From Actinomycetes bacterium (GTDB taxonomy: Bacteria > Actinomycetota > Coriobacteriia > Anaerosomatales > JAGXFU01): a stretch of 64,000 nucleotides of DNA. The notes beneath the pieces were generated by a model. The model saw only the letters and a program-made list of their open reading frames with translations. It was not told the origin of the DNA and did no database searches. The translations under genes and the position numbers were made by a program. The stretch is from the NCBI GenBank assembly GCA_024637115.1, contig JAGXFU010000008.1, positions 170,083 to 234,082 of the forward strand. Reading direction: 5' to 3'. Shown piece by piece: positions 1-64,000 of this stretch (the stretch's first letter is position 1; each line of letters starts with the position of its first letter).

Positions 1-474
1 ATCGGCGCACAGGCCGGTCGCCCCGATGCACTCGTGATCGATATCGCGGGTGACGGGTCGATTCAGATGAACAGCCAGGAGATGGCTACGGCGGCAATCG
101 ACAAGCTGCCCGTGAAGGTCGTCTTGCTCAACAACGGCTACCTCGGCATGGTTCGTCAGTGGCAGGAGCTCTTTTATGGCAAGCGCTACAGCGCCTCCGT
201 TCTTGGCCAGGAGAACCCCGATTTCGTGAAACTGGCTGATGCATACGGATGGCTCGGCATACGCGTCACCGACCCCAAAGATGTCGATGACGCGCTCAAG
301 CAGGCGTTCGACCATGATGGTCCGGCGTTCATCGACTTCCGGGTCGTGCGCGAAGAGTGCGTGTTCCCCATGGTCGCACCGGGCGGCTCGATCGACGAGA
401 TGCTCGGCGGCGTGCCCGGATGCGCGGTATCCGAGATGCTTGACGACGAGCTCCTTGAGGAGGTGTGGGAGTAA
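1..474 (+). CDS. ilvB: acetolactate synthase large subunit, C-terminal part (5' end outside window)
   Basis: The frame-1 ORF is open to base 1. The translation ...VIDIAGDGSIQMNSQEMATA...GYLGMVRQWQELFY... is the ThDP-binding C-terminal region typical of ALS large subunits. It is followed by ilvN and ilvC. Confidence 0.9.
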   Translation: MGAQAGRPDALVIDIAGDGSIQMNSQEMATAAIDKLPVKVVLLNNGYLGMVRQWQELFYGKRYSASVLGQENPDFVKLADAYGWLGIRVTDPKDVDDALKQAFDHDGPAFIDFRVVREECVFPMVAPGGSIDEMLGGVPGCAVSEMLDDELLEEVWE

Positions 475-476
475 TC

Positions 477-1972
<1,496 letters not shown>

Positions 1973-1986
1973 GGGGGACTCTGAGA

Positions 1987-3132
1987 ATGCAGAAGAAGTA
2001 CCTGATGACACCGGGCCCGACCCCGGTGCCGGCCGAGGTGCTGCTCACCCAGAGCGCGCCAATGATCCATCACCGTACGCCGGACTTCTCGGCAACGCTG
2101 ATGGGCGCTGTTGCGGGTCTCAAGTACGTGTTTCAGACCGAAGGTGACGTGCTGGTCATGGCGTGCTCCGGCACGGGTGTGATGGAGGCATCGATCTCCA
2201 ACTGCTTCTGCGCGGGCGATACGATCATCGTTACCCGCAACGGCAAGTTCGGCGACCGCATGAAGCAGCTCGCCGAGGTATATGGCCTGAACGTCGTCGA
2301 TCTGTCGTATGAATGGACCCAGGTGGTGAGTCCCGCCGACGTGGCGGCCGCCCTTGAGGCGAATCCGGATGCTCGCGGCGTTGTCGTGACGCAGTCAGAG
2401 ACGTCAAGCGGGGTGCTCAACGACGTCAAGGCGATCGGCGAGATCGTTGCCGGCTACCCTGACTGCGTGTTCATCGTTGACAGCATCACCGGCATTGGAG
2501 CTGTTGAGTGCAAGACAGATGCATGGAACCTCGACGTTGTCATGACCGGCTCCCAGAAGGGTCTCATGCTCCCGCCGGGTCTTGCTGCATGCACGGTCTC
2601 GGAGAAGGCATGGCGTGCCTATGAGCGCTCCACGCTTCCCAAGTATTACTTTGACTGGAAGAAGTACAAGAAGTCGCTCGACAAAGACACAACACCGTTC
2701 ACGCCCGCCGTCTCGCTCATCATCGGCCTGGCCAAGGCGCTCGAGATGATTCGCGACGAGGGCATCGAGAACACCATCGCCCGCCATTCGCGTCTTGCCG
2801 AGGCAACCCGTCGCGGGTGCGAGGCTCTCGGCATGAAGCTCTTTGCGCCACCGGAGGGACGCGGTTCCGCGGTCACTCCTGTCTGGGTACCAGAGGGAGT
2901 CGATGGCAAGGCGATCGTCAAGATCATGAAGGAGAAGCACGGCGTTACCATCGCCGGCGGACAAGATGACTATGTGGGCCGCATCTTCCGTGTGGGTCAC
3001 CTTGGGTACTTCGGCGACTTTGACATCATCATCACCCTTTCGGCGCTCGAGATGACGCTCGCCGAGTTGGGATACGAGTTCGACCGTGGTGCCGGCATCG
3101 TTGCGGCACAGACCGTGTTTATGGGGGAGTAA
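1987..3132 (+). CDS. class V (AGXT/serine-glyoxylate family) aminotransferase, probable phosphoserine aminotransferase analogue
   Basis: Has the N-terminal LMTPGPTPVP and the PLP-lysine context TGSQKGLMLPPG. It lies immediately upstream of serA. Confidence 0.8.
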   Translation: MQKKYLMTPGPTPVPAEVLLTQSAPMIHHRTPDFSATLMGAVAGLKYVFQTEGDVLVMACSGTGVMEASISNCFCAGDTIIVTRNGKFGDRMKQLAEVYGLNVVDLSYEWTQVVSPADVAAALEANPDARGVVVTQSETSSGVLNDVKAIGEIVAGYPDCVFIVDSITGIGAVECKTDAWNLDVVMTGSQKGLMLPPGLAACTVSEKAWRAYERSTLPKYYFDWKKYKKSLDKDTTPFTPAVSLIIGLAKALEMIRDEGIENTIARHSRLAEATRRGCEALGMKLFAPPEGRGSAVTPVWVPEGVDGKAIVKIMKEKHGVTIAGGQDDYVGRIFRVGHLGYFGDFDIIITLSALEMTLAELGYEFDRGAGIVAAQTVFMGE

Positions 3133-3141
3133 GGGGTAACG

Positions 3142-4722
3142 ATGAAGGTACTGGTAGCGGAGAAGATCGCAACAAGCGGTGTTGAGCTGTTAAAGACCGA
3201 GTTCGATGTTGAGGTCAAACTCGATCTCACACCTGAGCAGCTTGTGGCCGAGATCCCGGGCTATGATGCGTTGATCGTGCGCTCGGCGACCCGAGCGACC
3301 AGAGAGGTTATCGAGGCCGGCACAAGTCTCAAGATCATCGGACGAGCAGGTGTTGGCGTGGACAATGTCGATGTCCAGGCGGCGACAGAGCGCGGCATCA
3401 TCGTGTGCAATGCGCCGACCTCGAACATCGTATCGGCTGCCGAGCACACCGTAGCGCTCATGCTGGCTCAGTCACGCAATATCCCACAGGCTGCAGCGAG
3501 CATGCGCGAGTGTAAGTGGGAGCGCTCAAAGTTCACGGGCTCAGAGCTCTATGAGAAGACGCTGGCTATCTTTGGCCTTGGTCGTATCGGCGGACTTGTC
3601 GCCGATCGGGCGCGCAGCTTTGGTATGCGTCTCATTGGATATGACCCCTACACCACGCCCGAGCGTGCCCAGGCAATGGGTGTCACGCTCATGGACAGTG
3701 TCGACGACATCCTTGCCGAGGCTGACTACATCACCGTTCATCTTCCCAAGACCAAAGAGACGATCGGCATGTTCGGTCCGGAGCAGTTCGCCAAGATGAA
3801 AGACGGCGTTCGTCTCATCAACACCGCTCGAGGCGGAATCTATCAGGATGCCGCGTTGATCGAAGCCCTGGAGAGCGGCAAAGTCGCCAGCGCAGCGATC
3901 GACGTCTACGAGCAGGAACCGTGCACGGATTCACCTCTCGCGGGACTTGAGAACGTCATTCTCACTCCGCACCTGGGCGCGAGCACCTCAGAGGCCCAGG
4001 ATCGCGCCGGAGAGCAGATTGCCGAGTTCGTGGCCGCCGGTCTTCGCGGCGAGATGGTCCCGACTGCGGTCAATATCGCTCCGGTGGCCCCCGAGGTCTA
4101 CGAGAAGGTCGGTCCCTACATCCAGCTTTCCGAGAACCTCGGCAAGATGGTCGCTCAGATGGCTCACGGCGGCGTTGAGTCGCTTGAGACGCTCTTTGTC
4201 GGCTCGCTCGCTGAGACCGACACACGCATTCTCAAGACGGCCGTACTCAAAGGCATGCTCACCGTTGTCGGCGCTGAGTCGGTCAACTTCGTCAATGCCG
4301 ACTTTTACGCCGAGCAGCGCGGGATTCAGGTCACTGAGACGAAGCGCTCCGAGACGCATGACTATGTCGCGATGGTCGTTGTCAAAGCTCATACGCCCGA
4401 AGGTCCGATCGAGATCGGCGCCACGCTAATGGGCAAGAAGAATGAGCCGCGTCTCGTGTCGCTGTACGGATTCGATCTCGACATGATTCCTTCGCAGCAC
4501 ATGTCGTTCTTCCTTTACGAGGATCGCCCGGGCATGATCGGCAAGGTCGGCACGGTTCTCGGAGCGCACGACATCAACATCGGCGCGATGCAGGTCGGTC
4601 GCGAGAGGCAGGGTGGTACGGCACTCATGGGTATCAATGTCGATATCCCCGTGCCGAGAGAGACGCTCAACAAGATCATTGCCGAGGCGGGAATCGAGAG
4701 CGCCTGGAGTGTCGAGCTATAA
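3142..4722 (+). CDS. serA: D-3-phosphoglycerate dehydrogenase (long form with C-terminal ACT domain)
   Basis: 526 aa with the [13 protein letters not shown]-binding motif and 2-hydroxyacid dehydrogenase catalytic region. The C-terminal ACT-like segment reads [16 protein letters not shown]. Confidence 0.9.
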
Positions 4723-4723
4723 A

Positions 4724-4782
4724 GACATCGCCCCTGAGGGTAGAGGGTGGTCGCACATCCGTGCGGCCGCCCCCGCGATGTC
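4724..4782 (+). promoter_or_regulatory. nested GC-rich stem-loop in the serA-leuA spacer
   Basis: Outer arms GACATCGC (4724-4731) and GCGATGTC (4775-4782) enclose inner arms GGTCGCAC (4749-4756) and GTGCGGCC (4761-4768) with loop ATCC. There is no U-tract. Confidence 0.35.
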
Positions 4783-4799
4783 GATAAGGAGACCAGCCA

Positions 4800-6344
4800 G
4801 TGAGTACCGACAAAGTCTATATATTCGATACAACGCTTCGGGATGGCGAGCAGTCGCCCGGCGCGAGCATGAACACCGATGAGAAGCTCGAGATCGCCCG
4901 ACAGTTGGTGCGTCTCGGAGTCGACGTGATCGAGGCGGGTTTTCCGATCTCGAGTCCCGGGGACTTCGAGAGCGTGCGACGGATCGGCGAGGAGGTCGGC
5001 GACGCGTGTGTGGTGTGTGCTCTGTCGCGCGCCGTGCCCAAGGATATCGAGCGAGCGGCCGAGGCTCTCAAAACGGCCGTCCGCCCGCGAATCCACACCG
5101 GTATCGGCGTGAGCCAGTCCCACCTTCGCGACAAATTGCGTATCTCCGAAGACACCGCCGTTGAACGTGGTGTCGCCGCAGTCAAGCTCGCGCGCAACTT
5201 TGTCGATGATGTCGAGTTCTATGCCGAAGATGCCGGACGCGCTGAACCGGCATTCCTGTATCGCATGATTCAGGAAGTCATCGCTGCAGGTGCGACGGTC
5301 GTGAATATCCCGGACACCACGGGCTATGCGTATCCGGAGAACTTCGGCGCACTCATCGCGGGCCTCGTTGAGCATGTGAGCGGTATCGAGAAGGCAATCA
5401 TCTCAGTGCACTGTCACAACGATCTCGGCATGGCCACAGCCAACGCTCTCGCGGGCGTGGCCGGCGGCGCGCGTCAGATCGAGTGCACGATCAACGGCCT
5501 TGGCGAACGTGCGGGCAACACGGCCATGGAGGAAGTCGTCATGGCGCTTCGCCAGCGACAGGATGTCTTTGGAGCGGATAGCACGGTCAATTCGCGCGAG
5601 ATCATGCGTACCTCACGACTTGTATCGAGCATCACCGGCATCAACGTCCAGCCGAACAAGGCGATTGTGGGAGCCAACGCGTTCGCGCACAGCAGCGGCA
5701 TTCACCAGGATGGGGTGCTCAAGGAGCGTTCCACCTACGAGATCATCGATCCTGCCGACGTTGGCGTAGGCGGCTCGAGCATCGTGCTGACCGCGCGCAG
5801 CGGGCGTCATGCCTTGAAGCATCGGCTCGAAGAGCTCGGATTCTCGCTGGCCGAGGCCGAGTTTGAGCCAGTCTATGATGCATTCCTCGAACTCGCTGAC
5901 AAGAAGAAGGAAGTCTACGACGAGGACCTTGAGGCGCTCGTTGGCGAACAGGAGCGGACAGTTCGCGAGGAGTTTCATATGGAGTCCGTGCAGGTCGTGT
6001 GTGGTGAGCCCGGTATCCCGACGGCTACCGTCGAGCTTGTCGATCGTGAGGGAAACCACATGATCGACTCAAGCCACGGTACCGGACCCGTCGACGCAGT
6101 CTATAAGGCGATCAACCGCATGATCGATGTGGAGAACGACCTGACGGAGTTCTCCGTGAAGTCGGTCACGCGTGGTATCGACGCACTTGGAGAAGTCACC
6201 ATTCGGGTGCGCGCCGCCGACGACCGCGTATTCACCGGCCGAGGAGCCCACAGCGACATCATCGTGGCCTCGGCAAAAGCGTATACGAACGCATTGAACA
6301 GGCTGCTAATCAGCCAGAGGAAGATCGTCGAAGAGGAGTTGTGA
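4800..6344 (+). CDS. leuA: 2-isopropylmalate synthase
   Basis: GTG start. Has the N-terminal [14 protein letters not shown] and HxH metal site ([10 protein letters not shown]), plus a C-terminal LeuA regulatory domain. 514 aa. Confidence 0.9.
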
Positions 6345-7615
6345 GCATGCCCCGACCCATGACCATCACCGAGAAGATCCTTGCGGCCCACTCCGGCCTT
6401 GATGAGGTGACTCCCGGACAGCTCATAGAGTGCGATCTCGACATCGTGCTTTCCAATGATGTGACTGCGCCGATCGCGATCAAGGAGTTCCGCAAGACCG
6501 GTCTGGACAAGGTCTGGGATCCCACCAAGATCGCGCTTGTTCCCGATCACTACACGCCAAACAAGGACATCAAGAGCGCCGAGCAGGCCAAGATGATGCG
6601 TGACTTCGTGCGCGAGCAGGAGATCACTCATTACTATGAGATCGGGTGCATGGGTGTCGAGCACGCACTTCTCCCGGAACAGGGCGTTGTTGGCGCGGGC
6701 GATGTGATTATCGGAGCCGATAGTCATACCTGCACGTATGGTGCGCTCGGAGCATTTGCCACCGGTGTCGGATCGACCGATGCCGCGGCAGGCATGGCAA
6801 CGGGTCAGGCATGGTTCAAGGTGCCTGCATCGCTCAAGTTCAACATCACCGGCGAACTGAGTGAGTGGGTGAGCGGCAAGGACGTTATCCTGCACATCAT
6901 TGGCATGATCGGGGTCGATGGTGCGCTCTATCAGTCGATGGAGTTCACCGGCGACACCATCGAGCGTATGGGCATGGATGATCGCATGACGATCTGCAAC
7001 ATGGCTATCGAGGCTGGCGGCAAGTCCGGCATCATTGCGGTCGATGACACCACCCGTGCGTATATGACCGACCGCGTGGAGCGCGAGTGGACCGAGTACT
7101 TCTCGGATCCGGATTCCGAGTACGCACAGGTCTATGAGATCGACGCTGCTGCGATCAAGCCGACCGTTGCGTTCCCGCATCTCCCTTCGAACACACGAAA
7201 TGCCGAGGATGCACGTGATATCTGGGTCGATCAGGTGGTCATCGGATCGTGCACGAACGGACGCATCGAAGACATGCGCATCGCAGCGAGCATCCTCAAA
7301 GGACGCAAGGCACACGAGAATGTGCGCCTGATCATCATTCCGGCCACCCAGGAGATCTATCGCCAGGCCATGCACGAGGGCTTGTTCGACATCTTCCTGG
7401 ATGCGAATGCGGCAGTCTCAACGCCTACCTGTGGTCCGTGTCTTGGCGGCCACATGGGCATCCTTGCGGCGGGAGAGCGTGCGGTGGCCACCACCAATCG
7501 CAACTTCGTCGGTCGAATGGGCGACCCCACGAGCGAGGTCTATCTGAGCTCACCTGCCGTGGCCGCGGCAACCGCGATCGCAGGACATATCGCGCTTCCT
7601 GGCGACCTGGGGTAA
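6341..7615 (+). CDS. leuC: 3-isopropylmalate dehydratase large subunit (short, about 420-aa type)
   Basis: Aconitase-family motifs are present ([29 protein letters not shown]). The GTG at 6341 overlaps the leuA stop, and an alternative ATG lies at 6347. Confidence 0.9.
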
Positions 7616-7816
7616 TATCACTCCACTACCAATGTTCATCTAGATTCATACTTGGTCTGGTATTTGCATTGGTATCAGTCGGCGAATCAAACGAAACACT
7701 ATGTGCAACGTGGGAGAGATTGCAGCTTGCTCACGCATGGTGTTTCCGCGCCCGCACTGAGTTAGGACTCCGTTTCTGTTCGCGGATGTGAATTCAATAG
7801 CGCTTCGGAGGGTGCA

Positions 7817-8659
7817 ATGCCTGAGTCGAATCAAGATCACAACGACCCGAATGAGGTTCAATTGGATAGAGAAGACGCCGTCTCGGACGCCTCTGAAGAC
7901 GTTGTTGATGCAGCAAGTCCCCCGGCTAGACCGGGAATCTTCGCTGATCCGGTTGTGCGAAGGTTGTCGTGGCTAGGCGGTCTCATGCTGGTGGCATTCC
8001 TCGCAGCCGTTGCATCGGCACTACTGTTCGGTGTGCTCAATCCGCCGGCTCCCCGTACCGCGAGCGAGCGAGATCTCAAGCTTGCTGAGACACAGATCGA
8101 TGCCGGAAGCACCGAGCCCGAAGTGTGGTTCTCCTACATTTCTGCGTTGATTTCCACCGATCAGTACTCAAAAGCTGAACGGATGATCAACAAGGCGCGA
8201 GATGCGGGCTACGAAGATCCCGCTAAGCAGTATTTGCTTGTTGCACAGGTGCGTCTTGATCTGGCGCGAGAAGAATACCAGGCGGCGCTTGACGACTCCG
8301 ACTTGGCTATCCAGGCGCTTGAGGCGCAGCTGGTGATCGAGGAGGAGCAGTTCGCCGGTACCAAGACGCCAACGGTGATGATTGCCGAGGGGCTTGGTGA
8401 GAACTACGAGACGCTCTTACTGAACCGGGCTGAGGCCTTCGAGAACCTCGGCCAGTCAGAAGATGCGATCGCCGCTCTCGATGAGTATCTGCTCAAAAAC
8501 GAGCGAGCCGCGGATATTCTCGTATGGAGAGGTGACCTGAAATCTGCCGCGGGCGATACTCAGGGGGCGATATCTGACTACGAGAACGCCTCCCAGTACA
8601 TGCCCGGTGACGAGGAAATCCTTAAGAAGCTAGCAGAACTGGGAGCAACAGATGGCTAA
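7817..8659 (+). CDS. membrane-anchored TPR-like repeat protein (module 1, gene 1)
   Basis: GGAGGG Shine-Dalgarno upstream. An acidic N-terminus is followed by one TM helix (WLGGLMLVAFLAAVASALLFGVL), the invariant LNPPAPRTA, then helical TPR-like repeats. It is a paralogue of 18850-19626. Confidence 0.75.
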   Translation: MPESNQDHNDPNEVQLDREDAVSDASEDVVDAASPPARPGIFADPVVRRLSWLGGLMLVAFLAAVASALLFGVLNPPAPRTASERDLKLAETQIDAGSTEPEVWFSYISALISTDQYSKAERMINKARDAGYEDPAKQYLLVAQVRLDLAREEYQAALDDSDLAIQALEAQLVIEEEQFAGTKTPTVMIAEGLGENYETLLLNRAEAFENLGQSEDAIAALDEYLLKNERAADILVWRGDLKSAAGDTQGAISDYENASQYMPGDEEILKKLAELGATDG

Positions 8660-9935
8660 GGCAGTACTCCATGACCAGTCGGGCTCAGCCGCTCATCTAG
8701 ACACAGACGAGTCGGGAGACCGGACCGTCAAGTCGAAGCGAGGTCGTCGGCTGGTAACCGTCATTCTCATCTTCTTGTTCCTGCTGCTGTGCGCGGCTTC
8801 GTACTTCTTGTTGAGGCTCGTTGTGCCTGCGGGAGATATTGCCACGAGCGATGAGGCGGGCGGTATCACGTGGGTGCGTTCGATATATGGATGGGGTCCG
8901 GGTCCGGATCAACAGTTGAGCAGACCTGGTGCCGTGGCGATCGCAGGAGACGGGACGATTCTTGTTCCTCAGATTTCCGGTAATGCTCAGGTACTTCGGT
9001 TCAACCCCGACGGGTCGTTCGACGGATCCTTCGACGGGGGAGAAGACGAAGGCCGCATACTCTATCCGACCGGCATTCGAGTAGGTCCTGACGGTGCTAT
9101 CTATGTCGTACAAACGACTCAAGGGAATCTGCTCAAGCTATCCCCTGACGGGAACGAGACGATCTTCGCCCTCGACGTGGTCGAGCCGAGTTCCGTTGCT
9201 GTCGCCGCTGACAGAATCGTGGTGGGTGCCAAAGAAGGATTCGCGATCCTCGACCTGGACGGTACTCCCGTCAACGTGATTGGAACCGGCGGATTCGCCG
9301 ATGATCAGTTCGATACCGTGTCCGGTGTCGCCATTGACGACAACGGTGACATCTACATCGTTGACACGTACAACAACCGAATCAGCAAGTACGACCAGGA
9401 CGGTCAGCGCATCTGGATCGTCACGACCGGTAATCCCGGCAACCAGAGCGCCAATCAGGGCGGGGGCAGTGTAAACGTCGAGACGGATGCTCCTGCCGGA
9501 ATGCAGACCCCCGGCACGGCCGTAATCGACGGCAATGGTCGTCTCGTGGTATTGGACATGCTCGACTTCTCCTTGGCGGTATTCGATTCCGAGAATGGTG
9601 ACTTTCTCGAGAAGTACGGGACGTTTGGCGCCGAAGAAGGCAAGTTCGTATACCCATCTGGCATCGCATACGACGCCGAGCGCGATTGGTTCGCAATCGG
9701 GGATCTGGGCAACGACAGGGTTCAGATTGTTCGCATTCCGGGTTCCTCGAGTTCTTCGCTGCTGCCGACAGCCAGACGCGCCCTCTCTGGGGCGCTCAGA
9801 GCTCTGCTCCTGCCGCTCATCCTGCTGCTGCTCGCTCTCGGATACTGGATCTATCGGAAAGTCCGTGAGCGACGCGCGAATCGTTTGGAGATGCACGAAT
9901 TCTCGGATGAGCATACACTTGAGAGCGCTGAATAG
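8652..9935 (+). CDS. NHL-repeat beta-propeller protein with N- and C-terminal TM anchors (module 1, gene 2)
   Basis: Has an 8-nt overlap with the upstream gene. TM helices are LVTVILIFLFLLLCAASYFLL and ALLLPLILLLLALGYWIY. About six NHL-like blades are visible (e.g. FDTVSGVAIDDNGDIYIVDTYNNRISKYD). Confidence 0.8.
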   Translation: MAKAVLHDQSGSAAHLDTDESGDRTVKSKRGRRLVTVILIFLFLLLCAASYFLLRLVVPAGDIATSDEAGGITWVRSIYGWGPGPDQQLSRPGAVAIAGDGTILVPQISGNAQVLRFNPDGSFDGSFDGGEDEGRILYPTGIRVGPDGAIYVVQTTQGNLLKLSPDGNETIFALDVVEPSSVAVAADRIVVGAKEGFAILDLDGTPVNVIGTGGFADDQFDTVSGVAIDDNGDIYIVDTYNNRISKYDQDGQRIWIVTTGNPGNQSANQGGGSVNVETDAPAGMQTPGTAVIDGNGRLVVLDMLDFSLAVFDSENGDFLEKYGTFGAEEGKFVYPSGIAYDAERDWFAIGDLGNDRVQIVRIPGSSSSSLLPTARRALSGALRALLLPLILLLLALGYWIYRKVRERRANRLEMHEFSDEHTLESAE

Positions 9936-9971
9936 CCGAACAAACCACTGCTCCGTCTTAAGTGATTAAGG

Positions 9972-10000
9972 TTGCTTTAGGACGCCAAATGGAGCATAAT
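9972..10000 (+). promoter_or_regulatory. sigma-70-like promoter of hexahaem gene 1 (TTGCTT-N17-CATAAT)
   Basis: The -35 TTGCTT is at 9972-9977, followed by a 17-nt spacer and the -10 CATAAT at 9995-10000. It lies in the lower-GC spacer after the NHL gene. Confidence 0.5.
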
Positions 10001-10012
10001 GAGGGCTACTCA

Positions 10013-10059
10013 TGAGGATTCTGTCCTCAGGTAAGAATACTGTTCTCGGAACGGAGGTG
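10013..10059 (+). promoter_or_regulatory. structured leader conserved with 21004-21039
   Basis: Contains hairpin TGAGGA-ttctg-TCCTCA (10013-10029), imperfect inverted repeat AAGAAT-act-GTTCTC (10033-10047), and the block TTCTCGGAAcGGaGGTG (10043-10059). The block is shared with copy 2 at identical spacing to the ATG. Confidence 0.4.
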
Positions 10060-10065
10060 ATATAT

Positions 10066-11370
10066 ATGAAAGAGATCCATGTTTCTACTCACAACCAAAC
10101 AATGGGAGTACCAATGAAGAGGATATTTTTTGTTGCCACTCTGGCAATGATGCTGCTCTTGGCCTTCTCCAGCGTTGCGCTGGCCAAGGGTTATTCCCCC
10201 AGTAACCGTTCCTCCTCGTTCCTTGACAAGGGCGAGAGCTACGTCGCATGGGACAAGGCGCAGGCCACGATGGACCTCGCTTCTGAGACCAACACTGCGA
10301 GCGTTCATGGCAACTACACCACGACAACCGTTAAGTGCCAGGTTTGCCATTCCGCTCACAAGGCTGCCGCCGCAGGCGACACGCTTCTTCAGAGCACCGC
10401 TTCACAGGCTTGCGTGCCGTGCCACCTCGGCGCCAACGCGAGCTCGAGCACCAAGGTTTCTGAAGGTAATCGTCACGGTTCGGCCAGCGGCTGTACCAAC
10501 GGCTACTGCCACTCTGTGGCCCCGCACGGCGTTGGCGATATCTCTAGTTACGCCACGCTCTCTGGCGCGATGTTGACCGATCACGGCGACAGCCTTCTCG
10601 GCGCTGCAATTCTTTCGGGCAGCACCGGTAATCCTGAAGAGGGCTACATCTATGCCACAGGTTCTGACAGCTCACTCGTAGCGTCTCGTATCGCTACGAT
10701 GACTGTCTACAACCCCGGCGTGACCGCCGCGATCCTCAACGATACGAGCGATGCTGCAGCGATTTCGTTTGGTCGCGCAGTCGGTACCGGCTACATCTGC
10801 TCCAACGGTGGCTGTCACATGAACGGTGCCTTCAACGCACTGACCGCTGATGCGACCTGGAGCGAGTGGGGCGGAATGCTTCACACGGACCTCGCCGAAT
10901 ATGGCCAGCCGCTTGGCTATGGCACATGGTGGGGCCCCGTCGACGTTCCTGCGGGTGACTACGCGCAGGGGTCGATTATTTCCTCGGGCGGAGTCGACTA
11001 CGATGTCTGGGATCTCTTCGACATGCGTCAGGACGCTGTCAAGGGTCACACGCTCGCAGCCGTTGCTGATCTCACCACTCGTGACGTTGCATTCGCCAAC
11101 GTTGGCGCTTGCAAGACATGTCACGACAGCATTGACTACCGCATCAGCCCGACCGCCAAGCAGTTCCCGCATGGCAACGACGTCATCAACGTTGGTGGCT
11201 TTGATGAGGGCACGAACAGTGCTGCATGGTTCACCGTTGCCGGTTCTCTGGGCAGCGGCGACGCGACCACCACGGTTCGCGGCACCGGCATCACTTCTGG
11301 TAGTGACGGCGCTTGCATGAAGTGCCACCGCAACACCGGCGCAACTTCTGGTGTTGGCATCACCTACTAG
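10066..11370 (+). CDS. secreted hexahaem c-type cytochrome (4 CxxCH + 2 Cx4CH) (module 1, gene 3)
   Basis: The start at 10066 sits behind GGAGGTG plus 6 nt. An alternative in-frame start at 10114 (MKRIFF...) sits behind GGGAG. The signal peptide is ...FFVATLAMMLLLAFSSVALA/KG. Haem motifs are CQVCH, CVPCH, CTNGYCH, CSNGGCH, CKTCH and CMKCH. The protein is Gly/Thr/Ala/Ser-rich. Confidence 0.85.
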   Translation: MKEIHVSTHNQTMGVPMKRIFFVATLAMMLLLAFSSVALAKGYSPSNRSSSFLDKGESYVAWDKAQATMDLASETNTASVHGNYTTTTVKCQVCHSAHKAAAAGDTLLQSTASQACVPCHLGANASSSTKVSEGNRHGSASGCTNGYCHSVAPHGVGDISSYATLSGAMLTDHGDSLLGAAILSGSTGNPEEGYIYATGSDSSLVASRIATMTVYNPGVTAAILNDTSDAAAISFGRAVGTGYICSNGGCHMNGAFNALTADATWSEWGGMLHTDLAEYGQPLGYGTWWGPVDVPAGDYAQGSIISSGGVDYDVWDLFDMRQDAVKGHTLAAVADLTTRDVAFANVGACKTCHDSIDYRISPTAKQFPHGNDVINVGGFDEGTNSAAWFTVAGSLGSGDATTTVRGTGITSGSDGACMKCHRNTGATSGVGITY

Positions 11371-11377
11371 AGCCTTA

Positions 11378-11443
11378 CTTGCACCAAGAACTGCACGAGG
11401 GGGGATCGGTCCCGAAAGGGGCCGGTCCCCACTCTTGTGCAAG
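11378..11443 (+). terminator. GC-rich stem-loop after hexahaem gene 1 (possible U-tract-less terminator or attenuator)
   Basis: A 13-bp stem GGGGATCGGTCCC (11401-11413) / GGGGCCGGTCCCC (11418-11430) has a GAAA loop and two G-U pairs. Outer arms are CTTGCAC (11378-11384) and GTGCAAG (11437-11443). Confidence 0.5.
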
Positions 11444-11496
11444 AGAACAGGTAGTATTCGAAGCAAAGGCCGTACATTTCTTTCGATTGGCTTACT

Positions 11497-12456
11497 GTGA
11501 GTCTCAGCGAGAGCACACCGATGGACACCCGGGCGGCGCTGTTCCTGAAATGGACCGTTCGAATACTCCTGGCGTTCGTTGCCTTGAACGTGATTGCCAT
11601 TGGGGCGGTCTCGGTCGCTCCCGAGCGCTGTTCGAGTTGCCATCTCCAGGAACCGGATCCGATCGAAGTACGAGAGGCCCACGCGTTTGTCCGCTGCAAT
11701 GATTGTCATGGCGGTCTCACCACCATCGCGCAGGTTGATTTCGCCGCGCGGCAGGTCTACGGAATGTATCTCGGGCTGCCTGTGCTCAACGGGCGAACAA
11801 CTGCGGCAATCTCGGACAGTGCCTGTCTGAGCTGCCATGAACTATCGAGCACACCATCGAGCACGAGTGCCATTCGTATTAATCACGTCGCGTGTGTCGG
11901 CGACTTGTCGTGTACCGACTGTCACTCCCGCATTGCGCACGGCGATGATGTCCAATGGCCGCGCTCATACGACATGTTCGAGTGCGTGTCGTGCCATATG
12001 ACACGCTCCGTGTCAGTGGAATGCGACCTGTGCCACACAGCACGAACCCCGCAAGAGCGAATTCGCACAGGTTCATTCGCGCTTACCCATGCTGAGAACT
12101 GGAGGCAGGCGCATGGCATGGGGGATTCTCTCGCATGTGCAGCCTGCCATTCTGAGGACAAGTGCGTCCAGTGTCACGGCTCCGGCGTTCCGCACACCGC
12201 TGCGTTCGCGGTGAACCACAGCGAATTCGCGGTGTTGGACACGGCGCAGTGCACGACGTGCCACACTCCTCAGTTCTGTAGCGATTGCCACGGTCTCGAA
12301 ATGCCGCATCCTGAAACGTTCGCTTCGGAGCACGCAGCGCTCGTTGAAGCTGATGGCCGCGTGGCATGTGACAACTGCCATGCGGACTCAGACTGCACCA
12401 CCTGTCATATTCTCCATATCCATCCGGGGAATGCCGGTCAGGGCGGGGGCGACTAA
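11497..12456 (+). CDS. membrane-anchored dodecahaem cytochrome c with NapC/NirT-like N-terminus (module 1, gene 4)
   Basis: One TM helix (WTVRILLAFVALNVIAIGAVSVA) runs directly into CSSCH. I counted 12 CxxCH motifs. The start is GTG at 11497 or ATG at 11521. Confidence 0.85.
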   Translation: MSLSESTPMDTRAALFLKWTVRILLAFVALNVIAIGAVSVAPERCSSCHLQEPDPIEVREAHAFVRCNDCHGGLTTIAQVDFAARQVYGMYLGLPVLNGRTTAAISDSACLSCHELSSTPSSTSAIRINHVACVGDLSCTDCHSRIAHGDDVQWPRSYDMFECVSCHMTRSVSVECDLCHTARTPQERIRTGSFALTHAENWRQAHGMGDSLACAACHSEDKCVQCHGSGVPHTAAFAVNHSEFAVLDTAQCTTCHTPQFCSDCHGLEMPHPETFASEHAALVEADGRVACDNCHADSDCTTCHILHIHPGNAGQGGGD

Positions 12457-13646
12457 TGCAGGAGTTGCTGACACGGGACTACGGTGAGACGTTCAGGCTG
12501 ATATGGGAAATCATCATGGATCCCGCGTCCAAGCCTACCGAGGCGATGCTCGCTTTCGCCGTTATCGTGATCATCCTCGTCATTGCAATGATCGCAGTGA
12601 TTCTTCTTGTGATGCGAGGAACCGAAGATGAAGACGAGTCGCCTACGGGCGACCGGGTAGATGCCGTCAGCGCTCAGCGGGTGCGTACTGATTCCTCGGC
12701 AGAATCGGGTGCCACGACTGTGAGCCCTCGGCGCGTTTCCACACGTTGGATCGTCGTGGGGACACTGCTGCTCTGGTGGTTCGCCACCGGCTTGATGACA
12801 ACGCTTCCTTCCGTATGCGAGTCGTGCCATGTGGATGGCGCGCATACCACCACGAATGCAGCTGATCCGCATGAGGCGACATCCTGCATCCGTTGTCATG
12901 AGGCAGGTGGCTATGTCGGCGCGCTCACGACAGGAGTCCCGAGCCGCGTTTCCCATATCGTTTCGGGCGTGCTGAGCGATGACATGACCGGATCGTATGG
13001 CTTCATATCCAGCGGTGCATGCGCACAGTGTCATGATGCTCAAATTGCTGATACGACCACAAATGAGCTTCGAGCGGTCAAGATGTCTCATGTGGAGCCT
13101 ATCGAGGCAGGCGCTCAATGTCTCGATTGTCACCGACTGAGCGAGGGGGTCGTGGGTTTGTACACCACAGGGATGCGCCCATGCCTGCTGTGTCATGACA
13201 ATGATTCCGCACCGGGAGAGTGCTCGTACTGCCACACCGGTGACATCGCTCTCGCGATTACGAGCTCGAGCAGGGCGTCCACTTCGACCGCGCAACGACT
13301 CATTCCGAATCCGGACTGCGGAGGATGTCACGATCAGACTTCGTGCGATGCCTGTCATGGGCTCCGCATGCCCCATTCGGCTGAGTTCATGGAGTACGCG
13401 CACGCGCGGCAGGGCGTTGAGGATATCTGGTTCAATGCCGGCAGGACATGCGGAAAATGCCACAGCGATCAGAAACGTCCCTGCACTACATGTCACAAAG
13501 GGAGCTTCTCGTCACACGGTTCGGGGCTGATTCGCACACATAGCAGCGGTACGTCAGTCGGCTGCGATGTGTGCCACAGCGCGATGGCCTACCGCCCCCG
13601 CAGGGACTTCTGCATAGATCTGTGTCATCAACCCCAGGCTCCGTAG
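12456..13646 (+). CDS. membrane-anchored multihaem cytochrome c, 11 CxxCH + 1 Cx3CH (module 1, gene 5)
   Basis: Its start overlaps the upstream stop in TAATG. Two TM helices are followed by CESCH. 11 CxxCH motifs plus a terminal CIDLCH. Confidence 0.85.
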   Translation: MQELLTRDYGETFRLIWEIIMDPASKPTEAMLAFAVIVIILVIAMIAVILLVMRGTEDEDESPTGDRVDAVSAQRVRTDSSAESGATTVSPRRVSTRWIVVGTLLLWWFATGLMTTLPSVCESCHVDGAHTTTNAADPHEATSCIRCHEAGGYVGALTTGVPSRVSHIVSGVLSDDMTGSYGFISSGACAQCHDAQIADTTTNELRAVKMSHVEPIEAGAQCLDCHRLSEGVVGLYTTGMRPCLLCHDNDSAPGECSYCHTGDIALAITSSSRASTSTAQRLIPNPDCGGCHDQTSCDACHGLRMPHSAEFMEYAHARQGVEDIWFNAGRTCGKCHSDQKRPCTTCHKGSFSSHGSGLIRTHSSGTSVGCDVCHSAMAYRPRRDFCIDLCHQPQAP

Positions 13647-13666
13647 GGCTCACGGCCCGCGGTGCG

Positions 13667-14368
13667 CTACTTCTCTGAGGCGAGATCTCCTCGGCGAGTA
13701 AGCATTCTCGCTGCAGTCAGGACGCACAGGGCGGCCATCACGTTGAGACCCGCACCCACGAGTGCGGACCGGGTGAGTCCGAGCATGGGCTCAAGATACA
13801 GACCCGCGACCGCAGCGCCCACTGCTGAGCCAAAGGAGCTGGCCGCAGCGACCCAGCCACTCGCCTTCTGAACATCTACAAGTCGTGCCGCGGCCGCGGT
13901 TGCCAATGGGAATGTCATTCCAAAGACGATAGCGGGAATGCACATGACCACGAACGAGAAGAGTGCTCTCAGAAGCAATGAGAGCTCGGGTGTAGCATTG
14001 GTGCTGAGTGATACGAGCACGTAGGCGCGTCCTGCGACTGCGAGAGCAGGTACGGACAGCGCCCCGATCAGGGCAGCGACGAGTTCAAGTCTGAGCAGTG
14101 CACGGAGCGGCGAGGCAAGACTGTCAGCCCTGCGGCCCGCGAGCCAGCTGCCGAACGCCAAGCCGCCCAGAAACGCCGAGAGCATGACTGAGGACGCCAG
14201 TGCCGTGGAGCCCAGCGACATGCCGAGCTGGCGGATCCAGACAACCTCATAGAGTAGTGAAGCGGAGCCGGCCGTGAACACCATGAGAAGCAATAGACGA
14301 AAAGGCCAACCGCTCGATACACGAGTGTTGTTGGATGACATGGCCATGTTGGTGGGCGTTTTTGGCAC
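13667..14368 (-). CDS. polytopic membrane protein resembling only the membrane domain of the adjacent fused membrane/spermidine-synthase-like proteins
   Basis: GTG start 5 nt after the upstream stop, with an AGGGAG Shine-Dalgarno. The motif SASLLYEVVWIRQL matches the N-terminal membrane domain of the two upstream paralogues. There is no C-terminal soluble domain. Confidence 0.65.
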   Translation of the reverse strand: MPKTPTNMAMSSNNTRVSSGWPFRLLLLMVFTAGSASLLYEVVWIRQLGMSLGSTALASSVMLSAFLGGLAFGSWLAGRRADSLASPLRALLRLELVAALIGALSVPALAVAGRAYVLVSLSTNATPELSLLLRALFSFVVMCIPAIVFGMTFPLATAAAARLVDVQKASGWVAAASSFGSAVGAAVAGLYLEPMLGLTRSALVGAGLNVMAALCVLTAARMLTRRGDLASEK

Positions 14369-14373
14369 GAGCC

Positions 14374-16074
14374 CTACTCCCTTGACTGTGAGATCACGTT
14401 GTTGAGCAGGTTCCAGAACACTCGATACTCGAGCGATGAGTGATCATCGGTGTTCAGTGGAACGAGCGGGTCATTTACGGCTCGTTCAAGGCCGGGCATG
14501 TCGCCGTATACAGAGAGCGTCTCGCTTGTAATGGCAGGGTTATCCCGAGAGAACGTGGGTCTGAGCTCACTGATTCGGGTCACGATCTCCTCGTGTGACG
14601 GGCTCGTATCATCCAGATATCCAATGAGGAGCAACTCTGATTCCGGGGCACCAGGGAAATTGATCGCCCATACGTCCACGCGCGGATACACTTGGCGCAT
14701 GGTCTTGTACATCATCTCCACGTCCCGGGGCTCAAGAAGGTAGTTCGGGAGCCACTGGCAGTACACTCCGCCCGGATTGAGACGTGCTTTCGCGGTCGAC
14801 ATGAACTCCTCGGTGAAGAGGGCGGCCACGCTTGAACTCCACGGCCAACTCGGTTCCGATGCGATAACGTCGTATGTTTTCGGATTGGTGAGTAGGTGTG
14901 AGCGGGCGTCGTCGACGATAACGCGCCACGTGTCGTCTTGAGGTATTTCACCAACAAAGTAGCTTGAAGCAGGGACCACCTCGGGATTGATCTCAACTGT
15001 GGTCACATGGTCGAAACCCAGTTGGTGATATGCCAGCGAGGTATAGCCGGTTCCGAGCCCGACAACGAGCGCCGATTCGGTACTGGTGGCGCTTGCGGCC
15101 GGCACAAGACCCAGCATAGTGGTGGTGCCCTTGTCGGTGTCACCGCTGTTTCCTTCGTCGAGCGCTCCGTTCGCAAGCGTTCGCAGCCCCCATCCGTCTT
15201 CATATACGGTGACTCGGGAGTACGTGCCCTCTTCCTCGTACAGGATCTCTCTGACCGAGGACGCGACCTTGTACTGGGTCGATGACTCATAGAAATAGAC
15301 CTGCCCCAGCCCGAGGGCCGCGCCAGACGAAGCCGGAATCGCGAGAAGTGCGAGCAATACGACGGGAACGAGTGCAAATTCGAGTGAGCGAAGGAAAGAA
15401 GGCGCGTTCGACAGGCGCGTCGCGAGGATGGAGAAGAGAATCGCGGCGCACGAGCTGAGGACTGCGGCAGTGATGAGTGCGCCCTTCAATCCAATGATGG
15501 GGATCAGTATGAACCCCGTTGTGAGGGAGCCAATGATCGCCCCGGCGGTGTTGCAGGAGTAGAGTCTGCCGGCCCACCCACCGAGTTCGTGCTTTCTTCC
15601 GACTGCTTCGATAACGAGCGGATAGGTAGCGCCCATGGCCATCGTGGGTAGCACCATGATCAGAAATGAGATGCCGAACTGAACGGCAAGGAAGACGGTA
15701 CCGGACATGTTCCATTGCTGGATCATGTCGAAGTAGATCGAGGGCAGGTAGCGCAGTCCAAGGAGGGCGACAACCGAGAAGACCGCTACAGCCAGTTCGG
15801 CGTGGGCCGCGTCTCTCAGTGGGTGCCGTGTGTGAGTAGCTCTGCGCGTTCCTAGCAGTGCGCCAATGCCCAATCCGGTCATGAACGCCGAGAGCATCAG
15901 GGCAGCTGAATACGCGGTGGAGCCGAACATCGAACTGAGTTCTCGCATCCATGAGACCTCGTAGGCCAGAGCGGCTGCACCGGAGAGGCCGTAGGCAAGC
16001 AGCAATATCGCCACGCTCGCCGGGGTCAGGTGTGCTTTCGATGGAGCATGTTCGGCGTTCGTGCGGGCACTCAT
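14374..16074 (-). CDS. fused polytopic membrane domain / spermidine-synthase-like (class I SAM-fold aminopropyltransferase-like) protein
   Basis: 566 aa. The N-terminal half is multi-TM (AALAYEVSWMRELSSMFGST...). The C-terminal half carries VVGLGTGYT...VEINPEVV...YDVIASEPSWPW, the SpeE-like nucleotide and acidic motifs. Confidence 0.8.
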   Translation of the reverse strand: MSARTNAEHAPSKAHLTPASVAILLLAYGLSGAAALAYEVSWMRELSSMFGSTAYSAALMLSAFMTGLGIGALLGTRRATHTRHPLRDAAHAELAVAVFSVVALLGLRYLPSIYFDMIQQWNMSGTVFLAVQFGISFLIMVLPTMAMGATYPLVIEAVGRKHELGGWAGRLYSCNTAGAIIGSLTTGFILIPIIGLKGALITAAVLSSCAAILFSILATRLSNAPSFLRSLEFALVPVVLLALLAIPASSGAALGLGQVYFYESSTQYKVASSVREILYEEEGTYSRVTVYEDGWGLRTLANGALDEGNSGDTDKGTTTMLGLVPAASATSTESALVVGLGTGYTSLAYHQLGFDHVTTVEINPEVVPASSYFVGEIPQDDTWRVIVDDARSHLLTNPKTYDVIASEPSWPWSSSVAALFTEEFMSTAKARLNPGGVYCQWLPNYLLEPRDVEMMYKTMRQVYPRVDVWAINFPGAPESELLLIGYLDDTSPSHEEIVTRISELRPTFSRDNPAITSETLSVYGDMPGLERAVNDPLVPLNTDDHSSLEYRVFWNLLNNVISQSRE

Positions 16075-16251
16075 AGGTGAAGCCTCATGCCGTGTCCCCT
16101 CGGGTCTCGCGGATCGTGGAGGTGCGCGTAGTGCACAACCGAGAATTGTGAAGCGAAATTAATGCCAGCAGGAGGTCAGTTTACTACACGTATCGATGGC
16201 AATGAGCCTTCACGTGGCCTGCGGGAACCACTCCCTAGAGCGTTCGGTTTC

Positions 16252-17769
16252 CTAGAGACCCATGAGGTACTGGTCGACGGGCGCAAAATCGTCCGTGATG
16301 AGTGGAATGGATTCGTAGCCCTGGGCCCCCGCCAACTCGGTGATTCTCTGCTTCGCAAGTTCAGGAGCGACTCGCTCAATAGTCTCCATGAGATCGATCG
16401 ACGTGCTCTTGCTTGCGAGCACTGAGATGTTCTGAATATCGGAAAGCTCGGCTGGATCGTAGACTGCAAATACCTCGACCTGCGGGAATATCTCCATCAG
16501 GGTGCCGTATTCAGCCCACAGGAATCTGCTGCCCGCGCCGTCCACCGAAGCGATCAGATTCATGGCGAGAATGCCGTCTTCATCCAGCACGTCGTAGCAG
16601 TGTTGCATCGACTCGTAGGTCGTGAGCTGATACGGGATCGAGCTTGCGGACTTGAAGGCATCGATGAGGATGACGTCATAGTTGTCCTGTGAGTCGTTGA
16701 GAAATGTCCGGCCGTCTTCGACCACTACATTCAGGCGCGGATCGTCTGTGAGGGAGAACGTGCTGCGGGCGACCTCAACGAGCTGCGGATCGATCTCAAC
16801 TGCGTCGGTCGTCGAGTCGGGGTAGTTCTCGAGCTGGTGGCGTGGGTAGGAGAACGCGCCTCCGCCTATCAGCAGTGTCTTCCTCACGTCCGGCACGCTT
16901 TGCAGCGCAAGGTCGTAGTAGTCGTAATAGTCGAGAAGGAATGGCTCTCCATTGTCTGAGTAGGTTGCCGACTCGATCGAATACGTGTCACGCGCGAGTG
17001 TCACAACGGGCCGAAGTGTCCCACTTTCAATCTCCCGGCCAATGAAGTAGCGATCGTATTGAGTGTCGAACGATCCCTCGGATGTTCCGGGGTAGTACAT
17101 CGCTCCAAGCAGCATTGCGAGAGCCGCTATCAGTCCTGCAGATCTCTTCATGGTGAGTGGCGGTGCGAGGATCGCTGCGAGGATGAGCACCACTGCTGCA
17201 AGCCAGGCCACGAGATCATGGCTTCCGATGTTCGCAATCAGCCAGAAACCGGCGGCAAAGGTGCCCGTAATGCTGCCAACGGTCGATAGCGCATAGAGCG
17301 ATCCGACCGTTGCGCCCGAGTCCGCGAGCGCGTGCAGCCGCAGGCGCGTGCAATACGGCGATACGGCTCCCAGCAGAGTTGAAGGAATAGCGAACAGGAG
17401 TGTTGCGGAGATCACAGCCGCGATTCTCAGTGTCGAGCCCGCTGCGAGACTGGGAAGAAGCGTGCCTTCCGTGAAGGACACAAGAGAAATGGATATCGAC
17501 GCGGACAGTAGAATCCAGAAGAGAATCTTTGTTGAGAGATGTCGGTCTCCCAGGCGCCCGCCAAGGAAACCGCCGAGTGCCATGAATCCAAGCATGACGC
17601 CGATCAGGCTCGTCCACACGAACAGCGAGTTGCCGTAGAAGGGTGCGAGCAGCCTGGAGCCGACAAGCTCGAGCACCATCACGACCGCTCCGGACACGAA
17701 CACGACCAGACCGATCAGGAAGGCGGACGTGTCGATAACGATGCCAGTGTCTTCACCAGTGCGTTGCAT
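16252..17769 (-). CDS. fused polytopic membrane domain / spermidine-synthase-like protein (paralogue)
   Basis: Start chosen at ATG 17769 (AGAGG Shine-Dalgarno). The track ORF extends to 17838. Carries ELVGSRLLAPFYGNSLFVWTS..., LLIGGGAFSYP, VEIDPQLVEVAR and YDVILIDAF. Confidence 0.8.
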   Translation of the reverse strand: MQRTGEDTGIVIDTSAFLIGLVVFVSGAVVMVLELVGSRLLAPFYGNSLFVWTSLIGVMLGFMALGGFLGGRLGDRHLSTKILFWILLSASISISLVSFTEGTLLPSLAAGSTLRIAAVISATLLFAIPSTLLGAVSPYCTRLRLHALADSGATVGSLYALSTVGSITGTFAAGFWLIANIGSHDLVAWLAAVVLILAAILAPPLTMKRSAGLIAALAMLLGAMYYPGTSEGSFDTQYDRYFIGREIESGTLRPVVTLARDTYSIESATYSDNGEPFLLDYYDYYDLALQSVPDVRKTLLIGGGAFSYPRHQLENYPDSTTDAVEIDPQLVEVARSTFSLTDDPRLNVVVEDGRTFLNDSQDNYDVILIDAFKSASSIPYQLTTYESMQHCYDVLDEDGILAMNLIASVDGAGSRFLWAEYGTLMEIFPQVEVFAVYDPAELSDIQNISVLASKSTSIDLMETIERVAPELAKQRITELAGAQGYESIPLITDDFAPVDQYLMGL

Positions 17770-18150
17770 CAAGGAACCTCTTGCGTCTGTATGGTGGGCA
17801 GGGCGATCTTCCTGAGAGCGCGGGAGTCTTGGTAGCACATGTGTATTCGTTCGAAGCTGTGACCGTTGTTACGGATTCTACCAGCACAGACCGTACCAGT
17901 GCGGCGGATTTGTGCAAGATACGCTCGTTCGGGGACGGGCGCTTCCCTGCACTGTCCGCCCGCTTGCACCTCGAAAGACGGATATGACATCATGCGGGTC
18001 TGGGGAAGCGGCAGCGGGCACCGCGAATCGCGATCCGGCGGATCGGTTTCGTGATTTCGCCGATGAGGTTCCGGAAGTCCCTCCGCTGTTGCTGCCGCCA
18101 TGCGTTGTTGGGGGCCGCGCTTCCCAACGACACGAGCTAGGAGTCAGCGA

Positions 18151-18645
18151 ATGAAGTTCCACGGAACGGCCCACAGATATGGACGTGACATCGACACCGA
18201 TGTGATCATCCCTGCGAGGTACCTCAACACGAGCATTCCCGAGGAACTGGCAAAGCACTGCATGGAGGATCTGGATGCCGAGTTCGTCTCAAAGATAGAG
18301 TTCGGAGACATTCTCGTTGCCGAGGAGAATTTCGGGTGCGGTTCAAGTAGGGAACATGCACCGATTTCGATCAGGGCGGCCGGCGTGAGCGTTGTGATCG
18401 CCAAGAGTTTTGCCCGGATATTCTATCGCAACGCGATAAATACGGGCCTGCCTATCATGGAAGCGCCCGAGGCGGTCGATGGAATCAGCATGGGGGATGA
18501 AGTCGAGGTCGATGCCGACGCCGGAATCATCGTGAACAAGACTACCGGCCAGACGTTTCGTGCTCAGCCGTTCCCCCCGTTCATCAAGGATATCATTGAG
18601 AAGGGTGGGCTGATCGAGGCGACCAAGGGCCGAATGGGCCAGTAG
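18151..18645 (+). CDS. leuD: 3-isopropylmalate dehydratase small subunit (short type, 164 aa)
   Basis: ATG at 18151 sits behind AGGAG. The sequence MKFHGTAHRYGRDIDTDVIIPARYL...GCGSSREHAP is the LeuD/aconitase swivel domain. The track ORF has a spurious 17-aa extension. Confidence 0.9.
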   Translation: MKFHGTAHRYGRDIDTDVIIPARYLNTSIPEELAKHCMEDLDAEFVSKIEFGDILVAEENFGCGSSREHAPISIRAAGVSVVIAKSFARIFYRNAINTGLPIMEAPEAVDGISMGDEVEVDADAGIIVNKTTGQTFRAQPFPPFIKDIIEKGGLIEATKGRMGQ

Positions 18646-18735
18646 GAATGAGCGCAGCGAGCAGCCTCTTTGACTGACTCCAAGGGTCCCGTTGCGGGCT
18701 GTCGCGCACACTGCATTCGGTGAGAATCGAAAGGC

Positions 18736-18763
18736 TTGCTATCGGTAGGAGTTTTGCTAGTAT
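18736..18763 (+). promoter_or_regulatory. candidate promoter of module 2 (TTGCTA-N16-TGC-TAGTAT)
   Basis: The -35 TTGCTA is at 18736-18741 and the extended -10 TGCTAGTAT at 18755-18763. Confidence 0.45.
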
Positions 18764-18849
18764 TGCTTGCCGACTATTCAGATTGCGCAAGATACTGCTG
18801 ATTCGCAATGGTCTCCATTCGCATTCTTGTGATCACAGGAAGGTGGTAC

Positions 18850-19626
18850 ATGAGTCAGCTCTCAGAGGAGTCCCGCATGATGGATATCCAATCTGATTTG
18901 CCTCAACCCCGTCCGGCCGGCAAGGCCGGGGGGGTAACCAATCGGAGCCTTGTCCTTGCGATTCTCGTCGTGTCGGTTCTTTGGTTGTCGTTTCTCGCGT
19001 CCGCCCTCGTGCTAGGAATACTGAACCCGCCGGCGCCACGCACCGCGGTTGAGCGTTCGATTGGCGTCTATGGCGACGCCGTTGAGCAAGGCACAACGGA
19101 TGCGGTGATTTGGGCGGACTACATAAGTGCGCTCATCGCTGGAAAGCAGTACTCCCGGGCAGAGGGGGCGATAGAAGACGCTTTGGCTGCGGTTACCGAT
19201 AAGACCTCGCTCATACTTGCACAGAGGACACGACTCGATTTCGAGCTCGGCGACTATGAGAGCACAGTGGAGTCAGCCGACGGAGCCATCGCGGCTTCGC
19301 GAGAGGAAACGGACATCATGAGGGAGAATTTTGCGAAGCGGGGTATCACCTCCGAACCTGATCCCTCTCCTGCGCTCGCGAATGCACAGTTGCTCAAAGC
19401 TCAGGCGCTTGCAGAGCTTATGCAATTTGACGATGCAATTGAAGTGCTCGATGAGTTTCTTGAGACTGCTCCATCCGCCGCCGACGCCCTCGTTTTGCGT
19501 GCATCGTATAAGCGGGAAGCGGGCGACATTGATGGTGCCCGGGCTGACTATGAGCAGGCTCTCCTCTACATCCCCGACTATGCAGCAGCCCTCGAGGGCC
19601 TAGAGTCTATTGGAGCGATCGACTGA
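18850..19626 (+). CDS. membrane-anchored TPR-like repeat protein (module 2, gene 1)
   Basis: ATG at 18850 sits behind GGAAGGTGG. Has one TM helix, then LNPPAPRTA, then TPR-like repeats. It is collinear with 7817-8659. Confidence 0.75.
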   Translation: MSQLSEESRMMDIQSDLPQPRPAGKAGGVTNRSLVLAILVVSVLWLSFLASALVLGILNPPAPRTAVERSIGVYGDAVEQGTTDAVIWADYISALIAGKQYSRAEGAIEDALAAVTDKTSLILAQRTRLDFELGDYESTVESADGAIAASREETDIMRENFAKRGITSEPDPSPALANAQLLKAQALAELMQFDDAIEVLDEFLETAPSAADALVLRASYKREAGDIDGARADYEQALLYIPDYAAALEGLESIGAID

Positions 19627-20867
19627 TGCGTGAGCAGGCAATGAACGATGATTCACAGGTCGTTTCCTCGCCCAAGTCAACCACCCGCCGCGCGTTGATT
19701 CTGGTGCTGACGGCCCTGGTGCTCATTCTCCTGGGGACGAGCTACTTTCTCTACTCGATAATCAAACCGGTGGGACGCGTTGCAACCATCGAGGAAGCAG
19801 GCGGGCTTGAGTGGGTGCGCTCCATCTACGGGTACGGTGACACGCTCGAAGAACAGTTGCGCCAGCCCAATGATGTCGCAATCGGCCCTGATGGCACGAT
19901 TTGGATTACCGATCAAACCAAGCAGCAGGTCGTGGGATTCAATCCCGACGGGAGTTTCGAGGCGTTGCTTCACCAGGGTCCACGAGGGTCATCTCCGCAT
20001 GCGTTCTCTTTTCCGAATGCTCTGGCGGTCGATGAAGAGGGACTTATCTACGTTGGAGACTCCGAAAAGGATCGCATTACTGTTCTTCGCAGGGACAATA
20101 CGGTGGTTCTCGAGTACGTAGTTCCCGACGTGCGTTCGGTTGCGGTTCGCGGGGATCGTGTCGTGGCTGGTTCGATTGCGGGATTTGTCATTCTTGACAA
20201 GGCTGGCGAAGTCGTCAGGCTTCTCGGAACTCGAGGGCAAGGAATTGACCAATTCGATACTGTGTCGGGCGTTGCGGTGTCGCCGAGCGGGATGATCTAC
20301 GCTGTTGACACGTATAACAACCGGTTGAGTGCCTACGACCGTGATGGGAATCGCCTGTGGATTCGTCAACTCGGCGTTCCGGGCAATCAAGGGGGACAGA
20401 TACAGAGCGAAGGACTGTCGGGAGAGGAGGGTCAATCGCCGGAGACGCAGCTCCCTCTCCGTTTGACCCTCGACGGAGCGGGAAGGCTCGTCGTGGTGGA
20501 CTCGTTCGACTTCAGCATCACTGTACTTGACCCCGCCGACGGGCATTTGATTGGGAAGTACGGCGCCCCAGGAGATGCTGAGGGTCAGTTCACGTATCCT
20601 GTTGGAATTGACTATGATGAATCCAGGGACTGGTTTGCCGTCGCGGATCTCTACAATAGCCGTGTACAGGTTGTCAGGATTCCCGATTCGGGAAATCGGC
20701 CGTTGTCGCCCGTATTGCGCAGTCTGTCGGGTCCGTGGCGCGCATGTCTGTTCCCGCTGGCGCTGCTCCTCATGCTGATACTGGTTGCGTTGGTCGTTCG
20801 CCGGCGTCGTCGGTCGCGGGCTCGTGCTGAGCGTGCAGCATTCGAACAGGCTCCAGCGCAGGAGTAG
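19626..20867 (+). CDS. NHL-repeat beta-propeller protein with N- and C-terminal TM anchors (module 2, gene 2)
   Basis: TGATG overlap with the upstream stop. TM helices are ALILVLTALVLILLGTSYFLY and ACLFPLALLLMLILVALVV. NHL blades are present (QFDTVSGVAVSPSGMIYAVDTYNNRLSAYD). Confidence 0.8.
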   Translation: MREQAMNDDSQVVSSPKSTTRRALILVLTALVLILLGTSYFLYSIIKPVGRVATIEEAGGLEWVRSIYGYGDTLEEQLRQPNDVAIGPDGTIWITDQTKQQVVGFNPDGSFEALLHQGPRGSSPHAFSFPNALAVDEEGLIYVGDSEKDRITVLRRDNTVVLEYVVPDVRSVAVRGDRVVAGSIAGFVILDKAGEVVRLLGTRGQGIDQFDTVSGVAVSPSGMIYAVDTYNNRLSAYDRDGNRLWIRQLGVPGNQGGQIQSEGLSGEEGQSPETQLPLRLTLDGAGRLVVVDSFDFSITVLDPADGHLIGKYGAPGDAEGQFTYPVGIDYDESRDWFAVADLYNSRVQVVRIPDSGNRPLSPVLRSLSGPWRACLFPLALLLMLILVALVVRRRRRSRARAERAAFEQAPAQE

Positions 20868-20933
20868 GGTTGTGCCTGGGTGAACCGTTGACAGAAAAGC
20901 CATTGCCAAGCGCAGATTCTTTGCTCATTCCTA

Positions 20934-20962
20934 TTGAACTGTCCGATACAAGTCTCTAATAT
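20934..20962 (+). promoter_or_regulatory. sigma-70-like promoter of hexahaem gene 2 (TTGAAC-N17-TAATAT)
   Basis: The -35 TTGAAC is at 20934-20939, followed by a 17-nt spacer and the -10 TAATAT at 20957-20962. It lies in an AT-richer spacer. Confidence 0.55.
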
Positions 20963-21003
20963 CAGTTAAGCATCAAAACAGGACACTTGTGCGCGCAATC
21001 AGT

Positions 21004-21039
21004 GTTCTGTAGATGAGAATCATTCTCGGAAGGGGGGTG
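21004..21039 (+). promoter_or_regulatory. leader element conserved with 10013-10059
   Basis: Contains TTCTGT (21004-21009), the perfect palindrome GAGAAT-c-ATTCTC (21015-21027), and the block TTCTCGGAAgGGgGGTG (21023-21039). The block sits 15 nt before ATG 21046, the same spacing as in copy 1. Confidence 0.4.
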
Positions 21040-21045
21040 TGTTCG

Positions 21046-22251
21046 ATGAATGAGATGTCCAGAAGTGAGATCAACGGAGGAGCCTTTATGAAGAGAATCA
21101 TATCCATCGCGGTCTTGGCCGCACTGATGGTTTTTGCAATGAGCGGCGTTGCGATGGCGAAGAACGCCGTCGTTAATTGGCCTGCTGCTGGTTCTGTGGC
21201 AGAGGGACCTGATTCGTACCTGATTTACAACCCCTGGACCACAACGGCTACGGCTACGTGGGCTGCCGATGATTTTGCGGCGAATGCAGGGTATACGTCA
21301 CCGCATGGCGGTTACACCACCACGACTGTCAAGTGTGCTGTCTGCCACGCGGTTCACGTAGCCTCAGCTGAAGGCGACACCTTGCTCAAGATGCCGGCGA
21401 ATGAAGCCTGCGTTTCATGCCATGTTGCGGCACAGCTTGGCGGCACGAACATGGTCTACGGCGGAGACGCTGCTATTGCCAACGCGAGCGGCATGGATCA
21501 CCACACGACGAGCAGCAACTGTTCCCGGTGTCATGCTACTGTGCACGGCGCCGGCGCAATCGCTGATGTGCCGTCGATCACCTCGATCATTCTTGCTGAA
21601 GAGTACAGCAACGATGACATGAACCCTCGCATCGTCAACAGCTGGATTACCACCGGTACAGCTATTGCCGGTATGACTACTGCTCAGGTTGACACACTGC
21701 TGAATACCGATGCTAGCGCCGCCACGCGCGAGGTCGCCATCGGTCTGTTCTGTCAGGGTTGCCACTCTGGTTCATACCAGAATGGTGTAGCCGGTACCCT
21801 TGGCAACGGCAATGACGGTGTCGCAATCGGCGATCGTACAGGTCACCGTGTTGGTTCAGCCGTGGTAGCCAATGCTTCATACGATGCACCGTATGCCTAC
21901 AACCTCGACGCTACGAGTACCGTTTCCTACACGGGTCAGGTTGCCTGGGCTGCCGCTACTAACTGCAAGTCGTGTCACGACGCGACGCAGTTCGCTGACG
22001 GTACGGGTGGATCTGGATTCCCGCACTTCACCCAGGGCGCAGCTCGCTTCCTCAATAGGGCGGCGTCTGCGACCGATCTGTCCGGTCCTACCGGCGTATC
22101 TGTTTCGGCCGACGCGTCCTATGCGGGTACCGAGACCGCTACGTACTCAGGCACGGGTGACGGCGCAGTTGCAGAGTTTTCTCTCCGCGACGGTGTTTGC
22201 CTCAAGTGTCACAAGGGAGACGCGGCCACGGGTGTTGGTCAGGAGTACTAG
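21046..22251 (+). CDS. secreted hexahaem c-type cytochrome (6 CxxCH) (module 2, gene 3)
   Basis: Start at 21046, or alternatively at 21088 (MKRIISIAV..., GGAGGAG Shine-Dalgarno). The signal peptide is ...LAALMVFAMSGVAMA/KN. Haem motifs are CAVCH, CVSCH, CSRCH, CQGCH, CKSCH and CLKCH. Confidence 0.85.
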   Translation: MNEMSRSEINGGAFMKRIISIAVLAALMVFAMSGVAMAKNAVVNWPAAGSVAEGPDSYLIYNPWTTTATATWAADDFAANAGYTSPHGGYTTTTVKCAVCHAVHVASAEGDTLLKMPANEACVSCHVAAQLGGTNMVYGGDAAIANASGMDHHTTSSNCSRCHATVHGAGAIADVPSITSIILAEEYSNDDMNPRIVNSWITTGTAIAGMTTAQVDTLLNTDASAATREVAIGLFCQGCHSGSYQNGVAGTLGNGNDGVAIGDRTGHRVGSAVVANASYDAPYAYNLDATSTVSYTGQVAWAAATNCKSCHDATQFADGTGGSGFPHFTQGAARFLNRAASATDLSGPTGVSVSADASYAGTETATYSGTGDGAVAEFSLRDGVCLKCHKGDAATGVGQEY

Positions 22252-22292
22252 TCTCTTATCAGAGGTTTGTGATCGACCCATGCTTCTTGGGT

Positions 22293-22318
22293 GGGGCCGG
22301 CTCTTCGGAGTCGGCCCC
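22293..22318 (+). terminator. GC-rich stem-loop after hexahaem gene 2
   Basis: An 11-bp stem GGGGCCGGCTC (22293-22303) / GAGTCGGCCCC (22308-22318) has a TTCG loop. No clear U-tract follows. Confidence 0.5.
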
Positions 22319-22427
22319 GCTTGCTTGCACTTCAGTGTGGACACTGTGCATTCCAACCCCGGCCGTCGAGTTTACGCTGGCATAGTACTTGTTTGATGCT
22401 TGATGCTTACTAGGAGTCGGTTGCCTC

Positions 22428-23450
22428 GTGCCCTCGGTTACCAACATGCAGACAAGCGATGCTCCGGATGCCGCATCTCCTGAGGGAGTCGTGGCGGATT
22501 CCGGTGCATTGGTTTTTGTGCGATGGGTATTTGTCGGACTGGCGCTCCTGGCGCTTGTGTTCACTGTCTCGATTGCCTATGTTGCCGTTGCGCAGCCAGG
22601 TTGTGAGTCGTGCCATCTTGTCGGGGAGTATGGCGAGGCAACAATCGCAAGCTCGCACGCTTCCGTGAAGTGCATGGCGTGTCATCCGGGGAGTGGAGTG
22701 CTTCAGCGGCTTTCATTCTCGTCAAATGTGGTCAACTCCATGCTTCTCGGGATAGTTCCCTCTCAGGGAAGGCCGGGAGCGAGCGTCGAGGATGCGGCAT
22801 GCCTCGCGTGCCACGACTTAGTGCTTGAGCAACTCACGGATTCCAAAGGCTATCGCATCCAGCATCTCACGTGTGCCGCTGATCGCAGCTGCGTGGACTG
22901 CCATTCTTCGGTGGCGCATGGTTCAGCTTCCACGTGGCCGCGCTCATCGGAGATGTCTGTCTGCGTCGAGTGCCACGACGGTGCGACCGCTTCAAATCAA
23001 TGCGATGCGTGCCACTCCGGAAAGACGGAGTCTGAACGTATTGGTCAAGGCGCTTGGCGGGTCACGCATGGCCAGGACTGGCGTAGTGCTCATGGCATGG
23101 GGAACTTTGAGACATGCTCTGCGTGTCACCCTAAGGACTACTGTGTTCGTTGCCATGGTATCGCGCTCCCTCATGACGAGGACTTCATGAGGGAACACGC
23201 TGTCCTTTCTCTCACCCCCGGCTCTCTTTGCGATGATTGTCATCACACTTCGTTTTGCAGCGACTGCCACGGAATCGAAATGCCGCATCCTGTCACCTTT
23301 ATTGCCGAGCATGCAGTGATCGTGGCTGCTGAAGGCGATGATGTCTGTATTGAGTGCCATAAGGCTTCCGATTGTGCAAACTGTCATCTCCTGCACGTTC
23401 ACCCTGGTCTGTCTGACGCTGCTCTTGATTCTCTCGGGGGTGTGCGCTAG
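22428..23450 (+). CDS. membrane-anchored dodecahaem cytochrome c with NapC/NirT-like N-terminus (module 2, gene 4)
   Basis: GTG start 11 nt after AGGAG. One TM helix is followed by CESCH. I counted 12 CxxCH motifs. Confidence 0.85.
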   Translation: MPSVTNMQTSDAPDAASPEGVVADSGALVFVRWVFVGLALLALVFTVSIAYVAVAQPGCESCHLVGEYGEATIASSHASVKCMACHPGSGVLQRLSFSSNVVNSMLLGIVPSQGRPGASVEDAACLACHDLVLEQLTDSKGYRIQHLTCAADRSCVDCHSSVAHGSASTWPRSSEMSVCVECHDGATASNQCDACHSGKTESERIGQGAWRVTHGQDWRSAHGMGNFETCSACHPKDYCVRCHGIALPHDEDFMREHAVLSLTPGSLCDDCHHTSFCSDCHGIEMPHPVTFIAEHAVIVAAEGDDVCIECHKASDCANCHLLHVHPGLSDAALDSLGGVR

Positions 23451-24652
23451 TGGACAGCCAGCGCTTCATTGACACCCTCGGTGCAATACCTGACATCATC
23501 CGAGAACCTTCGGTCAACATGACCGCGGCAGTGCTTCTTCTGGCTGTTATCACCACCATGCTCCTGATAGCAGTAATCGCCGGACTCTTGTATCTGCTCA
23601 GGGGTGATGGCGCCGATAGGCGAGAAGCTGACATCTCAGCCACCAACGACGTGGTCTTGGGCGGAGACGGGCTCACTCACTCACTCGCGCCTCCTCCAGC
23701 CACTCGAGCATTTCAGTCGATGGCGTTCGTAGGCTTGGGGACAGCGGCTTGCCTCGTTCTGTGGGCCGCACTAGGAGTCTCGTCGTCTGCCGGATCGGTC
23801 TGCGAGTCTTGCCATTCGGATAGCCCGCACGTGGGTTCTGAGTCAATCGACCCCCACTCCGCCGTGGCGTGCACCTTGTGCCATGAGCCGGGTGGAGTCT
23901 TCGAGCGCGTGATTCCGAACGTGCCCGGGCGCTTGGCGCATATTCTGCGGGGCCAACTCTCTGAAGCGCAATCTGATTCATCGTATGGGTCCCCCATCTC
24001 TTCGCGGGAGTGCAGTGGCTGTCATGCTGCGGGTTTGAACGAGATCACTGTGGACGAGCAGCGGGGCGTTCTCATGTCCCATCAAGAGCCGCTCGAAGCG
24101 GGAGCGGAGTGCATGGATTGTCATGTTCTTCGTGGGGGGGTCGTGTCCGATCAGACCATTGGACATGATCCATGCCTCCGTTGCCACGGGACGACAGGAG
24201 TCTCGGCTGACTGCGGCACGTGCCATTCCAAGGAGCCGGCTTATGCGATTCGATCGGATCTCGTGCCGGCGGGTTCACGAGCGAGGGAACACGTGCCTGA
24301 TCCGACATGCGGAGGTTGCCATTCGGAGCGGTCCTGTGACGCGTGTCATGGAATGCGCATGCCTCATTCTGCTGCATTCAAGGGGATTGGGCACGCACGC
24401 CTCGCCACCATTGACATATGGGGGAACGGTGGGAGAGCCTGTCAAAGGTGTCACTACAGTGGTCACAACGCATGCAGCCAGTGTCATTCAGGCAGTTTCC
24501 CCGCACATGCGCTCTCCTGGCGATTGGATCATCAGCAAGCCGACGACGCCAAGCAGAGCTGCGCTTGCCATCTCACGCCTAATCTGATTGCCGACCCGAA
24601 CCGGACGTTCTGCGACATCTGCCATGATCCGGCGTATCAGGTTGAACGTTGA
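23450..24652 (+). CDS. membrane-anchored multihaem cytochrome c, 11 CxxCH (module 2, gene 5)
   Basis: TAGTG overlap with the upstream stop. Two TM helices are followed by CESCH. 11 CxxCH motifs plus an odd CACH where the paralogue has CDVCH. Confidence 0.85.
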   Translation: MDSQRFIDTLGAIPDIIREPSVNMTAAVLLLAVITTMLLIAVIAGLLYLLRGDGADRREADISATNDVVLGGDGLTHSLAPPPATRAFQSMAFVGLGTAACLVLWAALGVSSSAGSVCESCHSDSPHVGSESIDPHSAVACTLCHEPGGVFERVIPNVPGRLAHILRGQLSEAQSDSSYGSPISSRECSGCHAAGLNEITVDEQRGVLMSHQEPLEAGAECMDCHVLRGGVVSDQTIGHDPCLRCHGTTGVSADCGTCHSKEPAYAIRSDLVPAGSRAREHVPDPTCGGCHSERSCDACHGMRMPHSAAFKGIGHARLATIDIWGNGGRACQRCHYSGHNACSQCHSGSFPAHALSWRLDHQQADDAKQSCACHLTPNLIADPNRTFCDICHDPAYQVER

Positions 24653-24707
24653 ACGGTGTTAGCACGGCGCTGAGTCGCGCGGCGCGCAAGGAAGCTAGCT
24701 TCTCGTC

Positions 24708-24716
24708 TGCTAGACT
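24708..24716 (+). promoter_or_regulatory. extended -10 element TGCTAGACT upstream of leuB
   Basis: Lies 32 nt upstream of the leuB GTG. The same 9-mer class recurs at four other gene starts (see findings). No convincing -35 was found. Confidence 0.35.
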
Positions 24717-24747
24717 CGACGCACGTTTCTGATAGGGAGGAACCGCA

Positions 24748-25857
24748 GTGACGAACCCAAGGCGCATCTGTCTGTTGCCCGGAGACGGGATCGGGCCTGA
24801 GATCACCGTCGAGGCGGTCAAGGTGCTCGATGCAATCGGCGCCTTGAATGATGTAACGTTTTCCTATGACGAGGCGCTCCTCGGCGGAATAGCCATCGAC
24901 GCAACCGGTTCTCCGTTACCCGATGCTACGCTTGATGCGGCACGAGCCGCAGACGCCGTGTTACTGGCTGCGATCGGTGGCCCCAAGTGGGACACGACTG
25001 ACCCGGACAAGCCGCGACCAGAGCAGGGGCTCCTCGGCATACGCAAGGCGTTGGGTCTGTTTGCCAATCTCCGGCCAGTCAAGTTGTTCCCCGCGCTCGT
25101 GGGTGCATCTTCGCTCAAGCCGGAGCATCTTGAAGGCGTCGACATGCTGATCGTGCGTGAGCTCACGGGTGGCATCTATTTTGGCGAACGCGGGCGCGAG
25201 CGCGATGTGCCCGGCGCCGGTGCCGACGGCGGTTCCGGGATGCGCGCGTATGACACCGAGGTGTATGCGGAGTATGAGATCGAACGAATCGCCCGTATTG
25301 CGTTCGATGCCGCGCGTACACGCCGCAACAAGGTGCACTCTGTTGACAAGGCAAACGTGCTGGAGTCGAGTCGCCTGTGGCGGGAGGTTGTTCACCGCGT
25401 GCATGATGCGGAGTACTCCGATGTGGAGCTCGTCGATCAGCTGGTCGACAACTCGGCCATGCAACTCGTTCGCTGGCCGGCTCAGTTCGATGTCATGGTC
25501 ACCGGCAATATCTTTGGCGACATCCTCTCCGATGAAGCGTCGATGCTGACCGGTTCGCTCGGAATGCTTGCAAGTGCATCGCTTGGCGATGGAACTGCGC
25601 TCTACGAGCCGAGCCATGGATCGGCGCCTGATATCGCCGGCCAGGGGGTCGCAAACCCACTTGCGATGCTGCTCTCCGTCGAACTGATGCTTCGTCACAG
25701 CTTCGAGATGCATGGCGCGGCCGATACGCTCTCGACAGCGATCGAGAATGTGCTCGCCGAGGGTTGGCGAACGCGTGATATCGCCGATGAGGGTACACCT
25801 GCGGATCGACTCGTGGGCACAAGCGAGATGGGCGACCTGGTCGTCACACAGCTGTAG
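24748..25857 (+). CDS. leuB: 3-isopropylmalate dehydrogenase
   Basis: 369 aa with [13 protein letters not shown], the [21 protein letters not shown] motif and full-length collinearity with LeuB. Confidence 0.95.
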
Positions 25858-25995
25858 CCAGGGCACTCGCTCGGGAGCGAGAACTCCAGACGGAATTCAC
25901 TGCGTGGGCCCAGGACGAGAGCGGGCGGGCGCGCTAAGATGGACGAACACCCAGAGCGGCCTGGGTATCTCGCGAGGTTGGGAAGGGGATCGACG

Positions 25996-26913
25996 ATGGC
26001 GGCATTGCCCAAGGTAGACAAGATCTGGATGGATGGGGAACTCGTGGACTGGGATAAAGCCCAGGTGCACGTGCTCACCCACGCGCTGCACTATGGCTCG
26101 GGGATCTTTGAGGGTATCCGCTGCTACAGTACCGACTCCGGTTCGGCGGTCTTTCGCCTCACAGAGCACATGGAGCGTTTTGAGCGCAGTGCCAAGATGC
26201 TGCTCATGGATCTCGGCTACACGGTCGATGAGATGGTCGAGGCCGTCAAGGAGACCATCCGGGTCAACAGACTCGATAGTTGCTACATCCGTCCGATCGC
26301 GTTTCGTGGCTACGGCGTGATGGGCCTCGATCCCCTGCCTGCTCCCGTCCAGATGTCGATTGCCGCCTGGTCCTGGGATTCCTTTCTCGGCCAGGAGGCG
26401 CTTGCCAAGGGTATGGACGTTGGCGTATCGAGCTGGCGTCAGCGGACCGTGAACGCGAACCCACCTGCGATCAAGGCAACTGCGAACTACATGAACTCCT
26501 CGCTCGCTCGCATCGAAGCAAACAAGCATGGATATGCCGAGGCGATCCTGCTCAACGAAGAGGGCAAGGTCTGCGAGGGAACCGGCGAGAACATCTTCAT
26601 TGTGAAGAAAGGCGTCATCTACACGCCGCCGGTCTCGGACGGAATCCTGGAGGGCATTACCCGTGACTCGCTCATGACGATTGGTCGCGATAAGGGCATC
26701 GAGGTCGTTGAGCGCTCGATGGTCCGGACGGAGCTATACAGCGCCGACGAGGTCTTCATGTGTGGATCCGCAGCCGAGGTCGTGCCTGTGCGTTCAGTTG
26801 ACGGCCGCGAAGTCGGCGATCCGGGACCGATTACGCTGGACCTGCAGAAGACATTCTTCGATGTCGTTGCGGGTCGTGTGCCCGAGTACTCGGCGTGGCT
26901 CGAGTACGTGTAG
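25996..26913 (+). CDS. ilvE: branched-chain amino acid aminotransferase (class IV)
   Basis: ATG at 25996 sits behind GGAAGGGGA. Carries IWMDGELVDWDKAQVHVLTHALHYGSGIFEG and EGTGENIF motifs. The track ORF is 19 aa longer. Confidence 0.9.
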   Translation: MAALPKVDKIWMDGELVDWDKAQVHVLTHALHYGSGIFEGIRCYSTDSGSAVFRLTEHMERFERSAKMLLMDLGYTVDEMVEAVKETIRVNRLDSCYIRPIAFRGYGVMGLDPLPAPVQMSIAAWSWDSFLGQEALAKGMDVGVSSWRQRTVNANPPAIKATANYMNSSLARIEANKHGYAEAILLNEEGKVCEGTGENIFIVKKGVIYTPPVSDGILEGITRDSLMTIGRDKGIEVVERSMVRTELYSADEVFMCGSAAEVVPVRSVDGREVGDPGPITLDLQKTFFDVVAGRVPEYSAWLEYV

Positions 26914-26994
26914 CAAGCCGGGCGTTCATCGCTGTGGCGTATGCTGGCACACGATTCTCTGTATCGAGTGTTGTGACGTAATCTGAACCAAGGA

Positions 26995-28995
26995 GTGAGC
27001 GTGGTGAGCAGGCGACGCCTCATCAAGGTACTGTCGCTCGCATCGGGCCTCCTGACGATACTCATGGTGCTGGCGTTGGCGCTCGCAGGGTACCTGTGGG
27101 TCTTGTCCGGACGCCTGCCTGACCTCCAAAATGATCCCACGGCGTTCAAAGTGGCAGAGACTTCGATTGTCTACGCATCTGATGGAACGGTTCTCGCCGA
27201 ATGGTATGACGAGCAGAACCGCATCGTGGTATCCGTTGATATACTCCCTGCAAATCTCGAGGACGCCACCGTCGCCATTGAGGACAAGCGCTTCTACGAG
27301 CATCAGGGTGTGGATCCTCAGGCGATTGCTCGCGCCTTGTCAATCAACTCCGGGGCTGGCGAAGTCATACAAGGCGGTTCTACCATCACGCAGCAAGCCG
27401 TGAAGCTGCTCTTTACCGATGGCGAGCGCACCTTTGGGCGCAAGGTCGAGGAGGCGCTGCTCGCCCTTTCCCTTGAGGCGCGGATCACCAAAGAAGACGT
27501 ACTCGGTATCTATCTCAATACGGTCTACTTTGGCCGCGGTGCGTATGGTGTTGAGCGAGCGGCGGAGCGGTTCTTTGGCGTAACCACGTCAGACCTGACG
27601 CTGGCGCAGTGCGCACTTCTTGCAGGCTGCATTCAGTCGCCCACGCGCTACGACCCCTTTGTCAATCCGGGTCCTGCTCTCGATCGGCGCAATACGGTGA
27701 TCCGTGAGATGCGAGACCAGGGCTACATATCCGCCCAGGAAGCTATGCAAGCTTCGGCTGAGCCATTGGGTGTCACCGACACGAACGAGACCCCTACGCT
27801 CGCTCCCCATTTTGTTGAGTACGTACGGCGTGATCTGCTCGAGCGCCTCGGCTCTGAGCGGTTGTATCAAGGGGGCCTCAGGATATATACAACGCTCGAC
27901 CCGGTTGCGCAGCGATCCGCAGAAGCAGCGGCCAAGAAGGTCCTTCCGGATGCAGAATCAGATCCGGAGGTGGCGGTGGCGGCGGTTCGATGGCGCGATG
28001 GCGCTGTGATCGCAATCGTGGGCGGCCGCGACTTCTCGGTCGAGGCGTTCGACCTGGCAACACAGGGTCGTCGGCAGGCGGGCTCGGCATTCAAGCCCTT
28101 TGTGCTTGCAGCCGCGCTCGAGCAGGGCTACACGATGGACTCCGAATGGGATGCCTCTCCGTTCTCCACACCGGTGAAGGACGAGATATGGCATGTGGAG
28201 AACTACGAGAACAGTATCAAAGGCGGTAGCTATACCCTGGAAATGGCGACCATCTGGTCCATCAACACGGTCTACGCGCGTCTGATCACTGCGGTGGGCG
28301 CCGAAAAGGTGGTCGATGTCGCGCATAGGATGGGAATCACTGCTCCTATCGATCCCGACCCGGCGATCGCACTCGGCGGACTCACGCGCGGCGTTTCCCC
28401 GCTTGAGATGGCCTCGGCATTCGGCACGATCGCGAATGATGGCGTTGCTGTCAAACCGTCCGGTATCGAGCGCGTGACCGATGACGCTGGTGAGCTTATC
28501 TACGCACCGGACCGACAGGGAACTCGCGCGATATCATCTGAGATAGCCACCTCGATATCGGCAGTCCTGAATCAGGTCTACGAGCGGGGCACCGGAACCG
28601 GAGCGAATATCGGTCAGTGGGGAGCGGTGAAGACGGGGACAGCTCAGTCGTGGCGCGATGCATGGATCGTTGGCTACTCGGGGGATATCAGCACGGCGGT
28701 GTGGGTCGGATATCCCCAAGCTCAGGTGTCCATGGATAATGTCCACGGAATTCCGGTGACCGGCGGCAGCTATCCGGCACAGGTGTGGAAGGGCTTCATG
28801 CAGGTTTCTGCACGACATGTCACTGCGCCTCAGCCCGCGCCGGAGGAAGGCAACCTAGGGCCAGCAACTGACCTGACGGTCTACATGCTGTGTCCCGAAT
28901 CGCTCAACATCGCTCGTCCTGACTGCCCTGAGCCCATGGAACTCTCCCTGCCGACAGGTTCGATCTCACAGGAACTGTGCACCCTGGAGCACTGA
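26995..28995 (+). CDS. bifunctional class A penicillin-binding protein (transglycosylase/transpeptidase)
   Basis: N-terminal TM helix. GT51 motifs are EDKRFYEHQGVD and GGSTITQQ. Transpeptidase motifs are SAFKP (SxxK), SIN (SxN) and KTGT. Confidence 0.85.
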   Translation: MSVVSRRRLIKVLSLASGLLTILMVLALALAGYLWVLSGRLPDLQNDPTAFKVAETSIVYASDGTVLAEWYDEQNRIVVSVDILPANLEDATVAIEDKRFYEHQGVDPQAIARALSINSGAGEVIQGGSTITQQAVKLLFTDGERTFGRKVEEALLALSLEARITKEDVLGIYLNTVYFGRGAYGVERAAERFFGVTTSDLTLAQCALLAGCIQSPTRYDPFVNPGPALDRRNTVIREMRDQGYISAQEAMQASAEPLGVTDTNETPTLAPHFVEYVRRDLLERLGSERLYQGGLRIYTTLDPVAQRSAEAAAKKVLPDAESDPEVAVAAVRWRDGAVIAIVGGRDFSVEAFDLATQGRRQAGSAFKPFVLAAALEQGYTMDSEWDASPFSTPVKDEIWHVENYENSIKGGSYTLEMATIWSINTVYARLITAVGAEKVVDVAHRMGITAPIDPDPAIALGGLTRGVSPLEMASAFGTIANDGVAVKPSGIERVTDDAGELIYAPDRQGTRAISSEIATSISAVLNQVYERGTGTGANIGQWGAVKTGTAQSWRDAWIVGYSGDISTAVWVGYPQAQVSMDNVHGIPVTGGSYPAQVWKGFMQVSARHVTAPQPAPEEGNLGPATDLTVYMLCPESLNIARPDCPEPMELSLPTGSISQELCTLEH

Positions 28996-29126
28996 TCAGG
29001 TCCGATCAGTGATGTGAGGGACGCTCCGGATCTGCAGCAGAACACGGGGACAGCACCTCGGTTACAATAGATGGTCAGCCAGGCAATCCAACGAGACCGG
29101 CTCGTTCGTGGAAGGATCGCACAGCG

Positions 29127-30698
29127 TTGATCACCCTTTACGACACCACGCTCAGGGATGGTACCCAGCGCGAGAATCTCTCGCTTTCGGTCGAGGACAA
29201 GCTACGCATCTGCCAGCGGCTCGACGACCTGGGCGTGCACTACATCGAAGGCGGATGGCCGGGTGCCAATCCCAAAGACACGGAGTTCTTTGAGCGCGCG
29301 CGCGACCTTGAGCTCTCCTCGGCAGTTATCTCGGCGTTTGGCTCTACGCGTCGCAAGGATGTGTCCGTAGAGCAGGATGCGCAGATCCAGGGACTTCTCG
29401 ACACGGGTGCCAAGGCGCTGTGCGTATTCGGCAAGGCGTGGGACATTCACGTGACCGAGACGTTGCACGCAACGCTCGAGGAGAATCTCGCGATGGTGGG
29501 TGACACAGTCCGCTACCTCAAAGAGCAGGGTCGCACGGTGTTCTTTGACGCCGAGCACTTCTTTGATGGATACGCGAACAACGCCAGTTACGCGATCGAA
29601 GTCTGCACGGTCGCCGCAGAGGCGGGCGCGGACGCGGTCGTGCTGTGCGACACCAACGGCGGCACTCTGCCGCACGAGGTGCTCAGGACCGTCTCCGCTA
29701 TGAGGCTGGTCATTGAGGTGCCCCTCGGCATTCACGCGCACAACGATGCCGGCTGCGCGGTGGCCAACTCGCTGATCGCGATCGATGCCGGCTGCACGCA
29801 TGTGCAGGGCACGGTCAACGGGTATGGTGAGCGCGCCGGCAATGCGAATCTGACAACCATCATCCCGTCGCTCGTTCTCAAGATGAACGACGACTGCATC
29901 ACGCGGGATCAGCTCAGGCTCATTACCGAGGTGAGCCATTTCGTGGCTGAGACCGCGAACATCTCGCCGGAACCGCATCAGCCGTATGTGGGCTCCTCGG
30001 CATTTGCGCACAAGGGCGGCATTCACGCGAGCGCTGCTCAGCGTTTGCCCGAGGCTTACGAGCACATCGACGCGGCTTTGGTGGGCAACCTCGCACGCGT
30101 CGTTGTGAGTGAGATGGCAGGACGTGCATCGCTGCAGATGAAGGCACAGGAACTCGGAATCGATCTCACGGGTGATCCCGAGACGGTCGGAGCGGTGCTC
30201 GACAACATCAAGGAACTCGAGCACCAGGGTTACAGCTTCGAAGCCGCCGATGCGTCGCTCGAGGTCATGCTGCGCAAGCAGATGGGTACGTACGAGCCCT
30301 TCTTCAAGCTCGAGTCCTTCCGCGCGATCATGGAGAAGCGCGAGGACGGCAAAGTCATGACCGAGGCGACTATCAAGGTCCACATCGGCGGGCATCGCTA
30401 CATCGCGACAGCAGAGGGCAACGGTCCTGTGAACGCCCTCGACAAGGCGCTTCGCATCGCCATCGGGCGTTTCTATCCCGCACTCGACGCGATCGAGCTC
30501 ATGGACTTCAAAGTGCGTGTCCTTGATGAGAAGAAGGGCACCGCTGCAGTCACGCGCGTGCTCATCGAGTCGAGCGACGGCGAAAAGAGCTGGGGCACGG
30601 TGGGGCTCTCCGAGAACATCATCGAAGCGTCGTGGGAGGCGCTCGTGGACTCGGTTGTGTTCGGCCTTTCGCATCCGCGATCTGCCCCCGAGGAGTAG
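29127..30698 (+). CDS. cimA: citramalate synthase (LeuA-family, CimA type)
   Basis: TTG start. The N-terminus ITLYDTTLRDGTQRENLSLSVEDKLRI...EGGWPGANPKDTEFF is characteristic of the CimA clade rather than LeuA. 523 aa. Confidence 0.8.
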   Translation: MITLYDTTLRDGTQRENLSLSVEDKLRICQRLDDLGVHYIEGGWPGANPKDTEFFERARDLELSSAVISAFGSTRRKDVSVEQDAQIQGLLDTGAKALCVFGKAWDIHVTETLHATLEENLAMVGDTVRYLKEQGRTVFFDAEHFFDGYANNASYAIEVCTVAAEAGADAVVLCDTNGGTLPHEVLRTVSAMRLVIEVPLGIHAHNDAGCAVANSLIAIDAGCTHVQGTVNGYGERAGNANLTTIIPSLVLKMNDDCITRDQLRLITEVSHFVAETANISPEPHQPYVGSSAFAHKGGIHASAAQRLPEAYEHIDAALVGNLARVVVSEMAGRASLQMKAQELGIDLTGDPETVGAVLDNIKELEHQGYSFEAADASLEVMLRKQMGTYEPFFKLESFRAIMEKREDGKVMTEATIKVHIGGHRYIATAEGNGPVNALDKALRIAIGRFYPALDAIELMDFKVRVLDEKKGTAAVTRVLIESSDGEKSWGTVGLSENIIEASWEALVDSVVFGLSHPRSAPEE

Positions 30699-30815
30699 CG
30701 GCGGACCGTATCGTCTGCCGATTCCTCCGCAGTTGGTCATCTCGTATGCAGGAGGGTGGCGTGCTTCATGGAAGTTAACTCGCAAGATGCCATCACACGA
30801 ATCAAGGAGAGTGGC

Positions 30816-31565
30816 ATGCGTGTCGTCCGCCTGATTGCGGACGGTGATTGCAGATATGGACTCGCCGACAACGCCACCGTCACGCTGATTTCCGATGAAC
30901 CATTCGCCGCTTGGGAACCCGAGGGGGCAATCGGGCTTCGGAGCGCTCAACTGTTGACCCCGGTCGTACCCACGAAGATCGTGTGTGTGGGAATCAACTA
31001 CCGCGGTCACGCCGAGGAGATGGGACACGAGATCCCCACCGAGCCGGTGATCTTCCTCAAGCCGCCGACAACGATGAACCATCCCGGTGGTGAGATCGTG
31101 ATACCGCCGGGAACCGGCCGCGTGGACTTCGAGGCTGAACTGGCTGTCGTGATCGGTCGACGCACGCATCGTGTCACAGCCGAGGAAGCTGCACACAACA
31201 TCCTCGGCTACACATGCGCCAATGACATCACTGCTCGCGACATCCAGAAACGCGATGGCCAATGGACCCGTGCCAAGAGCTTCGACGGCTTCTGCCCGCT
31301 CGGTCCCTGGGTCGAGACGGACGTTGACCCAAGCGACTTGCGCATACGTTCCTATGTGAATGGTTCGGTGCGCCAAGATGCGCGCACGAGCGACATGATC
31401 TTCAATGTCTTTGAACTCGTGAGCTTCGTGAGTCACGTGATGACTCTCGTACCGGGTGACGTTGTGCTGACCGGTACGCCAAGCGGAATCGGGCCGATTG
31501 AACCGGGCGACGAGGTCGAGGTCGAGATCGAGGACATCGGCTCGCTCGTGAACACGGTGGTCTAG
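30816..31565 (+). CDS. fumarylacetoacetate hydrolase (FAH) family protein
   Basis: ATG at 30816 sits behind AAGGAG. The motifs VGINYRGHAEEMG, DFEAELAVVIG and GDVVLTGTPSGIGPI are typical of the FAH fold. Confidence 0.8.
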   Translation: MRVVRLIADGDCRYGLADNATVTLISDEPFAAWEPEGAIGLRSAQLLTPVVPTKIVCVGINYRGHAEEMGHEIPTEPVIFLKPPTTMNHPGGEIVIPPGTGRVDFEAELAVVIGRRTHRVTAEEAAHNILGYTCANDITARDIQKRDGQWTRAKSFDGFCPLGPWVETDVDPSDLRIRSYVNGSVRQDARTSDMIFNVFELVSFVSHVMTLVPGDVVLTGTPSGIGPIEPGDEVEVEIEDIGSLVNTVV

Positions 31566-31733
31566 CCGTTCGCGCGTCTCCCTGCGACAGGCGGAAGCGT
31601 TGCACCGCATCCTTGCGGGGCCTTGTCCGTCCGTCGCGTTCGGGTCACCGCTCGGCTATCCACAGCCCCTAGATGTCGTGGTCGCGTGCTAGACTGAACC
31701 CGTCATCTTGTGGTGGGAGAGGTCCGAATCGGT

Positions 31734-32033
31734 ATGGCATCTGATCGTCTGCGCACGTCCGAAGTTGAAGAACTGATCACGGCTCTGTTGGCGCTCGATA
31801 GTGCCGACGAGGCGTATGCGCTGCTGCAGGATCTCTGCACCATCCGTGAGGTTCAGGATATGGCTCAACGGCTTCAGGTCGCCCGCATGCTCTCCGCTGG
31901 CGAGCACTATGCTCATATCCAGGAGGTCACGGGCGCATCGGCCACCACCATCAGTCGGGTGAGCAAGTCTCTCAACTACGGTGCTGACGGCTATCGCGCA
32001 ATCCTTGGCAAGCTCGATTCGCAGGAGGCGTAG
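31734..32033 (+). CDS. TrpR-related YerC/YecD-family DNA-binding protein
   Basis: The sequence LLALDSADEAYALLQDLCTIREVQDMAQRLQVARML...TGASATTISRVSKSLNYGADGY matches the YerC/YecD pattern. The track ORF starts at GTG 31710. Confidence 0.8.
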   Translation: MASDRLRTSEVEELITALLALDSADEAYALLQDLCTIREVQDMAQRLQVARMLSAGEHYAHIQEVTGASATTISRVSKSLNYGADGYRAILGKLDSQEA

Positions 32034-32038
32034 GGCCC

Positions 32039-35000
32039 GTGTCCTTCGTTCACTTGCATACGCATACCGAATATTCCCTGCTTGACGGCGCCGCACGTGT
32101 CAAAGAGGTTATCGCGCGCGCGGTCGAGTATGAGATGCCCGCGCTGGCCATTACCGATCACGGCAACATGTACGGGGCGGTCGACTTTTATCGACAGGCC
32201 ACCGAGGCGGGGATCAAGCCGATCGTGGGCTGTGAAGTCTACTTCACGCCGAATTCACGGCTCAAGCGCGGTGGCAAACCCGAGCTCTACCACCTGCTGC
32301 TCCTGGCCAAGAACAACGAGGGCTATCGCAACCTGCGCACGCTTGTGAGCCATGCCGCGGTCGAGGGGTTCTACTACAAGCCGCAGGTCGATATGGAGCT
32401 GCTTGAGCGTTACAGCGAAGGGCTCATCGGAACCAGCGCGTGTATGAGCGGAATCGTGAGCAAGTCCATCGAGATGGGCAGTCCGGATACGGCTCGCACG
32501 TGGGCGGAACGGTACACAGAAGTATTTGCGCCGGGTGATTTCTACCTTGAGATCCAGAACCAGGGAATCACTGCCAACAATGGCACCACTCAGGCGCAGT
32601 TGAATCGCGAGATCGCGAGTATCGCTTCCGAGCTCGGCGTTGGCCTCGTCGCCACCAACGACATCCACTACGTTACCCGCGAACACGCTAAGACCCAGGA
32701 TCTGTTGCTGTGCATCGGTACCGGCACCGTCCTCGACGACACCAAGCGCATGAAGTTCTCCTGCGACGAGTTCTTCATGAAGTCCGCCGAGGAGATGGGT
32801 GAGGCCATCGGCCCATATCCCGAGGCCCTGGCCAACACCCTCGAAATCGCCCGGAAGTGCGACATCTCGATGGAGTTCGACAAGATGCACCTCCCTGTGT
32901 TCCAGGTGCCCGAGCTGCATACCCAGGAGAGTTTCCTGCGCGAGGAGTGTGTCGCCGGCCTCAAGGAGCGCTATGGCGACCCGCTGCCACCTGAGGTCGT
33001 TGAGCGACTCGAACATGAACTCGAGGTCATCAACGACAAAGGGTTCGCACCATACTTCCTGATCGTTGCGGACTTTGTGCGGTGGGCCAAGGGCAACGAC
33101 ATCGGCGTCGGTCCCGGACGTGGTAGCGCCGCAGGCTCGATCATCGCGTACTCCCTGGGCATCACAGCACTGGATCCGATCAAGAATGGGCTCCTGTTCG
33201 AGCGATTTCTGAATCCCGAGCGCTCGGAGATGCCCGATATCGATATCGACTTCGACGATGAGCGTCGTGGCGAGGTCATTGACTATGTTCGCGAGATCTA
33301 CGGCGACGATCATGTCGCACAGATCATCACATTCGGCACGATGAAGGCGCGCGCAGCCGTGCGCGATGCGGGTCGCGTGCTCGGCTATCCCTACGGTGTG
33401 CCGGATCGCATTTCCAAGATGATCCTCGATGAGTTGGGCGCAACGATCGACGGGTCGATCAAGGCCAACTCCGAGTTCAAGACCGACTATGCGGACAATA
33501 CCGATACGCAGCGAATTGTGGACGCGGCTCGCTCGCTTGAGGGCATCGTGCGAGGTGAAGGTGTGCACGCGGCTGGCGTGGTCATCTGCCCCGACCCGGT
33601 CTATCAGCACGTGCCTGTCAAGTACGACACCAAAGGCGGCGCGGTCATCACGCAGTGGGACGGTCCCACAGTCGCAGACCTCGGCCTCCTCAAGATGGAC
33701 TTCCTGGGCCTGAGAACCCTCACTGTGATCGCGAATGCGGTCAAGAATGTGCGCGCGAATCACGGGATCGATCTCGATCCGAATGACTTTCCACTTGATG
33801 ACGAAGCCACGTTCGACCTGCTTCGCCGGGCGGACACGATGGGTGTGTTCCAGGTCGAGTCCGGCGGCATGCGCCAGCTCCTCAAGAAGATGAAGCCCGA
33901 GACGTTTGGCGATGTGGTCGCGATTCTTGCACTGTATCGCCCCGGGCCTCTCGGCTCAGGTATGGTCGATGACTTCGTCGAGCGCAAGAGCGGCCGCCGT
34001 GCGGTGACCTACTACGACGAGCGTCTCAAACCGATCCTCGAAGAGACGTATGGCGCAATCGTGTATCAGGAACAGGTCATGCGCATCTCCATGATGATGT
34101 CGGGCTTCTCGGCAGCCAAAGCGGACAAACTGCGTAAGGCCATGGGCAAGAAGCTCATGGACGTCCTGTCCGCGCTCAAGACCGACTGGGTCGAGGGTGC
34201 GAAGGCAAACGAATACGACCCACAGCTCGCTGAAAGAATGTGGGAAGACATCCTGCCCTTCGCCGAGTACGCGTTCAACAAGTCACATTCCGCCGCCTAC
34301 GGTCTCATCACGATGCAGACGGCGTATCTCAAGGCGCACTATCCGACCGAATATATGGCGGCTGTTCTCACAAGCTACCAGGGCAAGACGGATCACATCG
34401 TCAAGTACGTTGCCGAGTGCAACCGTGCTGGGATGACGGTGCTTCCTCCCGACGTGAACTCCTCGGGTCGGGACTTCACTGCCGTGCCCGACGGCATTCG
34501 CTTTGGTATGGCGGGCATTCGGGGCGTTGGCGAGGCCGTTGTCGACTCGATTATCGCTACGCGCGATGAGAGCGGCCCATTCACGTCTCTCCAGGACTTT
34601 TGTGCCCGGGTACCAATGCGGACCATGAACAAGAAGACCGTCGAAGCCCTCATCAAGGCAGGCGCATTCGATTCGACCGGATATACCCGAAAGAACCTCA
34701 TTGAGATGTACGAGCCGTGCATCGAGTCGGCATCTCAGCGACAGAAGGATCAGGAGAACGGCCAGGTCTCTATGTTCGAGATGTTTGCCGAAGAAGACCA
34801 CGGATTTTCAGAGGAGATACCGCCCCCCAACGGTGATGAGTGGGACAAGAAGATCAAACTCGCGTTCGAGAAGGAGATGCTTGGCATCTACGTTTCGGAC
34901 CACCCACTCTCGGACATCTCCGATGCCATCAGCATGGCCGCGGACTATTCGCTCGGTGATCTCGATGAGATTCCCGGCGGAACGTATGGCTGGTTCGCGG

Positions 35001-35473
35001 GCATTCTCGCAAGCGTTGAGCGCAAGCCGACCCGCAAGGGCACGATGATGGCGATAGCCACGCTCGAAGACATGAGCGGCGGGATTGAGTGCGTCCTCTT
35101 TCCGCAGACCTACGACAAGCATCGTGACCTGATCGTCGAAGATACCGTACTTCGGTTCAGGGCAAAGCTCGAAGAGGACGACCGCGGCCGCAAGCTCATC
35201 GTTCAGGAAGTCCAGCCGTTCGACGGTCAGGCCTTCAACCATCCACCGGGCAAGATAGTCGTGGAGACCCAAGCGGCCACATTCAGGAATGGTCGAGATC
35301 AACTCAAAGAAGTACTCGGTCGCTACCCCGGACGTGACATTCTCGAGTTTCAGATCAAAGGCGAGAACTCCACCAAGACCTGGAAGTGCGGCACCGTGAA
35401 CCGGGATGCCAACGGACTTTTTGCGGAACTCATGGAGATCTTCGGTGGCGCAGCGGTGCGCGAAGCTGGGTAG
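32039..35473 (+). CDS. dnaE: DNA polymerase III alpha subunit
   Basis: 1144 aa. The PHP domain is FVHLHTHTEYSLLDGA, followed by the palm/fingers (PDIDIDF) and a C-terminal OB fold. Confidence 0.95.
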   Translation: MSFVHLHTHTEYSLLDGAARVKEVIARAVEYEMPALAITDHGNMYGAVDFYRQATEAGIKPIVGCEVYFTPNSRLKRGGKPELYHLLLLAKNNEGYRNLRTLVSHAAVEGFYYKPQVDMELLERYSEGLIGTSACMSGIVSKSIEMGSPDTARTWAERYTEVFAPGDFYLEIQNQGITANNGTTQAQLNREIASIASELGVGLVATNDIHYVTREHAKTQDLLLCIGTGTVLDDTKRMKFSCDEFFMKSAEEMGEAIGPYPEALANTLEIARKCDISMEFDKMHLPVFQVPELHTQESFLREECVAGLKERYGDPLPPEVVERLEHELEVINDKGFAPYFLIVADFVRWAKGNDIGVGPGRGSAAGSIIAYSLGITALDPIKNGLLFERFLNPERSEMPDIDIDFDDERRGEVIDYVREIYGDDHVAQIITFGTMKARAAVRDAGRVLGYPYGVPDRISKMILDELGATIDGSIKANSEFKTDYADNTDTQRIVDAARSLEGIVRGEGVHAAGVVICPDPVYQHVPVKYDTKGGAVITQWDGPTVADLGLLKMDFLGLRTLTVIANAVKNVRANHGIDLDPNDFPLDDEATFDLLRRADTMGVFQVESGGMRQLLKKMKPETFGDVVAILALYRPGPLGSGMVDDFVERKSGRRAVTYYDERLKPILEETYGAIVYQEQVMRISMMMSGFSAAKADKLRKAMGKKLMDVLSALKTDWVEGAKANEYDPQLAERMWEDILPFAEYAFNKSHSAAYGLITMQTAYLKAHYPTEYMAAVLTSYQGKTDHIVKYVAECNRAGMTVLPPDVNSSGRDFTAVPDGIRFGMAGIRGVGEAVVDSIIATRDESGPFTSLQDFCARVPMRTMNKKTVEALIKAGAFDSTGYTRKNLIEMYEPCIESASQRQKDQENGQVSMFEMFAEEDHGFSEEIPPPNGDEWDKKIKLAFEKEMLGIYVSDHPLSDISDAISMAADYSLGDLDEIPGGTYGWFAGILASVERKPTRKGTMMAIATLEDMSGGIECVLFPQTYDKHRDLIVEDTVLRFRAKLEEDDRGRKLIVQEVQPFDGQAFNHPPGKIVVETQAATFRNGRDQLKEVLGRYPGRDILEFQIKGENSTKTWKCGTVNRDANGLFAELMEIFGGAAVREAG

Positions 35474-35484
35474 CCAGTGTACGC

Positions 35485-35512
35485 TTGACACCGCTCGGCA
35501 CAATGCTACACT
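35485..35512 (+). promoter_or_regulatory. his operon promoter (TTGACA-N16-TACACT with TGC extension)
   Basis: The -35 TTGACA is at 35485-35490 and the extended -10 TGCTACACT at 35504-35512. Confidence 0.55.
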
Positions 35513-35518
35513 GCTCTA

Positions 35519-35540
35519 GCACTCTACTGTAATAGAGTGC
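35519..35540 (+). promoter_or_regulatory. perfect 8-bp inverted repeat at the predicted 5' end of the his transcript
   Basis: Arms GCACTCTA (35519-35526) and TAGAGTGC (35533-35540) flank the loop ctgtaa. A third copy, GCACTCT (35602-35608), abuts the hisZ start. Confidence 0.4.
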
Positions 35541-35609
35541 GCTGATGAGGGTATGCACCATTCGTGATGTCCCCGCGCGATTCGTACGCGAACGAGAAGG
35601 AGCACTCTG

Positions 35610-36872
35610 GTGAGACCGGTCACCCCACGTGGATTCAGGGATGTACTGCCCCGCGAGGCGGCAGAGCGTGATTCAATCGCCCGTTCCATGTCTGGAGCGA
35701 TGGCTGCATGGGGCTATGGTCTTGTGGAGACCCCGGTGGTTGAAGCGTACGCCACGCTGGAGGCGGGGGTGGGAGGCTCGCTCGAGGGAACGGCATTTCG
35801 TCTGTTTGACTCGGATGGAGGCCTCCTGGCCTTGCGTCCGGAGATGACGGTTCCGATTGCCCGACTCGCGGCAACACGCTTTGCTGCGGAGCCGGGCCCA
35901 TACCGTCTCCGCTATGTCTCAGAGGTGTTTCGTGAGCAGGCGTCGATGCGCGGGCAGGCACGACAGTTCACCCAGGTAGGCCTTGAGCTTATTGGAGCGA
36001 GCGGTCCGGCTGCCGATGCAGAGGTGATCGCTGTTCTCGTGGAGGCACTCCGCTCGTCTGACCTGTCGGACTTCACCGTCGGTGTTGGCACCGTTGAAGT
36101 TCTGCGAGCAATCATCGACGCCGCAGGTATGGATAGTGCGTGGGAAGATTCAGTGCTCAAGGCTGCACACGAGCGCAATCTTGTTGCTATCGACGAACTC
36201 GCTGACTCGGTCGGAGTCAACAAGCATGCCGCCAAGGCTCTCCGCGAAGTACCCCGCATTCGCGGTTCTCGAAAGGCTATTGAGGAGTGCCGGAGTGCGG
36301 CTGCCGCCTGCTGTGTGGACACTGCATTGGACGCACTCGGTGAGACGTGGGATCTGCTCGAGACGCTGGGTGTTGCCGGCAAGGTCTCGATCGACTTTGG
36401 GATCATGCGGTCCTTCGATTACTACACCGGCATCGTGCTCGAGGTGTACACGTCTGCTCTCGGACTTCCAGTCGGCGGCGGAGGCCGCTACGACGGGGTA
36501 ATGGCAGAATTCGAGACGCCGATGCCCGCAGCGGGTTTTGCGATTGGAATCGAGCGACTGCATATCGCCCTCTCGGAGCAACAAGCTGAGATACCTGTTC
36601 CCCGGCTCGATGCTGTGCTGGGCGGAGATGCTGTGTTCGCCTTCGCCGCAGCTCGAAGACTGCGCGAGGCCGGTTGGGCCGTTCGCCTGTCGGAGCGTGT
36701 TGGTCTCGACCTGGTGCGAGAGGCGGAGAGCGCCGAGGCACGAGAGGCGCTGGTTGCCCGGGAAGGGCAGATCGTGCGTTTGGGTCGCGCAGGAGAACGT
36801 GCCTTGCCCCTCGATGATCCGTTGCCTGAACCACCAACAAAGAGCTGGGCAACAGGGGAGGGATCCGCATGA
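35610..36872 (+). CDS. hisZ: ATP phosphoribosyltransferase regulatory subunit (HisRS paralogue)
   Basis: GTG start behind AAGGAG. HisRS-like class II motifs (RGFRDVLP, FRLFD, ELIG) are present without an anticodon-binding function context. It precedes a short-form hisG. Confidence 0.85.
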   Translation: MRPVTPRGFRDVLPREAAERDSIARSMSGAMAAWGYGLVETPVVEAYATLEAGVGGSLEGTAFRLFDSDGGLLALRPEMTVPIARLAATRFAAEPGPYRLRYVSEVFREQASMRGQARQFTQVGLELIGASGPAADAEVIAVLVEALRSSDLSDFTVGVGTVEVLRAIIDAAGMDSAWEDSVLKAAHERNLVAIDELADSVGVNKHAAKALREVPRIRGSRKAIEECRSAAAACCVDTALDALGETWDLLETLGVAGKVSIDFGIMRSFDYYTGIVLEVYTSALGLPVGGGGRYDGVMAEFETPMPAAGFAIGIERLHIALSEQQAEIPVPRLDAVLGGDAVFAFAAARRLREAGWAVRLSERVGLDLVREAESAEAREALVAREGQIVRLGRAGERALPLDDPLPEPPTKSWATGEGSA

Positions 36873-37543
36873 TCGCGCGTAGTACGAGGGCCTCGTCAGA
36901 TGATTCGAAGACTCGTTTCGCCATTCCTAAAGGCGCACTGCTCAAGGACAGTATCGCAGTTCTTGAAGCGGTAGGCGTGGACGTGGCCGGTCTGGCAGAT
37001 CCCGGACGCCAGCTCGTTATTCACGCACCCGAGTTCGAGTTCATCATCGGCAAACCGAGTGACATCCCGATCTATGTCGCGAGTGGAGCTGCGGACGTGG
37101 GTATCTCGGGCAAGGACGTGCTCGAGGAGCTCGACCTTGATGTGGTCGAGATGGTGGATCTCGGGTTCGGTGAGTGCCGTTTCGTGGTGGCCGAGCCCGA
37201 GGACGCGCACGCCAGTATCGAAGAGCAGTATGCCCATCTGGGCGTGATCAGGGTTGCAACCAAATATCCGCGCGTTACCGAGGCATACTTCGCCGACCGA
37301 GGCGTGCAGGTGGAGATCGTCAAGCTCAATGGGAACATCGAGATAGCACCGCTCATCGGCATCGCCGATCAGGTTGTCGACATCACGCAGACCGGGACAA
37401 CGTTGCGCGAGAATCAACTCAAGATCGTGGCCGAAGTGATGGAATCGAGTGCACGGTTCATTGCCAATCCGGTCGCTCTTCGAACGAGTGGCGAGCGAGT
37501 CACCGGGCTGGCGAATCTACTCGCTGAGGCGGTTTCGAGATAG
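36869..37543 (+). CDS. hisG: ATP phosphoribosyltransferase, short form
   Basis: ATGA overlap with hisZ. 224 aa with RFAIPKGAL and DIVDITQTGTTLREN motifs. Confidence 0.9.
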   Translation: MIARSTRASSDDSKTRFAIPKGALLKDSIAVLEAVGVDVAGLADPGRQLVIHAPEFEFIIGKPSDIPIYVASGAADVGISGKDVLEELDLDVVEMVDLGFGECRFVVAEPEDAHASIEEQYAHLGVIRVATKYPRVTEAYFADRGVQVEIVKLNGNIEIAPLIGIADQVVDITQTGTTLRENQLKIVAEVMESSARFIANPVALRTSGERVTGLANLLAEAVSR

Positions 37544-37667
37544 CGCAGTGCGCCCGTGTGGAGGTTCGGCAACAGCACCACGATTGCGTTTCGCATGCAG
37601 GTAGAATGGACACGGCGCTCGCACTGCGAGCGGCTCGTACTACGAGAAGAGAACGCCAGAGAAAGGC

Positions 37668-39005
37668 GTGAGATACCACATGCTTCGACACATAGAACTC
37701 CAGAGAGGCGAGCGGCTCAACGAGAAGTCACTCGCACGTTCGGGCGGAGTCGACGCCGAGATTATCGCTGCGACATCTCGCATCGTTGACGACGTACGCG
37801 ACCGTGGCGACGCTGCGGTTCTTGAGTACACGGCCAGGTTCGACAAGGTAGAACTCACCGCGATGCTCGTTACCGAAGACGAGATCGAGATGGCCATCGC
37901 GCAGGTCGACGATGAGTTTCTCGACGCGATTTCCGTTGCTGCGGGAGCCATCGCCGATTTCCATGCCCGCCAGGTGACTCAGTCGTGGTTCACCACGCAA
38001 GAGGGCGGCGTGTTCCTCGGTCAGAAGGTGACTCCGATTCGTCGTGTCGGCATCTACGTCCCCGGGGGTCGTGCGTGCTATCCGTCCAGCGTGCTCATGA
38101 ACGCCATCCCGGCGCAGGTCGCAGGTGTCGATGAGATCGTCATGGTGGTGCCGCCGGATGCCGATGGCACCGTGAATCCCCACACACTGGCGGCTGCACG
38201 CGAAGCCGGTGTCGAGGAGATCTACAAGATCGGTGGTGCGCAGGCCGTTGCAGCGCTCGCATACGGAACGGACACGATTCCGCGTGTCGACAAGATCGTG
38301 GGTCCGGGCAATGCGTTCGTCACTGCGGCAAAGAAGCTCGTGATGGGTGAGTGTGGCATCGACATGCTCGCCGGTCCATCCGAGGTGCTCGTGCTTGCCG
38401 ATGAGACCGCGATACCGCATTTTGTCGCAATCGACCTCATGGCGCAGGCCGAGCACGATCCTCGCGCTGCAACCTACCTTGTGACCACGGACCCGGAACT
38501 ACCGGCGGCGGTCGAGGATGCGCTGGATACCCTGCTTGAGCTGTCGCCTCGCGGAGAGATAACCCGTCGCTCGCTCGAGGACAACGGCGTGTCGATTCTG
38601 TGCCCGGACATCGTGGCGGCTCTCGACACGGTCGATTTGATTGCGCCGGAACACCTCGAGATTCAGATGGCGGAGCCGTTTGAGATCCTCGGCTCGATTC
38701 GCAATGCGGGAGCTATCTTCCTCGGTCCCTGGACGCCTGAGTCAGTGGGTGACTATGTGGCCGGTCCCAACCATGTCCTGCCCACGGGCGGAACTGCTCG
38801 TTTCTCAAGCCCCCTGTCGGTCGATGACTTCGTTAAGAAGTCGAGCGTGCTGTCGTACAGCTACGAAGCGCTCGAGATGGATGGGCCCACGGCGATGATC
38901 ATGGCCGAGCGTGAGGGACTCTGGGCGCACGGCACGGCAGTCGCGCTCAGGCTCGAAGCCCTCGAGGATATCGCCGGAGACTTCATCGATGCGGAGGATG
39001 AGTAG
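37668..39005 (+). CDS. hisD: histidinol dehydrogenase
   Basis: Carries the motifs GGAQAVAALAYGT, QAEHD and HVLPTGGTARF. The start is GTG 37668 or ATG 37680. Confidence 0.9.
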   Translation: MRYHMLRHIELQRGERLNEKSLARSGGVDAEIIAATSRIVDDVRDRGDAAVLEYTARFDKVELTAMLVTEDEIEMAIAQVDDEFLDAISVAAGAIADFHARQVTQSWFTTQEGGVFLGQKVTPIRRVGIYVPGGRACYPSSVLMNAIPAQVAGVDEIVMVVPPDADGTVNPHTLAAAREAGVEEIYKIGGAQAVAALAYGTDTIPRVDKIVGPGNAFVTAAKKLVMGECGIDMLAGPSEVLVLADETAIPHFVAIDLMAQAEHDPRAATYLVTTDPELPAAVEDALDTLLELSPRGEITRRSLEDNGVSILCPDIVAALDTVDLIAPEHLEIQMAEPFEILGSIRNAGAIFLGPWTPESVGDYVAGPNHVLPTGGTARFSSPLSVDDFVKKSSVLSYSYEALEMDGPTAMIMAEREGLWAHGTAVALRLEALEDIAGDFIDAEDE

Positions 39006-40142
39006 ATGGATCGGATCAGAGATCCACGCCCCGAGCTCGAATTCCTCACCCCGTATGACGCAAAAGACATCAAGGCCGATGTCGTCCTGGCGAGCAACGA
39101 GCATCCCGACAATATTCCGGGTGAGATTCTCGAATGGTTCGCCGAGCGGCTTCCGCGTTTTCCGTTCAACCGCTATCCGGATCCGACCGCCAAGGAGCTT
39201 CGGAAACTGGTCGCTGAGGCGAACGGTCTTGACGCGGAGAACATCCTTGTCGGCAACGGTGGCGATGAGCTGATCTTTGACATCTTGCTGGCCTGGGGCG
39301 GACCGGGGCGCAAGCTGCTCGACATGCCGCCAACATTTGCGATGTATGGGATCGACGCCCAGGTCACCGGCACGGAGGTCGTGAGCATCCAGCGCAAGGC
39401 TGATTTCGCAGTCGACGAGGAAGCGGTGATCGCGCGTCTTAGTGAGGGCGACATCGATATCGTCATGATCGCGCATCCCAACAATCCGACAGGCAATATC
39501 TCGCCGGAGACGTTCCTGATCGACGTGCTTAACACCACAGATGCACTCGTCCTCGTGGACGAGGCGTACTTTGAGTTCAGTCGCCATACGATGCGTCCGC
39601 ACATGGAGCGTCATCCGAACCTGGTGATCCTCAGGACCTTTAGCAAGGCATTCTCGCTTGCGGGCATGCGCGTGGGCTACATCCTCGGCCAGGAGAGCGT
39701 GATTCGCGAGATCATGAAAGTGCGCCAGCCGTACTCGGTCAACGCGTTCTCACAGTGGGTGGCGACCAAGGTATTCCGCGAGCGAGTCGTCTTTCAGTCC
39801 GAGATCCGCGAGCTCATGCGGGAGCGTGACCGATTGCTGCACGGTCTCGAAGAGCTGCAGGGGGTCGAGTCGTTTCCGACCGAGGCGAACTTCGTCTTGT
39901 TCAAGGTCGAACAGGCAGGGGCGCTCTGGCGCGACCTGCTACACAGCCACTCGGTGCTCATCCGTGACTTCTCACGTGTTCCCGGCCTCGAGGATTGCCT
40001 GCGCGTCACGGTCGGTTCCACCGAGGAGAACACACGCTTTCTTGAGGCGATGCGCGACATCCTCACACAGCGTCGGCAGGCACAGATCATGACCAACGGC
40101 GCACACGCGCGCCACGGTTCGGCGGGGGAGCTGGGGTACTGA
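39006..40142 (+). CDS. hisC: histidinol-phosphate aminotransferase
   Basis: Class II aminotransferase with PLP lysine context [15 protein letters not shown]. It lies in the his operon. Confidence 0.9.
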
Positions 40143-40143
40143 C

Positions 40144-40731
40144 ATGAAGCGAAACGCAAAAATCACGCGAAAGACGAGAGAGACCGACATCTCGATAGTT
40201 CTCGACCTGGATGGCACGGGTGAGGTCTCGGTTGAGACGGGTGTGCCGTTCTTTGATCACATGCTCGATGCATTTGGACGACACGCTCTGTTGGACCTCA
40301 CAATCAGTGCCTCCGGTGATCTCGATGTCGATGCACACCACACCGTAGAAGACGTTGGCATTGTGCTGGGTCAAGCGCTCGAGGAAGCGCTTGGCGACAA
40401 GAAGGGTGTACGTCGCTTTGGGTCAGCGGCTATTCCCATGGACGAGGCATGTGTGCTCGCAGCCATCGATCTATCGGGCCGTGGAGGCCTTGTGTATCAG
40501 ATCGACCTGCCGATCGAGTTCATTGGCTCGTTTGATACCACGCTTGCCAAGGAGTTCTTGACGGCGTTGGTCATGAACGCGGGAATCACCCTGCATGTGC
40601 ACATGCTTTCGGGTGAGAACAGTCACCACATCGTCGAGGCGGTGTTCAAGGCACTCGCCCGCGCTCTGTACGAGGCCGTTTCTCCCGACCCTCGGGTGAG
40701 CGGCGTGCCTTCCACCAAGGGTTCGCTCTAA
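40144..40731 (+). CDS. hisB: imidazoleglycerol-phosphate dehydratase
   Basis: 195 aa with the motifs [19 protein letters not shown] and [14 protein letters not shown]. It is monofunctional, with no phosphatase domain. Confidence 0.95.
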
Positions 40732-40769
40732 CAACACGACATGCCGACCTGTACGTAGGGAGAATCCAC

Positions 40770-41393
40770 GTGATCGCGATCATCGACTACAAGATGGGGA
40801 ATCTGCGCAGCGTGCAGAAGGGTTTTGAGCACGCTGGTGTCGTTGATGTTCGTGTGACCGACGACCCCGCGGTGGTTGAGGCGGCCGACGGCGTCGTGCT
40901 TCCGGGTGTGGGGGCGTTTCGCGATGCGAGCCGCAACCTCAAAGCCAGTGGCCTGTGGGATATCGTTGTCAGACGGGTGCGCGAAGGCACGCCGTTCCTT
41001 GGTATCTGTCTCGGCATGCAGCTTCTCGCCGATGTCGGGCTCGAAGATGGTGAATGGGAAGGACTTGGGCTCGTGGCCGGGACGTGCGAACGGATTCCCG
41101 GGGGAGTCAAGATTCCGCACATTGGGTGGAACACGGTTCAGTACCCGCGGGAGAGCCCGCTGTTCGCGGGTATTCCGCACGATACGGCCTTCTATTTCGT
41201 ACACTCCTACCATCTGAACCCGACGGATGCTTCCTGTATCATCGGAAACGTTGAATACGGAGTGCAGTTTGCAGCTGCGGTCCAGGTGACTCCGAGAGCG
41301 TTCGCTGTGCAGTTTCATCCGGAGAAGTCCTCGGACGCAGGGCTGCATCTGTTGGCGAATTTCGGTCGAATCGTGGAGGAGAACACAGAGTGA
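40770..41393 (+). CDS. hisH: imidazole glycerol phosphate synthase, glutamine amidotransferase subunit
   Basis: Carries IAIIDYKMGNLRSV, the GICLGMQLL catalytic Cys and FHPEKS. Confidence 0.95.
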   Translation: MIAIIDYKMGNLRSVQKGFEHAGVVDVRVTDDPAVVEAADGVVLPGVGAFRDASRNLKASGLWDIVVRRVREGTPFLGICLGMQLLADVGLEDGEWEGLGLVAGTCERIPGGVKIPHIGWNTVQYPRESPLFAGIPHDTAFYFVHSYHLNPTDASCIIGNVEYGVQFAAAVQVTPRAFAVQFHPEKSSDAGLHLLANFGRIVEENTE

Positions 41394-42121
41394 AGATATT
41401 TCCCGCAATCGATATCCTCGACGGCAAAGCGGTACGGCTTTATCAGGGCCGCCTCGATTCCGTGAAGGTCTACCACGATGACCCTGTTGAGCAGGCGCGC
41501 ATCTGGGCGGATCAAGGCGCCGAGTGGATTCACGTGGTCGATCTCGACGGCGCAGTGCTTGGGCGGCCGGCGAATGCGGAGGTCATCGAGCGCATCGTCA
41601 AAGCCGTGAGCGTCCCGATTCAGACCGGCGGCGGAATCCGTTCGATGGACACGCTGGAGCGACTGTGTGATGCGGGCGTATCCCGAGCAGTCCTCGGAAC
41701 GGCTCTCGTGACGCAGCCGGATTTCGTGAGTGAGGCGTGCGCGACATTCCCGGGCATCGTTGCCGGAATCGATGCGCGCGACGGCAAGGTGGCGATCGAG
41801 GGCTGGAAGCAGGGTACCGAGCACGGCGTGCTCGAGCTCATTCACGAGTTGGAACTCCTCGGCGTGCGCCGGGTGGCGTACACCGATATCTCCAAAGACG
41901 GCACCCAGGGCGGCATCAACTACGGCGCGTACCGTGCGCTCGTTGATCAGATCGACATCCCCGTCATAGCTAGCGGCGGCGTTGCGACTCTCGATGATAT
42001 CCGCGACCTCGTTTCGATCGGCGATCGGGTCGAGGGCGTCATTGTCGGCACCGCGCTCTACGAGAACAACTTCACGCTCGACCAGGCTATCAACGCCGGT
42101 CGCGGCTCCGGGGAGGAGTAG
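41390..42121 (+). CDS. hisA: 1-(5-phosphoribosyl)-5-[(5-phosphoribosylamino)methylideneamino]imidazole-4-carboxamide isomerase
   Basis: GTGA overlap with hisH. Carries IFPAIDILDGKAVRL and IASGGV motifs. Confidence 0.9.
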   Translation: MKIFPAIDILDGKAVRLYQGRLDSVKVYHDDPVEQARIWADQGAEWIHVVDLDGAVLGRPANAEVIERIVKAVSVPIQTGGGIRSMDTLERLCDAGVSRAVLGTALVTQPDFVSEACATFPGIVAGIDARDGKVAIEGWKQGTEHGVLELIHELELLGVRRVAYTDISKDGTQGGINYGAYRALVDQIDIPVIASGGVATLDDIRDLVSIGDRVEGVIVGTALYENNFTLDQAINAGRGSGEE

Positions 42122-42127
42122 ACCCCC

Positions 42128-42895
42128 GTGCTCACAAAGCGTGTGATTCCGTGCCTCGATGTTCACGAGGGACGCGTCGTCAAGGGCATCAACTTCGTGA
42201 ACCTGCGCGACGCCGGTGATCCCGTTGAGCTCGCTGCTGCGTACGACAAAGAGGGCGCCGACGAACTCGTATTCCTCGATATCACCGCCACGCACGAGGA
42301 CCGTCCCTACATGCTCGACGTGGCCACGAGAACTGCCGAGGAGGTATTCATCCCCTATACGGTTGGCGGGGGGATGCGTTCTGCGGCTGATATCCGTGCA
42401 ATGCTCGCTGCGGGGTGTGACAAGACGTCGCTGAACTCCGCTGCTGTCAGCAATCCTGCATTGGTGAAGGAAGCTGCGCTCATCTATGGCTCGCAGTGCA
42501 TCGTTGTGGCCATCGATGCGCGTCGCGTACCGGGCTCCTCGCCGGCGCGCTGGGAGGTCTTCACTGCGGGCGGGCGCAACAACACGGAGATCAATGCGGT
42601 CGAGTGGGCGCGCGAGGTCGAGCGACTTGGCGCCGGAGAGATCCTGCTCACCAGTATGGATTGCGACGGCACCAAGGATGGCTACGACATCGAGCTGACT
42701 CGTGCGATCACGAGGGCGCTCAACATCCCTGTCATTGCCAGCGGGGGCGCCGGAGAGCTCGATCACTTTGCAGAGGTTGTGGCCGAAGCGGATGCAGATG
42801 CGGTGCTTGCGGCGAGCGTGTTTCACTTTGGCGAGTTCTCAATCAGACAGGTCAAGGAACACATGCGCAGCCACGGTATTCCCGTGCGCCTGTAA
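42128..42895 (+). CDS. hisF: imidazole glycerol phosphate synthase, cyclase subunit
   Basis: Carries [35 protein letters not shown] and ASGGAG. Confidence 0.95.
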
Positions 42896-42906
42896 GAGGA
42901 GGCACT

Positions 42907-43275
42907 ATGGATCGCGAGAGAGACCCTTTGAGCCCTGACGATCTCAAGTTCGATGATGCAGGCCTCATTCCCGCCGTCATCCAACAGTTCGACACTCACG
43001 AGATCCTGATGGTCGCGTACATGAACCGAGAGTCGGTCGAAAAGACGCTGGAGACCGGCAAGACCTGGTTCTGGAGCCGCAGTCGTCAGAAGTACTGGAT
43101 GAAAGGCGAATCCAGCGGTCACACGCAGGAAGTCAAAGACGTGTTGTACGATTGCGACGCGGATTGCCTTCTCGTGTTTGTCGACCAGACCGGCGTTGCG
43201 TGTCACACCGGCAACCGCACGTGCTTCTATCGATCGCTCGCGCATCCCGAAAACGACGTGTGCCCAGCCCCATAG
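42907..43275 (+). CDS. hisI: phosphoribosyl-AMP cyclohydrolase
   Basis: ATG at 42907 sits behind AAGAGGAGG. Carries GLIPAVIQQ...[16 protein letters not shown] and [15 protein letters not shown]. The track ORF (from 42496) is an out-of-context extension across hisF. Confidence 0.9.
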
Positions 43276-43308
43276 TGAGGCCGGGCAGGTATTTGGAGGC
43301 GTTTCTGT

Positions 43309-43650
43309 ATGAGTGACAATTCGCTTGACGCGCTCGGGGCGCCGACTCCCGCCGCACAGCCGACTGTGGGCGATGTTCTGCCGGCCCTCTATGAGGTTCT
43401 CGAAAAGCGCAAGCGCGACATGCCCGAGGAGAGTTACACCGCCAAGTTGCTGCTCGGTCACGAGGACAAGCTCCTCAAGAAGATCGGCGAGGAGGCGACG
43501 GAGGTTGTCATGGCCGCGAAAGACGGGAGCCACGATCAACTTCGCTACGAGATCGCTGATCTGATCTATCACCTCATGGTGGTTATGGTGCGGTGGGACC
43601 TCACCCTCGATGAACTTGCCGAGGAGCTCGACGGGCGCCGTCGCAAGTAG
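43309..43650 (+). CDS. hisE: phosphoribosyl-ATP pyrophosphatase
   Basis: 113 aa with SYTAKLL...KIGEEATEVVMAAK...EIADLIYHLMV. Confidence 0.9.
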   Translation: MSDNSLDALGAPTPAAQPTVGDVLPALYEVLEKRKRDMPEESYTAKLLLGHEDKLLKKIGEEATEVVMAAKDGSHDQLRYEIADLIYHLMVVMVRWDLTLDELAEELDGRRRK

Positions 43651-43668
43651 CACGACCGGGGGAGCACT

Positions 43669-44817
43669 GTGGCGGACTACCAGGTACGCAAGAAGCACAT
43701 CGAGCCGCTCTGGGATCGCGTCGATCGCAATCGGATCGGGCTCGCAATCTTCCTGCTTCTGTTCTTCGTCGGAATGTCCCTCTTTGTCGCCCTGCTGCTC
43801 TTTGCGTTCGTGGCCTGTCTCGATGTGGCGATCGCCCTCGTCTTTGCGTTCTTTGCCGAGGAGTTCGCTCGCTCGGGAATCGGGCTTGGGGCCATTCTGC
43901 AAATCTGGGGGTACTTCCCCCATATGGTCGCAGTCTCAGCACTGGCGGTGGTCGGATATATGGCGTGGTCGCTTGGGCGGGATGAGCGTTGGTTTGCCCG
44001 ACGTATGCATGCCAAGATCGCTCCCAAGGGCGAAATGCTGACCACCAAGTACGCGCTCAAAGACATGGCGATCGCGAGCGGGTTTGACGTGGCTCCGGCT
44101 CTCTATGTACTTGAGACCGACAATGTGAACGCGTTCGTATTCCAACACGGCAAGCGCAGGGCGGTTGTTGGGGTGACGCGTGGGCTGACCACGCGGCTGA
44201 GCGAAGGGGAGCAGCGCGCGGTCTTTGCCAACCTCATGGCCCGTCTCAGGGGCGGGGATATGCTCTGGGCGAGTATCATGACCGCGCTCATGTCACCCTT
44301 GTGGTACTTCTACGAGAAGCCTCTGGGAGATGCTGAGATCATTCAGTTCAAGGAATATCGGGATCCCGAATCCGGACGGCTTGTGACCCAGCCTCTAGGC
44401 GTGGCTTCCATCATGTACTCACCGCTGTCCGCAGTGCCCGTGTTCGCATTCGTCACGGTGTTCGTGGTGCTCTCCGAACTGCTCGCGTTCGGGCACCGCC
44501 GCTCCCAGCTCCGGCACGCCGAGGTGGCCGATGCCGAGGGGATGCTGCTCCTCAAGGACCCGCACTCAATGCTGTCAGCACTCGAGAAGTCGGTACGCTT
44601 CAACAACTTTGTGCCAACGGCCGGACCGGGTATGACCCAGTTGTTCTATGCGTGGACCGGAGACTCGAGTACGGATGACGATCAGGATCCCGAGATGCGC
44701 AGAGTCGTACGATTGCGCGAGGTTCTGGGAGTAGAAGGAATGGCACCACCGGCAGTCAAGCCGAACGTGCCAGAGTTCCTCGTGGCACCAGCAGCGCCGC
44801 GTCTTGGGCGCGACTAG
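43669..44817 (+). CDS. M48/HtpX-like integral membrane protein with degenerate active site (HExxH replaced by ANLMA)
   Basis: Has several TM helices. The block NAFVFQHGKRRAVVGVTRGLTTRLSEGEQRAVFANLMARL is collinear with the M48 pattern NAFa...v.vt.GLl..l...E..aVlaHElgHi. The two His and the Glu are substituted (44227-44241). Confidence 0.55.
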   Translation: MADYQVRKKHIEPLWDRVDRNRIGLAIFLLLFFVGMSLFVALLLFAFVACLDVAIALVFAFFAEEFARSGIGLGAILQIWGYFPHMVAVSALAVVGYMAWSLGRDERWFARRMHAKIAPKGEMLTTKYALKDMAIASGFDVAPALYVLETDNVNAFVFQHGKRRAVVGVTRGLTTRLSEGEQRAVFANLMARLRGGDMLWASIMTALMSPLWYFYEKPLGDAEIIQFKEYRDPESGRLVTQPLGVASIMYSPLSAVPVFAFVTVFVVLSELLAFGHRRSQLRHAEVADAEGMLLLKDPHSMLSALEKSVRFNNFVPTAGPGMTQLFYAWTGDSSTDDDQDPEMRRVVRLREVLGVEGMAPPAVKPNVPEFLVAPAAPRLGRD

Positions 44818-44957
44818 CGGCGGGGGAGCTCGATTCGAACATTGAACCCGTTGCCGCCACAGTGGGGGCACTCGGTGGTCTTGATGCGGCCGTCAGACGT
44901 GGTCACAGGGACGTACTTGTTTCCCTTGCAGGCCGGGCATGTCTCTTTGCGGACCAT
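44814..44957 (-). CDS. small zinc-ribbon protein with DnaJ-type CxxCxGxG repeats
   Basis: ATG at 44957 sits behind GGAGG. The 47-aa sequence is MVRKETCPACKGNKYVPVTTSDGRIKTTECPHCGGNGFNVRIELPRR. Confidence 0.5.
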   Translation of the reverse strand: MVRKETCPACKGNKYVPVTTSDGRIKTTECPHCGGNGFNVRIELPRR

Positions 44958-45070
44958 TTGTGACACCTCCGCGTGCGACTTCGTTCCGTCAAGCACATCG
45001 TCTACTAGATGATGTTTGCTTAAGCGAGAATCATGCCGAACTGCGGGATTGCCGTTGCTTCGGAGGTGGG

Positions 45071-45409
45071 CTAGTCAGATGGGGGTGAGTCATCACCTTC
45101 GCGCGCTACGACCAGGAGCAACTCGACGTGGTCGACATAGTCGACACCCTGTTCGACATGGACGAGTTCAAAGAACTCGCACCGACGACAGGTCGCGTAC
45201 TTCTCGTTGAAGTCGCCGCACACAACGCCATTGCAGAGGGTTCCGGGAATCACCCAGCAGGCTCGACCTCCGAATGTGCCGCTGTTGTAGCCGTCAAGAG
45301 AGGTCTTCGTTGCCGCGGTGCACGGGCCGAGTTCCGAGGCTTTGGGGCCCCCCGGCTCGCGCCCGCAGTTCGTGTACTCCCAGCAATTGAGTTTCCCGTT
45401 GGCAGCCAT
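45071..45409 (-). CDS. Cys-rich protein resembling the two-CW domain family
   Basis: ATG at 45409 sits behind GGAAGGG. The sequence is NCWEYTNCGREPGG...GPC...GGRACWVIPGTLCNG..CG......CRRCEFF, with two CW dipeptides and eight Cys. Confidence 0.55.
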   Translation of the reverse strand: MAANGKLNCWEYTNCGREPGGPKASELGPCTAATKTSLDGYNSGTFGGRACWVIPGTLCNGVVCGDFNEKYATCRRCEFFELVHVEQGVDYVDHVELLLVVAREGDDSPPSD

Positions 45410-45493
45410 GCGGCATCCCTTCCAAAGGTGCGCACTATCCATGATACAAGAGATTCTCCGAGCTCGTCGCGGACGTGCGACGGACGGTCCTTA

Positions 45494-45523
45494 TTGCATG
45501 CGCGCATCAAGCGGTGCTACACT
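45494..45523 (+). promoter_or_regulatory. trp operon promoter (TTGCAT-N18-TACACT with TGC extension)
   Basis: The -35 TTGCAT is at 45494-45499 and the extended -10 TGCTACACT at 45515-45523. Confidence 0.5.
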
Positions 45524-45540
45524 CCTCGGCAATCGAATAC

Positions 45541-45830
45541 ATGCCTGTGACGGGGAGGAGTACCCCGGTCAGCGAAGCATAGAGAGTCGGTGGATGGTGG
45601 AAACCGACATGAGCTGCCGGAGAGAATGGACCCTAGAGGCACCGAGGGCAAAGGCGAACGTGGCCGACTAGTCCCGGCGGATCCCCACCGATAGAAGGGG
45701 CCTGGTATCGGAAGTGCAACTGTTCCCGTACTGCAGGAGCTGAGTGGGTGTGACGTACTGCGTCGCATCAACAAGGGTGGCAACGCGAGAGAAGCTCTCG
45801 TCCCTTGATGGGATGAGGGCTATTTTATTT
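45541..45830 (+). promoter_or_regulatory. T-box riboswitch leader with UGG (Trp) specifier
   Basis: The base is K-turn-like (GCC/GGC plus tandem GA, 45543-45551 with 45634-45640). The specifier loop has GGAGUA (45557-45562) opposite GAA-UGG-A (45624-45630). An 8-bp helix pairs 45565-45573 with 45613-45620. A distal hairpin has a GGUGGAA loop (45586-45608), and stem III is at 45752-45764. The T-box core AACAAGGGUGGCAACGCGAGAG is at 45770-45791, followed by a terminator. Confidence 0.75.
45794..45830 (+). terminator. intrinsic terminator of the T-box leader
   Basis: Stem CTCGTCCC (45797-45804) / GGGATGAG (45810-45817) can be extended by 3 bp. The loop is TTGAT, and the U-rich tail is CTATTTTATTT (45820-45830). 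Confidence 0.7.
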
Positions 45831-45875
45831 GCCCCCGAAAGCACCTGCGCGATGGAGCGCAAGGAGCAACAGAAC

Positions 45876-47387
45876 ATGATAATACCGAGCAAAGAAGAGT
45901 TCGTTCGGCTGGCAGCAGACCACGACGTGGTCCCTGTGGCGCGTGAGGTCTACGCCGATCTGGCAACACCTATCAGTGCGTTCATGGCGCTTGCCAACGA
46001 CGCCGAGCACGCGTTTCTGCTGGAGAGCGTTGTCGGGGGCGAGCGACTTGGTCGCTACAGTTTTCTCGGGGTGGGGGATCGTGAGGTCGTCACAGCCCGG
46101 GGTGAGCAAGTAGTCATCGAGAACGGCGGAGTGACCGGTGAGCGGGCCAGAGACCCGCTTGAGGTCGTGAAGCGCCGCCTTGATGCGGGGAGCGTCGCGC
46201 GAGTTCCCGGATTGCCGCTGTTCGTGGGTGGCGCTGTCGGCTTTGTGGGCTACGAGGCTGCAGGCGGTTTCGACCGCATCCCACGGCACGACAACGATGA
46301 GCTCGGTGTTCCCGACATCGTGTTCATGCTCGCCGACATCGTCGTTGCATTCGACCATGCACGCCGCGTGATGCAGGTCATCGCGCCGGTACGACCGGGG
46401 GGTGCGCCCGAGGCAGCATATGACCACGCGCTGACCCGCATCGAAGCGTATCTTCGCCGCATCGACAAAGGACCCGGCGCACTCGAACTCGGCGCGGTCG
46501 GCCTTGCCAAAGACACACCGCTCAAGTCTCATACCTCCCGTGAGGACTTCATGGATCAGGTACGCACCGCCAAGGAACACATCGACGCCGGTGATGTGTT
46601 CCAGGTTGTGCTCTCACAGCGCTTCAGTGCCCCGTATGAGGGCGACGGGCTCGATCTCTACCGTGTGCTCCGCGCCGTCAATCCAAGCCCGTACATGTTT
46701 TACGTACGGACTCGTGATGTCACGCTCGTCGGCTCAAGCCCTGAGCCGCTCGTTCGGGTCGAGGACGACGAGGTCTTGACCCGTCCGCTCGCCGGAACGC
46801 GACCCCGCGGCGCGGACCGTGTCGAGGATGGACGGCTCCGGGCTGATCTTCTCTCTGACGACAAAGAGCGAGCCGAGCACGTCATGCTCGTGGATCTCGG
46901 GCGCAACGATCTCGGCAGAGTGTCCAAGCCCGGGACGGTAGTCGTCGATGAGCTTATGGAAGTCGAGTACTACAGCCACGTGATGCATATCGTGAGCAAC
47001 GTCACCGGGGTTCTCGATACCGGCAAGGACGCGTTCGACGCCTTGCGGGCGACGTTCCCCGCCGGGACGGTGTCAGGGGCGCCAAAGATTCGCGCAATGG
47101 AGATCATTCGGGATCTCGAGCCAGCCGCACGCGGGCCGTATGCCGGCACGGTAGGCTACTTCGGCCTCGATGGCGCCATGGACATGTGCATCACGATCCG
47201 CACGTTCGTGCTTGCTGACGGCACCGCCTACCTGCAGTCCGGAGCGGGCATCGTTGCCGATTCCGATCCTGAACGGGAATACGAGGAGTGTCTGCACAAG
47301 GCTCGGGTGCTGCACCGCGCTCTGGAGCTGGCGCGCGGCATGCACGACCCGGAAAGCTCCGGGACCGAAGGGGGCGTGGGCGCATGA
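45876..47387 (+). CDS. trpE: anthranilate synthase component I
   Basis: ATG at 45876 lies 9 nt after AAGGAG. Carries LESV.GGERLGRYSF, the chorismate-binding C-terminal domain and GAGIVADSDPE. The track ORF start (45744) runs through the T-box. Confidence 0.9.
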   Translation: MIIPSKEEFVRLAADHDVVPVAREVYADLATPISAFMALANDAEHAFLLESVVGGERLGRYSFLGVGDREVVTARGEQVVIENGGVTGERARDPLEVVKRRLDAGSVARVPGLPLFVGGAVGFVGYEAAGGFDRIPRHDNDELGVPDIVFMLADIVVAFDHARRVMQVIAPVRPGGAPEAAYDHALTRIEAYLRRIDKGPGALELGAVGLAKDTPLKSHTSREDFMDQVRTAKEHIDAGDVFQVVLSQRFSAPYEGDGLDLYRVLRAVNPSPYMFYVRTRDVTLVGSSPEPLVRVEDDEVLTRPLAGTRPRGADRVEDGRLRADLLSDDKERAEHVMLVDLGRNDLGRVSKPGTVVVDELMEVEYYSHVMHIVSNVTGVLDTGKDAFDALRATFPAGTVSGAPKIRAMEIIRDLEPAARGPYAGTVGYFGLDGAMDMCITIRTFVLADGTAYLQSGAGIVADSDPEREYEECLHKARVLHRALELARGMHDPESSGTEGGVGA

Positions 47388-49084
47388 TTCTCATGATCGA
47401 CAACTACGATTCCTTCACCTACAACCTCGTTCAGTTGTTGGCAGCGCTCGGTGCCGACGTGCGTGTGGAGCGAAACGATGCACTCACTGCCGAGGAAGTC
47501 CTTGCGCTCTCACCGGCCGGTATCGTCATCTCGCCCGGACCGGGTGTTCCCGCCGATGCCGGCATTTCCAAAGCCGTGATAGCTCTTGCTGCCGAGGCTG
47601 GCGTGCCGTTGTTCGGAGTCTGCCTCGGTCATCAGTCGATCGCCGAGGTGTTCGGCGGTGTCGTGTGCCGTGCTCCAAAGGCGATTCATGGCAAGACTGA
47701 TGAGGTCTCTCATGATGGAGTCGATCTGTTTGCCGGAGTGCCGAGTCCGTTCACGGCAACGCGCTACCATTCGCTGTGTGTCGAGTCGGACTCCGTGCCC
47801 GAGTCGCTCGAGGTGCAGGCCCGCACTCCCGACGGGGTTGTGATGGCGCTCAAGCATCGCGACAAGCCGGTCTACGGCGTCCAGTTCCATCCCGAGAGCG
47901 TTCTCACTCCCGAAGGCGCAAAGCTGCTTGCTAACTTTCTCGATGTCTGTGGGGAGGTGCCGCTTTCTCGTGGGGTGAGCGGTGCTCCGGCAACCATCGC
48001 AGCAGCCGGGGGCACGGAGCGGGCAAGCGCGAACGCTGCTGCCATCGTGACGATCGGTGATGCGATCAGGCGTGTGAGCACAGGTGCCTCGCTCACCGAG
48101 GCCCAGGCGCACAATGTGATGACCCAGGTGATGGATGGCGAAGCAACACCCTCGCAAATCAGCGCCCTGGTTGTTGGAATGCGCATGAAAGGCGAGACCG
48201 TCGATGAGATCGTGGGCTTCGCCCGGGCGATGCGAGAGCATGCGACCCCGGTCACCCCTACGGTTTCAGGCTACATCGACACGTGTGGCACCGGCGGAGA
48301 CGGCCTCCATACATTCAATATCTCGACGACCACCGCGTTTGTGGTCGCCGGTGCAGGAGTGCCCGTAGCCAAACACGGCAACCGTGCCGTATCGAGCGCG
48401 GCAGGCTCAGCTGATGTACTCGAGGCGCTTGGAGTCGATGTCACCCTCGGGGCGGCCGATATGGCGCGATGTGTCGATGAGTGCGGGGTCGGGTTCCTGT
48501 TCGCCCAGTCGCTGCATTCCAGCATGCGCCACGCAGCGGTTCCGCGACGTGAGATCGGAATCCGCACGGTCTTCAATATCCTGGGTCCGCTCACGAATCC
48601 GGCCGGTGCCGCTCGTCAGCTTCTCGGTGTCTACGACCCGGCTCTCGCACCGATCATGGCTGAGGTCGCGGGTCGTCTGGGTGCCGAGCGTGTGCTCGTG
48701 GTCAACGGGCACCCGGGAATGGATGAGGTCTCTGCCAGCGGGGCTACTACCGTGGCGGAGTTCGATGCCGAGCGCGGCGATGTTCGCGTCTATGAAGTAA
48801 CCCCGGAATCAGTCGGAATCGCGCGTGGAACACTCGCCGATATCGCGGGCGGCGATGCTGCCGAGAACGCTCGAATCGTACGGGATGTCTTGGAGGGTGT
48901 GCATAGTGCGCGCAGAGATGTCGTGCTTATGAATGCCGCGGCCGCGTTGCTTGCCGCAGGCGTGGTTGCCGACCTGGCCGAGGGCGTGGTGCGCGCACGC
49001 GAATCGATTGACAGCGGCAAGGCGCTTGCCGCCCTCGAACTGCTTGTGGCCACGTCTGCACGCCTCGCGAAGGAACCATCATGA
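47384..49084 (+). CDS. trpGD: fused anthranilate synthase component II (GATase) / anthranilate phosphoribosyltransferase
   Basis: ATGA overlap with trpE. The N-terminus has MIDNYDSFTYNLVQ, the GVCLGHQ catalytic Cys and FHPES. After an Ala-rich linker come the TrpD motifs DTCGTGGDG and KHGNRAVSS. Confidence 0.9.
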   Translation: MILMIDNYDSFTYNLVQLLAALGADVRVERNDALTAEEVLALSPAGIVISPGPGVPADAGISKAVIALAAEAGVPLFGVCLGHQSIAEVFGGVVCRAPKAIHGKTDEVSHDGVDLFAGVPSPFTATRYHSLCVESDSVPESLEVQARTPDGVVMALKHRDKPVYGVQFHPESVLTPEGAKLLANFLDVCGEVPLSRGVSGAPATIAAAGGTERASANAAAIVTIGDAIRRVSTGASLTEAQAHNVMTQVMDGEATPSQISALVVGMRMKGETVDEIVGFARAMREHATPVTPTVSGYIDTCGTGGDGLHTFNISTTTAFVVAGAGVPVAKHGNRAVSSAAGSADVLEALGVDVTLGAADMARCVDECGVGFLFAQSLHSSMRHAAVPRREIGIRTVFNILGPLTNPAGAARQLLGVYDPALAPIMAEVAGRLGAERVLVVNGHPGMDEVSASGATTVAEFDAERGDVRVYEVTPESVGIARGTLADIAGGDAAENARIVRDVLEGVHSARRDVVLMNAAAALLAAGVVADLAEGVVRARESIDSGKALAALELLVATSARLAKEPS

Positions 49085-49881
49085 GTTTCCTTGAAACGAT
49101 GATGTCGCGCCGGAGGGCGCGAATCGCCGAGGAGTACGGGACGCTCTCGCCCGCCGACCTTGAGCGTCTTGCCTGTGCCGGGCGACCGGTACGCGATTTC
49201 GGGGCCGCCCTGCGCGATCGTGCGGACGTTGCGGTAATCGCAGAGGTGAAGAAGGCGTCTCCGAGTGCCGGTCCGATCGCCCCTGAGTGTGAGGCTTCCA
49301 AGCAAGCCGTTCATTACCAGCATGGTGGCGCGGCCGCTATCAGCGTCCTCACCGAGCCGGAAAGCTTTGGCGGATCGTTCACCGATCTGTCCGATGTCGC
49401 CGACGCGGTCGACATTCCGGTCCTGTGCAAGGACTTCGTCGTCGATCCAAGGCAGCTCTTTGTGGCACGAGGTCATGGGGCCGATGCGGTTCTGCTCATG
49501 GTGAGCGTGCTCGGCAATATGACACGCGATTACGTCGCTCACGCGACAACGCTCGGTTTGGCTCCGATCGTTGAGGTCATCACCCTCGACGAACTCGATA
49601 TGGCTGCCGGTGCCGGCGCCGAGATCGTTGCGGTGAACAATCGTAACCTGCACACACTTGAGGTCGATACCGAGGCGGTCCGCGAAATCCTCGATGAGGC
49701 CCGCAGGCTCGATGTAATGCTGATCTCCGCGAGCGGAGTGAGAACGCGCAGTGATGTTGAACGAGCGGCACGGGCAGGTGCTGATGCGGTCCTTGTCGGC
49801 GAATCGCTGATGCGGGCGCCGTTTCCCGAGGAGATGGTTGAGGGTTTGACGGGAGTGGCACGGGAAGTATCCGTTGCCTGA
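49081..49881 (+). CDS. trpC: indole-3-glycerol phosphate synthase
   Basis: Carries VIAEVKKASPS, FGGS and ILCKDF-type motifs. ATGA overlap with trpGD. Confidence 0.9.
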   Translation: MSFLETMMSRRRARIAEEYGTLSPADLERLACAGRPVRDFGAALRDRADVAVIAEVKKASPSAGPIAPECEASKQAVHYQHGGAAAISVLTEPESFGGSFTDLSDVADAVDIPVLCKDFVVDPRQLFVARGHGADAVLLMVSVLGNMTRDYVAHATTLGLAPIVEVITLDELDMAAGAGAEIVAVNNRNLHTLEVDTEAVREILDEARRLDVMLISASGVRTRSDVERAARAGADAVLVGESLMRAPFPEEMVEGLTGVAREVSVA

Positions 49882-49955
49882 GCAGGTTACACGCGGTTCG
49901 GCATATGCCGACCGCAGGATTTCGGGGCGACATCGCCTCGAGGAGGGAGTCGGAC

Positions 49956-51323
49956 ATGGGTAGTGACAAGACAAGGTTCGGGCTCGACGAGACCAGGATC
50001 CCCGAGGCCTGGTACAACGTGATTCCTGATCTCAAGAAGCCGCCCGCGCCACCAAAGGTGGTTACACCGGATGGCGTGGAGCTCGGTCCTGACCAGATCG
50101 GCGAGGTCATGATGAAGCTCTTTCCCATGGAGTGCCTCAAGCAGGAGTCCTCGCCGGACCGTTGGATCGACATCCCCGGTGCGGTCATCGACGTCTACAA
50201 GACGTACCGCCCGTCTCCGATGCTGCGTGCACGCCAGCTCGAGCGCGACCTCGGCTTGCCCGAGGGCGTCAAGATCTTCTACAAGTACGAGGGCGTGAGC
50301 CCGGCAGGTTCACACAAGCCCAACACCGCCATCCCGCAGGCCTACTACAACAAGCAGGAAGGCATCACCAAGATCTCGACCGAGACCGGAGCCGGTCAGT
50401 GGGGCAGCGCCCTCTCGATCGCCGGAGCGCTGTACGGCATCGATGTCGAGATATTCATGGTCGGCGTCAGCTACGACCAGAAGCCCTACCGACGCATCCT
50501 CATGGAGACCTATGGCGGTACGGTTCATAAGTCCCCGAGCAACCTCACAGAGGCGGGCCGCCATGTGCTGAGCATGGATCCCAACTCGACCGGCTCGCTC
50601 GGTATTGCGATCTCCGAGGCCGTTGAGGTCGCTATGAAGAACGACGATACTCACTACTCGCTTGGATCGGTTCTCAACCACGTGTGTCTGCACCAGACCA
50701 TCATCGGCCTCGAGGCCATCGAGCAGATGGCCCTCGCCGACGAAGAGCCCGACGTCGTAGTCGCCTGTGTTGGTGGCGGTTCGAACTTCGCGGGTCTTGC
50801 CTTCCCGTACTATCACCGCAAGCTCGAGGGCAAGAGCAACGCGCGTCTCGTGGCGGTCGAGCCCAAGGCGTGTCCGACGCTCACAGCCGGTGAGTACCGC
50901 TACGATCTCGGCGACGAGGCGGGCATGACGCCGCAGATGCTCATGTACACGCTCGGCCACGACTTCGTGCCTGCGGGCATCCACGCCGGTGGCCTTCGCT
51001 ACCATGGCGACTCGCCGCTCGTCTCGCAGCTCGTCCATGAGGGCGAGGTCGAGGCGATCGCGGTCGACCAGACCAAGTGCTTCGAAGCCGCGGTGCAGTT
51101 CGCACGTGCTGAAGGAATCCTGCCCGCACCCGAGTCGAGCCATGCCATTCGAGCTGCGATCGATGAGGCGCTCGCTGCGCAGGCCGCAGGCGAGGACCGC
51201 ACCATCCTGTTCAACCTCTCGGGTCACGGTCACTTCGATCTGGCCGCCTACGAGGCGTACAACAGCGGCAGCCTTGTTGATTACGACTTCGCTGCAGGCT
51301 CAACGCTCTGCGAGAACGAGTAG
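49956..51323 (+). CDS. trpB2: TrpB2-type tryptophan synthase beta-like protein
   Basis: ATG at 49956 sits behind GGAGGGAG. 455 aa. The N-terminal extension IPEAWYNVIPDL and the GSHKPNTA PLP-lysine context are typical of the TrpB2 clade rather than TrpB1. Confidence 0.8.
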   Translation: MGSDKTRFGLDETRIPEAWYNVIPDLKKPPAPPKVVTPDGVELGPDQIGEVMMKLFPMECLKQESSPDRWIDIPGAVIDVYKTYRPSPMLRARQLERDLGLPEGVKIFYKYEGVSPAGSHKPNTAIPQAYYNKQEGITKISTETGAGQWGSALSIAGALYGIDVEIFMVGVSYDQKPYRRILMETYGGTVHKSPSNLTEAGRHVLSMDPNSTGSLGIAISEAVEVAMKNDDTHYSLGSVLNHVCLHQTIIGLEAIEQMALADEEPDVVVACVGGGSNFAGLAFPYYHRKLEGKSNARLVAVEPKACPTLTAGEYRYDLGDEAGMTPQMLMYTLGHDFVPAGIHAGGLRYHGDSPLVSQLVHEGEVEAIAVDQTKCFEAAVQFARAEGILPAPESSHAIRAAIDEALAAQAAGEDRTILFNLSGHGHFDLAAYEAYNSGSLVDYDFAAGSTLCENE

Positions 51324-51389
51324 ACCCGGATATCCGCTCGCTGGCGGGGCGTCCGCGATGAACGGGCGCCCCGCCGGTATCACGATTCA

Positions 51390-52049
51390 ATGGAGACCAT
51401 GACCGCCCACGTGACACGAACGCGAATCAAGATGTGCGGACTCACCCGCGCCAAAGACGCTGCCGAGGCCGTGCGTCTTGGTGCTGATGCGCTCGGAGTC
51501 GTGCTTGCTCCTTCTCCTCGGCAGGTGACCATTGAGGAAGCCGGGGAGGTGCTTGGCGCAGCACCGCCGGGCATAGCGCGTGTGGGAGTGTTCGTTGACG
51601 CAGACCCGGAGTATGTGGCCGAGGCGGTGGCTCGAATCGGTCTCACCGCTGTGCAGTTTCATGGATCAGAGACTCCCGAGCAGTGTGCTGCCGCGCCAGT
51701 ACCGGTCATCAAGGCGCTGCGTGTCGGCACGGAATTTGATTACGTCAGTGTGGAGCCCTTCCAGGCACAGGTGGCCGCACTGCTTCTCGACACGTATGAC
51801 TCGCAACAAGCAGGCGGTACTGGCAAACAGTTCGAGTGGAATCTAGTCACCGAGCTGTCTGGTCGGGCTCTTGTCTTTCTTGCAGGGGGCCTTACTCCAC
51901 TCAATGTCGCGCAGGCTATTGCTGTCGTGCATCCGTTCGCGGTCGATGTCTCATCGGGAATCGAGCTCTCCCCCGGTGTGAAGGGCCACGAATTGATGCA
52001 CGCGTTCGCAGCAGCAGTGCGGGAAGCCGATGAGAAGGGGCGAGCATGA
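51390..52049 (+). CDS. trpF: phosphoribosylanthranilate isomerase
   Basis: Carries IKMCGLT, GADALGVV, VQFHG and GLTP.NV motifs. It lies in the trp operon. Confidence 0.85.
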   Translation: METMTAHVTRTRIKMCGLTRAKDAAEAVRLGADALGVVLAPSPRQVTIEEAGEVLGAAPPGIARVGVFVDADPEYVAEAVARIGLTAVQFHGSETPEQCAAAPVPVIKALRVGTEFDYVSVEPFQAQVAALLLDTYDSQQAGGTGKQFEWNLVTELSGRALVFLAGGLTPLNVAQAIAVVHPFAVDVSSGIELSPGVKGHELMHAFAAAVREADEKGRA

Positions 52050-53269
52050 CAAACGAATCTGCACATGAGACCGGCTATTCCGGTGCCGATGAACGCGGCT
52101 ACTTTGGGCCCTACGGTGGCGCTTTCGTGCCCGAGACCGTTGTCCCGGCACTCGAGGAGTTGTCACGCGCATTCTCTGAGGCGATGGCCGATCCATTGTT
52201 TGTGGAGGCATACTCCACGCTGCTCAGGGACTATGTCGGTCGTCCCTCTGCGCTCTACCGGGCTGATCGTCTTGCCGCCGCGGTCGGGCTTGGTGCGGTC
52301 TATCTCAAACGCGAGGATCTCAACCACACCGGCGCGCACAAGATAAACAACACGCTCGGACAATGTCTGCTTGCCAAGCGCATGGGCAAGCAGCGAGTGA
52401 TTGCTGAGACAGGGGCCGGACAGCATGGCGTGGCGACCGCAACGGCGGCGGCCTTGCTCGACCTTGAATGCGTCGTATTCATGGGCACCGAGGATATCCG
52501 CAGACAATCGCTCAACGTCTACAAGATGGGGCTCCTTGGTGCGGAGGTCGTGCCCGTCGATGATGGGACGGGTACGCTTGCTGATGCGGTCACTGCTGCC
52601 ATGAGGCACTGGGTCGAGCGTGTCGAGGATACGTTCTACGTGCTCGGCTCAGCACTCGGACCACATCCGTATCCTACGATCGTGCGTGAGTTCCAGAAGA
52701 TGATCGGGTCCGAGTCTATCGCCCAGCTCGCCGAGCGGGGTGTTGCGCGTCCGGACGCGGTGGTGGCGTGTGTTGGCGGTGGTAGCAATGCGATCGGCAC
52801 GTTCTACCCGTTCCTGATGCACTATGGTCGCGATGAGCTCCCGTTGCTCGTGGGCGCTGAGGCCGCGGGAAAGGGCATCGACTCTCCGCTCACAGGCGCT
52901 TCGATCGCCCTGGGCGATCCCGGTGTGATGCACGGCTTCTTCTCGTATCTATTGCAAGACGAGCGCGGTAATCCGCTCGAGGCATACTCCATCTCGGCTG
53001 GTCTCGACTACCCGGGTATCGGTCCGGAGCATGCGTATCTCCATGATGAGGGACTGGTGCGCTATGTGCCCGTCACCGACAGCGAGGCAGTGGCTGCGTT
53101 CTCCCAGTTGTGCACGCTTGAGGGCATCATCCCGGCCATCGAATCATCGCATGCGCTTGCGCTTCTTCCCGCGCTCGCGGCCGAGCTCGGACCCGCTGCG
53201 ATCGTGCTTCTGACTGTGTCCGGGCGTGGCGACAAGGACATCGATATCGTGAAGGAGGCTGGTCTCTAG
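52046..53269 (+). CDS. trpB: tryptophan synthase beta chain (TrpB1 type)
   Basis: Carries YFGPYGG.FVPE, LNHTGAHKINN, ETGAGQHG and GGGSNAIG. Confidence 0.95.
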   Translation: MTNESAHETGYSGADERGYFGPYGGAFVPETVVPALEELSRAFSEAMADPLFVEAYSTLLRDYVGRPSALYRADRLAAAVGLGAVYLKREDLNHTGAHKINNTLGQCLLAKRMGKQRVIAETGAGQHGVATATAAALLDLECVVFMGTEDIRRQSLNVYKMGLLGAEVVPVDDGTGTLADAVTAAMRHWVERVEDTFYVLGSALGPHPYPTIVREFQKMIGSESIAQLAERGVARPDAVVACVGGGSNAIGTFYPFLMHYGRDELPLLVGAEAAGKGIDSPLTGASIALGDPGVMHGFFSYLLQDERGNPLEAYSISAGLDYPGIGPEHAYLHDEGLVRYVPVTDSEAVAAFSQLCTLEGIIPAIESSHALALLPALAAELGPAAIVLLTVSGRGDKDIDIVKEAGL

Positions 53270-54054
53270 TGGCCCAGGGATTGAAGCGAGGGTTCAGCTA
53301 CGGCCGGCCGGCGCTCGTTGCGTATCTCATGGCGGGCTATCCGGATCGCGAACGTTCTCTTGCTGCGGTGCGAGCGGTGGCCGCTGCGGGCGCGGATGTC
53401 ATCGAACTCGGCGTGCCGTATGGAGATGCGCTGGCCGACGGCCCTACGATCGTGCGTGCGGCCAATGAGGCCATGAACGCGAACGACGGAGGGTTTGGAC
53501 TCGCCGACACGATTGAGCTCGCCGCTGAATTCCTTGCAGCGCCCGGTGTGACTGAGGCGCCTCCTGTGGCGCTCATGACCTACTACAATCCAATGCTCCG
53601 TCTCGGTCTCGCTCAGACCTCCGAACTCGCACGGCGTGCGGGTGTGAGCGGTTTCATCGTTCCTGACCTGCCGCCGGATGCGGCTGGTGAGTGGCTGAGC
53701 GCATCTGAGGGTCTCGATACGGTGTTCCTCGCGGCTCCGACCTCGACACCTGAGCGTCTCGCCAAAGTAGGGGAGATGTCGACCGGATTCGTGTACTGCG
53801 TCTCAACGACCGGCATCACCGGTGAGCGTGCAGACCTGCCGGCTCTGCTCGCTGATACCGTGGCGCGGGTCAAGTCGTTCACCGCGCTCCCTGTTGCGGT
53901 TGGTTTCGGCGTGTCGACCCCGGCGCACGCGCGGGCTGTCGCCGGTCTTGCTGATGGGGTCGTGGTCGGCAGTGCCATCGTGAAGCGCCAGCACGACCTC
54001 GCTGATCTCACGGAGTTCGTGTCTGAGCTTGCCCGTGCCGTGCGAACCCCCTGA
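53269..54054 (+). CDS. trpA: tryptophan synthase alpha chain
   Basis: GTG overlaps the trpB stop. Carries IELGVPYGDALADGPTI, YCVSTTGITG and GFG motifs. Confidence 0.9.
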   Translation: MAQGLKRGFSYGRPALVAYLMAGYPDRERSLAAVRAVAAAGADVIELGVPYGDALADGPTIVRAANEAMNANDGGFGLADTIELAAEFLAAPGVTEAPPVALMTYYNPMLRLGLAQTSELARRAGVSGFIVPDLPPDAAGEWLSASEGLDTVFLAAPTSTPERLAKVGEMSTGFVYCVSTTGITGERADLPALLADTVARVKSFTALPVAVGFGVSTPAHARAVAGLADGVVVGSAIVKRQHDLADLTEFVSELARAVRTP

Positions 54055-54056
54055 GG

Positions 54057-54973
54057 CTACCTGCCAAGGAGTGAGTCCAGTGCTTCGCCGAGCGCTCGGT
54101 GGGAGTAGTCATAACCACTCGCGCGCAACTTCGCCGTGTCGGCGCGCTGACTCATGATCGTGTAGGGGGCGACCTCCCCGAGAACGAGGCGCAGCGCAAT
54201 GAGCGGCACGGGAAACCACGAGGGCCGATGTATCGCGTGCCCGAATGCCTGCGCGAACTGTTTCATAGTGACCGGATCACCAGCTGCGTTCACCGGGCCT
54301 TCAAGCGTTTCGTTCTCGATCGCGTGAGCGTACATCGCCGTGATGTCGTCGATGTGTACCCAGCTCACCCACTGCTTCCCGCTGCCGATCGGGCCTCCTA
54401 CAAAGAATCGGAAGGGGCGGGACATCTGCGGCACGAGCCCTTCGTCTCCGAGAACGAGCCCCGTACGAATCACGACCGTACGGATGCCCAGATCAACCGC
54501 ACGCAGTGCTTCGAACTCCACTCGACAGCCAAAGAAGCGAGCCAGTCCGCACCGGGCGATGATTCTTCGCTCAGCAGGTCATCGCCCCGGTCGCCATAGA
54601 CTCCGATTCCGGAAGCGCTCACAAAGACAGAGGGACGCTGCGAAGGAGGTAGCTCGTCGAAACGGCGTATCAGTGCGCGGCCGGTCTCGATTCGGCTGTC
54701 TCTTAGAAGGTGCTTCACTTGTGGATTCCAACGAGATGAGATCGGGTATCCCGAGAGATTCACGACTGCGTCCGCAAGGGCGACCTCGCCGGTCCACGGT
54801 CCCGCCGCGTCATGGGGGTCAAAGACGACCTCAAGACTCGGTGAATAGGCCTCTGCCGGAGTTGTGCGACCCGGTCGATGTGACATCCATACAACGCGGT
54901 GTCCCCGGCTCTTGAGTAGGCGCGTTAGATTGCGTCCGATGTAGCCGTTTCCCCCGGCGATCGCAACATACAT
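54057..54973 (-). pseudogene. NAD-dependent epimerase/dehydratase-family protein (YfcH/DUF1731-like) split by a 1-nt frameshift
   Basis: Two overlapping ORFs (54470-54973 and 54057-54521) are collinear with one roughly 305-aa protein. These are the N-terminal GGNGYIGRNL Rossmann part and the C-terminal RTGLVLG...GSGKQWVSWVHIDD part. The join is at ...LAVEW | EFEAL..., where TGGAG (complement of about 54507-54511) would read TGGGAG if intact. Confidence 0.6.
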
Positions 54974-55201
54974 GGGCTATCTCCTCATAGACATCGTTGC
55001 GTGCAACGGTTGCAGTTCCCTATACCCCCGGGGTGGCGACACATATCTTCGCATCACATGAAGTGGCTGGTAGAAAGGGGTGTTTAGCTAACCTCCCGCC
55101 TAACTGTGAGCTCGGCGCACCAATACCCGAGGGGGTATACTAGTGGCCCTATGCGGTGGTATGCTGTCGATACTGCGTCCGGGATGTTCGGGAGGTTGTG
55201 C

Positions 55202-56809
55202 GTGCGTATAGCCCTGGCCCAACTCAATCCTACGGTAGGCGATATCGCCGGGAACACGCGACGCGCCATCGAGGCAATCTCAACTGCGCACGATGCGGGC
55301 GCAGGATTCATTCTCTTGCCGGAGCTTGTGATCACCGGCTATCCGCCGGAGGATCTCCTTGGCAAACCGCATTTTGTCGAGGCGAACCTCGACGCGCTCG
55401 AGGAGATCTCCTCCGTGTGCGGCAACGCCACCATCGTTGGATTCGTTGACCGCGTAGAAGGCAGGCTCTACAACGCGGCCGCCCTCTGCGGCAATCACCG
55501 GGTGCTGCAGGTCTATCACAAGCGCGAGCTACCCAACTACGGTGTCTTTGATGAACAGCGCTACTTCGCGGCCGGTGACTCTCCGGGGCTGCTCGAACTC
55601 GGGGGCACGATGTACGGCACCACGATCTGCGAGGATATCTGGGTCGATCACGTTGCCGAGGAGCTCGTGGCAGAGGGTGCTCGGGTGATCTTCAATATCT
55701 CCGCGAGTCCGTTTCATGCGGGCAAGGGCGATGAGCGCGAGCGTATGTTGTGCGAACGCGCGCGCTCCAACAACGTGTGGCTTGCGTACTGCAATCTGGT
55801 TGGCGGTCAGGACGAACTCGTCTTTGACGGCAGGTCACTTATCGTCTCGCCCTCGGGAGAGGTAGTGGCACGAGCTGCGAGCTTCCAAGAGGACCTGTTG
55901 ATTGCCGATTTCATGCCCGAGGGAAAGCTTGGGGCAGCGGAGCACCTTGTGGCGGCTCCGGGCCCTGAAGAAGAGGTTTACGAGGCGCTGAAGCTCGGAT
56001 TGCACGACTACGTGACCAAGAATGGCTTCACCGACGTTGTGATCGGATTGTCGGGAGGCATCGATTCGGCGCTCACTGCCGCTATCGCGACCGACGCGCT
56101 CGGTGCGGAGCATGTGCACGGCGTGATGATGCCGAGCTGCTATTCCTCGGCAGGAAGTATCGATGACTCACGCGTCCTGGCCTCGAATCTGGGGATCGAG
56201 GTGCGGGAGTTGCCCATCGAGCTGCCATTCGATGCGTTCGAAACCACGCTTGCTGAGTCGTTTCGCGGGGAAGAGAGTGATGTTACCGAGGAGAACTTGC
56301 AGGCCAGGGTGCGCGGCACACTCCTGATGGCACTCTCCAACAAGTTCGGGTGGCTCGTTCTTGCCACCGGGAATAAGAGTGAACTCTCTGTTGGATACTC
56401 CACGTTGTACGGGGATATGGTCGGTGGATTCGCGCCGATCAAGGACGTGCTCAAAGAGCGGGTCTATGAGCTTGCGCGTTGGCGCAATGGTTCCGGCAGT
56501 GCTCCGGTGATTCCTGTCGAGATCATCGACAAGGCGCCCAGTGCAGAATTGCGACCGGATCAACTCGACCAGGACAGTCTTCCGCCGTACGATGTGCTAG
56601 ATGCTATTCTTTCTGCCTACGTTGAAAGAGATCGATCTGTCGACGAGATTGTTGCAGAGGGATTTGATTCGGGTACAGTCGACCAGGTGACCAATATGGT
56701 CGACGCTTCAGAGTACAAGCGGAGGCAGGGTCCCCTCGGCATCAAGATAACCCCGAAGGCGTTCGGTCGTGATCGGCGCATGCCAGTCACGAATCGCTTC
56801 AGAGGGTAG
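55202..56809 (+). CDS. nadE: glutamine-dependent NAD+ synthetase (CN-hydrolase + NAD synthetase domains)
   Basis: GTG at 55202 lies 6 nt after GGGAGG. The N-terminal nitrilase-like domain has RIALAQLNP...ELVITGYPPEDL and the ICED catalytic Cys. The C-terminal domain has the GLSGGIDS P-loop. Confidence 0.9.
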   Translation: MRIALAQLNPTVGDIAGNTRRAIEAISTAHDAGAGFILLPELVITGYPPEDLLGKPHFVEANLDALEEISSVCGNATIVGFVDRVEGRLYNAAALCGNHRVLQVYHKRELPNYGVFDEQRYFAAGDSPGLLELGGTMYGTTICEDIWVDHVAEELVAEGARVIFNISASPFHAGKGDERERMLCERARSNNVWLAYCNLVGGQDELVFDGRSLIVSPSGEVVARAASFQEDLLIADFMPEGKLGAAEHLVAAPGPEEEVYEALKLGLHDYVTKNGFTDVVIGLSGGIDSALTAAIATDALGAEHVHGVMMPSCYSSAGSIDDSRVLASNLGIEVRELPIELPFDAFETTLAESFRGEESDVTEENLQARVRGTLLMALSNKFGWLVLATGNKSELSVGYSTLYGDMVGGFAPIKDVLKERVYELARWRNGSGSAPVIPVEIIDKAPSAELRPDQLDQDSLPPYDVLDAILSAYVERDRSVDEIVAEGFDSGTVDQVTNMVDASEYKRRQGPLGIKITPKAFGRDRRMPVTNRFRG

Positions 56810-56908
56810 GTTCTTCCAAGAACCTTTTGTGTCCTGGCGTATCATGTGTATTGTGCACTCTGACGATATTTCAAGTAGGTGTGCATCACCTGCGGAGGGG
56901 GCGGGAAT

Positions 56909-57115
56909 ATGGGTCGGCTTTACGACGCCATTCAATCCGTTGAAAGCATCATCCAGGCAAAAGGGCTCAACCCGAGTGAGACACGCGGGATGATTGGTAT
57001 GAAGGCTGGCTTCTTTTTGGTGATTATCCGACCTGATACCGAAGACGATCCCGAGAAATTGGCCTCACTCAAGCGCGCTGCCGAGGATGTGCTGGGCGTT
57101 CGGGTACCTTTCTAG
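56909..57115 (+). CDS. small hypothetical protein (68 aa)
   Basis: ATG sits behind GGAGGGGG and codon usage looks coding-like. I recognise no family. Confidence 0.35.
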   Translation: MGRLYDAIQSVESIIQAKGLNPSETRGMIGMKAGFFLVIIRPDTEDDPEKLASLKRAAEDVLGVRVPF

Positions 57116-57228
57116 TTCCCTCAAGATCGATTCGCTCGATCGAGTGCTGTCATAGCAACAACGAACATCTGAATGGGTGACATCGCGGGTTCGCGAAGTC
57201 GCCCATCGTTAGGTAGTGGGGCACAAAC

Positions 57229-57675
57229 ATGGTCGAGGCGTTTGAGCTACGTCTGATTGAACCGGGATCTGCCGAATACCTCGAGGCACGCGAGATTCGA
57301 TTCGACGCGCTCTACCTTGGGCTGAACCTGCCGCGCTCTCTCATCGAGGATCATGACGGGCGCTCCTATCGTCATCTCGTTGCGGTGCGTGATGGCCGTG
57401 TCGTTGGATACGCACGACTGTATCTCGAGGACGGGGAGAGCAAAGTATTCCAAGTCTCGGTTGCAGAGACCGTGCGCGGTCAAGGCATCGCGACTGCGCT
57501 CATGGCTCGACTCGAGGCCGTGGCCACAGCCGAGGGTCGAGATGAGATCACGCTGGACGCACGCGAACACGCCGTTGGTTTCTACGAGCGTTTGGGCTAC
57601 GCGGTTGAGGGCGAGCCATTCCTGTCTGCGCGTACAGGCACGCCGCACCTATTCATGCGCAAGCGACTGGGCTAG
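57229..57675 (+). CDS. GNAT-family N-acetyltransferase
   Basis: The acetyl-CoA motif VRGQGIATALMARLE is followed by FYERLGY. Confidence 0.8.
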   Translation: MVEAFELRLIEPGSAEYLEAREIRFDALYLGLNLPRSLIEDHDGRSYRHLVAVRDGRVVGYARLYLEDGESKVFQVSVAETVRGQGIATALMARLEAVATAEGRDEITLDAREHAVGFYERLGYAVEGEPFLSARTGTPHLFMRKRLG

Positions 57676-57846
57676 ACGAGATCCGCGGTGCGCACATGGT
57701 CGAAAAGGATGCCCCGCGGGTAGAAAAGGACTGCGTGTTCACGTACCCTGGTCATGCGCTCCGAGGGACTTCGGCTGATCGGTCGGAGATGTGGGGCGAG
57801 TCACATTGTGTATACGCGAAGGCGATACGTTTCAGGAGGGGTTCGA

Positions 57847-58785
57847 ATGCCTACAATCACGCGCGATCAGGTTCGTGTGCCGGCTGATGTGCCTGCCGCA
57901 ATGCGAGAGATCTACATAGACAACTATATGGCTGCCACACATGGCACGGGTCGACTGATGCTCTTTGCGTGCGACCAGAAGATCGAGCATCTCAACGATG
58001 ACTTTCATGGTGAAGGAATCGCAGCGGCTGATTCGGAGCCCGAGCACCTGTTCCGCATTGGGGACCAGGGTGTGACCGGCGTGCTTGCCGGTCAGCGTGG
58101 ACTTGTTGCGCAGTATGCAGCGGACTATCCCGACATCAACTACCTCATCAAGATGAACAGCAAGACGCACCTGATCAGCACGAGTCAGGACGATCCGTAT
58201 AGCCCTCAGCTCTATGACATCGGCAACATACTCGATATGCGCGAGAACGGTGTGAATGTTGTTGGCATCGGCTACACGATCTACATAGGGTCAGAGTACG
58301 AGTCTCAGATGATGATGGAAGCCGGACAGTTGACGGCCGATGCGCACGCCGCAGGGCTGCTCGTGGTGCTCTGGCTCTATCCTCGTGGCAAAGCGGTTGC
58401 AAGCGAGAAGGATGCGCATCTCATTGCCGGTGCTGCAGGTCTGGCCGTTTCTCTCGGCGCCGACTTTGTAAAGGTCAACCCGCCCAAGGGCGACGACAGT
58501 GGATCCTCGGCGGAGAAGCTCAAAGAAGCCTCGATGGCTGCGGGTCGCTGCGGGCTCGTGTGTGCCGGCGGTTCAACGGTGGATGCCAAGACATTCCTCA
58601 CACAGCTGTGGGAGCAGATTCATGTTGGAGGGGCGATCGGTAATGCGACCGGGCGCAACATCCATCAGCGCGATCTCGATGAGGCCGTGCGTCTTACAAA
58701 GGCCATCAGCGCTATCACGCTTGCGGACTACGATGCAGATCGCGCGCTCAAGGTCTTCGAGGGCGAGGAAGATTTCACTGGCTGA
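57847..58785 (+). CDS. class I aldolase of the FbaB/DhnA (DeoC/LacD) family
   Basis: ATG sits behind AGGAGGGG. It is collinear by eye with E. coli FbaB blocks (GTGRLMLFACDQKIEH, YLIKMNSKTHL, GIGYTIYIGSE, Schiff-base lysine context GADFVKVN, GRNIH). Confidence 0.7.
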   Translation: MPTITRDQVRVPADVPAAMREIYIDNYMAATHGTGRLMLFACDQKIEHLNDDFHGEGIAAADSEPEHLFRIGDQGVTGVLAGQRGLVAQYAADYPDINYLIKMNSKTHLISTSQDDPYSPQLYDIGNILDMRENGVNVVGIGYTIYIGSEYESQMMMEAGQLTADAHAAGLLVVLWLYPRGKAVASEKDAHLIAGAAGLAVSLGADFVKVNPPKGDDSGSSAEKLKEASMAAGRCGLVCAGGSTVDAKTFLTQLWEQIHVGGAIGNATGRNIHQRDLDEAVRLTKAISAITLADYDADRALKVFEGEEDFTG

Positions 58786-58934
58786 TTTGGCGCTGAGCGC
58801 GGCTTTCGCCCTGGTTAGGGCATACAACAAGTAAGAGTTGTGACGCACTGCGCGGCGCTGCCCGGGGAAATCTCGGGCGGTGCCGCGAAATGCTATTCGG
58901 AGTCGTTGGCTCCAGGAATGAGAATAGAGTTCGC

Positions 58935-59816
58935 ATGCCGATTGCAGATTGGTTCAAGGCACGAGAGGATCGCAAGTACACGCCTTCAGAGCAGAACCGG
59001 GGTTCCGGGGACGTTCCTGACGGCGTGTGGAGTAAGTGCGAATCGTGTAAGCACATCATCTATGAAGGTGAGCTGGCACAGAACGCTCGCGTCTGTAATT
59101 ACTGCGGCCATCACTTCCCACTCACGGCTCCTCAGCGCATTGAGCTCCTCGTCGACGAGGACACGTTTGAGGAAACCCATGCGCACATCTCCTCTGGTGA
59201 TCCCCTGGAGTGGTCTTCGCCCAAGTCGTACCCGGTCGGTCTTGAGTCGGCCCGGGAGAAGTCCTCGTTGGCCGAGGCGGTCATGACGGGACGGGCCTCC
59301 ATCGCGGATCACCCGGTCGTCATCGGGGCAATGGATTTTCGATTCGTTGGCGCATCGATGGGGTCGGTGGTTGGCGAGAAGGTGGCGCGTGCCTTTGAGC
59401 TGGCGCTCGCTGAACACAGGCCGCTGGTGCTTTCGATTGCATCGGGGGGAGCCCGGATGCAGGAAGGCATGCTCTCGCTCATGCAGATGGCCAAGACCTC
59501 AGCCGCCGCTGCGCGCCTCGCTGATGAGGGCGTACCCTATATCTCCGTTCTCACGAATCCTACGTATGGCGGCGTCACGGCGTCGTTCGCGGTACTCGCC
59601 GATGTCATTGTTGCCGAGCCGGCCTCGCTTGTCGGGTTCACCGGGCAGCGAATCATTGAACAGACGATTCGACAGAAACTGCCCAAAGGGTTTCAGACTG
59701 CAGAGTTCCTTGTCGAGCACGGCATGATCGATGAGGTCATTCCGCGATCCGATCTGAGAGCTCATATCGGCCTGCTACTCGACTACCTGGACATCCCGGG
59801 GGGTGAGCGCTCATGA
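58935..59816 (+). CDS. accD: acetyl-CoA carboxylase carboxyltransferase beta subunit
   Basis: ATG at 58935. Carries the zinc ribbon CESCKHIIY...CNYCGHHF, followed by the carboxyltransferase domain (GGARMQEG). Confidence 0.9.
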   Translation: MPIADWFKAREDRKYTPSEQNRGSGDVPDGVWSKCESCKHIIYEGELAQNARVCNYCGHHFPLTAPQRIELLVDEDTFEETHAHISSGDPLEWSSPKSYPVGLESAREKSSLAEAVMTGRASIADHPVVIGAMDFRFVGASMGSVVGEKVARAFELALAEHRPLVLSIASGGARMQEGMLSLMQMAKTSAAAARLADEGVPYISVLTNPTYGGVTASFAVLADVIVAEPASLVGFTGQRIIEQTIRQKLPKGFQTAEFLVEHGMIDEVIPRSDLRAHIGLLLDYLDIPGGERS

Positions 59817-60778
59817 AATCCCGTTTCGTGATGGAGTTCGAACGTCCACTGGTCGAGCTTGAACGCAAATTGGCAGAACTCCGTGAGCTGAACGTCTCAG
59901 AGAATCCGGAACTTGCGGTTGAAATATCGGACCTTGGGCGACAGGTGGAGCGTCTGCATGAGGAGACGTATACCAACCTCGCGCCGTGGGCACGTGTCCA
60001 GATCTCCAGACATCCTGATCGACCAAAGACTCAGGACTATGTCGATGCCTGTTTCGATGACGTGATCGAGTTGCATGGCGATCGCCATTTCGGTGATGAC
60101 GAGGCCATGATGACATCACTTGCCACTCTCGCGGGACGGAGAGTGGCCGTGATCGGACATCGCAAGGGCAAGAACACCAAAGAGAACCTGCGTCGGAACT
60201 TTGGAAGCCCTCAACCCGAGGGCTTCAGAAAAGCAATGCGTTTGATGCGATTGGCCGACAAGTTCGCGCTACCCATCGTCACGTTTCTTGACACTCCGGG
60301 GGCGTACCCCGGAGTCGAGGCCGAGGAGCGCGGACAGGCGTGGGCGATTGCGGAATCGCTGGCCCTGCTCTCGGGCGTTCGTGTTCCTGTTGTGGTCGTG
60401 GGAATCGGTGAAGGTGGCAGCGGCGGCGCATTGGCGATCGGATTCGGCGACCGCCTGATCATGCTCGAGAACGCCTACTACTCTGTGAGCAGCCCCGAGG
60501 CCTGTGCTTCGATTCTCTATAAGGACGCAGCGCATGCCTGCGATGCCGCCGTGTCACTCAAGATGACCGCGGCTGACCTGCTGCACTTCGGGATTGCCGA
60601 TGAGATCGTGGCCGAACCTCTTGGCGGCGCCCATCATGATCACGAGGCGATGTTCAGCGCAGTCGGGGAGCGCGTGAATGCGGCACTCAATGAACTCGTC
60701 GGGGAGGAACCGACCGACCTGGTAGAGAAGCGGTATGAGAGGCTTCGTGCGATCGGAGTGTTTGAAGAGGGGGCGTAG
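59813..60778 (+). CDS. accA: acetyl-CoA carboxylase carboxyltransferase alpha subunit
   Basis: ATGA overlap with accD. Carries the RHPDRP, FLDTPGAYPG and GEGGSGGALA motifs. Confidence 0.9.
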   Translation: MKSRFVMEFERPLVELERKLAELRELNVSENPELAVEISDLGRQVERLHEETYTNLAPWARVQISRHPDRPKTQDYVDACFDDVIELHGDRHFGDDEAMMTSLATLAGRRVAVIGHRKGKNTKENLRRNFGSPQPEGFRKAMRLMRLADKFALPIVTFLDTPGAYPGVEAEERGQAWAIAESLALLSGVRVPVVVVGIGEGGSGGALAIGFGDRLIMLENAYYSVSSPEACASILYKDAAHACDAAVSLKMTAADLLHFGIADEIVAEPLGGAHHDHEAMFSAVGERVNAALNELVGEEPTDLVEKRYERLRAIGVFEEGA

Positions 60779-61750
60779 GTGGCTATGGCAGTCACACGTG
60801 TCGCGGTACTCACAAGTGGAGGCGATGCACCCGGAATGAACGCGGCCGTGAGAGCGGTCGTTCGTTCAACCATCGCCCGAGGCGGCGAGGCATTTGGCGT
60901 TGAGCACGGCTACGAGGGTCTTCTCGAAGCCGCGATCCGACCGCTGAATCTGGGTGATGTTGGAGGGGTGCTTGATCGCGGGGGCACATTTCTTGGCACG
61001 TCTCGTTCCGAGCGGTATCGCTCGCCCGAGGGCGTCGCCGAGGCGGCGCGCATCCTCAAAGAGCAAGATATCGAAGCACTGGTAGTCATTGGCGGGGACG
61101 GGAGTTACCGCGGCGCTGACGAACTCGCCGCGCATGGAATCGCCACCGTGGGAGTCCCGGGTACGATTGACAACGACATCAATGGAACTGACACGAGCAT
61201 CGGTTTCGATACTGCCCTGAACACGATCTGCGATGCGGTCGGTAAGGTGCGCGATACGGCATCGAGTCACGAGCGGACATTCGTAATCGAAGTGATGGGT
61301 CGTGACTCCGGCATCCTGGCGTTGTACAGCGGACTCGCCACGGGCGCGGACTGTATCCTGGTTCCCGAGGTCCCCTGGGGGCTCGATGATGTGTGCGCCG
61401 CGGTGGCTCAAGGAGTAGCGCGGGGCAAGAAGCACTCGATCATCATGGTCGCCGAGGGTGCAGCGCATGCGTTCGGTCTCGCCGAGGATCTTGCCGAGGC
61501 GTGTGCACATCGCGTGCGCACGGTGGTGCTGGGGCATATTCAGCGCGGTGGAGCGCCGTCTGGATTCGACCGGATTCTGGCGAGTCGGATGGGGGCGGAA
61601 GCATGTAGCGCTCTTGCCAAGGGCGAGAGCGGGGTCGCTGTGGGTCTCAGGCATGCCGACACGGTCACGTACCCTCTCAAGGAAGCCTATGCGTCGGCGC
61701 ATGTGCTTCGCCGAGAGATCTACGAACTTGCAAAGGTGCTGTCGCTCTAG
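60779..61750 (+). CDS. pfkA: ATP-dependent 6-phosphofructokinase
   Basis: Carries VLTSGGDAPGMNAA, GGDGS, PGTIDND and MGR motifs. An alternative ATG lies at 60785. Confidence 0.9.
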   Translation: MAMAVTRVAVLTSGGDAPGMNAAVRAVVRSTIARGGEAFGVEHGYEGLLEAAIRPLNLGDVGGVLDRGGTFLGTSRSERYRSPEGVAEAARILKEQDIEALVVIGGDGSYRGADELAAHGIATVGVPGTIDNDINGTDTSIGFDTALNTICDAVGKVRDTASSHERTFVIEVMGRDSGILALYSGLATGADCILVPEVPWGLDDVCAAVAQGVARGKKHSIIMVAEGAAHAFGLAEDLAEACAHRVRTVVLGHIQRGGAPSGFDRILASRMGAEACSALAKGESGVAVGLRHADTVTYPLKEAYASAHVLRREIYELAKVLSL

Positions 61751-61796
61751 CAGCGCGATGGCCTGATAGAACGTCCGGTGAGCAAAGGAGAATCGC

Positions 61797-62408
61797 GTGA
61801 AGGAGTTCGATCCGATTATCGGTAAGGACTGGGTGGAGCGCTTCTCGGCTGTTGGACGCGACCTGTTTCTCACGGGTGCAGTCTCGAGTCACGGAGGAAA
61901 CATGTCCGTGCGCGTGGGCGATCGGATCATCATTACCCGCCGAGGATCCATGCTTGGCCGAATCGGCGTTCATGATGTCGTGTGGACGCACATGGCGGCA
62001 TGCGATCTCGACGAGGAGTGCAGTCGCGAGATCGTGGTGCATCGGGCGATCTACAAGGCGACGGGTGCGAGCGCAATCGTACACGCACACCCCGAGCACA
62101 CCATCTACCGATCGCTGATTGAGAGCTCAATCACCCCGATTGACTCAGAAGCCGCGTATGTTCTCGGTGCCTCGATTCCTGTTGTGAGCGCGCAGCAGAC
62201 CATCGCTTCGCCTGAGGCGGCTGTCAAGCTTGCAGAGATACTCGAAGATCGCAAGATCGCAGTCCTCAAGTCGCATGGTCCTTTCGCGGTGGGAGACACA
62301 CTCGAAGAAGCCTTCTACCACGTGAGCGCACTTGAGGTCGCCTGCCGGATCCTTGATATCCGTGACAGCTCTTGTCGCGGCTCAGCCATCCGGGAGGCAA
62401 GCGAGTGA
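61797..62408 (+). CDS. class II aldolase/adducin N-terminal domain family protein
   Basis: Carries SSHGGNMSVR and VHAHPEH metal-binding His motifs. 203 aa. Confidence 0.75.
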   Translation: MKEFDPIIGKDWVERFSAVGRDLFLTGAVSSHGGNMSVRVGDRIIITRRGSMLGRIGVHDVVWTHMAACDLDEECSREIVVHRAIYKATGASAIVHAHPEHTIYRSLIESSITPIDSEAAYVLGASIPVVSAQQTIASPEAAVKLAEILEDRKIAVLKSHGPFAVGDTLEEAFYHVSALEVACRILDIRDSSCRGSAIREASE

Positions 62409-63187
62409 CCAGCAACGACGAGCGAGGACATGAGGCCGGGAGCGAATCGAGTGAGGGCGAGCGACGGCATGAGGTCGATCGGCCTTCTTTGCTCGAGCAG
62501 GTTACCGGTGCAGAGGCCGAGTTTCTCGCCGGTAGGCGTCGTCACTCAGATAATGTCGAGAGCGCGGTTCGAATCTTTCTCGAATTTCTGAGAGGGTTTG
62601 AGTTTCTCTCGATCGACGAGCCGAGCGTGACGGTATTCGGCTCCGCACGCTTTCCCGAGGGGCACCCGTGGTATGAGATGGCCCGGGAGGTTGGTCGAAG
62701 GTTTGCCGAGGACGGATATGCCGTGATGACCGGCGGCGGACCCGGTGTCATGGAGGCGGCGAACCGCGGCTGCAAAGAAGCCGGTGGTTTGTCCCTTGGC
62801 GCCAATATCCATCTTCCTCACGAGCAGTATCCGAACCCGTACGTGGATCGATTCATCGAGTTCGAGCACTTCTTTGTTCGAAAGGTGATGATGGTCAAGT
62901 ACTCCTGCGCTTTCATCATCCTGCCGGGCGGTTTTGGGACACTCGATGAGCTGTTCGAGGCCCTGACGCTCATCCAGACCCACAAGATAGACCATTTCCC
63001 GGTGATTGTGATGGGCACCGATTTCTGGCGTCCAATGCTCGACTTCTTTAGTGAGAGCCTCATCGCTGAGGGCACGATTTCTCCGGCTGACATGGATCTG
63101 GTGTTCCTCACCGACTCGATCGACGAGGCATTCGACTACATTCGGCGGCATCCACACGGGTGTCGCGACAACATCGGGCATACGTAG
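62405..63187 (+). CDS. LOG-family (TIGR00730-type) Rossmann-fold nucleotide-binding protein
   Basis: Carries GGGPGVMEAANRG and PGGFGTLDELFE signature motifs. GTGA overlap with the upstream gene. The track ORF starts at 62372. Confidence 0.8.
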   Translation: MTSNDERGHEAGSESSEGERRHEVDRPSLLEQVTGAEAEFLAGRRRHSDNVESAVRIFLEFLRGFEFLSIDEPSVTVFGSARFPEGHPWYEMAREVGRRFAEDGYAVMTGGGPGVMEAANRGCKEAGGLSLGANIHLPHEQYPNPYVDRFIEFEHFFVRKVMMVKYSCAFIILPGGFGTLDELFEALTLIQTHKIDHFPVIVMGTDFWRPMLDFFSESLIAEGTISPADMDLVFLTDSIDEAFDYIRRHPHGCRDNIGHT

Positions 63188-63191
63188 ACAG

Positions 63192-64000
63192 TCAGTCTGC
63201 TTCCCGGCTCCACATCTTTCGAGCTCCAGAGCGGATGTTTTCAGTTGTTGTGACCGCGCCCGACAAGACGCCATCCGACTCCGTGCATTCCTGGATCCCG
63301 ATGTGCAGTTCCGTGCAGAGGTTCGCCACATTATCGGTGATGAATCTGGAGCGGAGCGCATAGCCGTGGGTGTCTGAGCGTCCGTACGGCTGGGTGTAGT
63401 AGCGCAGTGGCCAGGTGACATACAGGTCATTTCGTGCGCGAGTACATGCGACATAGAGCAGGCGACGCTCCTCTTCGATCTCTTCGGTACTTCCCGTGGC
63501 CATGTCTGAGGGGATATTGCCATCGGCTGCGTGGATGACAAAGACCACGTCGAATTCGAGGCCCTTGGCCGAATGGATAGTCGATAGGATCAGGTAGTCC
63601 TCGTCGAGCAGCGGCGGCCCTGCATAATCTTGTGTGTACGAAGGAGGATCGAGCGCGAGTTCAGTGAGCAGGCGCTCGCGATTCGGGTAACGAGAAGCCA
63701 GTGATTCGATCTGCTCAAGGTCCCTGAGGCGGGCTTCTGCATTGTCGTAGCGCATGCTCAGCAGGGGGGCATAGAACGTTCGCACCGCGTGCACCTGGGT
63801 CGCAAGATCACCGGGCTCTGCACCCGAGAGGCCTCGCATGAGAGTCACGAATCCCGGCCACGCACCCGCTGCGGCCTGTGGGGCGCGGTAGCCAACCCAC
63901 GCACCTTCGAAATCTCCTGAGTGGTGATCGAGCGCATCGGCGAGGTCTTGGGCGGTTTTGGGCCCGATTCCCGGAATCAGGCCCAGGATGCGCATGCCTG
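63192..64000 (-). CDS. UvrD/PcrA-like superfamily 1 helicase, C-terminal part (5' end outside window)
   Basis: The ORF stays open to the window edge. It carries helicase motifs V-VI (TIHSAKGLEFDVVF, LLYVACTRARNDL). Confidence 0.75.
   Translation of the reverse strand, partial: GMRILGLIPGIGPKTAQDLADALDHHSGDFEGAWVGYRAPQAAAGAWPGFVTLMRGLSGAEPGDLATQVHAVRTFYAPLLSMRYDNAEARLRDLEQIESLASRYPNRERLLTELALDPPSYTQDYAGPPLLDEDYLILSTIHSAKGLEFDVVFVIHAADGNIPSDMATGSTEEIEEERRLLYVACTRARNDLYVTWPLRYYTQPYGRSDTHGYALRSRFITDNVANLCTELHIGIQECTESDGVLSGAVTTTENIRSGARKMWSREAD

Follow-up and report, generated by a model that had tools for sequence, protein, structure and literature searches.

Hypervariable loci for surface structures lie between conserved housekeeping genes, as in Enterobacteriaceae, where galF and gnd flank the O-antigen cluster, and in pneumococci, where dexB and aliA flank the capsule locus. 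Multiheme clusters for extracellular electron transfer that include NHL-repeat and TPR proteins have been described in Desulfovibrio ferrophilus (DFE_0451/0463; PMC9769857) and in the Uet cluster of Tenderiales (bioRxiv 10.1101/2022.05.06.490989), and cultured Anaerosomatales carry 17-18 multiheme cytochromes, with one conserved cluster made of two "quinol oxidizing" multihemes and an MtrA homologue (PMC9686372). In this study, we have analysed a stretch of 64,000 nucleotides (the window) where two groups of genes with multiheme cytochromes, module 1 and module 2, are interleaved with the genes of leucine biosynthesis. The source organism is an uncultured, Anaerosomatales-like member of the Coriobacteriia, and the best relatives of its LeuD are all from metagenome-assembled genomes of Coriobacteriia or Anaerosomatales. 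Based on our results, we find it probable that, taken as a whole, the locus is an old nest of cell-envelope cassettes that reshuffle within the leu cluster, that this is the usual chromosomal layout of environmental Anaerosomatales-related Coriobacteriia, and that the leu genes, single-copy in the window, remain functional within it.

Leucine genes and their expression

On the plus strand, the window holds leuA (2-isopropylmalate synthase, 4800-6344; ORF list and NCBIfam NF002086, 762 bits), leuC (large subunit of 3-isopropylmalate dehydratase in its short, archaeal-type form, 6341-7615; TIGR02083, 702.8 bits against a cut-off of 610.65), leuD (the small subunit, 18151-18645; TIGR02084, 247.3 against 245.85), leuB (3-isopropylmalate dehydrogenase, 24748-25857; TIGR00169, 475.6 against 353.2) and ilvE (25939-26913, by profile match). 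In the ORF list, the leuA stop overlaps the leuC start by 4 nt. The ATG of leuD at 18151 is preceded by an AGGAG ribosome-binding site, two independent public assemblies call the same start, and leuB starts with GTG behind a GGGAGG ribosome-binding site. The gaps of 10,535 bp between leuC and leuD and of 6,102 bp between leuD and leuB, together with the gene boundaries reported in a preliminary description of this DNA, are confirmed by the profile matches and the ORF list; the gaps also hold what had been claimed for them, that is, module 1 with three minus-strand genes in the first and module 2 in the second. All three separated genes are intact and single-copy within the window, where no second leuC, leuD or leuB was found. 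It had been suggested that a second contiguous leuCD pair could reduce these copies to redundant remnants; no such pair was found in the window and the copies are intact. Whatever their arrangement, the leu genes are under purifying selection, with dN/dS of about 0.05-0.12 at saturated dS, and about 0.1 for leuC against its relatives.

The preliminary description had also proposed that leuD and leuB each need a promoter of their own, which holds for leuD and is not strictly required for leuB. The 4.2 kb directly upstream of leuD are transcribed from the opposite strand, which leaves the 312-nt divergent spacer between spd3 and leuD (17839-18150, delimited by gene orientation and sequence), and the leuD promoter must therefore lie within it. 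No leuD promoter was found upstream of the gene by any motif tried; on the minus strand of this spacer, the motif scan gave TGGTAGAAT at 17875-17883, a candidate promoter for spd3. As leuB lies 95 nt behind module 2 in the same orientation, and no terminator was detected at this or the other cassette-leu junctions in the window, it has no strict need of its own promoter. The extended -10 put forward for leuB, TGCTAGACT at 24708-24716 on the plus strand, is indeed present 32 nt upstream of the GTG and is still a plausible candidate. The same 9-mer also occurs at 31687, in another intergenic spacer, and TGNTANNNT is depleted in the window; on the plus strand it has 13 copies, 5 of which lie shortly before a gene or the start of an operon, hisZ and trpE being examples. 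Transcription of leuB could start at the TGCTAGACT candidate, arrive by read-through from module 2, or both.

Modules 1 and 2 and their companion genes

Module 1 lies on the plus strand behind a 201-nt spacer (7616-7816, AT-rich in its first half) in which we detected neither a terminator nor a relic of a leu gene. It opens with a TPR protein (7817-8659; Pfam TPR families) that has one N-terminal helix in the transmembrane scan, and with an NHL-repeat beta-propeller protein (8652-9935; Pfam NHL) that has a transmembrane helix at both ends and is 71% identical to the copy located after leuB in locus L084. Cytochrome A (10012-11370) has four CXXCH and two variant heme motifs, and its true start is probably near 10114, because an internal Met opens a Sec-type signal peptide. 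Cytochrome B (11497-12456) has 12 CXXCH motifs, the first of which directly follows an N-terminal transmembrane helix in an NrfH/NapC-like layout, and the membrane-anchored cytochrome C (12456-13646) has 11-12 heme motifs, with matches to Pfam Cytochrome_C7 and Cytochrom_c3_2 and a weak one to NapC/NirT. The three minus-strand genes come next: spd1 (13667-14368), a polytopic membrane protein which, in matches to NCBIfam NF002956 and NF037959 that are both below cut-off, resembles the N-terminal part of a membrane-bound polyamine aminopropyltransferase, and two fused MFS/spermidine-synthase-like membrane proteins, spd2 (14374-16074; NF037959, 105.5 bits, and Pfam Spermine_synth) and spd3 (16252-17838; NF037959, 259 bits). 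The last of these accompanies module-1-type cassettes in relatives and is 66-71% identical to the gene following such a cassette in L083 and L084.

Module 2 consists of the same five gene types and spans 18808-24652, also on the plus strand. Its TPR gene (18808-19626; profile match and transmembrane scan) is immediately preceded by TGCTAGTAT at 18755-18763. The NHL propeller protein (19626-20867; Pfam NHL, 79.6 bits) is 45% identical to that of module 1, and its best relative (60%) is found in the leuB|ilvE slot of L091. Cytochrome A (21013-22251; 6 CXXCH motifs and a signal peptide) weakly matches chain A of structure 6r2q, which is the Mtr complex (PMC7198977); cytochrome B (22428-23450; 12 CXXCH motifs) has an NrfH-like N-terminus and matches NrfH (PDB 2j7a, E 3.7e-7); and cytochrome C (23450-24652) has 11 CXXCH motifs. 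In both modules, all proteins carry a transmembrane helix or a signal peptide in the transmembrane scan. The main cargo of the leu cluster would be a membrane-anchored cassette of five genes, encoding a TPR protein, an NHL beta-propeller, a secreted cytochrome with 4-6 hemes and two NrfH/NapC-like cytochromes with 11-12 hemes, which, judging from annotation only, may carry electrons from the quinol pool to an extracellular acceptor.

Base composition raises the question of whether the modules are recent, horizontally acquired islands, inserted as mobile DNA at two sites of the leu operon. The GC content of the modules is 2-3 points lower than that of neighbouring genes and their GC3 6-20 points lower (0.58-0.67 in both modules, with the flanks at 0.69-0.79), module 2 deviates mildly in its tetranucleotides (z about +3.5) and lies above every background window in tetranucleotide distance, and cassette content varies between close relatives. 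However, part of this shift is expected from coding sequence for Cys/His-rich and membrane proteins, and dozens of species carry this cassette family in the same operon. Pfam and NCBIfam assigned no gap gene to an integrase or transposase family, the window has no tRNA, no direct repeats were found at the four junctions (7616, 18150, 18646 and 24747), and, apart from the generic NHL fold, the modules have no homologues in plasmids or phages. Recent islands are thus very unlikely, in line with the preliminary description, and the k-mer and GC profiles it had called for show a mild deviation. An older foreign origin is possible because of the tetranucleotide distance of module 2 and the lower GC3 of both modules, and we weigh it against the reading of an old nest of cassettes.

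Layout and cargo in relatives

Adjacency was counted in leuD-centred loci of species representatives, using informative loci only and comparing the environmental group with gut Coriobacteriales. The view that leuC and leuD are almost always adjacent is right in general and for gut Coriobacteriales (33/35, with leuD-leuB adjacent in 21/34), but not for the organism's own clade, where the split is the majority state: leuC and leuD are separated in 30 of 37 environmental loci and adjacent in 7, and leuD and leuB are adjacent in 22 of 40. Relatives with contiguous leuC-leuD-leuB, as the proposed synteny comparison had sought, do exist, although the split dominates; four of the seven adjacent environmental representatives (L036, L040, L042 and L048) have this arrangement with no cassette in the leu slots, and where relatives keep the genes contiguous, 17-23 nt separate leuC from leuD. 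In a second, separate collection, gathered by searching with the NHL gene, the leu/ilv cluster was the location of 30 of the 35 informative modules, which occupied the leuC|leuD, leuD|leuB or leuB|ilvE slot, and five long module loci lay outside any leu context. The association of modules with the leu cluster is strong, not absolute, and the interleaving is typical of the whole environmental clade, being neither a recent insertion nor an assembly error.

An assembly chimera, in which the window would join stretches that are separate in the cell, had been raised as a way to refute the split. The source is apparently metagenome-derived, and independent contigs across 7616 and 24747 were not found. 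Both leuD junctions (spd3-leuD and leuD-TPR) nevertheless occur at 100% identity in two independent Logan assemblies, the exact LeuD protein has the same neighbours in two assemblies besides that of the window, and the spd3-leuD spacer is reproduced at 100% identity in the independent assembly L001. The same kind of interleaving is present in dozens of unrelated assemblies, with the leuC-to-module junction recurring in L012, L021, L030, L104, L110 and L126 and the module-to-leuB junction in L013, L029, L043 and L084. The suspicion was not borne out, and we give a chimera almost no credence.

The two modules are paralogous, as had been noted, and they are so gene for gene, with the same order and orientation; single-protein neighbour-joining trees of NHL and TPR, which carry no support values, show their lineages as neighbouring clades. 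This would suit the proposed duplication pivoting on leuD, in which a cassette beside leuD was duplicated in this lineage and the copies now bracket the gene. Their amino-acid identity is only 28-45%, though, with short DNA patches at 72-76%, and each module has closer relatives (50-71%) in other slots of other genomes: L084 (52-71%) and L083 (52-67%) for module 1, and L091 for the NHL protein of module 2. Since these closer counterparts sit elsewhere in other species, the lineages diverged before these species arose, and where the modules now sit is secondary, the product of later reshuffling. Modules 1 and 2 belong to two separate lineages; the pivot is largely refuted as a recent local event, and we regard it as unlikely.

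What the relatives show is a cassette lineage that is not tied to its slot and cargo that is decoupled from its flanks. The module-1 type occupies leuC|leuD in the window, leuB|ilvE in both L083 and L084 and a place behind leuB in L043, and the module-2 type occurs in all three slots; the leuB|ilvE slot, empty in the window (81 nt), is module-filled in L083, L084, L091, L113 and L136. L043 and L126 have flanking genes that are 88-97% identical, NHL proteins that are 33-41% identical and cassettes in different slots, and L110 and L126 share a slot, with flanks at 86% and NHL at 41%. Orthologous cassettes are kept in L012/L104 (96% and 89%) and L113/L136 (85% and 82%). The same slots in relatives also hold Wzy_C, PglF-, DegT-, PglD- and PglC-like genes, glycosyltransferases and a flippase.

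It could also be that the cassettes sit in leu transcription units since co-expression with leucine biosynthesis is advantageous. They are co-oriented with the leu genes (TPR 43/43, NHL 50/50, cytochrome A 35/35), only about 50-150 nt lie between the last cytochrome and leuD or leuB, and the lack of detected terminators is in keeping with this. Yet nearly all genes of the 64-kb window are on the plus strand, so that co-orientation may reflect only a general strand bias; glycan and spd genes fill the same slots in either orientation; the seven representatives with adjacent leuC-leuD, including the four free of cassettes, do not fit; and no biochemical link is known. We therefore judge selected coupling to be quite unlikely. 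If there were a link, the iron supply of the Fe-S enzyme LeuCD would be a possible one.

In the reading that we favour, the leuC|leuD, leuD|leuB and leuB|ilvE spacers of the ilv-ser-leu cluster would act as cargo slots for cell-envelope genes, with genes for protein or polysaccharide glycosylation and Wzy_C-type ligases as further cargo in relatives. Two anciently diverged cassette lineages would fill two of these slots in the window, the first with its MFS/spermidine-synthase-like companions. We infer an old duplication of the cassette, followed by relocation between slots and by replacement of cassettes or their sorting between lineages, most likely through ordinary recombination and not a site-specific element. 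The flanking leu genes showed neither recombination breakpoints nor gradients of identity, and no leu pseudogene relics that would document duplication then loss were found. The closest available relatives are at about 90% LeuD identity, so no event is dated or mapped to the base.

Comparison with described systems

Like canonical leuABCD or leuCD-leuB operons, including those of gut Coriobacteriales (Eggerthellaceae), this locus has the TIGR02083, TIGR02084 and TIGR00169 equivalogs, the order leuA-leuC-leuD-leuB-ilvE and the 4-nt coupling of leuA and leuC; unlike them, it keeps leuC and leuD 10.5 kb apart and leuD and leuB 6.1 kb apart. With the clusters of D. ferrophilus, Tenderiales (Uet) and Anaerosomatales it appears to share the grouping of several multiheme cytochromes with TPR and NHL-propeller proteins, as well as a cytochrome with an NrfH/NapC-like membrane-anchored N-terminus and one weakly similar to 6r2q chain A. 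The differences are that the host is a monoderm actinobacterium, with no outer-membrane porin gene present, and that the cluster, putatively for electron transfer, is embedded in an amino-acid operon.

The galF-gnd and dexB-aliA loci offer the other comparison. No recombination breakpoints were detected in the flanks here, unlike in those loci, and the main cargo is respiratory multiheme cytochromes where theirs is polysaccharide genes. The likeness lies in conserved essential or core flanks around cell-surface cargo, in cargo that is non-orthologous in close relatives (flanks at 91-97% against cargo at 33-41%), and in the glycan-synthesis genes among the cargo of relatives. Whereas those loci are single sites between two unrelated genes, the cargo described here lies between genes of one pathway, in at least three slots.

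The divided leu cluster and its cytochrome modules

The leu cluster in this genome encloses a nest of envelope and electron-transfer cassettes that is old, typical of the clade and still variable. Our analysis confirmed the observation made in a preliminary description of the sequence, and supported its interpretation only in part. The ORF list and family scans agree that leuC, leuD and leuB are pulled apart by 10.5 kb and 6.1 kb of cytochrome-module DNA, as had been claimed. The order is leuA (4800-6344), leuC (6341-7615), leuD (18151-18645), leuB (24748-25857) and ilvE (25939-26913), where leuA and ilvE were likewise placed by family scan and ORF list, and the gaps measure 10,535 bp between leuC and leuD and 6,102 bp between leuD and leuB. 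LeuC (TIGR02083, 702.8 bits against a cut-off of 610.65) and LeuD (TIGR02084, 247.3 bits, narrowly over the cut-off of 245.85) both pass, as whole proteins, the curated equivalog cut-offs of the short archaeal-type 3-isopropylmalate dehydratase, and LeuB passes that of 3-isopropylmalate dehydrogenase (TIGR00169, 475.6 against 353.2).

Searching the 64-kb window returned one copy each of leuC, leuD and leuB, and its spacers hold no relics of leu or module genes. When LeuC and LeuD were compared with those of eleven relatives, dN was 0.08-0.20 and dS above 1 whatever the gene arrangement, so that these two are not decaying duplicates; leuC, leuD and leuB are all under strong purifying selection relative to relatives of every arrangement. 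Partial leu matches across all loci were contig-edge truncations and two likely frameshifts, with no pseudogene relics. The two cases are a leuB in two pieces (L057, 690-1559) and a detached C-terminal leuC fragment (L119, 1845-1988); each could be a frameshift, an assembly error or a real pseudogene.

According to the family scans, the leuC-leuD gap carries on the plus strand genes for a TPR protein, an NHL-repeat propeller and three c-type cytochromes (A, B and C; module 1), and on the minus strand three genes for fused MFS/spermidine-synthase-like membrane proteins (spd1-spd3). The same five plus-strand gene types fill the leuD-leuB gap (module 2). Gene for gene, the two modules share 28-45% amino-acid identity, and their DNA aligns only in short patches of 72-76%. 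In both modules every protein has a transmembrane helix or signal peptide at its N-terminus, and the NHL protein also has a C-terminal helix. For the cytochrome A ORFs (10012-11370 and 21013-22251) the true start is probably an internal Met, as Sec-type signal peptides (MKRIFF... and MKRIIS...) lie about 25-35 codons into the longest ORF. The spd-like genes accompany cassettes in several relatives, on either strand (L083 and L084, with module-1-type cassettes, and also L086, L087, L103, L125 and L037), and adjoin leuD in L018. This suggests that the window's spd genes (13667-17838) are part of an extended cassette.

Several features bear on the putative role of the modules. Cytochromes B and C have 11-12 CXXCH motifs, the first directly behind the membrane helix. 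As candidate NapC/NirT/NrfH-type cytochromes they have the helix-then-heme layout, with 11-12 hemes instead of 4. Module-2 cytochrome B matches the quinol dehydrogenase NrfH over residues 40-165 (PDB 2j7a, E 3.7e-7), and module-1 cytochrome C reaches 21.9 bits against Pfam Cytochrom_NNT, under the cut-off of 24.1. Cytochrome A weakly matches PDB 6r2q chain A, which we take to be MtrA; this chain of 333 residues is labelled 'Cystathionine beta-synthase', apparently a database naming error. The entry describes the Mtr complex of Shewanella baltica (PMC7198977). Electron-transfer cytochrome clusters in unrelated bacteria also contain NHL and TPR proteins (PMC9769857; bioRxiv 10.1101/2022.05.06.490989), and two cultured Anaerosomatales carry 17-18 multiheme cytochromes, with one conserved cluster combining two 'quinol oxidizing' multihemes and an MtrA homologue (PMC9686372). 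Judging from annotation and this literature context, the modules most likely encode a membrane-anchored chain that would pass electrons from quinol to an external acceptor. The Anaerosomatales description paper (PMC9686372) does not mention the leu genes, its supplement has no locus table tying the published cytochrome clusters to them, and we found no mention of leu-cytochrome interleaving there or in the literature searched for the arrangement.

Assembly error does not account for the split layout. Two independent Logan assemblies contain the exact LeuD protein, one contig covering spd3 to leuD and the other leuD to the TPR gene of module 2, and both agree with the window at 100% identity across genes and spacers; the window sequence is also recorded in NCBI and JGI. 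This reproduces both leuD junctions, and exact-protein look-ups with leuB, leuC and the module-1 TPR protein returned no independent contig over the junctions at 7616 and 24747, the leuD look-up alone having matched. Junctions of the same kind between leuC, module and leuB recur in many unrelated assemblies.

Distribution of leu arrangements and cassette lineages

The 80 best LeuD loci among species-representative genomes all belong to Coriobacteriia, the class that includes the order Anaerosomatales. The closest relatives (80-90% identity) come from the environment and are metagenome-assembled genomes that carry the label Coriobacteriia, Actinomycetota or Anaerosomatales, and those below about 78% are gut Eggerthellaceae and other Coriobacteriales. 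A Geobacter-type origin, first suggested by cytochrome c7 matches, was ruled out, all close LeuD relatives being Coriobacteriia. For synteny we mapped the window proteins on these leuD-chosen loci by tblastn and clustered all ORFs; statements of synteny rest on the tblastn maps, because antisense ORFs displace leuD among the called genes of some loci.

Adjacency of leuC and leuD is treated as near-universal and serves as a heuristic for annotation and operon prediction. The preliminary description's statement that the two are almost always adjacent holds for gut Coriobacteriales (33 of 35 informative loci) and fails in the environmental group (7 of 37), where the split is the norm; the rule is thus breached in a patterned way across a whole environmental order-level lineage. 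The leuD-leuB pair is adjacent at 21 of 34 gut loci and 22 of 40 environmental ones. The contiguous leuC-leuD-leuB order sought among relatives was found in the environmental loci L036, L040, L042 and L048.

Cargo in the gaps of the environmental group is of three kinds. The first is the five-gene cytochrome cassette known from the window, the second a Wzy_C (O-antigen-ligase-like) membrane protein with or without that cassette, and the third comprises glycan or glycosylation genes, namely PglF-like dehydratase, DegT aminotransferase, PglD-like acetyltransferase, PglC-like initiating transferase, GT2 and GT4 glycosyltransferases, flippase, ManC and epimerases. The set resembling bacillosamine-type protein glycosylation (PglF-like, DegT, PglD-like, PglC-like, GT4), found in leu slots along with Wzy_C ligase-like proteins, some with TPR tails, lies upstream of leuD in L007, L024, L029, L037 and L038 and between leuD and leuB in L008, L010, L014 and L015. 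It often adjoins a cytochrome cassette, and the surface cytochromes or an S-layer might be glycosylated. Among gut Coriobacteriales the leuD-leuB spacer varies as well (L053, L055, L056, L066, L068, L072, L076 and L078, from Eggerthellaceae and Ellagibacter): the pair is split at 11 of 34 loci, and at two more the stored flank contains no leuB. The cargo there is miscellaneous (aminotransferases, a Cys/Met PLP enzyme, sortases, DUF6541 and a 445-aa protein without assigned identity), and a weakness at this junction may be older than the cytochrome cassettes.

Elsewhere the window carries a compact biosynthetic region on the plus strand (cimA, an FAH-family gene, dnaE, hisZ/G/D/C/B, trpE/GD/C/B/F/B/A and nadE). 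Its his and trp genes (35610-54054) are packed in runs on the plus strand, no foreign genes separating those identified, and therefore, by this internal contrast, the interleaving is specific to the leu cluster.

Because the genome loci had been chosen through leuD, we searched a separate collection from the module side, using an alignment of 14 NHL proteins against JGI metagenome contigs. Of the 35 modules there whose flanks are informative, 30 sit within a leu/ilv cluster, which thus holds most detectable copies of this multiheme-cytochrome cassette family; the remaining 5 have at least 9 kb on each side without any leu or ilv gene. These five fall within one major branch of the NHL tree, apart from the module-1 and module-2 lineages. 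Non-leu NHL-cytochrome cassettes (L108, L116, L128, L137, L139 and also L142), all placed in one such branch, adjoin very large ORFs of 1,000-1,900 aa, at a GC of 58-67%. Within the leu cluster, cassettes occupy three slots, leuC|leuD, leuD|leuB and leuB|ilvE. The TPR (43/43), NHL (50/50) and cytochrome A (35/35) genes run in the direction of the leu genes in every case; a few loci have the cytochrome B-C pair reversed, and spd genes are found both ways round.

Lineages were assigned from an NHL tree of 81 modules and best-match tables. Module 1 groups with L084, L083 and L043; its identities to the L084 cassette are 67% (TPR), 71% (NHL) and 61, 58 and 52% (cytochromes). In L083 and L084 the module-1-type cassette occupies the leuB|ilvE slot, with a spd3 (66-71% identical) behind it on the minus strand, its companion in the window too; in L043 it comes after leuB, the stored sequence stopping within the cassette. 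Module 2 groups with L091 (NHL 60%), located between leuB and ilvE, and with cassettes after leuC (L094, L097) or after leuD (L090, L095, L096, L100). On these assignments, cassette lineage is independent of slot. Each module has relatives in other species and other slots, and therefore the two lineages separated before these species did; the positions of the modules appear to have changed since. It had been proposed that leuD served as the pivot of a duplication, but a lineage split older than the species contradicts a recent duplication around leuD.

Residence and transcription of the modules

The cytochrome modules appear to be native, long-resident genes and not recent imports. As the preliminary description had noted, the four junctions lack signs of mobility: Pfam and NCBIfam scans found no integrase or transposase among all gap genes, the 64 kb hold no tRNA or tmRNA, and no direct repeats pair any two junctions (7616/18150, 18646/24747). 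Against plasmids the NHL protein gave generic propeller matches only, and cytochrome C had no match in phage. The compositional profiles deviate mildly. GC is 0.576-0.585 in the modules and 0.598-0.605 in the flanks, GC3 is 0.58-0.67 against 0.69-0.79, and the tetranucleotide distance has a z of about +1.8 for module 1 and about +3.5 for module 2. The shift is mild and confounded by cytochrome and membrane-protein composition, and part of it is expected from Cys/His-rich and membrane-protein coding sequence. Module 2 (18808-24652) has the region's lowest GC3 (0.58-0.62) and a tetranucleotide distance of 0.0159, above every background window (maximum 0.0143), which points mildly to a different history or level of expression.

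The division also bears on leu expression. The 4-nt overlap of leuA and leuC means that translational coupling is probably retained there. Upstream of leuD lie a 312-nt divergent spacer and then 4.2 kb of genes on the opposite strand, and the gene has an AGGAG site to itself; it must therefore be served by a separate promoter, although sigma-70 and motif scans of the upstream spacer did not locate one. The earlier proposal that both leuD and leuB need their own promoters thus stands for leuD by gene orientation; leuB, which lies 95 nt behind module 2 with no terminator detected between, is only possibly separate. We conclude that leuD, and possibly leuB too, are separate transcription units. 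A sigma-70 scan gave 4 promoter-like sites against a shuffle mean of 7.9 and a terminator scan 8 sites against 12.2, none of either at a junction; folding of the junction spacers gave z-scores of -1.3 to +1.2, and Rfam returned no riboswitch, T-box, leader or other element in the 64 kb. The window spacers match the two identical Logan contigs only and none of the 80 species representatives, so that no conserved promoter or attachment-like sequence can be defined.

The motif TGCTAGACT reported upstream of leuB is indeed present, and the same 9-mer recurs at 31687-31695, upstream of a small ORF before dnaE. The more general TGNTANNNT is depleted window-wide (22 copies against 38 ± 7 expected), and TGCTAGNNT alone is not over-represented. 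Of the 13 plus-strand copies of TGNTANNNT, 5 fall in spacers just upstream of plus-strand genes, those of module 2 (18755-18763, before its TPR gene), leuB, the pre-dnaE spacer, hisZ (35504-35512) and trpE (45515-45523), which makes the motif a reasonable promoter candidate. A minus-strand copy lies just upstream of spd3 (17875-17883). This extended -10-like element may be the organism's main promoter type.

Cargo variability and likeness to surface loci

The content of the leu cluster varies sharply between close relatives. We compared pairs of loci in which the whole leuC-to-leuB interval is visible. The pairs L012-L104 (flanks 96%, NHL 89%), L021-L110 (93%, 82%) and L113-L136 (85%, 82%) each have their cassettes in the same slot. 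By contrast, L043-L126 have flanks of 88-97% (mean 91%) and NHL identities of only 33-41%, in different slots, and L110-L126 combine flanks of 86% with an NHL identity of 41% in the same slot; the LeuC tree and the LeuD+LeuB tree, neither with support values, both place L043 and L126 as sisters. Orthologous cassettes are thus kept in some pairs, whereas others of similar or closer relatedness hold unrelated ones.

Such a pattern fits either cassette replacement or the sorting of several old paralogues. Neither left a direct footprint in flank gradients or leu relics: flanking genes have no identity gradient toward the cargo, and the trees of the upstream (LeuC) and downstream (LeuD+LeuB) flanks, both without support values, disagree only partly (pairwise-distance r = 0.60). 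No breakpoint could be mapped at the DNA level between L097 and L095 or L100, whose cassettes are about 70% identical and whose spacers are unalignable.

A joint reading, which we put forward tentatively and consider rather improbable as a whole, is that the Anaerosomatales-like leu cluster is a dedicated diversification site for surface respiratory machinery. Under it, homologous recombination would exchange whole cytochrome cassettes between lineages and shift them from slot to slot, the highly conserved, essential leu genes acting as its anchors. Interleaved in this way, the essential genes would further keep tandem paralogous cassettes from recombinational collapse, because such a deletion would produce a leucine auxotroph. 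If the variability does reflect cassette exchange, respiratory surface machinery would be organized and diversified like surface antigens, and surveys of cytochrome diversity in subsurface Actinomycetota could anchor PCR or long reads in the conserved leu genes.

The leu cluster might then be regarded as a respiratory counterpart of the O-antigen locus. Among known systems, the nest appears to resemble most closely the variable surface loci, of O-antigen or capsule type, that lie between conserved housekeeping genes. As in those loci, close relatives have non-orthologous cargo between conserved flanks, and the cargo is exported or surface-directed, with Wzy_C, Pgl-like, glycosyltransferase and flippase genes in the slots of relatives. 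The leu cluster departs from housekeeping-anchored surface loci in that its cargo alternates with the genes of a single pathway and is made up for the most part of respiratory cytochromes.
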